From Perkinsus chesapeaki ATCC PRA-425 (lineage: Eukaryota; Protista; Perkinsozoa), in the NCBI GenBank assembly GCA_013115145.1, contig JAAPAO010000106.1, positions 11,998-75,997 on the forward strand: a DNA stretch of 64,000 bases, read 5' to 3'. The notes below the pieces were generated by a model. It made no database searches. It saw only the letters and a program-made list of their open reading frames with translations, and had not been told where the DNA came from. Of this stretch, positions 1 through 64,000 are shown in pieces. The first letter of the stretch is position 1. Each line of letters opens with the position of its first letter. A program made the translations under genes and the position numbers.

Positions 1-2482
1 TGGTCCTATTAGACTTAATATTGGTTTTGAGCTCACAGCAGCTACACACATACCTACATATCTTAACAAGATGCTAATAGCTGGTCGAGGGGGCGAACTT
101 GAGCTTCGGAATTTGAAGACTCGTCGAAAAATACACACTTTTGGGTGTCTGTCTAATGACTCTGCTATAACAGCATTATCACCCTCGCCAGCTCTCGATG
201 TTGCTGCTATAGGCTTCCAAAGCGGCCGTATATGCCTTATAAACTGCAGGACTGATGAGCTGTTATTTACCCTATCAACAACTGAGAGTAGGGCATCTGG
301 CTCTATCACTGGTCTTACTTTCCGTACTGATAATGGCGATCATAATGGGGTACTGATATCGAGTACATCTGACGGTGATGTATTTATATGGGACTTGACC
401 GAGAAGCTACTACACAGCTCTATAAAGCATGCTCATGATGGTAGTATAACAACTTTAACAGCTTTATCTGGCGAACCGCTTGTTGTTACTACTGGAGTTG
501 ATAACACTATGTGTGTGTGGATATTTGATAAACCTGATGGTAGTCTAAGGTTGTTACGTCAACGTAAAGGAGCTAGTGAGCCTATTAAACACATTGAGAT
601 GTATGGTAATGATCCTACTAATAATGCCGAATCAAATGATTTACTTATTACCTCTGGTAGTAGGGTTGGTAAAATAAGTCTCATTCAGCAGAAACAGAAT
701 AAGATATGGAGTATGTCGAATATATCGAAAGCAACAGCAGGTCTAGGATCCAGGATGAAGTGGAGAAGGCCGACTGATGGTAATGGTGAGCTGGGCGAAA
801 TCGTGTCAATAGCTGGTACAAGAATACGCCAATATGACTGGCCGAATGTTATCACTGCTAATAAGGGATCTACCAACGCTACTGTGTGGAGTGGATATCA
901 ACAGGCATTAGTAAATCGTCAATTAGATGTACCAGATAATAAATCACAAGTTGTTAAAGTGGCTGTCAGCCCTTGTGGTAACTTTGCCTGTGTTGGGCTT
1001 AAGAATGGTGAAGTCCATCGATTTAACCTACAGAGCTGTCTTTATAGGGGATTGGTAACAAAGCATGAGAATGCTGGTGAGGTAGCGATCTTGGAGTTCT
1101 TATCATCGACTAGTATATTATCGGCATCATCGACCTCACGTGACCTACGTATTACTACATTCGGATCTGGTATGAAATCGACACCTAAGTTGAGAAGTAT
1201 ATCTTTGCCGGAAGGAAACGGTACAATACAGTGTGCTGCTGTCAATGGGCCACTTGTAGCAGTTGCTCTGAATAAAGGGGAAGGAGTATTGGTCGTGGAT
1301 ATGGATTCGGGTAGGGTCGTGAGACGTATGGATGAGCTTAAGGGTGGTGTTACTGCTATGGGATGGTCACATAGTGGACAGCTGCTTACTGTTGCCGATT
1401 CTGATGCAAAAATGGTAATATATGATCTACCAACAGCAAGTGTAGTTGATAGAGTCATATTTACTTCACCTGTTATGGCGCTATGCTGGAGTAATGGTGA
1501 TGCATTCCTTATCACTAGTCACCCACACACGGCGAAGTACGGTGCAATGCATATATGGACTAATACCAAACTATTAGGACATGATTCGGATAATAATAAC
1601 GGCATGCTTACAGTCCCTAAGGTGTATGTACCAATAGATGAGCCTATAAGGGAGGGGGATGAGGAAGACCGTGCTGATGATGATGATAATGTTCAGGAGG
1701 AGCCCTCAGCAGTCCTTAATAAAGCTGTATCGTACACCCCACAGAGTAGAGGAGCAATAACACTATCGAATGTACCGAGAACAAGTTGGCAATATGCCCT
1801 TCGACTTGATGAGATTAAAGAACGTAATAAGCCTGTCGCAGCACCTAAGAAGCCAGAGAGTGCTCCTTTTTTCCTGCCGACTGTGTATGATGGCTCAAAG
1901 CCTTTATTCGCGCCATTGCAAGCATCTAAGGGTGAAGGAGACGAGAAGGAAGAGCCTGAAAAGAAACGGATGAAGTTTGATGATAGTGTTGATTTTGACT
2001 CAACTCTGGACTCGGAGTTTGAAAGGGATATTGCTGCGAGGGACTGGGAGGCTGCTATGGAGTATCTTAAAAAGCAAACAGCAAGTGGACTTCATTTGTG
2101 TATAAGTGAAATAAGAGATGATAACTTACGGTACGCTGTAGAGTACTTTGAAGCCATGGCGTCTACAGGGAAGGATTATGATCTAGTGCAGGTGATGGAG
2201 GAATAAAGCATTCAATGGTTAACTGATTGATCATCTTCAGGTGCAGCTGTCTCTGTTCCTTAAGTTCCATGCTGAGACATTGCTAGAATCAACTGATGAG
2301 GAGCTACGAAACGCTGTTAAGCAGCTTAGTAATAGATTGACAAGCAACTTCAAGGTAAGATGATAATTATAATAGTATATAGTTATATTGTTATTCAGGG
2401 GTTCGATAAGGATTGCAGTAGACTGGAATGCCTGGTACGGTTGTTATCAGGGACACAGATGGTAGCTATGGCTGGACAATAA
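1..2482 (+). CDS. UTP21: WD40-repeat U3 snoRNP protein UTP21/WDR36, 5'-truncated by the window edge; exons approx <1-2190, 2240-2353, 2399-2482
   Basis: Frame is open from position 2 (GPIRLNIG...PTYLNKMLIAG). Multiple WD repeats, and a Utp21 C-terminal signature (L.L..IKERNKP..APKKPESAPFFLPT). Two downstream GT-AG exons complete the C-terminus. Confidence 0.9.
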
Positions 2483-2593
2483 CACTGTTATACTACTACA
2501 ACAACAACGTCAATAACGTATTACTTATTTCCTTTACCATTTAATTGATATGTTGAGTTCAGTTTATATTAATAATAGTATTATCTGGGAGAT

Positions 2594-5500
2594 ATGTCGG
2601 AGGGTCGACCACATTCGAGAGGGTTTAATACGACCGGTGGAGGTTTACGGCAAGCCCCGCCACCGCAGGTAGGTAGCAGTCCGGGGGAAAGGAGAGGGAG
2701 CCGTTCAACAACAAGACTGAGTAATGACTGGGTTGTTGATTGATCATTCTGGTTAATAATAGGTGATATGTACTCTACTGGTGGCTCATCATCTAGTGGT
2801 AGACCAGGCAGTCAAAGGGGGAGTACACCGTCACGTGGTAGTATAATACAACAACACCTACCAGGTAAATATGTACCATATATTCTTTCGCCCTCAAGGG
2901 CACTGATTTTGGTAGTAAAGAAAATGACTTCCGCAGATAAGGACATCATTATTAGTGAAATTGTTAAAGATTTCTGAAATGTATGGATTCACTTGAACTT
3001 TGTCTAGGCTCACGCTCTGGGCTGGCCACTGGTTACTTGGGAGGAGTGGCGATGATGCCTCCTATGGTAAAGTGATGATAGACAGCGGCGGCTGCAGTAG
3101 GTGGGGAGTTGTTGTTGTGTATCAGGGACATGTAAAAGTAGTAGACAGACCAGTAACACAACAAGGCCTATCGGCAGCGGGGTCGATGGCAACTGGTGGG
3201 GGTATAAGGCCTGGGACTGGTAGACAAGTACTGGATAAAAACTATTATAAAGCACAATTAAGAAACAAAATGTAAAAAATAATAAAGTTGATATTACTGA
3301 TGTTTTTCACGGTAGCAATGAACTGACTTTGGAGATAACAAGATTTAACACCGAAATGGGACATATCGCCAAGGAGGCACAGTCTTATAAGCAATACGAG
3401 AAACGTTATCACTCCCTACTAGCAGAGGTAATGATCAATACTACTACTATAAGGCATAGGATATATAGGTTAAAGCGCTAGAAGGGGACCTTGCTGATTA
3501 TAACTTGGCGTTGGATAAACAAAGGGTTAAAGTTAGACCGGAAGAGGTGGAGAGGCAGTAAGAGTTATATTACAGTATCTTAATTACTATGGTGAAGGTA
3601 TATCGATATTAAACAGAGGAATGCATTCGCTAGAGAACAGATTGATAATATCTTTCTTGAAAAGAAAGAGTGTGAGGAGGGTATAGCTCGACTGGAGTAT
3701 GAACTGAATGTAAACAACAACAGACAGAATAAGTCTAGTACCAAAGGGTTAATAGGAAAATCAAAAACATATTGAAGAGCAGTTGACAAGGTTAACAGAT
3801 AAACAAAAAGAGGAATATAGGAAGCTTATGGAGGAGCAGGACAAGATAAAGTATCAAGTCGTCATATATTATTGTCATGCATGATTGCATCAGTAACGCG
3901 AGTCATGAACTAGAGTCCACAATGGGACCAATGAGACAGAGGTAAATGTCATACACCTAAAGAGATAACAGTTATTAAAACAGACTTGCAACAACTACTG
4001 AAAGGCTCCATATGGACCCATCGAGACGCCGAATGTTGGCTCTTTCTAAAGCCAGAGGTGACGGCAATAATACCAGATTAGTAACAATTATATGATAATA
4101 GACGAACTGTTTGAACGTAAACAAGAGCTTACTGAGGAGTTAGAAAAGATAAGCCTGCCTCTGCCGAAACAGCGGGAGATGCTTATAGAGAAGATTAAGG
4201 AGGAGAATAGTGAAATGGTGCCGCCGATGGCTAATATTCGGTCAATGCCACTTCTTGCATGCTGATAGGTTGAATTAGAAAGGAAATATGAGGAAATGAA
4301 AGAAGCATTAGAACGTTTCCGACGAAACGCTGCGGAGATTTCGGCAGAGTTGAACAAAGGTGTAGGAGATAGCTCACAGTCGGAAGGGGATGAGCAACAA
4401 CAAAAGTAAACAGATCTGAATGATAAGTTATGGCAACGGCCTTGAAAGGTATAAATTGCTGTTTGCGAAAGATGCCGAGATGACCACGTTCCTTGGGGAA
4501 TTCCCGAAACTGAAAGAAGAAGAATCAAGAAAGATAAGAGACCTCCAGAGCAGCATCAGACAGCTGACTCAACGAATTCATCAAGTCATAAAATAATGAA
4601 CTTAGTAGTTTAATTCAAACTACCAGGCCCTTGGTAAAGCAAAGGAATTACCGACTCGGGCCAGATTTGAGGAGATGCAGAGCGATCTCAGTTTCAAAGA
4701 TCGACAGGTTACTGGTGACCTGGAGAGGGAAAAATGTTGACGTTAATAGGTTGAGGCGAGTGAGGCAACTGGGCAAAGGCTCGAAGTTGAACTACAACAG
4801 AGGAGGCAAGAGTTGGATAAAATATCGGACTTGGAGCATAAGGTATGTCAACAGTTAGAATGAGATTGACGTTATACGAGCCAGGTGGAAGAGGAAATCG
4901 CACAAGCTGAGGAGTCAATGCAAACTTATCAAGATGAAATCGATAATAGATTCTCGTGCATTGATGAGCTACGCGAAGCTAGATTAAGGTAAGTCATGCA
5001 CAAGTTGGCATGAGAAGTGTGTTGTGTAAGGGATATGGAGATATTAGCCGAACGAAGGCAAAAGCTGGAACGATCACTCCCAGCTTTGAGGGATACGGTG
5101 AGACCTGATCCAGCTGATGGTGAACAAAGCAACGAATAGGTGGCGTCGCTACAACTGAAAATGGATGCTAAAAAACAGACGTTGCATGACAACTCAAATC
5201 ATGCGGCTTTGGTTCATTTGGAGAACAAATTGAAACATCTAGAGCAGACAAATTATCAACTGGAGAGCTCCATACAGGTAAAGCGGAAGGTCACAAAAAA
5301 AGTTGAAAAAAAGTAACACGGAAAAAGGTCTCGAGTCTTCCAGTGTAACTTGACGACAAGTGAAACATTGAAATATAATAGACTGGCCGAACGGAAATAG
5401 TGCATGGTAGCCGTTCTATATGCACCATATACTGTAGTTTTCTATAATTAACCTACTTACGGGAATTCGGTTAAAGTCGGGAATGTGTCTCTACCCTTGC

Positions 5501-5697
5501 TTTGTGGCATCGTGCCAGGTGAAACTTATGGAGTCGGATTACCAAGATGAGAATACAGAAGCATTAGAGATTGTTAATAAAATCAACGAGGTTGCTAAAA
5601 AGCAAGTGAGCTAGGCATTTCGTTTCCTATGTCTCGATGTCCCATGTTACCTATCGTATAGGCTCATATATCTATGCCAGTTGGTCGGGCCATGTGA
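2594..5697 (+). CDS. IFT74: Intraflagellar transport protein 74, many short exons
   Basis: G/R/P-rich N-terminus, VDRPVTQQGL and GRQVLDKNYY motifs, LEGDLADYNLALDK, long coiled coil, and a C-terminal ESDYQ exon ending ...GRAM*. Confidence 0.85.
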
Positions 5698-6015
5698 AAC
5701 CCTGTCAATCTAATCATTACAGCAATACAATGCTTGTTGAGTTAGTTTTGATGAGGAAGTGTGGGGGCATATTGTGACACCAAGTTTGCCGAATAAAACA
5801 ATTACTGTTATTAACGTTTAAGAGGTAAATGGTAGTTGATCGCGGACCAGTAGAGGTCATGTGCAAGGGCAATCCAAGGAGAACTAAATATCGAGATAAT
5901 TACTTCATTGACGATACTGTTGTGCTTCACTCGTCAACGCGATACCTCTTTAAGACATACAAATAACATTAACATCACCTTTATGCAACTTCGCCGTTGG
6001 ACAATGCAAAATGTA

Positions 6016-6697
6016 TTATGTGGTAAGATTAACTCCTGCGGTAGCTTGCTCATATATAGAACAGAATTCATCAGCAATTTCCTTGCAGAGACTTGAGGGC
6101 CCCTCATCAACAGCAGCTCCCTCTTTCTTGAGGATCTCAGTTTGTATATTCCTGAATGTGACGGGAAACTCAGTCTCATCAAAGGCTCTCTTGTTGAAGT
6201 CTTTTAAGGGATCATCAATCTTAACGTCATACGATTCACCTTGATGTTCGATCTCTACAATACCATCGATTGTACTGAAAATGATGATCAAACAGTCATG
6301 ACCTTTACACCACCGAACCGCACTCACACGGTGTAGTTCTTCCGTGGGCATAGAACAGTCAGTGCTTGTACCCGTTCATCATCTGTGACCTCCAGACTAT
6401 ATCCCAGACCGGTGAGCTCACCAGAATGTACATAACAATATCTAGACTCTCCCTCTCTCTCATCAATGGGCGTGCATTTTCCCTCCTGAGAGAACAGCGT
6501 TACGGCTGCATTGATTGAGAATGAATGACCATAAGTCCAGTTTAACACACGCTGATTCATACCCCCTCCTCCGAATCGGATTCGGATTCCGATTCGGGTA
6601 TTGTCTCGAGCCGAGGCTGCAGCAGCTTACTATAACCATCAACAGGAATCGTTGATGAAATGAATAGGGCGAACCAAAGAGCGATGAGGCGAGGCAT
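6016..6697 (-). CDS. Small secreted protein, paralog A (3 exons)
   Basis: Spliced model MPRLIALWFALFISSTIPVDG...|EGKCTPIDEREGESRYCY...LCPRKNYTV|TIDGIVEIEHQGESYDVKIDDPLKDF... Signal-peptide-like start; intron phases 0 and 2; homologous to paralog B. Confidence 0.7.
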
Positions 6698-7452
6698 TAT
6701 TCTATTGAGGAGAGCTGACGGCTAGCCATCATTACTAGGATGTCATACAAATCACCGTTGTTTGTGAATGTGCCCCATATGAGCTATAACATAGATAAAC
6801 CAACTTGGTTGGTTGGCGCCGTTGGCTTAACCAACGCTCCTTACCAAACAAGGATACTCACAATGATAAGAACGCCGCAAAGATGAGTAGGAACTTACAG
6901 TTGCTCGTTTTCGCGCGTTGAGATAGGAGGCAAGACAGCGAGATTCAGACCGATCTGGAATTTACCTAGCGCACGAAAATAAAGGTAGATAAGCAGCCAG
7001 ATACTACTTACCACAACTTGGGACTTAATTGCTGAAATTGTGGTCCCCTGCTCTTTCGGGAGACCAGAAGTTATTAATTGCTCGGACAATTCGTCACCTC
7101 CATTGATCAACTCATAAGCGCTACTTTATTGACAGTCTATCAGTAATTTTATGAGTCATAGAATGATATCAATCTATCTGAGGATTTTTACAGCGCATCA
7201 AATGGTCTTGCCGAGAACGTTCCTTGATTCCACTAAATGTTTATTGAGCAGGCCAATTCGGACCCGCAATGTGCAAATGCGTCTTGCATTGTCTTTGAGC
7301 AGTAGCTAGGTTTTAGTATGTCTTCATGTTGAATGGTAAATTAAGGGGGTAACCAAAATGAACTACTTTTCAACACAATCCTTTCATTTGAACGACATCA
7401 ACAACCAGGCAATCACCGTTAGTAGTCACTGTAAATACCAGCCGTTACTCAT

Positions 7453-8133
7453 TCAGCTATACCTTAATTGACTAGTCGTAAATCCTTCAGTAGCTTGGTT
7501 GTAAATAGAGCATAGCTTATTCATAATCTCTTCGCAAAGACGCATAGGCCCAGAACTAACGCTTACGCCCTTCCCGAGTATCATGGTTTGTAAGGCTTTG
7601 AATGTATCGACACATCGGCTCTCGAAAGCCTGTTTGTGGAAGTCCTTCAGGGGATCTTCAATTTTGACTTCATACGCCTCGCCTCGGTACTCTATCTCTT
7701 CGATACCAACAACAGTGCTGAGATGGACAACCAAAATACTTAGAGACACAACGAATAACAACGAATAAGACAGACACCGGTGCTGCTGCTTAAAGCTATC
7801 GATGACTTTCTCGGTCAGTTAACTTACATTGTGAAGACTATCTCTGGACACAATATGTGTAACACATCTAACTTCTCCGAGATCATCCTAGTATAGCCGA
7901 GACCGAGCATGCCAAAGGACTGGATGTAACAGTAGCGTTCATCACCTTCTTGTGTTCCCCAAGGCTCACATACTTCTTTCTGATTACAAAGAATCCATAT
8001 TCCTTGAAGGAGCGTAAAAGGAACCATTACATACCGTTTCAGTGTGCCTCCTTTTTAACCGTCTTCCGGAGCCTCCTGCATAAGTAACCAAGTACATTAC
8101 GAGGAGCAAGCTAGGATTCGCGAAGACTGCCAT
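7453..8133 (-). CDS. Small secreted protein, paralog B (3 exons)
   Basis: Spliced model MAVFANPSLLLVMYLVTYAGG...|KEVCEPWGTQEGDERYCY...LCPEIVFTI|TVVGIEEIEYRGEAYEVKIEDPLKDF... Same intron positions and phases as paralog A. Confidence 0.7.
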
Positions 8134-8459
8134 TATTCGAATAACACTTCTCGGCGAAAAGTTTTTCCAGTCATCTGTATCGAATACCAAGCAGCAATTA
8201 ATAAGAGCATTCCGCGTGGAAAGCTTCAATTGCCGATTTTCGAGCGTTCGGATAGGCAGCAAGTCGGCGAGATGTTCCTTAGGGAAAATTGACGCACGAA
8301 GAAGATAGAGAGCTGACAGAATCGGCAATTCGTCACAGTTCACATCCACGCCGGTTGCAGACTCGATGGGTTCCTCTTTACAGAAATATCCGATCCAAAG
8401 CTTCATCCGCACTCGAAGCCGAATAATTGCTCAACATACGGGCCTCGTCAAGAACGAAA

Positions 8460-11330
8460 CTCCTCAAAAATGGTTCTCAAAACTGTTCAAGTCGTACACG
8501 CAGACGCTCATGAGAATGTTCACTCGTAACACTTGAGGTAAGCCAGCAAACTGGTTATTCGTGGACCGACCACTGACGGGGAAAGTCGTCACAGCGCTAG
8601 TTAGTATTTACGACTTAAGACTCGGAACTGCGAATGGGTTTAGAATCTGTACGCAATCCAAGATTTATGTTTCAACGAAATAACTTATCAAACTGACATC
8701 TTGATTGTTGTAGGGTCATTTCGATAGAGCAGCATAAACAACTTGCAGCTCAATGCATGCTACTCTTCGGAGCTAGTCTTAGATGCTCTATGAACTGGTG
8801 GCTTCTAGGTCTTGAAACTCGATGCCACAATCATCAGTATCCGGCGACTGACAAATAGATACCTCACACGAGCACTTTGTCCCGAATGCACAACCGAACC
8901 TGCCCCCGCAGAGCCAGTTGTGAAACTCCTCACACACACGGTAGGCACCCTGCCCGCAGGGACAGTCGGTATCTTGTAGACACCTTCTTTGGTAACGAGC
9001 TGCACGAGCAAGCACACAACGAAGAGTACACGAGAGAACCTGTGATGAAAATATATTAAGCTGTAGAAATCAAACAGAGAAAACCGAAATTACGGAGCTC
9101 AGATCCCGAGCTTCGGATACCACAACGCATACCTCATATTCCCGCGAGATATTCCTATATGGTAGATCTGGCTTGACACGATGCTCCTCGCTTTGTCGGA
9201 TGTAAATAGATCAATAAACTGGATGGAGAAGTCCTTCTCAGAACTTTCCCAGCTGAGCGCCATTCCGTGGAAGGTCTACCAGACTTGTAGATCTCTTCAG
9301 TTGGACTTCGGTAATAGTTGTCCTTCGCTGGATCAAGCCTCCTCCGATCAACATAGAGCTTACAACATTGATTATAGTTGACGAGTTATTCGATTACATT
9401 TCTATGACTAACTTAGTCAGACTGAGTTGTGCTATGCAGAGTGTGTCAAGCGTGGCCTTTGTATAAAGTGCTGATATGGCTCAAGGAACCACTCTGTTAC
9501 TACAGATGGAGCGGTAGAATGTCTCTGCATCGTGTGCATTCACCAGTTTTTCAACCTGGCTCCAACCTTTTTCAATTCGTCGGCCTCTCACGCTGGGTCA
9601 AGCAAGTACTACAGAGTTACCACTACTGCAGCCAACCGAAACTCAGGCTACTTCGAAACTGTATTTTCGAGTCTCATGAACACTGTGTTCGTTTACCATA
9701 CGATCATCGGTGATTATAATTGTTACCACCATTTGCAATATAGTACGAAGCAGTCGCTTCTGTGGGCAACGTGAATCTTAGTTAACTCTGATGGTTGACT
9801 TGCATAACGCAATAGTTTTAGATCAAATGAACTTATCCGTCCGATAAGTTATTCCACACAAAAGAGTGACAGGAGTAATTGATGTATAATCCATTCTCAA
9901 ATCGTTGTCTAATGGCTTCATCTCATCTTGCAATCTACCCACCATTTTGTGAAACTTATCAAAATGATACCTGTGATGTAGTTGGTCATTCTATCGCTTA
10001 ACACCTACAATGCTTTTCCAGTGTCATTCATAATGTCTCTTGCTATCCCTTTAATATCGGTATGGCCTATAGTCGACTTTTCACCATCTAACTAAAACAG
10101 CATCACAGTCTAGCTTTTGCTGGCACCCACAACCCTACCACCGCATTGAGCGCCATACTTGTTTGGAATCCTTGATGGATTGCTGGGAGCACCGCCTAGA
10201 ACATGATAGACTATCATTATCAAAATATAATCATATGGTCTAACACTTTAGGGACCCTCATTGCCTCTTCAAAGTGATGTTTCATCTCTGCGCGAATATT
10301 CGGCAAAAGTTGCTGTCGGAGATGTGCCTCATGATGGAGATATCTAATAATAGTAAATCTATTCTTCCGTGAATATGTTGTCTACTCCTCCAGCCGTTTG
10401 AGCTCTGGTGGCGGTTCCCTAAACACCGAACACTAAAGCATATCATTAACAAGATTTCTGCAGCACTTGAAGTATTTCTCGTTCAATTGCCGTATCGCCT
10501 TGGCTACATCCGATGGCACCTCATCTCGTTTAAGCGCCTAATTAGACTTACTATACCATCTACATGCTCACCAATACCCCAAAGTGATCCAGCTTTCTTA
10601 ATTCGCTCATTTTGCCTTCGTTAGAGTTGACCTCTTTACTATGTACATGTGCTAATAATGATGGTGGCAAAATGTATGATCCAATCCATTGCTCTATGTT
10701 ATGCAGCGATGTCGTTAAGTGTGTTGGAAATAGGTTCATCCAACTAGGAATACAGTTGCTGTTATATCCCTGTGTACGGGTGCTCGTCGAACAAAATGAC
10801 AAAGAACAATCTAAAAGTGTCATAACATAACTTATCATGATGATACATTAAATGCTAACAGTAGAACGTATTGTCTATCTTCATGTAGCTCGATACTTCC
10901 TATACCGCTCTCTCTGAGAATGTATAAAGAACAGCGGAGTAGGGAACAACAATAGGTATACCTCATCAAAAAATAATTGAGACATTGACCAGATCAACAT
11001 ACCAATCTGCGCCGCAGTCAATATCATCTGACGCGAATTCATGTGACACACGCCTGGTTTGACACGCACCACAGACGTTGATATCAGTTTAATAAGAAAG
11101 TGTGATGCTGTGGGTTCTATGGAAACCTGTCAAAATTGTGCAATAGTGTGTCAGTCGGTGAGGCTCACTGCAGAGTCATCCGGTGTTGAGAACCCTATCG
11201 GTGGAAGCCCTATAGAAGGTGGTGATTCACTGACATTCCTCGGAGTCTAATTATATATTATTTCAAAGCCAATTAGCAGTATTACTGTCGTAGAGTCATC
11301 ACCGATGACTAGTATTATAAGCGATGACAG
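8460..11330 (-). CDS. One or more multi-exon hypothetical genes; boundaries unresolved
   Basis: Series of GT-AG-bounded open segments (e.g. VSIEPTASHFLIKLIS..., AVLPAIHQGFQTSMALNA, LDGEKSTIGHTDIKGIARDIM). No recognisable domain. Confidence 0.3.
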
Positions 11331-11520
11331 GTATTTTAAACCATTCACGTATGTCAACATAAGTTATATTCTACTAACATTATTGACTGTAACTCAATGA
11401 CATGCAACCAGCAGCAGCAGTACAACAATAAGAACATCATGAATGGTCATTGTTGTTTATGATGATAATGGTGAGAATATTAACTTTGGTGATTAATGAT
11501 ATAAACTCTATTTACTAAAA

Positions 11521-14077
11521 TCAATAGAAGTCGACATTCGCAGGGCCTTCGCAAGAGATGGCAAAGACTTCTGTACTCTGACATAAAACAAGGATCGTTG
11601 AAATGTTAGTGTCATCATCTAACCTTCTCAATCGTTCCTGTCTGTGGAACTTATCTACACTATAACCAGCTGGACCCGGTGAATCCTCCACTGGTGGTAT
11701 GAAGGAAGGCTCTCTACCATTCTTTACATAATCTCTAACACTAACCATTTAATCAACTTACAATCTGCTGACTCACCTGACAATCCGAGTACCATGATCT
11801 AATTGCAATGACGACGTCTTCGATGCGATGTCGTAACTGTTGATGATGAATCCAATCTTTCTCTCTTGCATATCTCTTACGTTCCAGGGCCTGGCGCAAA
11901 CTTCCGTGCAGCTTGTTCTTGGTCCAAATAAGTAGTCTTAGACCCTTTACCCATCGACACCTAGCGACCCATAAAAGCACTAGAGTGGTAAATTATGCAA
12001 CTTTACTTTGACATCATCCCACAGGCCAGATCCAGAGGGAAGGACTTTAGGATCATACGCTCCCGGTGGTGGTATCGATTTAGCCTTCATCAATTCAAAG
12101 TCTGTAGCTCCTGGTATTAAAAGCTTAGGCTTAGATCGTGCTATTTTAGGGGCTGGGTTCTCATTGATACCTACACAAAAGAACACATGTTTGGGGAAAA
12201 TACGGTATGAAAATCTTACTATTCATGTGATGACTATAATCGGCCGGGCCAGGCATTATCTGCCTTATATTCATAGGCTTCCCTTTAACACATTCCTGTT
12301 GCTGGAGAAGCATCTAAATAAAATACCCTACCCGGGGTTCGAACCAGGACCGCTTGCACCTTTCGTTGTGCCATAACCAGATCCTTGGTGGATAACATCG
12401 TTGCTATCTTCTCCTCTTTATCATCTATCTGTTTACCAATCAGATCCCTTCGGTATCGATCCACTCGTTGAACTAAAACGCACCAGGAGGTCCCAGGTTC
12501 GAACCCCGGTGACGGTATCTTACGTTCTTCTCTCTTTTCCTTAGCATCAATAATCTTAAAATGAGCTATCTTATGCTTCAAAGAACTATAGGAGTTCATA
12601 GCCTCATCACTTAAACAGTATATAACTCACTGGTGCGCTAATTCTGCCTCCTTTTTCTTTTCTACGGTATATACTTTATTATCAAACTTTTGCAGTATCA
12701 TTTGACCCTGTAGTGCCCTCTCAACCTCCAGCTCGGCAATCTTGTTGCTCATTGCAATCCTGAACCATCAACAAGATACTTCTTGAAGCTGTATTGTTTA
12801 AAAATCGACAGAAATGTATTCTTTACATTTTCCGAATAATCGTATGGAAAATAGGTTTGTGAGAACGCGCGTGTTGGTAGGGTCATCTGATGATGATGCC
12901 CCGCCTGATCGCCTACCGTTTCTTCTCCCATTCCTCGCTCTTCTCCGAACTTGTAATATTTTGCTGCATCTGCCACTCCTTCAATCTTTGTTCTTCCAGC
13001 AACTGATGTGCTGTGACATCAGCCTGTCGTGCCATATAATCCTATTATTATTAATACCATACAGTAGTAAAATATCTCTTTAAGTAGCCTACCGCTTCTA
13101 GTGCATCTAATCTACTTCGATTCTCCTCCATCTTATTATCAGTAACCTCCTTAACTTGCTGTCCTTTAGCCTCTACTTGTTTCTGCGCTACAGCGACCCT
13201 CTCCCTTCGATACCTACAACCAGCGATGCCTTTATATCACTTTTCAAGAGGACAAATAACAACAGCAAGATAGAAGAGTTCAAACTTATCACAAAGTGAA
13301 GTTGTTCAAGTAACGTTCACCGACCTCATAAAGTCACCATCGGAATCGCCGAAAAGTTCGCGCTGCTGAAAAATGACTCACAAAAGGACATTGTGAGACT
13401 ATATAATTCCATACCACACTTTCTCCTAATCATCACTAACTTACTTCTCTCTCAATTGCAATTGCCCTTCCCTTTCAATCTGCTCTCTATTCTCCCTCTC
13501 AACCGATATATGATACCTGTTCATAATATCCTAACAGTAGACATCATCAACGCCACCTACCTGGCCTGATTCTTAAGGTCCTTCTCTAACTTCGCAGCTT
13601 CTTTAGCAATCAGGCTCTCAATCATTTGTAGATTCTGCATTCCCTTACTCGCATGCGCCGAACTCGCTATTGGTGACTGCTCCCTCATTATTGCCTAAAC
13701 CAACCAGTTGAGCAAATAACTCCTCAATCTCCCTACCGCTCTCTCGGCAAGAACTCGACTAATTCTTCCTTGCCTCTTAGTTTCATAATGATTAAACCGC
13801 AATCGCTGAAGCTCAATAGAGTCTCCGGGAATGTAGAATCTAACTAGTGTATCCCATCCATCCACATTTTCATGTTTACTCTTGAAACTGTCGAGCCTTG
13901 AGATTGTCTGGACTCACGCCGGTGCGCTTCAGGGCCTCTTGTGTACCTATCCACCGTGAAGTAAAAAGGGTTTATCCTACTACACAATGTATGATTACGT
14001 GGTGTGATGGGTAGATCTTGTAGTGCATCGTTTGCTCCATCATCATCCCCTTCATCCTCTCGATGTCGTTTAGTCAT
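11521..14077 (-). CDS. Coiled-coil protein with C-terminal PGPxxY (SHIPPO/ODF3-like) repeats
   Basis: In-frame spliced model from MTKRHREDEG...ITPR|TQEALKRTGVSPDNLKARQFQE|FYIPGDSIELQRLRFNHYETKR through a K/E/R coiled coil to PGPADY, PPPGAY and SPGPAGY repeats. Confidence 0.65.
12324..12353 (-). pseudogene. tRNA-like 3' half in a 46-nt intron (12314-12359), sense to host
   Basis: Minus strand GCGGTCCTGG TTCGAAC CCCGG GTAGGGTA followed by TTTTATTTAG. Splicing restores the host frame (...AQRK|MLLQQQ...). Confidence 0.8.
12486..12517 (+). pseudogene. tRNA-like 3' half in a 51-nt intron (12473-12523), antisense to host
   Basis: GGAGGTC CCAGG TTCGAAC CCCGG TGACGGT A. Phase-1 splice restores EEL|QRVDRY. 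Confidence 0.8.
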
Positions 14078-14236
14078 TTCTCTGATATTCGCGCTTTCGT
14101 GTGACAATACCCTTTTATGACAAACACAACAACTGACAGGAAAATAAGAAAAATCAAACCACAAAAAATGTACTTCGCAAAAATAAGGAATTATCTCAAT
14201 AATTAGTAACCAAGATAACACTTGAATTCATTATTA

Positions 14237-16342
14237 TTATGCACCTCGTGATGACAGGACAGCATTAGTTGGATCACCGCCTTGCAGGAACACCAGATTC
14301 TGAGGTGGCGGGGCCATACCGGGAGGGACCACATGTCTGAAACTGCACCTAAAACATCAACAGCGATGATAATAATAATGCAGCAGCAGCAGCCACGTAT
14401 CACCTATCACCGTAGTGACATTGACCTCGAAGCCAGTGGCGACATATCTTAGATACCCCACCAACATCACTTCGTAACCTTTTATAAGCCGGACCGGTCT
14501 GGGACTAAAACACATTGGGGGTAGTTTTACGCACGCTGAAGAATTCAAAATAGGCATCATGAAACGGTTGATCGATTTAGTGACATGCTTTCAATTCTCG
14601 TTGAAGCGCTCGAAATTTTACGTCGCAACAGTCGCCAATATTGAGAGCAAAATCCAACTAAATACGGCTAAGTCGATCTCATTGCGTCGGGCCGTATTAT
14701 AATCCGCTCGCTTTTGTCGGAAACACGAGCGTTTGTAAATCGTAATATTAACTTGCTTACCGCGTCAAAGCCATGAGGCTGGTTCTCAGGAAGTCTCGGG
14801 TCCACTGCTCTCGGCTCATTATCATCATCATCACCATCCGCCTCGTCCTCCGAGACTTCGCCAAATGCACCACCGTCACTAGGCCTCTTTTTGCCGTTCA
14901 CTAACAGGTTCTGGGCGGCATAGAGCTCCTAAGGACAGTCTGATAGGAAATGACACCAAGTCGCGGTCTACATGTAACTTATCCTCTAGTGACTCTTGAG
15001 TCGATCCTTCAACCATTATCATCTGTATTGCCGGTATCTACCTCCATAATGTAGATTATCCATTAATATTAACAATACTGGTATTCCTCTCTGTGAACAC
15101 CAGACACCATAATCCTCGTAGACACCCTTCATCAAGTGTTCTACCATCTCGCACGTCCGTCTATACGATACCTACACCTTAGCCATACCACTCCTCCGCC
15201 AACTTAGCCTACCTCATCATTGCTAGACACGCATAGATGCAATGGTTCATCAGATTCCTTTTGTTCTGGACCCTCTCGATAGTTACCTGCCATCAACAGC
15301 ATGGTCCCTCGTCATCATATCACATCCGACCTACTTCTCCTTCCTCTAAGCCTTAACTTCGCGGCAGTTTTATTATGTATCTCTTTCATGTGCTCACCAT
15401 TTGGTCCAATAATCCGCCCCACTATAGGGAAATCTTTATGCATTCGTTCAGCACCGATAACAAACCTATCAAACCATATAAATCCCCACCAAGCACCACT
15501 CACCCTCACCTAGCGCACCATCTTCCTCCAGCACTCATAGCAGTAACGCCGTCAGTGTCCATACCAAGGCCGCAGCTTCCTGGGCCATCACCCCCTACCG
15601 AAAACGATACAATATTATACGCATATCCCCACCCACCTTCACGCTGTAAGCTAGCAGCCGCTGCGGTTTCGAGGAGATTCTGAACCAGTAAGAATCTCCT
15701 GCCGGCCTTTACTGCAGTGTACTACTCTGAGCTCTTTCTCAACGTCCGCACTGAACCGTTTGAGGCGAACAACGCAGGTGTCTCCCTCTAACTTTAGCAC
15801 CATTCCTAATAATAATATATCAAGATGATAATAATGCTCCTAACCATCCAAGTGATGTTGACATTCTTGAGCATCACCGTTCTCCTGAAACTCTATCAGA
15901 GCTACATCCGGCGCTGATACAGAGTCGAGGAGCTGCACGGTTTTCAATGGGCCGTATCTGTCGATGAGGTTATAGGTAAAATAAGGGGGACTTACTTGAC
16001 GAAAGTGGACCAGAGATCATTCTCGGAGAAGGCAAAGTCATTACGCACACCCTCCAGCATCAATACCAATGCAAATGATGACAAATCACCTACGATGATG
16101 ATGATCTGACGGAAATTTGGTACGAATTATTACCAGCTTGGGAAACATTATTCTGGTATGTTAAAAATGGATTTACCTTGTCCTTATGTCTTGTGTATTG
16201 AGTCGATTCTATTTAATAATAATTAACAGCCTTACTTCATATTATTACTTCCACCACGAGGGTCCAATGGTGATGATGACGAGGAGGAGGAGGGGGCGAT
16301 GCCGGTGGCGGGGGGCACTGGGTGGTCAACAACAGTCATCAT
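14237..16342 (-). CDS. KH-domain RNA-binding protein (SF1/KHDC4-like), multi-exon
   Basis: FPIVGRIIGPNGEHMKEIHNKTAAKLRLRGR (GxxG loop) followed by EQKESDEPLHLCVSS, typical of maxi-KH domains. Exact ends are approximate. Confidence 0.7.
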
Positions 16343-16426
16343 AAAACAATCTATAATACTATATTATTATAAATAACACAACAGCAAGATTTTACTATAA
16401 TAATTAACCATGACGTCATCTATTTT

Positions 16427-17026
16427 TTAATCTAAAAATTGCGCCAGCCACTTGAAGCCTTCCGCATACCCCATCCTCTTGACCACCGAACACATAAATA
16501 CCTCGACCGGGCGGATTCCAGATTCCTGGGCGCTCTGAGCGGCTCCTGACTTCACTTCCCTACCAAACGTGGTGTGAGAATGCAACCCCAAAGATTGTCT
16601 AAATTCCTCTTCACCAGCGGCATTTCTGATGTCGATCTTATTGCCCAGGACTACTATAGGAACCGCCGATAGCTCCTGACTCTCCATGAGGTGCCTCAGC
16701 TCTTCAGCTGCCTCGGGAAATCTTGTACGGTCCGCCGCATCGACCAGAAACACGATACCATCAACAGTGGCAAAATAATCTCTCCAAATCCTGCGGGCGG
16801 TTTCATGACCACCCAAATCGAAGGTTCTAAAGCGTATCTTTCCAATTAATAATTCTTCAGAGTGCGGGTGTAGTGTAGGGACATGAGTAGCGACCTTATC
16901 ATCCTTCAACATGTGCAATAAAGTTGTTTTGCCAGCATTGTCCAACCCCAGAAATAATATCTTTGCATTCTTACGAGACAGGCCAAGATAGCCTAACACG
17001 TCCCAGATCCAATTTACTAGGAACAT
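16427..17026 (-). CDS. SAR1: Small GTPase SAR1 (COPII), intronless
   Basis: [13 protein letters not shown] and GNKID motifs, plus the C-terminal [20 protein letters not shown]. Confidence 0.97.
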
Positions 17027-17418
17027 TTAGCGAGATTAATAAAAAGCTAATCAACAATAATAAATAACAGCAACAGCAACAACGACGACGATCAATTTGA
17101 ATTCCAAAAGTGCACGAAAAGTTTTCATGCACTTTCCAGACATAAGAGGATGATTCCATATTAATTATGATCCCGGCAATAGTGATGGGAATATAAGAGT
17201 AATAAGGTAGCAGACCGGAGAGAAGGGCACGGTTTGCCGAGCATTACACAACATTAATTTCGGTCAGTTTAGTAAATTCAGTAGGATTTTCGTAATAGAA
17301 AATGACCGTTGGTGCGCCTTTTAGGCGACTTTGAGGTCAGATAGTAATATATCTTCTTCAGCAACATGATCGGTGAATAATTCAGCTCTCATTTGTTGTT
17401 GTTAACTACCTTATCAAA

Positions 17419-18880
17419 ATGGCACGCTCGGAGGAGAAGGCTATGCATCTGTTAAATCGATGGGTCGATCAACAAAGGAAAATTGAAAGTGGTACCTTAT
17501 TTCGGCGACCAGCGAGCTCGAACAGGCCAAGGTATTACAGGCTGTTAAATAAATACTATATGACAATAGGTATGCCTCCGATTGCACTTCCCTGAAGGAC
17601 TGTGTATATTGGAGGCAAACTTTGGTTCGAGATATCTCCAGGAACATTTCTGATATACAGAATGCGTCATTAGGAGAGCAGAAAATAAGGGATATTAATG
17701 ACACGATCAACAGATTGTTACGAACTAAGTAATAATCTATAATAGGTAGTGCTTGACTGTGTTGTAGAAAGCATTGGGAGGATCAAATAAGAGCTTTGGG
17801 AGGGCCAGATTACACCGCGATGAGAGCTGGAGCGGGAGATGCTGGTGAAGGTGCTGAAATTATTGGAGGAAGTAATGTCAAGTGAACATTGGTCTGATGG
17901 TAGTAGTTGTTATTAGATGGTTACAAGTACTTCGGAGCTGCTAAGGACTTACCGGGAGTAAGAGAACTGTTCAAGAATCAAAGGGCGATGCGGGCAGCTG
18001 AGGAGGCGGAAAGGAAAAAGAGGAAGACTAGGAAGGAGCTGTAATATAGTGGAGGGGGTTGGCAGCCGCAGCAGCAGCTCTTGCGGTCGAAAACATGCTT
18101 AGGTGGATTAGGAAATGAAAATTGACAAAGGTCGGAGTGGACTTTTCGTTGAGTCCAGAGAACTTCACGAGTCGATTGGTGTAGTTGGACTAGTATGCCG
18201 ACGTTGATTTAGAGTTATTTAACAATAGGAAGATATAGGCCGACTTATCTTATGATATATCAACCTCGATACCATCTGAAAGGATTAAAGTCGGCTCATT
18301 AATAGAGGGTTGTCTCAGATGACTTGTTGATAGGTACCAAGATATTGAACCAGACTACTTTGGCTGGCGAGCTGATGATGACGAGGTTCAGGTATGGTCT
18401 ATTAAACACTTAAATCTACTCTGAATCAGTTACTCGAGGAATCTCAACGAGAGCTAGAGTTGCAGCTGGAGGCAGAGGAGGAGTAATTATATAATAATAT
18501 TATCATATTACCGTACCGTTTAGGTATCGTCGAACACACAGTGTTAGTCCTCACAAAAGGGCTCGAGCTTCCTCAAGTGGGAGTGCTGGGAGCGCTACTA
18601 GTGCGACACATGGAGGAGGGCAGCCGTCATCGCCAAGCCGCAGACAAACGACTGTTGCATCGACTAACAAATCGTGCGTACTAGTAATTATGTGTCGCGC
18701 AGTTTGGTATTCAGGTTCGTCGCGGTGCCTTCCGAGGGGGAGATTGATAAACTGATACTTGCCAAAAAGAAAAAGTTGTTGATGGAGCAATATGTTAGTG
18801 ATAAAGATAAGGAACAGCAGAAGGAGACCGAGGCGATGCTGATGCCGGATGAGACTAGTAAAGCCCCAAGGGGTAGATAG
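17419..18880 (+). CDS. ISY1: Pre-mRNA splicing factor ISY1, multi-exon
   Basis: MARSEEKAMHLLNRW; IQNASLGEQKIRDINDTINRL; EDQIRALGGPDY; GYKYFGAAKDLPGVRELF; F...VAVPSEGEIDKLILAKKKKLLMEQY. Confidence 0.92.
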
Positions 18881-19424
18881 GAAATGTGTTTTCGAAAGTT
18901 CATACGTTAGTTATATTTCTAAAGGGACATGCTGTTGTGTTATCAAGTTGGTGATAATATACAAGACGATAAATATAGGTATGGCTATATAATAGTATCG
19001 GCAATAATCTTGAGAGTCATCGAACATCTGGCAACTTCGGTGTTAGTTCGGCGCCCAGGATTTCAACAGTACTGCTAGTGTCGGGTGCTTAGCGGTCGAT
19101 GTGGACGAATGTGGCTTGATTAAACTCTCCTTCCTACTTTAACGTTTTATTGCGCTGAGTTCAGAAAGCCAAATGACTTGGAAAAGGTGCAAGATTGAGT
19201 GCATTCGCTCAAGGTTGACGATATGCGACCGAAATGGTGTACATCGGTACAAGGCATTGCTGAAACACATGTTGAAGGATTGTTGAGTTGATAGTTGATG
19301 ATGGTATAAGAGGGCCTGCACGAAAGTATCTGCCCCGGTATGTGATAAAGTCATGTAATTGAAAGCTGGACCTACTAAACTGCGCTGAGGGAACGGGAGG
19401 TCCTCATTGAGACTGTAATCAACT

Positions 19425-19811
19425 GGCATCTACGGTACCGAACTGCTGCTGTAGTGGCATCTACGGTATCGAACTGCTGCTGTAGTGGCATCTGCGGTAT
19501 CGAACTGCTGCTGTAGTGGCATCTACGGTATCGAACTGCTGCTGTAGTGGCATCTACGGTATCAAACTGCTGCTGTAGTGGCATCTACGGTATCGAACTG
19601 CTGCTGTAGTGGCATCTACGGTACCGAACTGCTGCTGTAGTGGCATCTACGGTACCAAACTGCTGCTGTAGTGGCATCTACGGTACCGAACTGCTCTAGT
19701 GGCATCTACGGTACCGAACTGCTGCTGTAGTGGCATCTACGGTGCCGAACTGCTGCTGTAGTGGCATCTACGGTGCCGAACTGCTGCTGTAGTGGCATCT
19801 ACGGTATCAAC
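19425..19811. repeat. 31-bp minisatellite, about 12.5 copies (GGCATCTACGGTAYCGAACTGCTGCTGTAGT)
   Basis: Units start at 19425, 19456, 19487 and so on at a 31-bp period. The 9th unit has a 3-bp deletion; otherwise few substitutions. Confidence 0.97.
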
Positions 19812-20176
19812 TTGTCACCGTTGTTATATATTGTACGTTACATTATACTATTAGTGAACTCAACAATGGTTGAGCAACAAAAAGTTCAGTGCTGCAGTTG
19901 AGCCGTTTGTAACTTTTGAAAATTCACAGTAAAAGGTTAAGGTAACATAGACTTTAGTACAAATGACAACATACCAATGAAGCTCATTGAGTGTAGATGT
20001 ATCCAGATTTGCTTAGTAATCAAAAGCTGAAATGGAATTGTGAGACGGGATAGTAGAGGAGCATAGTGATCATCATCATGGCATCCTGGCACTTCCTTAG
20101 TTAAGCTACATGTGCGAATTGAAGTAGCCGGGAGCATGGTGTGGATAAATGAAAGATACCTAACTTGCAGTAAATA

Positions 20177-21262
20177 CTATAGTTTAGCTTTTGCATATCC
20201 AATAGATCTACCATTTGAGGGGAAGTGGTAATACCTCCCAAAGAAGGCAGGCATACCAAACACAATAGCTTTATCGTCATCATCGAGATTTAAGCGTAAA
20301 TAACACTCACCTTCATGTTCCCAGACCAAGGCTTGAGGGGACACTTCAAGCAGGAATTTCTCGCCTTTAAGACCTTCCACAGTGAACGTCAGTGGCGGTA
20401 CATTGCCAGTGTCTGAGCAAGAGATAACCAACTCGGACTCTACTTGTTGAATTGAGAACTTCTCCTTCCCAGCTGCTTGTAGGTAACCAAGCACTTGGGA
20501 CTTCCACTTTTTATTAATAAAGATATGTGAGCTTCCCGTATCGAAAACGGCAGGATAAGTCATATTGATGACATACTTGGGATCGCCGACCCCGACTCGG
20601 AGACTATGCAGCTGTACAAATTGCTCATCTTTGTTAACAATTTTGAAGAGCTTCAATGGTCCTGCTCGTTTTGATGGATCCTCACCCCCGAGAATGATTT
20701 CACCGGATGCGAAGTCTTCTTCATTGAAATACACAGTGAAAGATTCATATTCTATAACGTTCTTAGTGGCCAATTGCTGGACTAGAGATTGGTAAGCTTT
20801 CGGCTCTGCATCTGCAGCAGGCTTTAAGCCCAGTGACGCCCAGATATTCCACGGGTTGCCATTGAAGCGGGCCACCAGACCGAAGTCTATCTCCCCGGCC
20901 GATTGTGCACGACCAAAGTCGAAAGTGCCACTGTGAAGGAAGACTGAAACGCACGCGTGGTCTTCGAACCAAAAGTCCTTCGTTGGGCCTCCCTGGCAAG
21001 ATGGTTCACATTCAAAGCAACCGAAAATAATATCAACGCACTTTTGGTGAGGATCTTCGAACCAATCCTTCCACACAAGAGAAAGGACTGGTGTTCCGGT
21101 GTCGACCAGAAGCCTCACGTCTTGACCATCAACCTTTAACTTAGCCAAGGGTAATGGGTATACATCATGGAGATCAGTTAACGCTGATGAAATGCTTACC
21201 TTGATCAACTGGACGGAGCTTACAAGTGTGAGCGTGACAAGGAATCCGAGCAACATCGACAT
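20177..21262 (-). CDS. Secreted pepsin-like (A1) aspartyl protease, intronless
   Basis: Two catalytic motifs LLVDTGT and AVFDTGSS; signal peptide MSMLLGFLVTLTLVSS; C-terminal IGYA. The ORF track starts upstream at 21325. Confidence 0.92.
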   Translation of the reverse strand: MSMLLGFLVTLTLVSSVQLIKVSISSALTDLHDVYPLPLAKLKVDGQDVRLLVDTGTPVLSLVWKDWFEDPHQKCVDIIFGCFECEPSCQGGPTKDFWFEDHACVSVFLHSGTFDFGRAQSAGEIDFGLVARFNGNPWNIWASLGLKPAADAEPKAYQSLVQQLATKNVIEYESFTVYFNEEDFASGEIILGGEDPSKRAGPLKLFKIVNKDEQFVQLHSLRVGVGDPKYVINMTYPAVFDTGSSHIFINKKWKSQVLGYLQAAGKEKFSIQQVESELVISCSDTGNVPPLTFTVEGLKGEKFLLEVSPQALVWEHEGECYLRLNLDDDDKAIVFGMPAFFGRYYHFPSNGRSIGYAKAKL

Positions 21263-21819
21263 TATCACAAATGTTTTAGACAATGTGCAGTGCCATACGG
21301 TGATAATGTGACCGTGACATGACACTACTTAGGTCACGGATTTTACACGATTCGATTATCAAACGCATGAAACGCAGAATCCAAACGATGATGACTAGCA
21401 AATCACCAACAGAATGTTACGGGCTTTGTTCCTTACCGATAGGACTGGACCCTTTGTTAGATGGCTTAACTCAATTGTGGGTGTCTTAGTAGCAGGTACC
21501 GAATATCATCTTGGCATTTACTGAGTTGTCGGTGTCTCTCACACACACTGGATCGTACTATTAGCCATCAATATCCTTGCTGAGTGGTAGAAGGGCATGA
21601 CATTGTCTCTCTACTTTGAGCCAACGGTGACTGACAAGGTACCCTTATTAGAATCAGCACTTAGAGTTACTGAAAAGCTAACCTAATGTGTATAGTGTAG
21701 CCACCAGACATTTACGCGACAGGCGTGTAGGCTGTGCCACTATATGATACTTAACAAACCAAAATAACGTGATTTATCATTATTAGAAACATAAGTAAGT
21801 GAGATAAGAATTTATTGAA

Positions 21820-23610
21820 TTACAATAAAGCTGTTATTGCATTCCGCAGTAGTAATAGAGAGTCTGTAAGGTGATCCATACGGTGCAATCAACGCCATCA
21901 TTCCGGTCACTTGACACTTTTGCTGTTGAGTACATATATAGCAGCAGCCGCGCACTACTCGTCTTTAGCAGCAATAACATTATATGCTATGAAACCAACA
22001 GCAGTAAGGACGGCACCTAGCAGGAGACGGTTGAATGGAGGAATGAGCAAGAGAGAGATGGTTACCGGCCCATGCGCCTGAAGACAGTCTTAGACCTTTA
22101 ACAAGCATATCGAAGATCAGAGCTGTCGGGACACAGAGGATCGTACCTAGTTCGAGGGAAGGACTATAAAAATGCAAGACAGCCGATATGGCGACTTACC
22201 CATAGTAACCCAAAGTGGGGACAGCGACACAAGGCCAATGCACATAGCAATATTAAATGCCCAATCGGCAAGGGTTACACATAACATAGCTAGTATATCA
22301 CTTTGAGAATAGTCACTGAGATAATAGAGTATAAAATGGTAATAATAGATAGGTAGACGTACGGTAGATTATTATGATATGCTCCTATGCATAGAGTGAA
22401 TATAAGAAAGATGCAGGCTGGTACAGCACGGAGACCAAGTAGGAGTAGGATATCCTCCACTTGACATTTGATAGAATCGGAATCTGGAAGAACAAACTGT
22501 TCTGTTGAGTTATTTAGTTGTCACCTTTATCAGCAATGTTAGTATTAGATATTTGTGAACATACTGGTGATGCCCATTTAGCATAAAGGATATCGAAGAT
22601 ACCATATAATAGCGTAGCTACAGATACCTCGACACATGAAGTAATGCTGTTAGTTATACCATCAGACTCTTTTGTATCTAATCATTGATATTGATACTTC
22701 ACAAAACTAGGGTGGACTACCGGACGATGACATCACCACTATTCCGAACACCGCTACCACTATGCAAACCAACTTGGGTATATACGCAGGTGTTGCCCCG
22801 TCCTGACACAGTCGGCATGTGGAAAGTAACCAAGTCGCCCACTTACTATAAATAAATCTAAAAAGAATACCACAAGAGGAGTCGTTTGATATATTATAGT
22901 ATTAAGTGCTACGGACATGCCTTTAAGGGACATATACCAGAACCATATCTGAACCAGCCACATCGTACCTAAAGCACAGTGAGCAAGAGGAGGGGAAAGT
23001 GTAGAGGTGATCCAACCTAATATTAGCATAATATTATTGAGATGCAGTATTGATTGTTTATTGGGGAGTCCGAGTCCACGACTTCTCCTCATTATCGTCC
23101 ATGGTATTAACAGTAATATATAGGATGTACAGGATACTCCAGCAAATACAGCTGGGAAATGGGTCAAGTTGGGAAATGCCTGACATAAAGTACAATACTT
23201 TACAATACACATACACTCTCACCTGTGTAGTCTCACCCATGAGAACCCAACTGCAAACAAGAACGACTTCAATTGTTACTGTAAAGATAACTCCATGCAC
23301 CTTTCTCGACGACCCTCTTGACTGCGTATTAAGGGTATCTTAGGAGACTAGTATGGTGAAGAGTTACTCTTGTATTGTTACCGATAGTGTAATCTCCAGC
23401 AAGGAGAGGGATATCCTTTGAATACTGTGTTGTCATGATAAACGATGTAAACTGCAACACTTTGTGATCAGGGAGAGGGTTGAAATCGTTGAGGATATTG
23501 ACATTGCTGGCAAGCCTTCCGTGCTCAAAGCATCCTTCTCTTTAATACGTTTTCTCTCTACATTTCGTCGTAGGTGTTTATGCTCACGTTCGTGTCACTA
23601 TCGGTAATGA
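21820..23610 (-). CDS. Drug/metabolite (EamA/SLC35F-like) transporter, multi-exon, approximate ends
   Basis: Hydrophobic exons including WFWYMSLKGMSVALNTIIYQTTPLVVFF and PTALIFDMLV, typical of SLC35F/THI74-type proteins. Confidence 0.6.
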
Positions 23611-23696
23611 CCATTAATAGGTTCGCATGAATACTTTAATGATGTCGGAGGGTACTCGGCACGCAAAACCGTAACAATACAGGAAAACTGATTGGT

Positions 23697-24907
23697 TTAT
23701 GCTTCCATACAGGATGCTATCGCGTCAACCATTTTAGGGAGATCATCTTCATCGAGGAAATTATGATGTGCCTCGATGGTGCGAACTTGACCATGACCTT
23801 CCGGCATCTGATCCATGAACAACTTTTGTACTTTTTCTCTCAATTGCGGGTTAGTGTATTTATCAATAGTAGGATGTATAATAAATGCTCCTTGAAGCTT
23901 TACTAAGGGCTCAACGCTTGGCTCAATAGGCATATCTTTCAGCTCCCATGCTAGCATTCTTTCAATATTACGCAGGAATTTACCGTGGCAGATCTCCCTA
24001 CCAGCATCACGCATTGGAACGGATGAGGGAACGAGGGCAAGAATACCACTTAGTATGGGACGGAACCATGACAGAACGGACAAGGTGGGACGGGTACCAT
24101 AGCGAAGGCGATTGTAGTTTGAGAATCTACAAATTGTCGGAGCAAGTAGACCAACTTCGAACTTAACCGTGGGGAAATTGTGACGTATCTTACCGATAAA
24201 ATTAAGCAATATAAAAGCACCGATAGAATGACCTAGTAACAGAACTCTTTCATGTTTGGTTGGGTCAATTCTTCTAGACAACAGACGAACATGATGATCG
24301 ACTTGCTGCTGTAGAGTGTCGAAAACCCTCTCACTTGTCTGGGAGTGACCGGCATGACCTTCCACCAGGACTTCTGCCCCAGGGAACTTGCCTACCAATA
24401 GCATGGCGAACTCGCGATATAAAGATACGACCGCTGGATTACCCGGAATAACAACAATCAATAAACCAGTATAAGGAGCTTCCTTGGACTTATGCATATC
24501 TTTATCGGCTAACCAAAAAGAGTCAGAATTCACGTGACTAGTGACACGCCGTCGGACCAAATGACGAACCTTGCCCTTGGTGATACCATTACCCTTCTGA
24601 ACCTTGGTACAGGACTCAACAGACAGATCAGAGGCAGTTGTCGTAGCAGCAGATGAAGTATCACTTCTACGACTCTTAACGGTAGCCGTCATCATAAAGG
24701 GAACTAAGAATAGCTGAAAGAGGAACACTACAACCCACCACTGAGTGTTTGTCCGAGCGGTTAAGGGGTCAGGCTCAACATCCTACGGGCAGCGCTCGCG
24801 TAGGTTCGATCCTCGCAGGACTTATATACCGCAGAAGAACTCAAAGACTTGTAGAGGGTTGAAGAATGGATAACATTTAATAAAGTTGCCAATAAAAAGT
24901 CAAACAT
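23697..24907 (-). CDS. Lipid-droplet-associated alpha/beta hydrolase (LDAH/DUF2305-like); exon 1 24830-24907, exon 2 23697-24713
   Basis: IPGNPAVVSLYREF and GHSIG nucleophile motifs. A phase-0 intron joins MFDFLLATLLNVIHSSTLYKSLSSSA to LFLVPFMM. Confidence 0.8.
24743..24824 (+). pseudogene. Full-length decayed tRNA-Leu(CAA)-like sequence filling the first LDAH intron, antisense to host
   Basis: GAGTGTT TG TCCG AGCGGTTA AGGG G TCAGG CT CAA CA TCCTA, long variable arm, then GTAGG TTCGAT CCTCG CAGGACTT A. Class II layout; anticodon and T stems are mismatched. Confidence 0.75.
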
Positions 24908-25147
24908 GCTGAGGTAACATCATCACTACTCTTCAAAAACTGGATCATACTCCCCCAGAGGAGCGCGTGCCTGACAATACAGGATAACGCACCACAAGGA
25001 AAGTGACAGATATACGATTTGACATTCTCTATCATGGCCAACTGAATCCTAGACGAACCGAGAAGGCATAATGATCTCAGACGGTGGAGTTTTTGGACCC
25101 ATTCCGAAGCCCCATTAAATGCCTTTTATGATTCAATGCATTAACTC

Positions 25148-27020
25148 TCATCCGAGCTCGACGACGACGACACTCTGCCCTACCTTCCCCATATCTCGTG
25201 TTATATTCTTTTGATGAGCTTCTAATGTACCTCCACCTATCTCCAATAACTTGGCATCCCGCCATAGTCTTTCAACTACATATTCCCCAACATAACCGTA
25301 TCCACCGAGACACTAATAATCATCAACACTCTCCATGTCACCTCCTTCACCCTCACCTGTATAGCTCTATCAGCTACATCCTTCGCCATACTTGTTGCAA
25401 ATAGTTTCACGCCATCTGAATCCGATCTCGACCCACTAGCTGTATCCAACCTCAACTGCCCAGCAACAGCATACCTAACCCATCCAACCTAAACCGCCTA
25501 GAACCCCCGAAACCCCTACACATATGCCCGCGCTGCTGCCCACTGGGCGTAGGAGTCTGCAAAATGCCTTTGAATTTGGCCAAAGTCTGCCAAGGGCTTT
25601 CCAAAGGACTTTCTTTCATGTGCGTAGGCCAACATAGCATCCAGACACCTTTATAAATAAGCTCTACCACCTCCATTGCTAGTAGGCAAAACTACTACCT
25701 GCGCGCTATACCCAAACTCATAGCCGCCAAGGTAACTCTTTCAATCTCTAAATTACGCATCATTGGCACCAATCCTTTACCTGATAAGACCAACTTAGCA
25801 ATCTAATCACCACTAACGATGCCACCTAAATCACCGACAAGATTCTCTTTGGGAATCTTAACTCCATCAAAAACAAGCTCAGCAGTGCTAGATGCTCTCA
25901 TACCGCACTTATCAGTGATTTTCTGCCCCACTTTAAATCCTACAACACAACGATCATACAAACACTCTGACAATCTAACCTTCCATCCCCTTCTCCACTA
26001 TGAACAATGACAGCCCTTCTGGCGCCTTGGCATATACCTACCCAGGATGCATGCTGTTAATCACTTAATTGTTATCTTCACTAAACAACAGTCACCAAGT
26101 TGAACCCCTTCCGCTTCGGTATCAATACACCCATTTGTTATCCACATTTTGCTACCATTTAACCTTATAAAAATACCCCATGCGAGGATCGAACCAGGGA
26201 CCTTTCGAATACCAACCTCCATCCATCCCCATCTGGAGTAGCCTTCGTCGTCATTGCCATAACATCCGTACCGCATCCTGGCTCACTCATGCCCATACTG
26301 CCAATAATTTTCCCAGATATAGCCGACGGCAGTAGCCTACAGAGCCTGCCTCCATTCATAGTTATATCACCTTTACCTTTCTTTTTGCTCCTCTGATCCG
26401 TTGTGATATAAATTATTAACAAACAGCATAGAGTGTGCCAGATAGCTCAAGCATAAGCCTGGATCAGAATACGACAGCTCCTGACAATACCGTCAATTGG
26501 TTCGTATACGTGCTCCTCGCCAGAATACTGTCCTCCTAACCTCGGCTCCAACTCAGTCTACAATCCCTTTTCTCTCTCTTCTATATAAAATTAACTCTTC
26601 ACCACCCGGAAAATTATCCGAAATTTTCCCAGTGACTTTGAAATTATTAACCCTACTACTTCATGCGCTATAACAGCAGCAACAGCATCCATACCACTAC
26701 CACCGTACTCCTCCGATACACAGATGCCATATAAACCTATGATAAGGGAATCATCTGACAGCTTGCGTCAGATAAGCGTCCCTCTCGTACCGAGATCTCC
26801 TAGCTCTCTAAGTAGAGGTAAGTTACACTTCTCCAGGCGATCGTGATGAAGAGCTTGTGGTTCAACCTAGGGAAATATAGCTCCCCAAAATATAGGGAAA
26901 TATCACTTTATTAGCCACGAAGGATCTTAACATATTTCTCAAAGCACTGTGGTCTGAGGTAGGTGTAAGGAGCTTATGTAGCAGCCCAGAGGTGGTGGTA
27001 CGGACTACTTTTGATGACAT
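25148..27020 (-). CDS. IVD: Isovaleryl-CoA dehydrogenase-like acyl-CoA dehydrogenase, multi-exon
   Basis: GSMGMSEPGCGTDVMAMTTKA, LNGSKMWITNG and the C-terminal KLLEIGGGTLEAHQKNITRD. Confidence 0.85.
26174..26207 (-). pseudogene. tRNA-like 3' half in a 53-nt IVD intron (26164-26216), sense to host
   Basis: CGAAAGGTC CCTGG TTCGATC CTCGC ATGGGGT A followed by TTTTATAAG. Splicing gives the conserved GDGWR|LNGSKMWITNG. Confidence 0.85.
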
Positions 27021-27099
27021 AACAGTGGAAAAGCTAAATAAATTAATAATAACTACTAACACAACCGACTTCATCATTATCTTCATTATCATTATCAAT

Positions 27100-29301
27100 T
27101 GTGACCGTTAACCATGACCATCGTGCCCATCCTTCATCCACTTCTACTGCCTTGTCTCTGCTCTGTCTACCCTCCCTATCATCCATCTCAGGTAGCAAAG
27201 AGCCCCAGGAACTGCCTATCTAGACTGGTACTAAATGGCACCTGTATATCCTGTCCATCCTGCCCCCTAACTGTTGTCGATGTTGACCATTGCATAACTT
27301 GACCACCATTAGCACTACAACTAACCGGTCTAGTGCCCCCACCACCATTCCCTCTCGTACTCCCCCTACACCTGGTCTGTGGTCTACCATCTGTCACCTA
27401 TATCACGAAAATATACTATCCCCTGCCATTCCAGTCATTACATCACTCCTAGCCTGCCTTCCTGACCTACTCCTAGTCCCTCTACTACCAGTACTGGTAT
27501 CTGGTCTACTTTGTTGTTGGATATCATTTATCTATAATAAGCACGATAACATTCATCACTGCTCCTCCTCTACCTACCGCAGCTCTATCAGCCGATGGTA
27601 TCCTAGTCTGCCTCCTCCTATTCGCTGTCGACATCACAGGCGGCGGCCTCTGTTGGCTTGATCCATCCTACAACCAACCGTCATCCACTCCTTCAATCAC
27701 ATACCAACCTGTTCCCGTCTAGATGATGACCGTCCTTGAGTTGATCGATTCGATAATCTCAAGGGTATTGTCAACGGTTCTACACCGTTACGAGTTGTTA
27801 CTGATAATGGTACCGTCTCCCCGCAAGAAGAGGATGAAGCTGATGGCGGAGAGAACTCGTTCTCCTGATAATTAAAGATAAAAATACCCCTACCAGGGAT
27901 CGAACTCACGTCAGCACAGAAGTTAGGGGGCGGTATTTCCTCCCCTCCTCCCTGACCATGCTGCCAAGGGAACTGATCCCAATGTGAGCTATAGTCCCCT
28001 TCAGTGGATGATGATAACGGTTGCTGCTGTCTTAAACCATTCTCATCTGGTTCCTCCACCAATAGACCTACAACAGATAATACTCAACCACTACGGGTGG
28101 CCTTAACCTAATACTATTGGTTGGTTTCACTGCATTAGTCGGCTGTGACCTCCTATTACTTTGTTGCTGCCCTCCTCCTCCTCCAGTATCTACTACTTCA
28201 TTATCCCCCTTATCGCCCTCTATAGGACCTACCTCTTTGGCTCCTAGATCTCCTATTCCAACTAGAAGGCCGCTTTACAGTAGATGTAGTGGTAGAGGTA
28301 AAGTCTTCGATTAAAATACCATCATCATCACCCTCATCATCAGATATGTACGCACCAACGGTACTACTACCATCATCACCTATCCAACATGAATCTCCAT
28401 CAACCCTCTGCACCTCCCTACCTCCACCATGTGCTCTAACCTGCTGCTCCCCACCCGGCCGGCATCTTCTCGACCTTGGTGCTGCCCACGAGCCCTAAGA
28501 TACTTCATCACAATAAGTAATAAATGTATTATTACCCCTGTAACCATTTGACCATTGATATGTGCCAATAGTGCAGGATTGCTCCTCCTTGCCGAGCCCC
28601 CTCTCCTACTAGGTGGTCTCTTGGCTAGGGTAGCGACCGATTCTGTTGTCAATGGTCCCGGCTTCCTTTCCCTTTCAAATGCATCAGTAACCCTTTGTAT
28701 GGTAAATAACTGAGGTAATACTATCCCACTTTGCCCTATATATTCTCCTACCCCAGCAGCTGTACCATTTTTTCTCGACGGCGGTCTCTTCACCGGTCTC
28801 TTATCTATATCATCATCCACCACCACCGAAGAAGCATCGTCAGCATTATCATTAATTCCTTTACAACTACTAGATGCTATTAATAGACCACCCATACCCC
28901 ATTCGTTATTCGAGTGATGATGACGACCTGCATTTATTAATTATTCTGACACCTCTAGCTGTCCTCCTTACCACCATCCTTCTTTAATTGTTGCATTGAC
29001 CTTAACATTTGAGCCCCTTGTTGTGCTACTAAATTAGCCCTATCAATAACCCCATTAGCTCCACCATCCTTGGCCATAGTTCCTTTACGAGCCATCTTAA
29101 CAGGCTTTGCCATATTACCACCAGCACTCCCCCTGGAGGCAGGTGGCCTACAGGAAGTACCTAAGTCAACCTAAAGATACGCCTCCTGTTTAGGGTAATA
29201 CCCTGCCCTCCTCTAGTGCTGGTTTGCCTGGTCTCTGGTGATGATGTAGCTGGACGACGATACTGTCGAAGATCGTTGCTAATAGGTGATATAGTAGGCA
29301 T
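27100..29301 (-). CDS. Low-complexity hypothetical protein with recurring (K)RPPSR motifs, multi-exon; 3' end approximate
   Basis: Spliced frame MPTISPISNDLRQYRRP...GGQG|TSCRPPASRGSAGGNMAKPVK, with further open exons at 28380-28895, 27697-28062 and 27188-27397. Confidence 0.5.
27885..27909 (-). pseudogene. tRNA-like T-arm and 3' end in a 45-nt predicted intron (27865-27909), sense to host
   Basis: GTGAG TTCGATC CCTGG TAGGGGT A TTTTT...CAG. The intron is a multiple of 3 and has no stop codon. Confidence 0.7.
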
Positions 29302-29421
29302 TGTAATAAAGCTCAATGATCGCAGCACGACAATTAAAATGGTCAATTACAGCGGAGCGAAGCGATTCACGAATACACATTTTGTTTTTCCGTTCTTCAT
29401 CCGACATAGAATTGATTATCA

Positions 29422-31503
29422 ATGAAGTTTGGCAAGAATATATCAGTACAACAAGAGCAGCGACCAGACCTGCATTATCTACAGTACCACTTGGATGCAC
29501 GCGTATCAACCTCGAAAATATCTTCAGGTACAAGCCCCTTAAAAAGGTTCTTAAACGGTCATTGCGAAGTGGTAACGATGGTGACCAAGCTGGAGCATTC
29601 GAGCGGGCTCTAGAGGAAGAGGTAAAAGGGAATAGGAGAAGGGGCTTTGTATTGCTTTCTATAGATTGATGAGGTCAATAAATCCTTTAGTGAGCATGCA
29701 CAGGAGATACAGGATCAGATAACAGTACTGAGCTCAGAAGGATCTAGTAAGGATCAACCTAAGATACTCAACCACATGCTTATTAACCTTAGCGGAATCT
29801 TCTGCATCCGATAGACTACGAGCATTGATGGGTTTAAGTCGGGCAGTTGATGAATTAAGAAAGTTCGCCGTGTGGAACGCCGTCGGTGTCGTAAAGATAC
29901 TGAAGAAAAGGAATAAGCTCCAGTAGGTTAACACCATTAGATTCCATAATACCTATGAATAGGTCAAAGCTGATGGAGAAAAATGGTCCTGGGGAATTGA
30001 AGGACCCAACTCAGGTCGATGAGGAAAGGGCACGATGGTTGAGACGCCAGACGTTCTTCACCGGCACTGATTTTGCTGAACTACAGGTCAGTGAGGGCTG
30101 GTTATTAAAGTAAATATACTACATTGATTACTAAGTCGATGGCTAACTACGTCAAATTCGGCCCTCGGAAATTTCGTGACGACACGGCTCAATCAGGGCA
30201 GCTTTGAAGTTTTTTAGCAAAGCCCGAGTTAATGGCCGCACCCGGGTGGAGAAATCCATATTAGAGGTAGCCCAGCAGTAGCAGCGGCCTCCACTTTCAG
30301 GCGTCTATAGAGTCCCTATCGAACGCCCTTTGCCGTGAAAGGCTACACGAGCTCGGCCCTGAGAAGTTACCGTCTCAGCTAGTCCTCGCTGAGGATGACG
30401 ACTGTCCGGTCGGAATGTTCAGGGATGAACGATGTCCAATCTGCCTGGAGAAGTGCAGTGATGTTGTGGAGCTGTCGACATGTGAACATAAATTTTGCTG
30501 GAAATGTTTCGTCCTCGGCCCCATCGCCTTCGCTCCTGGCGAGTACCGTTTTGATCGGTGTCCGATTTGCCGAAGAGAACAGCCACTGGATCCCACTGTT
30601 AATTTTAAGACCGATACCAACTCCAACTCGACGACTAATATGCTGCTCCGAATGGCCAAATACGTGGATGTAGATGACTCCAACGAGCCTGCTGATGATA
30701 AAGAATCTTCCGGAAAAGAGGACGGCTCCGTTGCAGCAGTTCACCAGCCCAGCACAAGTTCCTTTTTCTCGACTTTGCCGCCATCAACTGGGCATAAGTC
30801 TCCCGAGTCCGGTATGTCATCCGAAAAGAGCTCTCAGCAAAACGCCGCGTGGACGGGTAACGCCGGAGAAGGCATGTATAGTCAGTTTTGCTCCTTGTGT
30901 TGCGAGCCATTACTTCTGGACGCTGTGGTGACGACTCCATGCAAGCATCACTTCCACAGACACTGTCTTCAGCGGCAGACAACAACTACATGCCCCCTGT
31001 GTGGAGCCAAAGACCTCCCTCTAGAGCTCTTTATGCCGAGACATATGCAAGCACAAGTTAGGGCTTTGGGGAGCTGGAAAGTATGTTCCTGTGAATGTCA
31101 AAGTGAGGATATTCTTCCTGACGGGCCTTGTTGCCAATGTTACGGTTGGCGTCTTCACTCACCACCTCCGAGCAACCTCTACACCGTTAATGGCCCGGTC
31201 ACTAGCTATCTCCATCTGTTACCAAAATCAGCATGGTCTAAAGTCAGTCCAATGCACACTTACGGTAATGGTATCTTTCCGTCTGATTTTGTTGGTGATA
31301 ATGATTATGATGACGAGTCCAGTAGTGACTCTAGTAGTAGCTATTGTGACTCAGTGTGCGGTATGGATGACCATAATGCCTACTTCGCATCCTGTGGACC
31401 GTTGCCGTCGTTCAATAAAGATCTTGCGGAAATCACCGCTAGTGTTCATCGCCGCAGAGACCTGGCTGAGGAGGAATTTATGCACTCTGGTGTCCCTCAT
31501 TAA
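29422..31503 (+). CDS. SPX-domain protein with two RING fingers (NLA-like E3 ligase architecture)
   Basis: SPX hallmarks MKFGK, YKPLKKVLK, EEE|IDEVN and LRKFAVWNAVGVVKILKK. RINGs: CPIC...CEHKFCWKC...CPIC and CSLC...CKHHFHRHC...CPLC. Confidence 0.85.
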
Positions 31504-31653
31504 CAACCCTGGTTAACGTAGTTACTATAAAACTCACTTTGTAAGATAATCTCATCGGTGCCTAGATTATAAATATTGTATACTTAACCATTCTTGGTCT
31601 CCGAGTTCAACAATATGCCCTATCACCAATTAGACTGTTATTTTACATTAGTG

Positions 31654-32840
31654 ATGACTGATACTATCGCCACTTCAAACAGCACTTCCTGTTCATCGGT
31701 GCTTCGACGGGACAAGTCCGGCTTCAGTCCTGCTGGGACCTGGAAACCAACTGCCGAGTAAGATTGATATAATATCACTAACTTACATCATACGCAGGTT
31801 CAGAAAGCGTGCTGGATGTGTAGTTTTCAATCAAGCTGGTAAGTAGCTATTGCATATCTTTATTATGCAACTTATTAGGTGATTCCGTTTTACTTGTCAA
31901 CTCACGTCGACATGGTGCCTTAACACATACCATACCGAGTGGTAAAGTAGAAGGATTTGATCAGACTCTAGAAGCTGCAGCGGTACGAGAGACCCTTGAA
32001 GAGGTAGTCTTGAGCAATAATAAAGCTCCCGCCGCCACCGCCGCCGGAGCTCGACCCAAGGCATCTCAAGGCATGAAGATATATTTTTGTGTATCGGTAT
32101 TATGCGTTTATCATTTCTTTTTGCATATGGCTGAAAAAGCATACCGAAACTCCATCGTCCAAGCAGGCAATACAATCCCGCTTGTGCACGGTTAGTTTTT
32201 GTGGGATTCTCCCCCCCTTAGTTTTCTCCTTAACCCCTTCTCTTATTTTTATATTACATACCGACCATCGAACTGATCATTGTTAGTCTTATACTATCCA
32301 AAAATCATCACGCAAGAGTTCACAGACACTTCATGTGCCGCCAGAATATTCGAAATAATTAAACTCTCTTTTGTTGCTCAAAATGCTCAATTGTATCTCC
32401 ACATTAAGACAGCTTTTTCCTTTCCGAGGAACATAGACTCCTTGTTGGAAGACCCAGCAGATTGTAGTTGTTGTTTCTTCTTCTTTCAGGCCGGAGTAAT
32501 GTGTACCGTTATGGGTGACCTTGGATGGTTTAGATCACATGACAAGAGCGGCAGCCCTAAAGCTACTAGAGTCTTTTATGGCCGCTGTGAAAAGATACTC
32601 GATAATTGGCGAGAAGTACGCTATTACATCCAATGTCATTCACCTTTTATTTTAGGAGCGTTTTAGAGACCGTCTGTGGTGTACTATTCCGGAAGCCATG
32701 GCTCTATTGGGCAGTGATCGACCTTTATATCAGATGGCTATTAGCATGGCCCATGATGTAGATGGTAGTTGTTATTAATGTCATTTATCTACTGTTATAG
32801 GTTTACATCCACACACCGATGGAGCTATTGGATTTGCCTA
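31654..32840 (+). CDS. Nudix hydrolase of the DIPP/NUDT3 (diphosphoinositol polyphosphate phosphohydrolase) type, multi-exon
   Basis: Spliced EFRKRAGCVVFNQAGDSVLLVNSRRHG...PSGKVEGFDQTLEAAAVRETLEE|AG (Nudix box), then ILDNWRE|ERFRDRLW, matching the DIPP layout. Confidence 0.75.
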
Positions 32841-33557
32841 ACAACGCTTCCTCTAGTACGACTGATTCTCAGAATTAGTTACCAACAACGACGAGGTCGC
32901 CGCCGTGCCACCTTGATTTCGTATTTCATCGAGACTACCATTCGTCCATGTCGTCGACCTTCCATTTAATTGCCTAATTCTAGAGTTAATTCTCATCATC
33001 GCTTGGCGCTTATCATCATTATCGAACCAACATAATCCAGCATCGCCGTAATCACCCGTAAAGAACCGCCGTAGTCATCAATCCTTATACCATCATACCC
33101 TTTTGTTTATTAGTCTTCTTCTTCCTCCTCCGGTGGTGGTGGTGTCGATGGTATGAGATATAGCGCTATAATGATAGCTAGTATCGATTGTGTTGTCCTG
33201 ACGACGACCACTCACAGAGTTCTGAAGGGTCATTACTTCTACTAAGTGGCCGTTTGTGTCTAAACTTATCGTACTGTTTGTTTGGTAAGTTTCATTTATT
33301 AGTATAATAATACGCAGTGACTGTTGCTGTATTATAGTTCATCTCATATTATCCATCGTATCTCGTTCATCATCGTCAATCTCCTATAAACTGCTTAAAC
33401 CAATCATAACGATCGTCATCGTTATTATGGCTTGGATGTGTGTCCTGGTATCCGTCCTGCACCTCTACATTGTCATACTTAGTATTCACCACCCACAGTT
33501 ACTCAATTTCCTATCACTGCACCTTTTTGTTAAACTAAAGTCAATTAATCAGTAATG

Positions 33558-35864
33558 CTATAATTTGCTATAAGGACCGCGGCCTTGGATCAACTTATTC
33601 GCGACAGTTCGTAACAAACGGTCAACCTCTGGCTGCTTTACGTAAACCTCAGCGATCTTGATTAATTCATCTAGACTAGTATCATCAGCCTCGTCCAGTT
33701 CCACGGGTCTCGGAAGGTCTGGTTGCAGTCTATAATAGACCTCTGTATCTAATATGTCCGCTAGTATATGAGATGTTACTTCAGTTGAGGTTGCACTGTA
33801 TACCATTGCCAGAAGATCTCTGGTGATCGAATATAAACCTGCTTTGGCAGTGTAAGTAGCACCAAGCTTCTCAATAGGGACTCTACCAGTACCAATGCTT
33901 AATAGACAATCGACACTTCTATTAGGGAAGATTCTAGCAGCCTCATGGAGAGCAAGGTGAGCAGGGTTATTAGCAACAAGAGCACCATCTTGGATCACTC
34001 TGCCGTCTTCGAGGACAACAGGAGCAAAATAAACCGGAGCTGCGGTGGTGGCACGAGCACACTGATAGATAGGCAGATTGCGGTCACCTTGATACCGGCT
34101 GCTGTTAGACTCGGGGTAGTTGTAATTGCGAAATAGAAAAGGTTCCGGTGGTGACACAGTTGTTAAGGCTGTCACCACAGCTACCTTTGTTGAACTACCA
34201 CACAGTGCAGTTGTATCCAACATAGATAGTTCACCGTAAATCTGACGGAGATAACGACTCATCGCACGACTGTCATGCTTTTCCCCTTTAAAGAAGATTC
34301 GTAATAGCTTTTCAAGTGAGCCTAGGGTGCCTCCTTTTGAGAACGCAGCCACACTTATATCTCTGGCAACTGCCGAGCTGGTGTCCAATGGTAAATTAAG
34401 ACACCCAATACCAAGCGCCACAAGCCCTCCAGCACTTGTACCAACAATCAGATCGAAATATTGGCTTATACGTTGACTTGGAAGGTATTTACCTAGAGCT
34501 TTGAGGATCGCTAATGTTAGCAGAGATCGGCTGCCCCCGCCGTCCAGGGCTAATATACGAATACCTCTATCTTGGTTAGATGGAGCAGAAGGAGGAGGAG
34601 GTGGTCTGGTATATCCAACAGCACGCTTGAACCATGAGCCCAATGAAGATAGAAAACCATATGTGTTGTTGTTGTCAACTTCATCGATTGCAGTTGGTGT
34701 TAAAGTCGATAACAGTTGTAACCTCCTCAGCAACAACCCTTGCAAAGGCCCTCCTCCACTGCTAATAACGGTATGTCTGATGATAGGGTATACATCAGCC
34801 ACGGCATTGATATAAGACAGCTCCTCCAATGAGCCAGCTCCAGTTAGGGTTGAAGGCAGCGCGTCGAAAGGAATCAGAGGCACCAACGCTGTCGCCAATG
34901 CTGCGCAGCTATCCTTCACAGCTCGGAATAACCGCAAGGCATCGAAGTAACTGAGGCGACATCCTTCTCCACCAGGAGAGGGTAGTAGATCTTCTACACC
35001 AAGTAGAGGGCTTCGGACACCGTGAGCTGCAAGGATTCGGGAGAGGCGTACGAACTGGGGAAGGACCGCCATAGACCCACGTGGTAGTGATGATAAAACG
35101 ACAGCACGAGCGATGGTGTCGCCTCCTATCGCCAAGCTGATGAGGATATCGAAATCTACTTGGTCTATTCGACCGTTGGTTTGTACAATGATACAGAGGC
35201 ATTGATCCACCAAGACTGATGTAAGGGATGACGGAGGGAGAAGTCGACGTAGCTCATGAACGGTTAACCAAGGATCACCGAGTCGAAGACTGTAGTATGC
35301 CCTTATGGTACTGATGATAGGGGACGGCTCCGGCCAAGTGCATTGCGACAACATATCCACCAGGATGGAACTGATCTTTGGTAGCCAATGGTCGATATCG
35401 ATTCCTGCCAGGAGTGAATGCCTCAGCAACACAAGTGCATCCTCAGGCGTTGGTTCTAGTGCATAAAGCACAATACGTCCGACACATAGTCGACGAAGGA
35501 GCGGTATGGCCTCGGATGGTGACACCATAGTAGCAAGGGCGGCACTTAGGAAAGATACTTCGGAAAGTACTTTATCATGTGGCAGATGAGGGATGAGAGT
35601 AGGCCAGTGAAATGCATGAAGCAATGTTGGCATAAAAAAACTAAACAATCGAGGCTTGCCATGGTCTTTATTGTACACACCGGAAACCCGAAACCCAAAA
35701 ACCCGGAACTGCGTACCATCACTAATGGCATAATTTCTACTACGAAGGTCCATAGGGTTGGGAGATCGTGATATGATGTATACTGGTAAGAATGTTTCCA
35801 TTAGATATATTACTACTCTATGAACTGTGAAAATGATTATGCATAATAATATATAAAGGTACAT
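33558..35864 (-). CDS. Patatin-like phospholipase (PNPLA8/iPLA2-gamma-like), intronless; true start uncertain
   Basis: LALDGGGSR, GTSAG catalytic serine motif, and DGALVANNP. Confidence 0.9.
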   Translation of the reverse strand: MYLYILLCIIIFTVHRVVIYLMETFLPVYIISRSPNPMDLRSRNYAISDGTQFRVFGFRVSGVYNKDHGKPRLFSFFMPTLLHAFHWPTLIPHLPHDKVLSEVSFLSAALATMVSPSEAIPLLRRLCVGRIVLYALEPTPEDALVLLRHSLLAGIDIDHWLPKISSILVDMLSQCTWPEPSPIISTIRAYYSLRLGDPWLTVHELRRLLPPSSLTSVLVDQCLCIIVQTNGRIDQVDFDILISLAIGGDTIARAVVLSSLPRGSMAVLPQFVRLSRILAAHGVRSPLLGVEDLLPSPGGEGCRLSYFDALRLFRAVKDSCAALATALVPLIPFDALPSTLTGAGSLEELSYINAVADVYPIIRHTVISSGGGPLQGLLLRRLQLLSTLTPTAIDEVDNNNTYGFLSSLGSWFKRAVGYTRPPPPPSAPSNQDRGIRILALDGGGSRSLLTLAILKALGKYLPSQRISQYFDLIVGTSAGGLVALGIGCLNLPLDTSSAVARDISVAAFSKGGTLGSLEKLLRIFFKGEKHDSRAMSRYLRQIYGELSMLDTTALCGSSTKVAVVTALTTVSPPEPFLFRNYNYPESNSSRYQGDRNLPIYQCARATTAAPVYFAPVVLEDGRVIQDGALVANNPAHLALHEAARIFPNRSVDCLLSIGTGRVPIEKLGATYTAKAGLYSITRDLLAMVYSATSTEVTSHILADILDTEVYYRLQPDLPRPVELDEADDTSLDELIKIAEVYVKQPEVDRLLRTVANKLIQGRGPYSKL

Positions 35865-35945
35865 AATAATAGGTATAAAATAGGTATATAATAATAGGCA
35901 TATAATAGGTATATAAAGGTATAAATATATAATACATAATAATAT
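35840..35945. repeat. Degenerate AT-rich tandem (TATAATAGGTA-like) low-complexity tract
   Basis: Repeated ATAGGTATA/AAAGGTATA words upstream of the patatin ORF. Confidence 0.6.
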
Positions 35946-36205
35946 TTTTGGTTCATATTATGGTAAGTCAATGAGCTACCTTATTGATCACCAACTGGGC
36001 CACAGAAATGTGTATCTGGTAGAACTGGAGTAACAAAGAAGACTATCAAACTCATCATACCGATATACTGCAGGCAGGGTTAGTAGAAAAATTACTAATA
36101 TTATCTTAAGACGTGTCACACTAAACTACCTGGAAGTGCTCGCGCCCGGATGATGACTATCAACTCAATTGAACGAGACAAGAGAAACTATTATTAATGG
36201 TGATG

Positions 36206-37773
36206 TTACTCCGCAGTGCCCATAAGGTTGAAGTCGAATATATCTCTACTAGGATCGTGCAGATGGTCATCAAGGTCGTAGAGGTCGACGTATCGTAGTG
36301 AAGATATCATATCAATCACTTCATCACCTAGCATGAATCATGATTTAACAAAAGTGTGGTATGACTTACCAGCCCCTTCCGGTGGCACGGCAGCACAGTC
36401 GGATGAATCTTTTTTCAAGCCCTCAGATGAGTAACCAACTAGGGTAACCTTCTTGGATCGAACTGGCATCTAAACAAAGATCCCAAAATAATATTTTTTC
36501 GCTCAAGTTTTGTGAGTTGAAATTTTCAAACGTGACAGTAAACAGTAAATCGATCAACCGTTTCATGACTAACTATTGATATCTCGGCACGCGGAACCTG
36601 TATTAGCTGCGTCCAGTTGATAAGGAATATCACTACTTTCGAGAAGGGAGTGTTATGACTCCGCACAGCTTGCAGTATACCGAATAGTCTAACTCAGAAT
36701 TCCTGAGCGTCGAGCATACTATCTGATTTTCAACGTCAAGAACGGAAAAACGGTATAATTTTGATTAATACTTCGAATTTAAAACTGTCATGGGTTTGTG
36801 CAGAAGACTCCAGGATTCTATCCACCACTGGGAAAGGCTTCTAAGTTCAAACGCTTTCCTCTAGCACCATTTGAGAGTCTACGAGGTTGAAGCTCGAATC
36901 AGTGAACCAAAAAGATATCCCCACTTACACAGTATACAATAACCGCGCCATATTTCCCGAGAGCACTAGCCATCTGACGCACTGCTGCAGTAGGCTTAGA
37001 TGACGAGGTGTAACTGATCACTAGTAACCAAGTGAAAGTATTATATTACTACATAGCCAGAATCTTAAGGCTCCCCTTCTTATCACAGTACGTCTGAACC
37101 AGGGACAACCCCAGCTTCATAACAGGGGTCCCAATTACACCACAGTGAAATAAAGGCACTGCCTCGGTTATTTGATCTGGTAATAATAAATACTATAATA
37201 ATAACGTAAATAATACTACCTTCTGAAGGCCCCAATAACAAACCAACGACTTCATCCTGCTCGTGCCTGAATATACAGTACTCATCTCTCAACTTCCTAT
37301 ATAATACGGCGCGGCCCCCGGCGGATGACGAAGGCTTCCCGTATTTCACTATGTGTAACCAAAAGTGGGTTGAATACATACAACTTGGTTCGATAATAAC
37401 AACAATGAGCCGTAGACTGTTCCAATATAAAACTAGTAGTAGTAGTTAAAGAAAATATGTGTAATCACGGACGACATATAATCTTGCCTGCTTGCCAGGG
37501 AATGGTTACAAAAAATACAAAATTCATATCTTGATGAAAATAGGTGTGAATATCACCAATGACAGCGATCCTGCCGATTCTTTCGTTCAACATTAATTCC
37601 CTTTTTCTACCCGACAGTCCATTAGTCGATCCTTGAAAGTAGAGACAACTGTGAGCACTGTGTGTAATAGTATACCACCATTTACCCCTCCCGCCCCTAA
37701 TATATTACTTAACAGCATGCAGCTGTGGCTTAGCGTAGGCCTCTAGACTAAAGGTCTGCTTAGTTGGTGACAT
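36206..37773 (-). CDS. EMC8: ER membrane complex subunit 8/9 (UPF0172), multi-exon
   Basis: Spliced EAYAKPQLHAVK|HEQDEVVGLLLG, AVPLFHCG...PVMKLGLSLVQTYC and C-terminal VDLYDLDDHLHDPSRD. Confidence 0.8.
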
Positions 37774-38599
37774 ATAACAATAGTTAAAACTGTTTTATTA
37801 ATAGAAGTCAGTGATGATGTAATGTCGATGTGTTGTAGAAATGACAAACAAATCCAGGTTGGAAAGAGTCAGAGAAGCAAGGTGCAAATACTACCGCAGA
37901 CCGCTATTATATGTTTTATTGGTTTTTAGTAATTTATATACCATAATCAGTGATACTACGATTACTAGTAAAAAGTTACTTGTAAAAATTCTTCATATTT
38001 GTTTACTATTAAGAGTATCCCTATTTATAACCACTTCAACTCAATAACTCGACCCTCCTGGTGATAGTAACAGAAATGCCATTGTATACAGTTTGTTATC
38101 ATTAGTATTAATCACTCTGTCGAAATTGAGGTAGCGCTGTCGAGCCCATATCTTTCAAGTCCTTCGTGAACTGGTCGAATATACTTGCATTCAGGGCCTA
38201 TAAACGAAGACAACCAGCTATAAATCAACACTGTTAATAATCAACTTTGCCGATACAGAGAATCCCATGGCACTACTTCCGAAAGTAAAACTCATGAGTA
38301 TGATATAGCAGATATCAAACAGAAGCTATAGAAAAGGGTTTATATAAATATAATTAAGTGACATCAATAATTATTAATATAATATCCAAAAAACATTATC
38401 GACTAGACCACAATATCATATTAATTCGAAGTACAGAACTTCTATTGCCACGCATGTGGGAGCATATACAAGCAACGGTGATATCGGTTATGTAACTAGT
38501 ATTGAGGATGACCGAGCCGAAGTACAGTAGTAAGAAAATAGTAATGTTCCCGGTGAAGTTCGGTGAAGGTATATCCTATCACACTGGGACACCTTCGTT

Positions 38600-39340
38600 A
38601 AAGAGACAGATATATATTTTAGTAACAAAAAGCAGTTACTGGTATTATACTGTAATAAAAAAAACATACACTAGTGACAAATTAATATTAATGATTACGA
38701 ACAGGAATAATAGTTATAATTATTAGAACTATCCCAATCTGAGTTCCCATTATTAGGCACTCCTCGCCCTCCCTTTATTACCTCACTCCACCATTTTTTA
38801 CCGTCTTTCATTTCTGGGGCAAAGTATCCAGGTCCACTGATGGGAGAGGAGTACCAAAGCTGATGAAGATATTGTGAAACTATTCAAAACAGCAATCACA
38901 TTACAAGCTTGCTGGCGTCATGCTTGTTAATAACAAAAGTCTGACCGTCGTCTGTTTCTACCTCCAACACTCCACCGTCGTGGAGATCTACGCCCGATAT
39001 CTTTGATCCTAAAGTTCATTATAAAACACAACCTACGGCGATTTTAATACCGTCTTTTTCACAGGCCTGGTCAACAGCATCAAAAAGAGTATCCAATACT
39101 CCATCAGCCCGGGAATCATACTCATCACCGTCCATCTCGATGGCATCTGAGGGTGTCACCTAATTGAACATGATTGGAGGAAAGAGCGGTATGACTTACC
39201 GAGCCATGATGCATTTCTGTAGAGAAGAATCTACCTGCCGTTGTTGCTGTTGCTCTTGAAGCTACTGTTGTGAATGCCCCTCTGGCAAGAATTCTGGAGC
39301 AGCTCCTGGCGGCAGACTGGCGAACGAGGCTTGCGAACAT
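38600..39340 (-). CDS. FXN: Frataxin (CyaY family) with mitochondrial-type presequence; 3' end unresolved
   Basis: EYDSRADGVLDTLFDAV, GVLEVETDDGQTFVINKH and QLWYSSPISGP motifs; R/S/A-rich N-terminus. Confidence 0.85.
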
Positions 39341-39600
39341 TTAAGAGGATAAATTAATAAAAACACTCCACCATTAACAATTTTGCCGTTATTAGTTATA
39401 ACTAGGCAACTTAGATTAAAAATTTTTCAATCCAAATCGATCATCAGTGATTTTGAAACTCAGGTGCACTGGATTGATGCTTCGCTTTTAAGCCTGAAGT
39501 TCAAACGGTGTAGACAGACTCTGCCCACTAAAAACAAAATACAATTTCCAGATCAGAAATTTTGAGAATGTTGAAGTATAATGTTTGTCATTAAAAAGTC

Positions 39601-41178
39601 TCATGACGCAGCTGCTCCGCTTTCTTGGTCCAATATAGGAGCGTACAGGGTTAATCTCCTACGACTCCGCCACGCCTCCACAGCTGATACCGCTCTCTTC
39701 CCCAAGCCTCTAAAACTTAACAATATGACCATGGTAACATAAGTACAGCATAGGATAGGCAGTAGGTCCCCTATTATAGTATATATAGTCCCAGAGCCAC
39801 CAAGCTGTACTTCACCAACTAGAGCATTTTCAAGGGCCTCTGTGCTTTGGAAATGTGCCACTACCTTCCCTTTGCCGTCTACTATGGCCGAGTCCCATGC
39901 CCCGTCTGCTTTAACAATTGGTATATTATTCTCGATCGCTCTAAGAACACTCACACCATAATGATTACGCATGGCACTCCAGTCATTCGACGGATTTAGT
40001 ATAATCGATGCCCCCAGAGCAGCGAGTTCTCTAGCTGTAGCAGTAAAGTCCATATCGTAACAGATAAGAGTTCCGGCTTTTCCTATAGTGCCAGACACAG
40101 GGACATCTGAAGTGATAGAGCCCATAGATGAGGGCAGATGAAATAGAGGATAACCGTATTTAGCAGAGCTCTTCTCTCCTGCAACCCAGAAAGGATACTG
40201 CTTACCATAAACACTAATAACTTGACCTTCGTTATTTATAGTGATAGCTAGATTTTGTTGAGGGTAAACAGTAGCTCCTAATGTTAGGAAAATACCTAAT
40301 CGTTCAACCACAGGAGATATCTGTTTGTCTATATAAAGATGGAGACTAGATTGATCAGAGAAGCCACTAAGCCATGCCTCGGGCCATACTACTATCTTGG
40401 CTCTACCATCTCCAGCGGCCCATTCGGTCAGGTTTAGCATGCGCTCCACGCTACCGTTGCAGGGCAGGCGACCACCCACATGGATGATCTCCGATCGGCC
40501 TCCACAAGCGTTAGGTAGGAGAGCTCCAGGTGTGATAGTGGCAACTGTGATGGCTTCTCGACCGACGTTATGGTCTACTGAGAATAATAATATGCTTACC
40601 ACAACCCAGACGGTAAGGTCAAACGCTGCCCTAGTTATGTACTTGTAATTTTTAGATGATACAAATGACGCTATAGAAGCGTTGGTGTACATTACCATGA
40701 GCTCAAGGCCAAAGACACCGAAGATTGATATTGGCTGGAGTAAAGCAGGCGCTACATATAGAGGAGTGCACAGGAGCTCGAAAGTACCCAAAGGGCCACT
40801 GAGGCCATACCACATAGCTGTCCACAGAATAGAGCAACGGAGAGGCTCTGATTTGGTATTAGGTTGAGCGAAGACCAGCTTATCTATTATCACTAATATA
40901 GACCATAAACCTGCTATAACTATTCCAAGACATAGACCTATTAAAAGAGGGAAGCCTTGGATTGAGCATCTTATCATAGCTGTTACCGGAAAAACTATAA
41001 GTACTGTTATAGGGGCCTTGTCTTGAGCAACAAGTAGGGGTACTAGAGCTATAAAGCACAAAGGCCAGAGCTCAATTATAGTACTAGTAGTCGGTAAATG
41101 GACAGATCTACAGTTATCTAATATAGCAGTCGACAATCCTAATAGTAACAATCTCCATGGTGGGAATTGAAGCCTCAT
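39601..41178 (-). CDS. lnt: Apolipoprotein N-acyltransferase (Lnt)-like membrane nitrilase-family enzyme, intronless
   Basis: N-terminal multi-TM region, then a CN-hydrolase domain with an E-K-C triad (IVVWPEA, YGKQYP, LICYD), SNDW, LRAIENNIPIVKADGAW and a C-terminal TIYTIIGD plus TM segment. Confidence 0.8.
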   Translation of the reverse strand: MRLQFPPWRLLLLGLSTAILDNCRSVHLPTTSTIIELWPLCFIALVPLLVAQDKAPITVLIVFPVTAMIRCSIQGFPLLIGLCLGIVIAGLWSILVIIDKLVFAQPNTKSEPLRCSILWTAMWYGLSGPLGTFELLCTPLYVAPALLQPISIFGVFGLELMVMYTNASIASFVSSKNYKYITRAAFDLTVWVVVSILLFSVDHNVGREAITVATITPGALLPNACGGRSEIIHVGGRLPCNGSVERMLNLTEWAAGDGRAKIVVWPEAWLSGFSDQSSLHLYIDKQISPVVERLGIFLTLGATVYPQQNLAITINNEGQVISVYGKQYPFWVAGEKSSAKYGYPLFHLPSSMGSITSDVPVSGTIGKAGTLICYDMDFTATARELAALGASIILNPSNDWSAMRNHYGVSVLRAIENNIPIVKADGAWDSAIVDGKGKVVAHFQSTEALENALVGEVQLGGSGTIYTIIGDLLPILCCTYVTMVILLSFRGLGKRAVSAVEAWRSRRRLTLYAPILDQESGAAAS

Positions 41179-41274
41179 AAGATAATAACCTGGAGGACAT
41201 CAATTCATCTAAGAACCGACGAAGCCAGTACAACATGATAAGATACGCTGAGGCAAGCGAAAAAGTTTGCAAAC

Positions 41275-41346
41275 TGTCCAGCCCGAGATTCGAACTCGGA
41301 GCCTAGGGCACGAAAGTCGGCCGCTCTACCGCTACGCCAAACCGAC
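41275..41346 (-). pseudogene. 72-nt tRNA-like pseudogene (nominal TTC anticodon) upstream of lnt
   Basis: GTCGGTT TG GCGT AGCGGTA GAGC G GCCGA CTTTCGT GCCCT AGGCT CCGAG TTCGAAT CTCGG GCTGGAC A. Canonical spacing, A and B boxes and a perfect T-arm, but the anticodon stem is largely unpaired. Confidence 0.75.
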
Positions 41347-41784
41347 GGAAATTCCGAAACTTATTTTTTCGGAGGCCGTTTGTTAGCCCACTTTCGAATT
41401 CAATAACTTGCATGATTCAAGAGAATGTGTTCCACATAGAGATGCCCATATAGTCATCTGGTTATACTCAAAAGGAGACGATATGAGAAGGTGAGACGAA
41501 GCCAAGACATGAATAGCCAAAAAATTGACACCCGCGGCCGTACTACTTGATAAATTAGGGCTGCCGGGGGTGTCAAATTCTGAGTCAACATTTTTGACCG
41601 TCAAAAATGTTGACTCAAAATTTGATTTATTGGTTGCAAGTTTCATCCCGGGCAATTAGTTGATGACTTTAGTGTGATAGTGGAGGATACCCCATATAGA
41701 AGGAATTGGTATTAATAGAGTACGCACGATACTCAAGATACTGCATGTTCATTATTTTTCGGAGTGCATTTTTAACACAATTCC

Positions 41785-42116
41785 ATCACACACTAGCGAT
41801 GTCCTGTTGTATATACTGTTACTAGGCAGCCATCCCATGGTCGCTTGGAGCTTGAAGAGGCTGAAGGATTGAAATTGTAAAGTCTTGAATCATTCGAGAG
41901 AATGTGCCTCGCATAGAGATCTCCGTGTGATCGACTGACTCCTTACAAAGTCGCCAACGTAACATATTATTCGCCAATTGTAGTAGGAAGGTCATCAGTG
42001 ATGAAATTCTGACATATCTGAACAATCCACTTGAAGCCTCGTGACAGACTGGCACGGATCGTCGCGACTATCATACACTAGCGCTGTCCTGTTGTTGTAT
42101 ATATTGTTACTAGGCA
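41785..42116 (+). repeat. Imperfect direct repeat pair of about 45 bp (41785-41828 and 42070-42116)
   Basis: ATCACACACTAGCGATGTCCTGTTG---TATATACTGTTACTAGGCA versus ATCATACACTAGCGCTGTCCTGTTGTTGTATATATTGTTACTAGGCA. Confidence 0.85.
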
Positions 42117-42139
42117 ATTGCCGTATAGTCTCCTCTGTA

Positions 42140-43721
42140 ATGTCGGTAAGCTCAGTCAGTGACGGCATAAGCTGCCCACCAGAGATGAGCTTGAGTGAGA
42201 AGATGAAGGCTCTAGAGCCCCAAGAAGACCTCCTTAAACCTAATCCACATAGATATGTCCTCTTCCCGGTTCATTATGATGCTATATGGAAAATGTAGGC
42301 TTATATTAACAAGTATCTTTCGCTATCCCTTATTCAGGTATAAGCAGCACGAAGCTTCGTTCTGGACAGCTGAGGAGATAGATTTGGGTCAGGATCTTAG
42401 GGATTGGGACAACCTCAGTGACAAGGAGCAGCACTTCATCAAGAATGTAAGCACTTCTCATAGCAGAGTTCTCAGCAACTACTTGAGCAGGTGTTGGCAT
42501 TTTTCGCGGCAAGTGACGGTATTGTTATGGAGAACCTAGCTTCCAAGTTCTCCTGTGAAGTACAGATACCCGAGGCCAGGGCATTTTACGGCTTCCAGAC
42601 GGGGATGGAGACCATACATTCTGAGACGTAAGATAATTCCTGTTTAGTACTGCTACTACCTATCTCCCGACAGTTCTCAAAGATGCTACTACTACCTCCT
42701 CAGTTACTCGTTACTCATCGACACCTTTATTGATGATGCTCAAGAGAAGGAGCGTATCTTCGAGGCTATCGAGACGATCCCCTCGGTGCAACATAAAGCT
42801 GAGTGGGCTCTAGCCTGGATCAATGACGACAACTGTTTTGCTGAGAGACTGGTAAGGGATAACCACAACAGTGCTGTGCTGTAATGGCGTCCTCTTTAGG
42901 TGGCCTATGCATGTGTCGAAGGTATCCTATTTTCTGGATCGTTCTGTGCGTTGTTTTGGCTTAAGAAGCGAGGACTTATGCCTGGTTTGACATTCTCAAA
43001 TGAGCAGATATCTCGTGATGAAGGTAAGCTACCTTGGTGATGTACATTGTCAATGAAATGCCATGGGTAGGAGTGAAGTTTTTCAGAAGTATGCATTAAT
43101 ATATCATCATCATTCGGTTAATAACATATCTATTACTATATTACCATCAATAACATATCTATTACTACCGTTATTCCCTCTGATTAGGTCTTCATACCGA
43201 CTTCAGCTGTCTATTATATAATATGTTAAAGTATACTAGACTACCTGAGGATCGAGTACATGATATTGTTAGAGTAAGCACACACACCACCAAAAAGAGT
43301 ATCTTATGAAAATTCTTCAGAGTGCGGTTACCGTCGAAAGGGAGTTCATCACCGATTCCCTCCCCGTCGGTTTAATCGGTATGAATTCTGACCTTATGTG
43401 CCGCTACATTGAATTTGTTGCAGATAGATTGTTAGTGGTAATAATATTAATAATACCGTATTTCCGTCAAATCATCGTCAGGCGCTGGGGTACAATAAGA
43501 CGTACTTCAGCACTAATCCATTTGATTGGATGTCAATGATATCCATGCAAGGGAAGACTAACTTCTTCGAGAAAAGAGTTGGTAAGGGCATTTTCATACC
43601 AGCTTTCTGCCAACTCTTATCAGGGGAATACCAGAAGCACGGCGTGATGGCGTCAGTTGCGGCCTCCGGCGGTGATTCCTCGGAAAACGGCGCCGAGTTC
43701 TCGTTGGATGAAGATTTCTAA
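42140..43721 (+). CDS. RRM2: Ribonucleoside-diphosphate reductase small subunit, multi-exon
   Basis: [57 protein letters not shown] and [16 protein letters not shown]. Confidence 0.97.
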
Positions 43722-43749
43722 ACCTTACCGTAATTGGTATGAAGCTTAG

Positions 43750-45406
43750 TAATGGTCAGTAGGACCACTGGTACATTCCTTGGCTGTGAGTATCTTATTA
43801 TTGTTGTTGTCATTGAACCACGTTATCAGATTTCTTATTGAAAGTGGTATTGTGTGAATAGTGCAGACTGGCAAGTGTAATATGGATTCCAACACAAAGA
43901 AGAACAAATGAGCTTATCACTGCTGAAGTGTCATCAATGTTGATGCACTTTATTGATCGCAAGTATATCCCATAATAGTGATAATCTTACTACTAATCTT
44001 CAATTATAAATATATCACATTCTCAGCAACTTACGTTTTCTGAGGATTTGGGATATATATAACATATCTCGCCGTTCTGACCATCTGATCACTTAATCCA
44101 ATTCATAGACTCAATTCTTTGCAATGTCCTCCTCTTTAATTAATGAAGTAGATGAAAACGTTGAAGTAAATAATACTCTGTATCGTCTCTGTACCAAACC
44201 AATCTTCAGTCCCTTCAACGTTTAAAGCTTCACGCAGCAGCAACCTGTAGTGAAGATATTTCAGACGAACTAGCCCAGGCCTTTTGGAAGTAGGGCGCTT
44301 GCCGTTTACTAATTTGGCTTATGATTTTCAAATTTCAAGTTGGTCGTCAACCTGTGCGATAGAAACTTTTCATAAAGCTTCATAAACTGAGTAGTAGTTG
44401 TGGTAGGTTGGTGCTAGAAGGCTCAGCTTGCATCTCCTACCTGAGGAGGATCTGCGTGGATCGTCAAAGTCGATTAAGTGACGAATCCTCATGGGAAACG
44501 GAGAGCTCATTTACATCCTCCACGGAGCAGGATGGTTAGAGAGGGAACCGATTGAGTAGATGGCAGTGTTGTAGGTGACTTTATACCGTGGCTCGATGAC
44601 ACACCGTCGGTCAGTAGACAACCGATTTATAGTGGAAATAGCGGAATGCAACCCCAGGTAAGGTTATGGTATTACGGAAAATATTTTCCTTGAAATGTTC
44701 AATAATTTGACAAATAAGTTAATTAAATATATCATCCCATTTCCAGTCGCAACTGCATCCCACAGCACGACAGAATCCATCCTCATCCTCATCATCATCG
44801 CCATCAGTCTCACCGCAGTCATCACAATCTTCGTTTGAATCCGGTAGCCATCATCTGCTCTGGCACCGTTTTAACTATTTATTTTAGTGTCATCATCCAC
44901 GCTAATGATAGAAGGGGCGAACCGACCACCCGCAGATAAAGAACCAGCTGAACTGGTCGGATATGATAGACTCTTCAACTTCCTATTTCATTCTGAATCT
45001 CAGGGTAGACCGTCTCTTGATGAGCCGATTGCTGTAACACAGCCACTGCAGCCATCTGATGTTGCCCTGCCAACAATGGCCCTTACAGTGGGCGATCCCG
45101 GTAAGTGAGTCATATCCCACTTAGTAGTAATTTTTACTATGATAAAAAATACTGTAAAATATCTCCTTAGTAATCATAGAACATTCCCGTCGTGAGTCAT
45201 CTGATGACGGCTTGAAAATTATAATATTGAATAAAACAGGATATTGCTGTGAAGGAATTAGAAGTAGAATAATATACCTTATAATAGACGAGCAAGTTAA
45301 TAGTCCAATGCCGCCAAATCACGGGAATCTAAGTTCAATCGGATCAATCTCGGATCAACCTTGGATATGCGATGGTGATGTTGAAAACGGTGATCGCAAA
45401 AAATGA
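43750..45406 (+). CDS. Hypothetical multi-exon protein; 5' end uncertain
   Basis: Phase-consistent exons ...SLQRLKLHAAATCSEDISDELAQAFWK, LVLEGSACISYLRRICVDRQ, DFIPWLDDTP, SQLHPTARQ, SSSTLMIEG, ending ...GDRKK*. Confidence 0.55.
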
Positions 45407-45471
45407 TATATGTTGGAATCTCAGTCTAAGTCTTAGCGATTTAATACTGTCGGTGTTCTATAGATAATATA

Positions 45472-46830
45472 ATGTCAGCAGGTGGAGGCTCATGTGCTGC
45501 AACAATAGCATCATTGAGCGACTTTCCTCCAGAACTGAAGATTAATGGGAAAGAAGAGCTACTACCGAGACCACAGGCATATCAGGACACTGCGTGGATG
45601 AAGTTCGCCGCCAGTAAGGGTTCACGAGCAACATTATTTATTATTATATTTAGATAACGATCAAGAGCAAGATAAGACAGAACGTGTACCCAGGGTAAGA
45701 GGAGTTACTTTTTTAGTGGCTGTCGTCGCGGAGCGTAGCAAAATGCTGCTATTACTTGTTGTTCATGCGTGCGTCTGTAATCGGCCTTCCGTAGCTTTAA
45801 GTTAAAGGTACGGAAGGTCATTAATCGTCACGCCTTGAGCCTCTAAGTATAGGGATACTAGGAATGATAGGAGAACCCCGGTAACATTAGATCCTACTAG
45901 TTTGCGAGTGAAAACGTTTTTTTCTTGCCAAAATGATGGGCATGGGATTCGAACCCGCGACCGCCTTGCGTTTCGTATCGAACTGCAAAGCATCCAGAAT
46001 TTCACCGCGAACGCTCGGGCGGTTTTTGTATATTATTAACTCGTCGTAATTAGAACCGGAACCCCGGGACAAAATATGATATTTTTCCATTATTTTTTCA
46101 ACTCGGCGCCGAGTTTGAGAATCAGTTGCATTTTATTAATTGTAATGTAATTATTCCGTAAAGTGGTTCACGTGAAGTAGATCAAGATTCGCTTTTAATT
46201 TGTCATAGGCGGTCCCACCTCAGGTGAGTGGCCGGCCCTCCAGTGACAGTAGCGGTAAACATCCACCCAGTAGTAAGTCTCCGTTGACTTTCTGTTATCA
46301 AGATCTATAAGTCCGATATTATATTAATTATACTATATTGAACATACCGGTTCATCGGCGACTTTCATTTTCATATCATATTTCCGAATGAAGGCGTTAG
46401 AGTACTATCTCGTCTTATCAACTCTCTCGATCCGAAATACGCTAGATCTACATCAAAACTGTCTCTTCCTGCTGCATGCCGGCCCATCTGTCCCCTTCTA
46501 GGGCCAACTGCATCTCGACGGAGCAGTTCTCAGATGACGCCGATCCGCTGCCAAGAACCACTGTTCACGGTGGGGAAATTTGGCATGACAGGCTGGATGG
46601 TATTGTTATTATTAGGATGATGATGATGAGATGACAGACTTTGTGGTGCCTCAGTTGGATGAAGAGTTAGATGATGATGGTGAGTGGACAGCTGGGGGCA
46701 ATCTATCTTCGTAGAAGTATCTTACCTGTACGAAACTAACGCGGTGAAGATATAAAGCAAACTCTTTGCCTGGACCGGAAGGATTCATCAAATACTGGGA
46801 CTAACATTTCTCAACGGAGACAGTTACGGT
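45472..46830 (+). CDS. Hypothetical gene(s); exon structure beyond about 45700 uncertain
   Basis: MSAGGGSCAATIAS...AASK|DNDQEQDKTERVPR| plus further open, splice-bounded segments. Confidence 0.35.
45934..45997 (-). pseudogene. Decayed tRNA-like element; intronic or intergenic status unclear
   Basis: ...GGCGGTC GCGGG TTCGAAT CCCAT GCCCCATC A followed by TTTT. Confidence 0.7.
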
Positions 46831-47045
46831 GTCGTCGGCATCTCTTCACGAAATCGATTTTTGCGGTTCAAGTCGATCTGAAATTCTCGGATCCGCCGAA
46901 GAAAATCCCGCGGAATTTCGGCGTAAGAGTTTTTTTTCGCTCTCTGTATCGCCTCCGCCCGATTCGGCATTCCTAAACTTTTTCGGGATTTTTAATAATT
47001 TCTAAAGTAGGGTTTCTATATATCTCTATCGGTAGCTTTACTGTG

Positions 47046-48860
47046 ATGAATTTTTCGACTGATATTATGTTGACAGATGCCTCCTCCTCTTCATCGTGTG
47101 GAGGCGTGAATCAGACTAGCGACTCTGAAGAGGATGATGAAGATTATGAACCAACAGCTCCTGTGAGAGATAGCTCATCATCATCGGAAGGGAGCAGTGC
47201 GGAGGATAGTGTTAATCATCAAAATACGCCAGTAAGCTTGACCAAAATATTACTCGATCATGCGGTGGCTACGTGGTGGAAGGAATACCCGAAAGTCGTT
47301 TTGATTTAGCATTTCAAATGACAACCTTTGAAAGTCCACATCACACCTTCCGCAGTTTCGGACTCATGTCGAAGCGTTCTAACGCAGCTTTGCACATGCG
47401 TGCAGCTCCTCGAGAGATAATAATATACAGATCGTAAACGAGGGAAAGTGTATTGCGGTGAGGGCTTAGGGTGAGAATAGAAGGCGGACCCGGGGATCGA
47501 ACCCGCGACCACGGTGACGAAGACTCACAACGTATTAGTGTATCCTACTTCAGTTAACGAGATCCGAAAAACGTCGGCGGAAGGCCGGGTATAAAAAACA
47601 AACATCACCACCGAAACGGAGGGGTAGGGGGTTCACCTTACCACGGTATCATTCAAGTGCTAGGTCATGACGCGCCCCGGCCACGGCTATCCCTGGTGGA
47701 CCAGGGGATCATCATTGATAGTTTCAACACTGAGCTTGGGGACATCTACGCTGTGGAGGTCAAACCAGCGGCAAAAACTCCCCGCTATATCAGGTGGTTT
47801 GATCGGAAATCATCGGATCCGGACTTGGCCGGACCGGCGATTGCTGAGATGAAGAGAGTGAGGAGAACGTTCCAGAATTGCGCTCATTTTTCTCCAGGCT
47901 GAGATGCCATTGCACCGGAAGATATTTTTCCTGCTCGAACAGAGGCTTCCTGATAGAGAGCTTCCCCAGGCACCTTTGGACTTGCTGGCGGCAGCGTTCG
48001 GACGGGCGAAGCTCGGCGACTTGGAGGTAGGGATGGTGGTTTGTTATTATCAATCATGATTCAGAGTGATGCTGTCATTGCTTGGATCGCAACACAGGAC
48101 CCAGCTAAGATGACTCACCGCGTTTGTGCCGCGGCAGTGATCGGTTGCGGTGGACGGCGGAGCCCCGGACACTCGCCGAACTTCATCATCCGGCTTTTCA
48201 CAACATCTCGGGATGTGTCCTTCGGACGAAGAAAAGTGAGTGGCAGGCTGTTGCATGTGTTGGTCAATTGAAACTTGTAAAATCGAGCCAGCGGCGAATT
48301 ATGTAAGTAACTTCGGACGTATTTTGTGGCGCGTGACGCTTGAGGTTGGTGTATGATAATGATGGTACTGCTAGGAAATCCTCAGTGTCATTGGCGCAAT
48401 GGTTAAAATGGATGTCACTTATCAGATGATTCAATAGTAAAGAAACTCAGCTACGTAATACTTCCTTTGTTTAATACAACTTTACTGGGTTCCAGACAAG
48501 CTCCTAGGATTTGCCTTCGCATGATGAAGGACATATTTCATCTGATCAGGTTAGAGTCCGCGGCAATGGTTGGGGAAAGCTCCTACTACAGGAGATAGAG
48601 CACCATCTAGTGGCAGCTCGTAACTGCCCATACCTCCTAGTTGAGAGCGTTGCCGAAGCCTGGGGGTGTGTAACCCATCTGTCCTCCACCTTCAGATGAG
48701 TCAGGTTCTGGTCGCACCTCGGTTTCGAACTGAAGAGCTCCAGAACCACGGCGACATCCTCGAGCGACACAGAGGGGTGCGAGTTTGATACCATGCGGAT
48801 AGGTGTCTACGCCCAGACTCTCATCGGCGCCAAGCCAGTCAGATCGTTTCGACGGGTATG
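47046..48860 (+). CDS. Multi-exon protein with a C-terminal GNAT acetyltransferase-like domain
   Basis: VRGNGWGKLLLQEIEHHL (acetyl-CoA-binding motif A) and LLVESVAEAWG...FWSHLGF. Acidic, S-rich N-terminus. Confidence 0.6.
47482..47530 (-). pseudogene. tRNA-like 3' portion in an 81-nt intron (47458-47538), antisense to host
   Basis: GTTGTGAGTCTTCGTCACCGTGGTC GCGGG TTCGATC CCCGG GTCCGCCT. Phase-0 splice gives KCIA|CILLQLTRSEK. Confidence 0.75.
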
Positions 48861-49022
48861 ACAAAGCTGGCCTTCCCCTTGCAATGATATTGTCCATTAT
48901 CTTTCCACCAAGTCCTCCTTGAATTCGAGGGCGAGCGATGATAACTCTGCGCTGATGAGGGCGGAGCGAAGCGATTTTTGTTTTACATTTTTGTGGGGGT
49001 GCGCAGTTACTATTGATCGTTG

Positions 49023-50308
49023 ATGACTAATTCAAGCGGTGCTGCTCTATTGAACCTTCTGAATGGCGGGGTATCATCCTCATCGACTAACAAACCGACA
49101 GATGATGGTGAGATCGCTAACCACCATTGCAGTGTAATAGTTCGTGTCAGGTAAGCATCTTTTGGCCCTTCTTAAAGGTGGTGGCTGCTCTAAAACCGCC
49201 TGGGAGCAGGCCTCGGCAACAACGACATCATCTTCGTCCGAGTCTACTATGTCCCCAATTCTGGACAAGTTGTTTAATAACACCACCCACGAAGAGTAAG
49301 CTTTTCTAGGTTCAATCTTTAAATAATTCTCTTTAGTGAACATGACTGCAGCTACAAACGGTTCCTGTGTTGGTATTGGGAGCATGATCTACCATGCGTC
49401 CACGGCGACAGCTGCAGATTCGCTCATGGCTTCGGTGATATGGGACCAAGTCAAGTTGATGGTGCGTTGGTGACAATAGACGGCTCTGACTTCCCCGCGA
49501 GAACCATGATTAAGTAAAAGAGCGGTATGAGATTCCAAGCAGTCGTGTGATAGGTTCCCTTTGCCGGGCTGTGATGTTCGCTATCAAAGCGGGGTCTTTT
49601 CTAAAGAGGAAAGCGAGCTATTTCTGTCAATGTTAATAAGTGAAAAGTATGTATCCTGGAATAGGGTCGGATATGGCAGAGATGTGGTGCAGTTCTCCAG
49701 TCCAAAGGGGATGAAGTAATATAATAATATAAAAAGTTATTCTGACACCTCTAGCTGTTAATAGGTATAGTTTCTCTGATGAGGATTATATAGCAGATGC
49801 GTTCCCGCCATTTGTTCTTGGAATAATGCATCGGGTGAAGAGTATTATAGAGTAACTCCAAATCCATCTCCACCTTATCTTAGCCTGTCCAATTTAGGCC
49901 AATATATGGTGAAGATAAAGTACAGTTCAATTACTGCGTGGCTAATGTTTATCGGTCCGGTAAAGCAGGTAAGTTAGATGGTATCAGTCTTTCTCAAAAA
50001 GCTCTTTGTAGGCGTTACCTATCACAGCGATAATGAACCGGAGCTTCGGCCAGACTGCCCGATTGCTTGTGTCAGTTTCGGAGCGGAAAGGATATTTTCA
50101 TTGAAGGCGATGGGAGCAAAGTAATATGGTTGGAAGTATGGGTGGCTTTGAAAGGAGCGGTAGGTCGGAGACAGCATATCATGTCCGCCTGGAGGATGGA
50201 AGCGTTGTGATTATGGCTGGTGATACGCAGAAGAATTATCTTCATCAAATCACCAAGGAGGATCATATCTCTTCACACTATCCGAGGGTGTCGCTGACAT
50301 TTAGGTAG
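49023..50308 (+). CDS. CCCH zinc finger plus AlkB-family (ALKBH2/3-like) 2OG-Fe(II) dioxygenase, multi-exon
   Basis: YKRFLCWYWEHDLPCVHGDSCRFAHG (C-x8-C-x5-C-x3-H) spliced in frame to FNYCVANVY, YHSDNEPEL, IACVSFGAERIF, YLHQI and RVSLTFR. Confidence 0.8.
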
Positions 50309-50399
50309 TAATAAGGCGGTGATTCAGCTTTGGAGGGTCGGGGGGGGGGCTAGTTTGTTCGGATAGGCGACAGTTGTGTGAATTGATAGAGCAGAATCG

Positions 50400-51900
50400 G
50401 ATCAACTATACGGTTTGGTAGAATAATAGGAGTAATACTAGATATATTATAAAGCCATACAGTAGTACTGAGCTGAGTAATAATGTATAGTGTTGCTGAA
50501 GAATCGGATGAATCGGTGATGGATTTGGCGTGTTCTGAAAAGTATACATTCCTCTTAATTTCACGGCTTCGTGTCGAAACCCTCCTTATTTATTCCATCT
50601 TTGCATTTTTTTCGAATTTGCCTAGTTGGGAATGTTATCTACTATAACTATTATTAATTAACATCATTAATGATCATAATATATTGTTTACTACTGATAA
50701 AGCTATTATATTAATAATGCATACCACTGGGGTCATTTTAATAACTTGTCTCGAGTACAAGACGGTGAAGTAGAGAGGTTTTGAGTGATTGATAGTAGAG
50801 GAGGATTGTTGTTGTTGATATAATAATATGCTTATTTAGGGTACATCACACGGGAAAGAAGGATAAGCTATGATGTAGCTACTGGTCAATAGCCTTCTCG
50901 ATTGGAATTGTTGTTGCATTAATATTACCACAGTTGTGTGGTTGTTGGCTTGCTTTATTTACGAATGACACATTTTTGTTGAAGTCGAAGTAATAGGGAG
51001 GATAGCACGCAAAAGACCGATGTTGAGTTATAGTTTTCACGTGGGTTCGATCCGCAGCAGGGGCATTTTTAAAATGTACAGGCCTAAAGGACGTGTTATG
51101 ATGACTAAGGTGACGGGGCCTCGGGAAGATAATGCTGCTGATGGTGGAGGGTCATCATCACCACCTGGGAAGGGTAAAGGAAATAATAGGGAGGGCAAGA
51201 CAGCAGAGAGAAAGGAGGACTTGATGGTAGTATGGGAAGGGGGAGAGAGAAGTCCATGACCGGTGGTTATGGTGCTGACTGAATTCATACATTCAAGTAG
51301 GGTGGCATGGGATGATATAACAATATAAAAGCCACGACAAGGATTGGTCTCTTTTCAATTGAATGGAATCGAATCGTTTACATCCTTACTATTATTTTTA
51401 TACTTTCAAAATAATAGAACTGGAACTAGTTGTTATTCATAACCAGCAACAAGTAAGTGATTGGAAGCGATATAACTGATTAGGCAGATAGAGTCTATTA
51501 GGTGTTGTTTCATAGGCTTATACGGATTTGTTACTCATTGTGTGATGATCGAAAAACTAAAGGTATAGTGGTATACTATAGAAGTGTTGATGAGATACGA
51601 GAAGGTGAATGTTGAATAGATTGTTGCCGTTGGTAGGCAGTTGAATAAACGTTGTTATAGTCTTCATCTAGAATAGGTTTGATAGCTTTTAAAAGAATAG
51701 TGGAGTGGCACCTATAAATTGATAAAATGATAAGGGGTATTGGTATGTTTTTATGATACCATGTAGGTTAATAAAGAAAGCACGCCACCACCTGGAAAGG
51801 GTAATAGAAGGGGAGGAGGTAAAGGAAGGAAAGGAAATGATTACGATAATAATAGTAGCAAGCCACGTGGAGGAAAAGGGTAATAAAGGCTGAGGGGCGG
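50400..51900 (+). CDS. Hypothetical multi-exon gene with G/K/R-rich PPGKG segments
   Basis: Open exons PKGRVMMTKVTGPREDNAAD...PPGKGKG and VNKESTPPPGKGNRRGGGKG. Model incomplete. Confidence 0.3.
51040..51065 (+). pseudogene. tRNA-like T-arm and 3' end in an intron ending at 51081 (donor at 50990 or 51041)
   Basis: GTGGG TTCGATC CGCAG CAGGGGC A TTTTT AAAATGTACAG. Confidence 0.65.
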
Positions 51901-52169
51901 CAAGATGTCTTAATTGAGGCTGCTGCTGCTGGTTGGGGAAGCTGTTCCGAAAGTATACTTGTTAAATATATGTCTCCTGGCTTAGCTCCTGATGAACTGT
52001 GTCTTACTTTTTCGCAGAGACATTTAAGCGTCATCGAGAATGGTGATATGTTTATAATTTTTAGTTTTAATTATGATTTTAATTTTTCATCTTTATTTAT
52101 ATTTTTTGTCGGAGTCGCATCACGTTCGGCAGTGTTGTCTAGAAATCAGCGTATTTAGTTTATATTATT

Positions 52170-53725
52170 ATTTTATCAGAGTCAATGATGGTAGTCGGTC
52201 TAAGAGCAGCACACCAGAGAAGGTAAAGGAGCAAGCTGCTGAGGATCAGGGCCCACCTGGCAGCTCGTAGGGTTCAGTGCTTTGTAGGGGTAAGGATTTA
52301 CTGTTTTAGGCGAAAAGTGGTGATACGATTACTCCCGCCAAGTATAACAGAGGAGCAGCTGTGGAAGGCTATACCTGAGGCGGTGAAGGAGAGTGTGGTC
52401 GGAAGGTGATAGGAGGGAGTGCCGACTGGTGCAGCAGCTTGAGGGTCGAAGTGATTATAACTGTGCAACTGTTGAGGCGCTGATTCCGAGTTGTCGGTCC
52501 ATTTTTGTAAGGTATGGAACTGCGAGAATATAGTTTTAAGGAATATGCTATTATATATAATTAAAAGGTTTTATATGGAATTTGGTATGATAGCGGTATG
52601 GGAGAAATTGGTCAAAGGATCTTCTGGAGGACAATTTAATAGTATTAAGCTATTGGCTGGCGAACTGCAATAAAAAGGGGACAATGATTGTGTTAAATTA
52701 AGAGAGTGATTATGCATGGTTTAGGTACTTCGTCGGAGGGTCGCAGCCCAAACGCCCCAGTATAACCTGCCCTGCGGTGAACAGCCGATGCTATCTTGAA
52801 TTTGAGACCAAGCAGAAAGCCTTCGACTTCGTTAATGCTTTTCACGGACATAAATTCGTGGACCATGTAATAAGATGGTGATGATAGAGATGATGGTTGA
52901 GTGTTAGTCTGGGGAGACTTACCGAGCAGTGGTGTGCGCGTCGCCGTGGGGGAGGTGTTTGCCTAGTAGCAGCGGTAGACGGTCAAGGCATAACAGGGAT
53001 ATTAAGGAAGGTTCAATAGATAAGTGCAAGTAGGAGGGAAAGGGAGAGGGCGGAGGTTCGAATCCCGGTTAAGGTACTTTAAGGACTTTATTTCCTCTAT
53101 AAAGGAAGAGTCCCAAGTTGCCGCGTTACCGGAGCCAACAGAAGGTAACAGCTTTTGGATGGGTTCTGGGTGATGATTGTCAGTTACGTGTGATCCGGGG
53201 AAGACGCCTTTGGTGGATTATATTAATGAATGGTATAAAGATAAGGAAAGGAAAAAGGAGAAGGAAAGAAGGCGTCAAAGGGAAGCAGCTGAGGAGGCAC
53301 GAAAGAAGAAAAAACAAACAACTGAGAAGTATTTAGTGGATGCATCGCTCCGCTGTTACTGGTGTTATTTTTTTGCAGGGAGGGTGGTAAAAATGGTGAA
53401 AGTGGGAAGGATGGGAAAAGGAAAAAAGGAGGTCATCATCATCATAATGGCGGCGGCGGGGGAAGCAAGGATGATGGTAAGCAACGTCGAAGGACGTTCT
53501 AGTTGGGAATTTTCTCAGTTTTTTCCGTGAGCTGTAACTCGACGAGTGGCTAAACGCGGGAATTTCACTTCAGATTTTGTTGGTTTTTTGGTGGAAAAAG
53601 CGACGGCAATTTTATGAAAAAATTGATCGAAGGTGATTATTTACTGCTGTTTAGATTGGTGGTATGACCAGAGCTGGTATGGCTACCGAGGAGGGTACCG
53701 GGGAGGGAGAGGAGGAGGAGGATGG
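52170..53725 (+). CDS. UPF3: Nonsense-mediated decay factor UPF3, multi-exon; ends approximate (alternative stop at 53502)
   Basis: RKVVIRLLPPSITEEQL, SRCYLEF...AFDFVNAFHGHKFVD...GETYRAVV, EGSIDKCK|YFKDFI and KTPLVDYI. Confidence 0.88.
53046..53076 (+). pseudogene. tRNA-like 3' half straddling the acceptor of a 44-nt UPF3 intron (53030-53073)
   Basis: GAGGGCGGAGG TTCGAAT CCCGG TTAAG|GT A CTTT. Confidence 0.7.
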
Positions 53726-53993
53726 TGATGAGCGATAATGGTAAATTGATTATATCAAAAGGGTAGGTGATCGATATAGCGAGGTCATCGATTAGCATCC
53801 TTGTCAGGTGTTGGTAAGGTCCTTCGTAGAGAGTAGGTATTGAAGGAGGCTTCGGAGGTGGATAATCATCGTCTCCGAGTGATGGTCTTCCCAATGATCG
53901 TAACGTGCTCAATACTGTATCATTTTATATTGCAATTGGTGTTGAGTTTCACTAGTTGTCCGAAACAAGGTCAGAATGAACATGACGGCACGA

Positions 53994-55147
53994 ATGAAAC
54001 TGATAGACGCACATGCTCATCCGCAAATGGAGAAGTTAACGACTCGAACTAGCACTACGAATCTGATAAATCGATGTCATGCTGTGGGTGTGCATATGGT
54101 TGTTGCGTGTGGGACGAGTCCAGAAGATTGGGAGAGGGTACGGAGATTAGGAGACAGATTAAGATACTTTCGGTTGTGTCAGACTGCTGGGCTCGACTTG
54201 TCGTTGTATAAACCTCAATTGGGAATTCATCCGTGGTATGTCACACCAGAGATGGTGGACGAGGAGGAATGGAGGGTGCGCATGCGTGCAATGTTGGAGG
54301 CGAATGCTGAATTTGGTGTAGGAGAGATCGGTATTGATAAAATTAAGGCGAAGGAGGTAAGGTGGCGATGGGAGCCTCGTGGTATTCTCGTTTAGTCGAT
54401 GATATAGTCTGTGTTTTCCGGAGGCTTCCTGTTTTCCGATCCCATCTGTGGATAGAAGGATGAGTCGTGATAGGTCCCCATGGATGTACAAATGAAAGTC
54501 TTCAAGACTCAGTTGATGATGGCATCTGATCTGCACAGGCCCGTGTCGATACATTGTGTTCATGGTTACGGTCATTTGTTAAATGTCTTCAAAGATGAGG
54601 AGGCCTATGAAGGCATCCCTGCTGTTGTGCTGCACGCGTAAGGGAGGCCAGGCTGCTCTCATCATCGGTGTTGAAAATTCCCACATGGAATTTTTCGAAA
54701 CATTTTTATTTTTAGAGATATCTCAGGTACGGTGGGAGCGCAGAATTAATAAAGGATTTCATAAAGTGCACGAAGAGACGTAGGCGAGTCGTATCGCCGA
54801 AGTATACTGTCATCCATCAGGTGCTTACTTCAGCATTTCTGCCCGAAGCCCAACTCCGAAGAACTTAGTGGCCGTGGTCCACGCTGTGCCAAGGGACAGA
54901 TTGCTGATAGAGACGGATGCTCCTGATCAGATGCCCTATGATGATATGCTCAGTGGTGCCAGTTTAGGTAAGCCACACTCCACAGCTGCTGTGATACCTT
55001 CGTTCAGATCCAGTGGCTGTTGGTATCAATGACAGTGGCCTCATCGATGTGGTTCTGAAGAGGGTATCCGAGGCTCTGAGAGAGAAGGAGGATGTGATCG
55101 CAGCTATCACCAGTGAAAACGCTCAGCGAGCTTTCGGCACAGTATGA
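53994..55147 (+). CDS. tatD: TatD-family deoxyribonuclease, multi-exon
   Basis: IDAHAH, GIHPW, VGEIGID, PVSIHCV and LLIETDAPD. Confidence 0.92.
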
Positions 55148-55175
55148 GCCGGTTGAGAAGGAGCTGAACACAGAC

Positions 55176-55210
55176 TGCCTACCCCGAGGTTCGAGCAGGA
55201 TCCGCCTGCC
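55176..55210 (-). pseudogene. Decayed tRNA-like 3' half between tatD and the dehydrogenase gene
   Basis: GGCAGGCGGATCCTG CTCGAAC CTCGG GGTAGGC A, which aligns with the 12324-12353 element. Confidence 0.6.
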
Positions 55211-55368
55211 GAAGTTGCCAATAATCTATCATTGTCAATGAAAAAGTGAAGTGTTGAGTCACCAGTAGTGGGCGAGTGACACTACAGATCGATTGTGCAA
55301 CGTTCTGTCTCCCCCTAGCCATTTTGTAGGAGTAATTATTATTAGACTTTCAAGTGTTTTTTATCATC

Positions 55369-56379
55369 ATGGAAGTAGCCGTTATCGGCAGCGGTATGAT
55401 GGGTCGTGGCATTGCCGCTTGCATTGCTGCTGGTGGTCCTCATCACGTACACATGTTTGATACCAGTTCCGATGCCCTCAAGGCAGGCGTCGATAAGGCA
55501 ATCGAACAGCGAGAATTTTTGCGCCAGAATCACGTCCCTCCAAGTGCGGTTCCCGGGGAGATCTACGCCGCCGAGAGCTTGCAGTCTGCCGTTGAGAATG
55601 CGGACTTCATATTCGAGGCTGTCATCGAGGACACCGAAGTGAAGCAGAATGCGTTCCATCAAATTGAACAAGGGTGCAAGAAGGAAGATTTCGTCATGTG
55701 CACCAACACCAGCAGCTTATCTGTTACCGAGATTGCCTCCAAGCTCGTTAGGCCCGACAGATTGGTTGCCGCTCACTTCATTGGACCAGCTCATTTGGTA
55801 CCCCTGGTTGAAGTATGCCCAGGCGAGAAGACTGCTGACGCTGCAGTTGAGAAGGTTGCGAAATTCTTAGAAAAATGCGGCAAAAAACCAGCAGTCGTAA
55901 GCACCATTTTTGGCGATTCTCTGGAGTCGTTGTGTCTCAGATGAACAAGGAGACTGACGGTTTCGTGTGTGCTCGTCTGCAAGCCGCCCTCTATCGTGAG
56001 TGTCTCCATCTGGCCAAGCTGGGCGTTGCTGACCCTGAAACCATCGATGCTGTCGTCTACAATGGTTTTGGGCGCCGATTCAACACCATCGGACCATTCC
56101 AACAGAACGATTTTGCAGGTTTGGATCTGGTCAAGGGAACTCATGCCAGATTTTTCCCCCAACTCGGAAAGTGAGCATTATTGTTTTCTTTATGGACCTT
56201 TATGCTTCAGAGAGACCCACGACGACCGCAGTGAAGCTCTAGTTGCCGAGGGACGACTTGGCGTGAAAAACGGCAAAGGCAATTACGATTGGTCGGACGA
56301 AGATATTAAACGTGTTGGAGGTGCTCGGGATGCCGAGTTGCTCCGCAGGCTCAAGGCAGACTTCAATGGTGATGAGTAG
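55369..56379 (+). CDS. 3-hydroxyacyl-CoA dehydrogenase family protein (2 introns)
   Basis: VAVIGSGMMGRGIA Rossmann motif, FEAVIE, CTNTSSLS, AHFIGPAHLVPLVEV, ETDGFVCARLQAALYRE and IGPFQQNDFAGLD. Confidence 0.92.
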
Positions 56380-56488
56380 AGTGGCGGTGCCGTTGGTTTC
56401 AACTAAATGTACTTTTGTTGAACTCTACATTATTATTAATAATGATTGTAGAAATGTTAATAATATAACGACACAGCTTCAATAGGCA

Positions 56489-58301
56489 TCACCGAGGCAA
56501 AGGGAATTTACGGTTCAAATAACTGATACAGTAGCCTTTGATTCTCTTCATTGCTGAGTCCTTCAAACCATCACTTGACAGATTGAATCGAACTGTGGAG
56601 TCCAACCTAACACCGCCTGTTCATCGGAATGTCTCGAGCTCGATTCTCACCTCAACTCCTTCTCCATAAGGGTTTGTGAGATCGCCTTCGCCACCTTCCT
56701 CCATTCGGGAGCTTCATCTGCGTCATGATCACACATTTCCGGGTTTGACCTGCCCACCCTGGTTCGAACCCCACCGGCGGCATTTTTACCTTCTAATGTG
56801 CAATTGTGTCAATTTGTAGACCTCATCTTTAAGGAACTTATCGAAGACCTTATATTCCTGCGTATGATGGTAGCTCTTCAATAATGAGTTCCGATCGCTT
56901 CCACTTCGCTTCTGTGATCGATACTCCCGCACACTTCTCATCTTCTTAACCGGTGAGGCGTCAGATGTCCCACTGGTGTCGGCCGAATGTGACCTATCAA
57001 AATGTGTGTTTTCAACACTTCAATCAACTCTTACCTTTTCCTATCAGAATCTTCATGCCATCCTCTCCCATCCTCATCATCATCATGTCGACTTAACGAT
57101 CTTCGCCTTCCCCTACTCGACGCGTCATCGTTACCGTCGGTCGAGGGAGGCGTCTGTGGTGGTGGTGGTGGAGGGGGAGCTTGCTGAGTCGGTGGCTGAC
57201 TTGACCAAGCAGACGAACTCCAGCTTGTCGGTACTGGAGGAGTAACTGCCAATAAAATAGTTGATCGAGTGTTGCCATTCACTTACTTGTTCCCATCTTA
57301 GCCGGTGCTGGAGGAGGCGGAGGCGGCGGTTGGGTGGTTGCTCCTGCCACTCGGTATGGCTCGGAAGGCTCTGCTGGCCCTGCTGTTAATGTTGCTGGTG
57401 GAGACATCAGATCCACAACTGGTCCCGCGGGACTCGAAACTGCTCCAGACAACCGCCCTAGTATCTTTCGACAGGCTTCTGATTCCATATCGACCTGAGG
57501 ATGTCGTCATTCCGACCTTATTGGAATCTTTCTTCTCACATCGGGATTATCGGCGACCTTTTTAACGTTCTGCATTGCATCCAAAGCTTGAGTTACCCTC
57601 TCCTGGTCGGCTGTTGTCCATTGCATCGATTTCTTCAATCTCAATGAAAGCACCAACTGCAAGGCCAGTAGGGCTCGCGATGTCACTGAGCCCGGCATGG
57701 TATCGGCTAAAGAGATTATCTGACAAAAAGAGAATCTTTAGGTTATCCAAGAACGATACAAAGTAGGTCAGATTGAGGTCTTACATAAAGCAACGCATCC
57801 AAGCCCGAACCAGTTCCCTCGAATGCCTCCAACACCCCAGAAGTCTCCTGTGACATTAACAGCACATCCAGGTATCTGTGAACCAGTCCTCTTAGCGGAA
57901 GCTGGCAAGCTTTAGATTTACGCTGTAGTAGCCTTTCCACCAGGATCAGTTGATTTGGATGCCGACCGCAAGAATGACGCCAAATGAGCTGCATGTGAGA
58001 CCTAATAAAACACCTCTGCCAGGGATCGAACCCACGACCTCTTCTATCAATGACCCACCTCCGTCAAGGTTGCCGTCCTTTGATTAATGAATGGTATAAG
58101 TTTCGGCACGGTATTCGCCCTCCTCAGTATCGCATCTCGAGGCCTTGAATGAACCAGCGGCGTCCGTCCCGTTTTGTCTATAACATGATCTCCGCGATGA
58201 TCTTTTTTTTTCGCACTAGTACCGGCAACCAGCTCCCTCAAAAACTGGAACTCTGCATCCTTGGACCGACCTCGAAGAGTAGGTGAAGTTATGGCGGCCA
58301 T
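56489..58301 (-). CDS. Hypothetical nuclear protein with a C-terminal SRI (Set2-Rpb1-interacting)-like domain, multi-exon
   Basis: Spliced C-terminus EVYKLTQLHIRR|SNP...EWRKVAKAISQTLMEKELR|...MKRIKGYCISYLNRKF resembles SRI. Pro-rich linker; no SET motifs seen. Confidence 0.55.
56756..56782 (+). pseudogene. tRNA-like 3' half in a 40-nt intron (56750-56789), antisense to host
   Basis: CCCTGG TTCGAAC CCCAC CGGCGGC A TTTTT AC. The reverse complement of TTTTTAC is the GTAAAAA donor. Confidence 0.8.
58011..58042 (-). pseudogene. tRNA-like 3' half in a 57-nt intron (58002-58058), sense to host
   Basis: AGAGGTC GTGGG TTCGATC CCTGG CAGAGGT G TTTTATTAG. Phase-0 splice gives TLTE|VSHAAHL. Confidence 0.8.
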
Positions 58302-58349
58302 AGCAGATGGAAGAGTTGAGAGGAATATGGTACTAATAATTTAAAGTAA

Positions 58350-60310
58350 TGTTGTTCGCTGAAGTCGATCGATCTTGCGCAACTTCAACTGTCGGATGAA
58401 ATCAATCGATTTGTCCTAGGTAAGACCCTCTCAATTGTGATGAGTTCCTCGACACGATTAAGAATGACTACGATCACTTGCCTCCAACTAATCCGATTAT
58501 CATACTTCAACCAGATATATGAGATATGCCGGTTCATCACAATCTGCAAAGATCCCATTAATTAGGGGCCCACGTCACGCACATGTTACCAGGGATGCAG
58601 CTCGTCTAAAACGTACCTCATTTCTTAAGAATTCTTCTATAGCGAAGAGAAATATCGACTGCATTCTAGGAACATTCGAGAGTCCTATGTCACGCCCTGG
58701 CCAGGATAGGAGCCAACCCCTTATGGCCTCAATAATGGCTAGTAGAAACCCTCTGCCCTACAGTATGATATTGATCCTACTAATGTAAGCGTTATATTAT
58801 AGTTCTGCCTGTGATGCGCCAAGTCCCCAAAACAGCATACTTGACCTCAAACGCACTACTCCTGACGGAATTTACCAATTGATCACCTTCGGTTGGTGAG
58901 AATATATTCAATGCGGCTCTGCAGTTATATAAAATCCTGCAGTACTTGCCTCTTTGAATGTGATAATACTGAGACTTGTGAATATATGTTCCTAATAATG
59001 TTTAATAATTGTTCACTACTAATTTATATCAAATATGTTAGATTGAATATAACTCCTGAATGTCCCTCGTATGGATTAAACGTTACAAAATTTCCTCGGA
59101 CTGCGGAACAAGTGAGGTTTTTTGGAAATCTAATTATCATCCATCGTCACCTATACCAATCCTTAGTGGATCGAACTACCAGGCTTAATTGATCCTGCGA
59201 CACCTCAAGAAGAGGTCTCGATGTCGCCGAAACAAGTGGAGTTGAACCCTAACTAACGTAACTTTGTTATGAATACAATATACGAAAGGATGAGCTTGGA
59301 CCTTTGAAAGTAAGAGGCGCCGCCTCCGCCTTCGCACACCTTCCCTTTACTACATGGTATCCTTACAACCTCAATGAGGTAGCTGCAACATAACACAACA
59401 CTAGAACTTTTAATATTCACTCAAACTCAATAACAATTTGAATATGAAAACCATGATTGATAGTAGTGTCCAATCAACAGTAACGAAGACGGCATTGTGT
59501 CCAGAGAGATAGTTAATGCTTCTTCGAAGCTGACCTTGGATAAATCTTCCATATACTGTTTAGCGTAGCGCATTTGTGAGGATATATACCGGATGATAAG
59601 GAAGCATTCTTTCTAAGTTTCAACTAAGGAACTGTGGTGGCGTTTATATTGATCGGAGATATCATTATTGTCGAGCATCTTTCAAAACAGTTATAGTATC
59701 AACATCTCTACGAGCATCAGGCTCCTAGTAGGAATACCAATAGATCAGTACAGGATCAGGAAAACGAGAATAAAGAATTGGAAGCGGAAGTAAAATGTCC
59801 ATTACACCGGTTGGACGTGTAACTTTTAAAATTATCCCCACTCAGCAATGATCCAAAGCCGGAGCTTCCCCTCTCAGTATAACATAACCGATCATTAGGT
59901 TGATAGTACTTCAATTTGGGGAGAGTAAAGGTAAGAAAATCAAAGTTGATACTGATAACAAAACCTGTAAAACTATAAAACGAATTTGCAGACTACTTTT
60001 TCAAATATGTAAACGAGAAAGCCTCTTGAATGATAGTAGTCAAGGATGTATTAAGCCATAATCCCATCTATAGACCGAAGGCGAGGTTCGGAATGCCAAA
60101 AATGATACTTTCAATGGTCCACTAGTCTGCTTCGTATGGATTAAATATCAGAGTAAGTATGATAATACTTGTTGGACTACTCCAAAGGGTAGGATTGTAT
60201 CTCCAAGGGAGTGCAAAATAATAATGAGTTCCACAAGTGCTCTTCATGTGCGAGAATATATTACCGATTATCAATCCGTGTATCACAGTCTCGATCAAAT
60301 GCGTTCTAAA
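58350..60310 (+). CDS. Unassigned exon-like segments of one or more hypothetical genes
   Basis: Splice-bounded open segments (e.g. SACDAPSPQNSILDLKR, LNITPECPSYGLNVTKFP). No complete model obtained. Confidence 0.25.
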
Positions 60311-60569
60311 TGGCTTCTTCACGATAACAGAATTTCATGGCAGTAATCAACACAGGTAAAGCGGGGGGGGGTGCAAACTATCGACCAGATTGTCAAAAGC
60401 GCGGCAAATTGCGTAAAACCGCGACCGTTCCCTACAAGTATGTGCCTGATTTGCAGCGTGCAGCGTAAGGCGGCACGCATGCACAATCCTTGGAATATTA
60501 TTCGACCTGAAGATTCCTTCACGCAAATCCCCCCACCCCAGGGGTGGCATCCCTCATATCGTTGTTGGA

Positions 60570-61208
60570 ATGTCTGTTGGTTCCAGTACTATTATTGAAG
60601 ACTTTGATAACTATAGCGATGACGATGATGACTTTGAAGTGTTAGGCGATGTCATCCCTATGAGTGATTGGCAACTGTTAAGTAGCTCCATGGTTCTGTC
60701 TACTTATAAAGGTGCATTGGTTACACGATCACAGGCTCCTATGACATCTGTTAGTGTGGCGTTCAGACAAGCAGCCCCTTCTTTAAAGTCATCCACTAGG
60801 ACACGGTCTAAGAGTGCACAATCTACTACAAGTACCAAAGCTAGTAGTGTCAGAAACTTGGAGCAAAGTCGGAGTATCGTCGAGGACTCGTACAGCATCA
60901 CCGAGGCGAGAACTGACAAGTATGTCCGCAAATTGAGAGGGTTGGAGGAGAAGAGCCGACAAGGGCATCTTCATAGGGTCCATGATGTCCACTATTGCAG
61001 ACAATGTCTCAACCGTTATTGGCCTAGACACTTCAAGACGTGCCCGTTATGTGAAAAAGCTGGTGGGAGATATGCTTGGAAGGGTCACGCTGAGGATGGT
61101 ATTAATGCTGTTAATTATTATAGTCATGGTATTGAAATGATTCATAGAAGAGAAGGCAGAACTAGATTGTCCAGGTGGAAAGAAAGGCAATATCCGATAG
61201 TCGGATAA
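60570..61208 (+). CDS. Hypothetical protein with a CxxC...CxxC zinc-ribbon-like motif; probably extends upstream to about 60380
   Basis: 212-aa ORF with acidic and S/T-rich tracts and CRQC-x9-TCPLC. Confidence 0.5.
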   Translation: MSVGSSTIIEDFDNYSDDDDDFEVLGDVIPMSDWQLLSSSMVLSTYKGALVTRSQAPMTSVSVAFRQAAPSLKSSTRTRSKSAQSTTSTKASSVRNLEQSRSIVEDSYSITEARTDKYVRKLRGLEEKSRQGHLHRVHDVHYCRQCLNRYWPRHFKTCPLCEKAGGRYAWKGHAEDGINAVNYYSHGIEMIHRREGRTRLSRWKERQYPIVG

Positions 61209-61979
61209 TTATTATTATTGGTACGGTTTATTCTGTGCATCAGAGCTGTTTTGTGGTGGGAATTTTTAAACCCACTTTGCTCCCATTTCTGTTATATTAT
61301 TTTTATTGGGTTATTACAGCCAGTAGCATATTATCATGAAGAAGCACAAAAGCAAAAATACGTAGTTCACGGTGCTAACATGCGCAAATGGAAATATGCA
61401 TGGACAGTATGAAACGACTACAAATCAACGGGCTTGTTTATGGTATCAGAACTTCATGGAATTAACGTGAGCCTCCTATTGACTACAGGTATACAAGTAA
61501 CGGGTATACAAGAGTACAATCACTATATCAGAGTGTACACACTTTACCGTCCTCCAACTAGGCTTGGAATGTTATCTTTTTGTGCTCATTCTCTGGTAGT
61601 TTGCCAGTGACTTTGAGGCACCCTGAACTCAGCCTTTCATCCTACTTGATCATTCACCAGTAAATGTTGGGCACCTTGCTTATCTTCTCGATGAGAATAA
61701 AAAAGTCAGTACGAAATCCGGGTTGCCAAATTAATTTGGAGTGCGCTGTACTCTCTAGAGTAGCTTATTGAGTTATCATGACACGAGAGAAGAGGAGGAT
61801 CGAGCATAGCGCACCTTGATGTAGGTCCGAAAGATCGCTATTTTTCTCAGGGAACGATTCCTCTCTGAGGCCATGCATGATAACTGTCGTATTATTCTCC
61901 AAGACTTCAGGTTACACTCAACAGCACTTTTGTTAGATAACAGTGATGGTCGACTGGTGCGATACCATTTGTAAGTGTT

Positions 61980-62580
61980 TTGAAAACAGTAACAGTTACG
62001 CTTCTCCCTTTTCTGTCGCTGGTCTACTCTCCATCATCCTCTGGTTCGGATGCGAGGCTGAGTCGGCTGTTCAATCTGGAAGCTCGAAGGTTGGTCCAGT
62101 CGATACCGTAATTTCACATCCGCTTGTCAGACACCTGAGCGTCATGTAAGTAACTTCATCTTTTACAGTATAATGACACTAACTCCGATACGGTAAGAAG
62201 TGTTCGATCCCACTCGAGGGACTATAAAGAACGCAACCGCAACTAAGATCTTGAGCCAAGATGGTGCATGCAACGAGCTGAAACATACGAGAACAGCAAA
62301 TTAGGTGGGCCGACCTAAATCTACATACTTCGCAGCTCTGCTGGAGCGTAGGTATCCAGCCCGAATACCGGATACTCCGTGGGCACCAGAAGATAACCTA
62401 CGGCACCATAGGTCTTATGGTGTCGTAGGTTATCTTCTCTGGTTCTGCTCTCTTGGAGAGCATTGTTAAATGAAGAGGTGATGCGAGGCGAAGAAGACTA
62501 ACAAGTTCAAGAGCCTGACCTTTTTCCGCAGCGAATGGTCTACACACCATCAGATGAGCCAAAGCTACCACAAGGAACAA
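61980..62580 (-). CDS. Putative secreted hypothetical protein, multi-exon, 3' part uncertain
   Basis: Signal-like MFLVVALAHLMVCRPFAA, a GTAGGT donor at the end of the first ORF, and further open segments downstream. Confidence 0.3.
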
Positions 62581-62933
62581 TTTATATCCACAAGTGCGAA
62601 TCGCACTGCGGGGTTTGCAGCATAAAAAGGGCTCCGACGACGATTTACCAAATCGACATTTACTTTGTAGACTATATAGTTCAGAGGGCTATGTATTCCG
62701 CACAAACCTTTAAAAGGTTTCAGAGCGTATATTAATAATTAAACATCATTACCAAGTCATTAAACTGTAATAGGAGTTCATGTCACGAGTAGTTTAAAAT
62801 CGATCGAACTGCTAGCTTGCTGTCGCGCGCGGATTTCTCATCGATTTCAAAACTGCCAAACTACACAGAGCAAGATACGGGTTGAGTCTTAAGCAAATTG
62901 CGGGCCATTTTGCCAAAGTTGATTGCATTCGTT

Positions 62934-63933
62934 ATGATGACTTTCGATGAGAAGATTTTAATAGAAGAGCTTAACAGTGTAAGAGAAGCAAAGGCCACTT
63001 TACTGGAAAGGGAGGATAATTTAGTCAAAGCTATTTGGCTTATACAATATCCTAATACTACAATGGGGAAAGTATCCAAAGCTTGACCGTGCAAGATACG
63101 GAACAGGTCAAATATCTGTCAGGTCCTGTGTGACGCTGAGTTACTCCATAGTATATGTAGCTTCACTACACTCAAAGAGACTTTCCATGTTGGTATGAGC
63201 TCATCATTGATGCTTCGAAATCTCATCAACTCCGACGGCGCTTGGGTATCAATGCGGCACAACTCTTATCGATCTTCTTCTCTGTCTCAGCCGCTGCATC
63301 AAATAGATTCCGAGAAGGTTACTTCAGAGCCCATGAATATCTATTTGAAACATCTTACTTCTATTAGAATAATATCACCATTGAAATCATGGATTATGAA
63401 TTTACTGCGCAAAAAGGCGTTATATGGGTAAGACCATATTTCGTATACTCCTATCATCTCTAATTCGTATTGGCTATAGTTTGAGAACCTTTTAATAATT
63501 TCTGTAGAGCTGATGAAACTAACAACACTGATGATGGACTAGCACATGCGGTCGATCACAACGAGGAAATTTTGGCGAAATTCCGAGCCGTTTCCGTATC
63601 GGCCAGGACCGTGAGATTTGAGGACTGCGTAGTTGCTTTGATATCGAATCTCACTAGAACAGTTACTCGGTATCCCTTTGGATGTGTCGTTTACCATACA
63701 CGTGTTGTACGGCAGTAGAGGTATTCAGGTTCCCTAAGCTTCACACCATAATCTTGGTCAATCCATCTGATGATGTACTATCATTATTTTCAAACGTCAA
63801 CACTTTGACTACTATATCCTATATGGGCAACTTGTCCACTAATTTCTGTTCTATCCTATCGGCAAATTCTTGCAGTGTAGTAGACCTGTCTCTCTCTCTA
63901 AAGGGGACCTGTCCAGCGGGCTACAAGTGTTAA
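62934..63933 (+). CDS. Hypothetical multi-exon protein with a weak F-box-like segment
   Basis: MTFDEKILIEELNSVRE...MGK|VLCDAELLHSICSFTTLKETFH|PLHQIDSEK...ALYG|ADETNN, with consistent intron phases. Confidence 0.4.
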
Positions 63934-64000
63934 GATGTTCCGTTCATTCTCTTGACGCAACTCGTTGATGGATGCAGGCATAATGAATGAGTGAGTAGGC

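Follow-up and report, generated by a model that had tools for sequence, protein, structure and literature searches.

What are the remnants of tRNA 3' ends that recur in the short introns of unrelated Perkinsus chesapeaki genes, and did they make these introns or were they kept in them? The question is raised by a 64,000-nt window, i.e. the whole stretch of DNA analysed, from the genome of this relative of the oyster parasite, in which a preliminary description had listed ten GT-AG introns bearing such elements. Introns of P. chesapeaki are short (median about 48 nt) and occupy ~14% of the window, an estimate for which alone the 141 introns of an ab initio gene finder were used, a program that matched ~60% of RNA-verified junctions exactly. 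A tRNA-tail relic makes up most of about one in 15 short introns, and several more relics lie directly 5' of genes. The window was compared with P. marinus and with P. olseni; exon identity between the species is only 66-83%, and that to P. olseni is given as 70-80%.

Anatomy and number of the elements

The elements satisfy the T-loop/B-box consensus GGTTCRANNCC of tRNA gene relics. The B-box motif GGTTCGAWYC has 13 strand matches at 10 places in the window vs 0.30 expected, a count equalled by none of 100 shuffles, and GTTCGAWYC has 19 matches vs 1.47 expected. Twelve elements align in a single register consisting of tRNA positions 44-51, the B box (positions 52-62), positions 63-65, a 7-nt acceptor strand, the discriminator and a trailer; the discriminator (position 73) is A in 10 of them, and the trailer from position 74 is T-rich in most, while CCA is present in none. 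The 5' half of the tRNA is gone in 10 of the 12, a 3' bias also seen in the absence of A-box enrichment (1-2 pattern matches in the window vs 1.8 expected). Just 2-4 of the 5 T-stem pairs are retained, and no functional tRNA gene was found in the window by ARAGORN or at the Rfam gathering threshold, the top scores being 21.4 and 13.0 bits vs gathering 29.

Outside the B box the elements are 34-45% identical to one another, their acceptor strands are all different and several tRNA isotypes are represented, in agreement with the earlier statement that they do not form a single young SINE or introner family. The reported orientations (six sense, four antisense) were also confirmed; three elements read alike both ways because GGTTCGAACC is palindromic. 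Eight of the 12 elements are intronic (p = 3.5e-5 against the intron share of the window, 2.5e-3 with non-coding DNA alone as background), corresponding to ~1 element per kb of intron and ~9x the density in other non-coding DNA, so that an enrichment in introns, put forward at the outset as a check, is indeed found.

Descent from a mobile tRNA-derived element such as a SINE, a MITE or an introner-like transposon, the B box being its Pol III promoter and the copies decayed insertions, is improbable. P. olseni does contain a dispersed repeat of >150 nt with a B box, two copies of which, ~76% alike, occupy large introns, and the corresponding introns of P. chesapeaki are without it. However, this repeat is missing from the window, the window elements diverge from one another as described, and neither TSD nor TIR accompanies them; moreover, a promoter would be needed in master copies alone and would not stay conserved at old orthologous insertions, and one relic is orthologous to an ordinary intact tRNA gene (see below). 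Dada transposons target Perkinsus tRNA genes (PMC3706591); as a source of the elements they were rejected, since the 40-57-nt introns show nothing like a transposon end.

Elements in coding-region introns

The elements in introns of coding regions are the following, the decayed relic at 56607-56650 being additional to the eight counted above.

12314..12359, minus strand: 46-nt intron of a KH/RRM/zf-CCCH gene; sense relic, tRNA positions 44-73 at 12324-12353
12473..12523, minus strand: 51-nt intron, KH/RRM/zf-CCCH gene; antisense relic, tRNA strand plus, 12488-12517
26164..26216, minus strand: 53-nt intron; sense relic 26174-26203; RNA junction
27865..27909, minus strand: probable 45-nt intron; sense relic; donor GT 3 nt before the B-box core
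47458..47538, plus strand: candidate 81-nt intron; antisense relic 47482-47511
53030..53073, plus strand: 44-nt intron of a UPF3-like gene; sense relic 53047-53076
56607..56650, minus strand: 44-nt intron; decayed antisense relic (GAATCGAGCTC)
56750..56789, minus strand: 40-nt intron; antisense relic 56753-56782; frame restored
58002..58058, minus strand: 57-nt intron, same gene as 56750..56789; sense relic 58011-58040

Splicing is supported by RNA for one element intron and by restoration of the reading frame together with the P. olseni position for five. The 53 nt of 26164-26216 are skipped in RNA contigs of runs X1 and X2, and this relic recurs in the orthologous intron of P. marinus, where it is best conserved 5' of the B box. 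Only two small RNA runs contain the P. chesapeaki genome; they yielded 13 junctions in two stretches, with no junction at 45.5-48.9 kb and with sampled words of 52.5-58.5 kb absent from both runs. Among the element introns these two runs gave an RNA junction for 26164-26216 only.

Among the five introns supported by frame and position, 12314-12359 joins 89 + 50 codons and has a B-box-bearing counterpart in P. olseni (L005/L006), while 12473-12523 and 58002-58058 each share a 12-nt block with the P. olseni intron at the same position (GGGGTTCGAACC and GGGTTCGATCCC, respectively). At 53030-53073 the acceptor AG consists of tRNA positions 69-70 and the exon opens with positions 71-73 and the T-run, a layout that P. 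olseni repeats with an intact T arm. The intron 56750-56789 also lies at the same position in P. olseni, there ~185 nt long and without a B box. The reverse is seen at 56607-56650, where the B box has decayed in P. chesapeaki and the P. olseni orthologue retains GGGGATCGAACTC.

Two further introns are plausible only: 27865-27909 is compatible with the frame, yet the frame is also open if the segment is retained, and it has neither RNA cover nor an orthologue that could be found; at 47458-47538 the open frame is merely 25 + 43 codons within a weak gene model of poor coding signal and without RNA. A Pfam search with the host exons, which are short or unconserved, gave no match, and a P. olseni match (L008) to an aspartyl-protease query was dropped as being without synteny.

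Elements upstream of genes and the tRNA-Leu case

Four elements lie outside coding introns.

24743..24824, plus strand: near full-length pseudo-tRNA-Leu, antisense, directly upstream of an LDAH-like start codon
41276..41346, minus strand: full-length pseudo-tRNA-Lys(UUU)-like element, ~95 nt upstream of an Lnt-like ATG on the same strand
45934..45963, minus strand: tRNA 3' relic in non-coding DNA, with no convincing gene model and no RNA
51036..51065, plus strand: sense relic in the ~150-nt spacer between an ALKBH-like and a UPF3-like gene, ending 8 nt before the ATG at 51074

Two of the ten introns originally listed had to be given up as coding introns. The segment 24714-24829 was rejected on the basis of a closed upstream frame and a conserved downstream start in P. 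marinus, and could at most be an outron or an intron of the 5' UTR; 50990-51081 was rejected because P. olseni lacks its acceptor AG and the first codon of the conserved start MYRPKGRV is at 51074. Both lie upstream of conserved starts, and relics evidently mislead gene prediction, two of the ten earlier intron models being wrong. RNA of the ALKBH-like gene extends to at least 50921. The P. olseni site corresponding to 51036-51065 holds a near full-length tRNA-Glu-like relic of which P. chesapeaki retains only the 3' part, and the B box of this site, at 51044, has one base changed in P. olseni.

The pseudo-tRNA-Leu scores 13.0 bits with the Rfam tRNA model and has 8 broken pairs, whereas its P. 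marinus orthologue (L009 9843-9924; 76% identity over 87 nt) is an intact tRNA-Leu(UAA) of 59.9 bits; one nested tRNA gene is thus still intact in P. marinus and dead at the same spot in P. chesapeaki. Orthology to an intact tRNA gene is demonstrated for this single element, and the intact gene, together with the T-run that stands in place of CCA, upholds the view that tRNA genes rather than mature tRNAs were the source. The pseudo-tRNA-Lys scores 21.4 bits and is found by ARAGORN solely at the 80% threshold.

Age of the elements and the origin of the introns

One of two alternatives in the preliminary description was that tRNA pieces are a repeated source of new introns. According to such a scheme tRNA genes with their terminators would have been inserted into exons, a sense trailer providing the pyrimidine tract and AG and an antisense one the GTAAAA donor, and the relics would be the founders of the introns that now hold them. 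Several features have the expected appearance. In each of the eight coding-region introns a splice site is 5-20 nt away from the tRNA 3' end, the tRNA end and T-run continue into the exon at 53030-53073 in both species, and in a P. olseni intron (L001, ~12849) as in that at 27865 of the window the donor GT is in or beside the B box, leaving T-stem bases exonic. The distances given earlier also fit (AG at 9, 10, 10 and 20 nt; GT at 5, 6, 7 and 11 nt), but as a rule they are barely beyond chance in introns of 40-57 nt. In addition, the tRNA end already adjoins the donor where the intact P. marinus tRNA-Leu lies beside the LDAH gene, and minimal introns together with the ~50 nt upstream Pol III promoter could explain this layout.

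The species comparison bears directly on the point. P. olseni shares four of the intron elements and one spacer element, and P. marinus shares one element, all at identical positions; all comparable introns occur at the same P. olseni position, and among them no element-bearing intron was gained or lost between P. chesapeaki and P. olseni. Since the 56750-56789 intron is element-free in P. olseni and several P. olseni introns carry elements missing from their P. chesapeaki counterparts, elements apparently come and go in standing introns. Repeats at the boundaries of element introns are as in ordinary introns, i.e. there is no TSD signature. The recent making of introns is therefore not borne out; on these comparisons the elements are old and not new intron makers, and creation of introns by tRNA pieces, which we judge unlikely overall, is unproven, although the founding of element introns in a deeper ancestor may have taken place. 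The intact P. marinus tRNA-Leu and its P. chesapeaki wreck point to the decay in place of nested tRNA genes.

Conservation of the B box

The other alternative offered at the outset, that the pieces are selectively kept, fits the data in that conservation of the B box greatly exceeds the neutral level. The impression from a single genome that the B box is more durable than the other parts is to some extent circular because the elements were found by their B box; the cross-species test alone escapes this circularity, and it rests on six orthologous pairs. Over these pairs 95% of the bases agree at positions 52-58 and 83% at 61-62, compared with 27% for positions 36-43 and 50% for 66-72 (Fisher p = 6e-9), positions neighbouring the B box generally being 27-67% identical. 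In the pairs that were chosen from P. chesapeaki, P. olseni has the same base at 34 of 35 core positions, giving p < 1e-6 even at 60% neutral identity. The longest interspecies block shared by element introns is always the B box, whereas ordinary orthologous introns share blocks of 5-7 nt only, as in the shuffled null. The exceptions to retention are the decayed 56607-56650, the one base at the 51044 site and the absent B box of the P. olseni 56750-56789 orthologue; these, and the P. marinus copy in the 26164 intron with its best conservation 5' of the B box, count against selection on the B box.

A function in the RNA, as a T-arm-like piece of pre-mRNA that is read by a tRNA-binding enzyme or aids the splicing of tiny introns, might be suggested by the position of the sense T-run at the place of the pyrimidine tract and by the GGTTCGAACC palindrome, which renders three elements orientation-neutral. 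However, antisense elements without the palindrome would read GGAUCGAACC, 12 of the 13 RNA-verified introns are spliced without such an element, the T stems have lost pairs, and folding of element introns does not exceed that of shuffled sequences (mean z -0.3 vs 0.0 for ordinary introns), making this the kind of explanation to which very little weight can be given. From conservation in both orientations, the broken T stems and the lack of a fold excess, the B box is probably kept at the DNA rather than the RNA level.

Persistence of the B box with no function at all, by repeated gene conversion from live tRNA genes or by a locally low mutation rate, has a small probability as well. The B box is the portion common to all possible conversion donors, but conversion should also mend the pairing of the T stem and the acceptor strand, both of which have decayed and differ between species, and a conversion tract of ~11 nt is implausible. 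That the B box has stayed almost constant between species amid decayed surroundings suggests that it is probably still bound by something.

A proposed history of the elements

The reading that best accommodates these observations, to which we assign a probability of roughly 0.6 on comparative sequence evidence, is that the elements are relics of tRNA genes in which selection maintains the B box, probably as a TFIIIC (ETC-like) site. In this reading the relics descend from tRNA genes of several isotypes, ordinary Pol III genes that lay in either orientation in short introns and short 5' flanks of Pol II genes. Upon death of such a gene, pressure to keep introns small (median about 48 nt) would delete most of it, and the surviving part would consist of the B-box stretch, the acceptor strand and the oligo-T terminator, the latter by the 3' splice site when sense, or as its complement at a GTAAAA-type donor when antisense. 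Nested genes would have decayed in place with the B box kept, and the tRNA pieces therefore would occupy old introns. Between species the B box (52-62) is nearly unchanged while T stem and acceptor strand decay, a retention that is predicted to reflect continued TFIIIC binding with no tRNA output; the outcome would be intragenic "extra TFIIIC"-like sites acting on DNA or chromatin. A point against this reading is the poor conservation, among protists, of the TFIIIC subunit that binds the B box.

Should the B boxes be bound, ordinary Perkinsus genes would contain selected isolated TFIIIC sites at high density, each traceable to a dead tRNA gene, and would offer a natural gradation, running from nested genes still alive to relics of minimal size, in which the influence of Pol III factors on Pol II genes and chromatin could be studied in a lineage near the dinoflagellates. 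For intron evolution, much of the content of tiny introns would be given an identifiable origin, and the question is raised whether tRNA genes seed introns. A bolder and distinctly doubtful extension is that dead tRNA genes form dense intragenic TFIIIC landing sites in introns and outrons with the terminator co-opted as a splice signal, some introns having been founded by tRNA-gene insertion in a perkinsid ancestor; if true, the architecture and splicing of Pol II genes would be tied to promoter elements of Pol III.

Comparison with known systems

A literature search found no earlier description of intronic tRNA relics in Perkinsus and no paper joining Perkinsus and TFIIIC. tRNA genes nested in introns of protein-coding genes are known in nematodes and mammals. 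These are alike in placing a Pol III gene within a Pol II unit in either orientation, of which the P. marinus tRNA-Leu beside LDAH is an example; because Perkinsus introns are only ~45 nt, a tRNA or its relic fills the greater part of an intron and adjoins its splice sites, and, unlike nested genes elsewhere, most of the Perkinsus copies are dead. tRNA-derived SINEs likewise disperse tRNA-like sequence and a Pol III B box in genes, but SINEs retain the 5' portion of the tRNA, including both the A and the B box, and have a body and a tail besides, whereas the Perkinsus elements keep the 3' part and their own terminator and stem from many isotypes.

Introners (PMC9860276, PMC12130899) are similar in that a recognisable kind of sequence recurs in the short introns of many unrelated genes; the Perkinsus elements differ in having no near-identical family, TSD, TIR or interspecies presence/absence, and their role in intron creation is unproven. 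Perkinsus and tRNA are not mentioned in the account of introners in PMC9860276.

A further likeness is to the ETC sites of yeasts and mammals (e.g. PMC3395662), where a lone B-box consensus with no working tRNA gene is conserved between species and is presumed to act at the DNA level independently of orientation. The Perkinsus elements similarly carry a B box with neither a usable A box nor a tRNA, and this B box is conserved between species. The candidate Perkinsus sites differ from ETC sites in being visibly derived from tRNA genes and in lying mostly in tiny spliceosomal introns or before start codons.

Number and layout of the elements

The motif GGTTCGAWYC has 13 matches on the two strands of the window, i.e. 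10 places, where 0.30 are expected, a count reached by 0 of 100 shuffles. A-box patterns are not enriched in the window (1-2 matches vs. 1.8 expected), and no tRNA is found there by ARAGORN or by Rfam at the gathering score. Aligned on the tRNA-sense strand, twelve elements (decayed tRNA-gene 3' ends with a B box, numbered by tRNA position) share one common register.

Layout of the elements
Positions 44-51: often AGGTC
Positions 52-62: B box
Next: three bases
Next: 7-nt acceptor strand
Next: discriminator (A in 10 of 12)
Next: T-rich trailer

CCA follows the discriminator in none of the twelve. Their identity outside the B box is only 34-45%, and they are not one repeat family, as the preliminary description had held. 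A whole but broken cloverleaf is kept by only two elements, at 24743-24824 and 41276-41346, with Rfam tRNA scores of 13.0 and 21.4 bits respectively (gathering score 29).

Two near-perfect hairpins of ~25 bp (41572-41626 and 62388-62438), whose Rfam miRNA-family matches are far under the gathering score, may be transposon ends. A weak SNORD74-like match at 12852-12915 (+ strand; 21.7 bits, E = 2.4), within a predicted 157-nt intron and antisense to the host gene, is probably due to chance.

Introns carrying elements

Ten coding introns with elements had been proposed, and six of them are supported. In RNA contigs from two small runs 26164-26216 is seen spliced out, as are six ordinary introns around it; a second RNA-covered stretch gives six further junctions, all ordinary, and an element is present in one of the 13 RNA-verified introns. 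Splicing joins long open frames at 12314-12359, 12473-12523, 53030-53073, 56750-56789 and 58002-58058, and P. olseni has the same GT..AG intron with conserved exon flanks at all five. Candidate introns at 27865-27909 and 47458-47538 are plausible.

The remaining two are rejected as coding introns. For 50990-51081 the acceptor AG is missing in P. olseni, the protein start MYRPKGRV at an ATG (window 51074) is found in both species, and RNA of the upstream ALKBH-like gene extends to at least 50921; the 51044 element thus lies in the short spacer directly before the start codon. The ALKBH-like (2OG-Fe(II) oxygenase) gene has an RNA-verified 535-nt intron, 50305-50839, and adjoining introns of 40-49 nt. 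For 24714-24829 the upstream frame is closed in P. marinus and the conserved start is downstream, leaving at most a 5'-UTR intron or outron.

With an intron share of ~8.7 kb estimated from rough gene models, the 8 of 12 elements that are intronic make an excess (p = 3.5e-5 vs. the whole window, 2.5e-3 vs. non-coding DNA only), a density of ~1 per kb of intron vs. 0.1 per kb elsewhere. Three of the four non-intronic elements (24803, 41296, 51044 and 45955) precede a start codon by no more than 100 nt. An intronless carbon-nitrogen hydrolase (Lnt-like) gene of 525 aa at 39601-41178 (- strand) is surrounded by an intron-rich region; a full-length pseudo-tRNA precedes it by ~95 nt on that strand.

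Probable origin from nested tRNA genes

The P. marinus site orthologous to 24743-24824 is an intact tRNA-Leu(UAA) gene by ARAGORN and Rfam (59.9 bits, E = 4.6e-12).

L009:9843-9924 (P. marinus GG684313.1), antisense, intact tRNA-Leu(UAA) gene immediately before the LDAH-like coding start

There is a GT 5 nt past its tRNA 3' end, and ~20 nt ahead of the ATG a pyrimidine-rich AG. Over 87 nt it shares 76% identity with the P. chesapeaki copy, which has eight pairs broken and thus appears to be a nested tRNA gene that decayed in place rather than an inserted fragment. This comparison is the strongest single result of the analysis. Before the UPF3-like gene a near full-length tRNA-Glu-like relic is found in P. 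olseni and only the 3' part in P. chesapeaki. An intact tRNA-Arg(ACG) gene lies at the extreme contig start of a P. olseni locus (L005:49-122).

Age and turnover

The P. olseni loci are orthologous and syntenic with window 48.9-63.2 kb (L001) and 11.5-18.8 kb (L005/L006); the P. marinus loci compared are L004, L007 and L009. Aligned exons of the window and these loci are only 66-83% identical in nucleotides, so that neutral sites should be saturated. The window also encodes an aspartyl protease and a 3-hydroxyacyl-CoA dehydrogenase, one exon of which gives a 99% match to a P. chesapeaki protein. At positions comparable with P. olseni, both species have four intron elements whose B box is intact (12314, 12473, 53030 and 58002) and two more that are decayed in one of them (51044 in P. 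olseni and 56607-56650 in P. chesapeaki). One element, that of 56750-56789, occurs in P. chesapeaki alone, the P. olseni intron being ~185 nt and without a B box; four occur in P. olseni alone, two of them part of a dispersed repeat with a B box. The relic of the 26164 intron is also present in P. marinus. Among comparable positions no element-bearing intron was gained or lost between species, which speaks against the earlier proposal of a source of new introns; exon-intron boundary repeats are the same as in ordinary introns.

The dispersed repeat (>150 nt; two copies ~76% alike, L001:2616-2779 and L001:5069-5225), P. olseni-specific among the sequences compared, is possibly a tRNA-derived mobile element. 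Both copies lie in large P. olseni introns with P. chesapeaki counterparts that are tiny or lack the repeat. At many orthologous positions (window 11.5-16.3 and 51-58 kb vs. L005 and L001) P. olseni introns are 8-20 times as long as those of P. chesapeaki, e.g. 563 vs. 38 nt and 528 vs. 49 nt.

Conservation of the B box

Ordinary orthologous introns have common blocks of only 5-7 nt, not above shuffled controls. Among element introns common to both species, four in number, the B box is every time the longest such block (7, 12, 8 and 12 nt). Over six orthologous pairs, core and remaining positions differ in identity at p = 6e-9.

Identity by tRNA position, six orthologous pairs
36-43: 27%
44-51: 67%
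52-58: 95%
59-60: 58%
61-62: 83%
63-65: 67%
66-72: 50%

Only 2-4 of 5 T-stem pairs are kept, the element introns as RNA are no more stable than shuffles, and the B box is conserved in both element orientations, all of which points to a constraint on the DNA motif rather than on an RNA fold. Recent gene conversion from live tRNA genes could keep the B box as well, and is unlikely since it would restore the stems.

Comparison with ETC sites

The B box of tRNA genes is a high-affinity TFIIIC site. The "3' end" look of the elements calls for no particular mechanism: with 11 nt between the B box and the tRNA end, an intron of 45 nt that is centred close to the B box has to hold the acceptor strand and terminator, whose bases serve also as pyrimidine tract (sense) or GTAAAA-type donor (antisense). 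tRNA-derived bases extend across the splice site into the exon at three places, which could reflect intron sliding or ancient intron creation.

Splice-site crossings
53030 acceptor (P. chesapeaki and P. olseni)
P. olseni L001 ~12849 donor
Window 27865 donor

Literature searches found no publication describing the phenomenon. Lone B boxes that are conserved go by the name of ETC (extra TFIIIC) sites (PMC3395662), and with the B box a TFIIIC site we infer that the elements are probably ETC-like sites left by dead nested tRNA genes, alike in a B box that stands alone and is conserved, where TFIIIC would bind.
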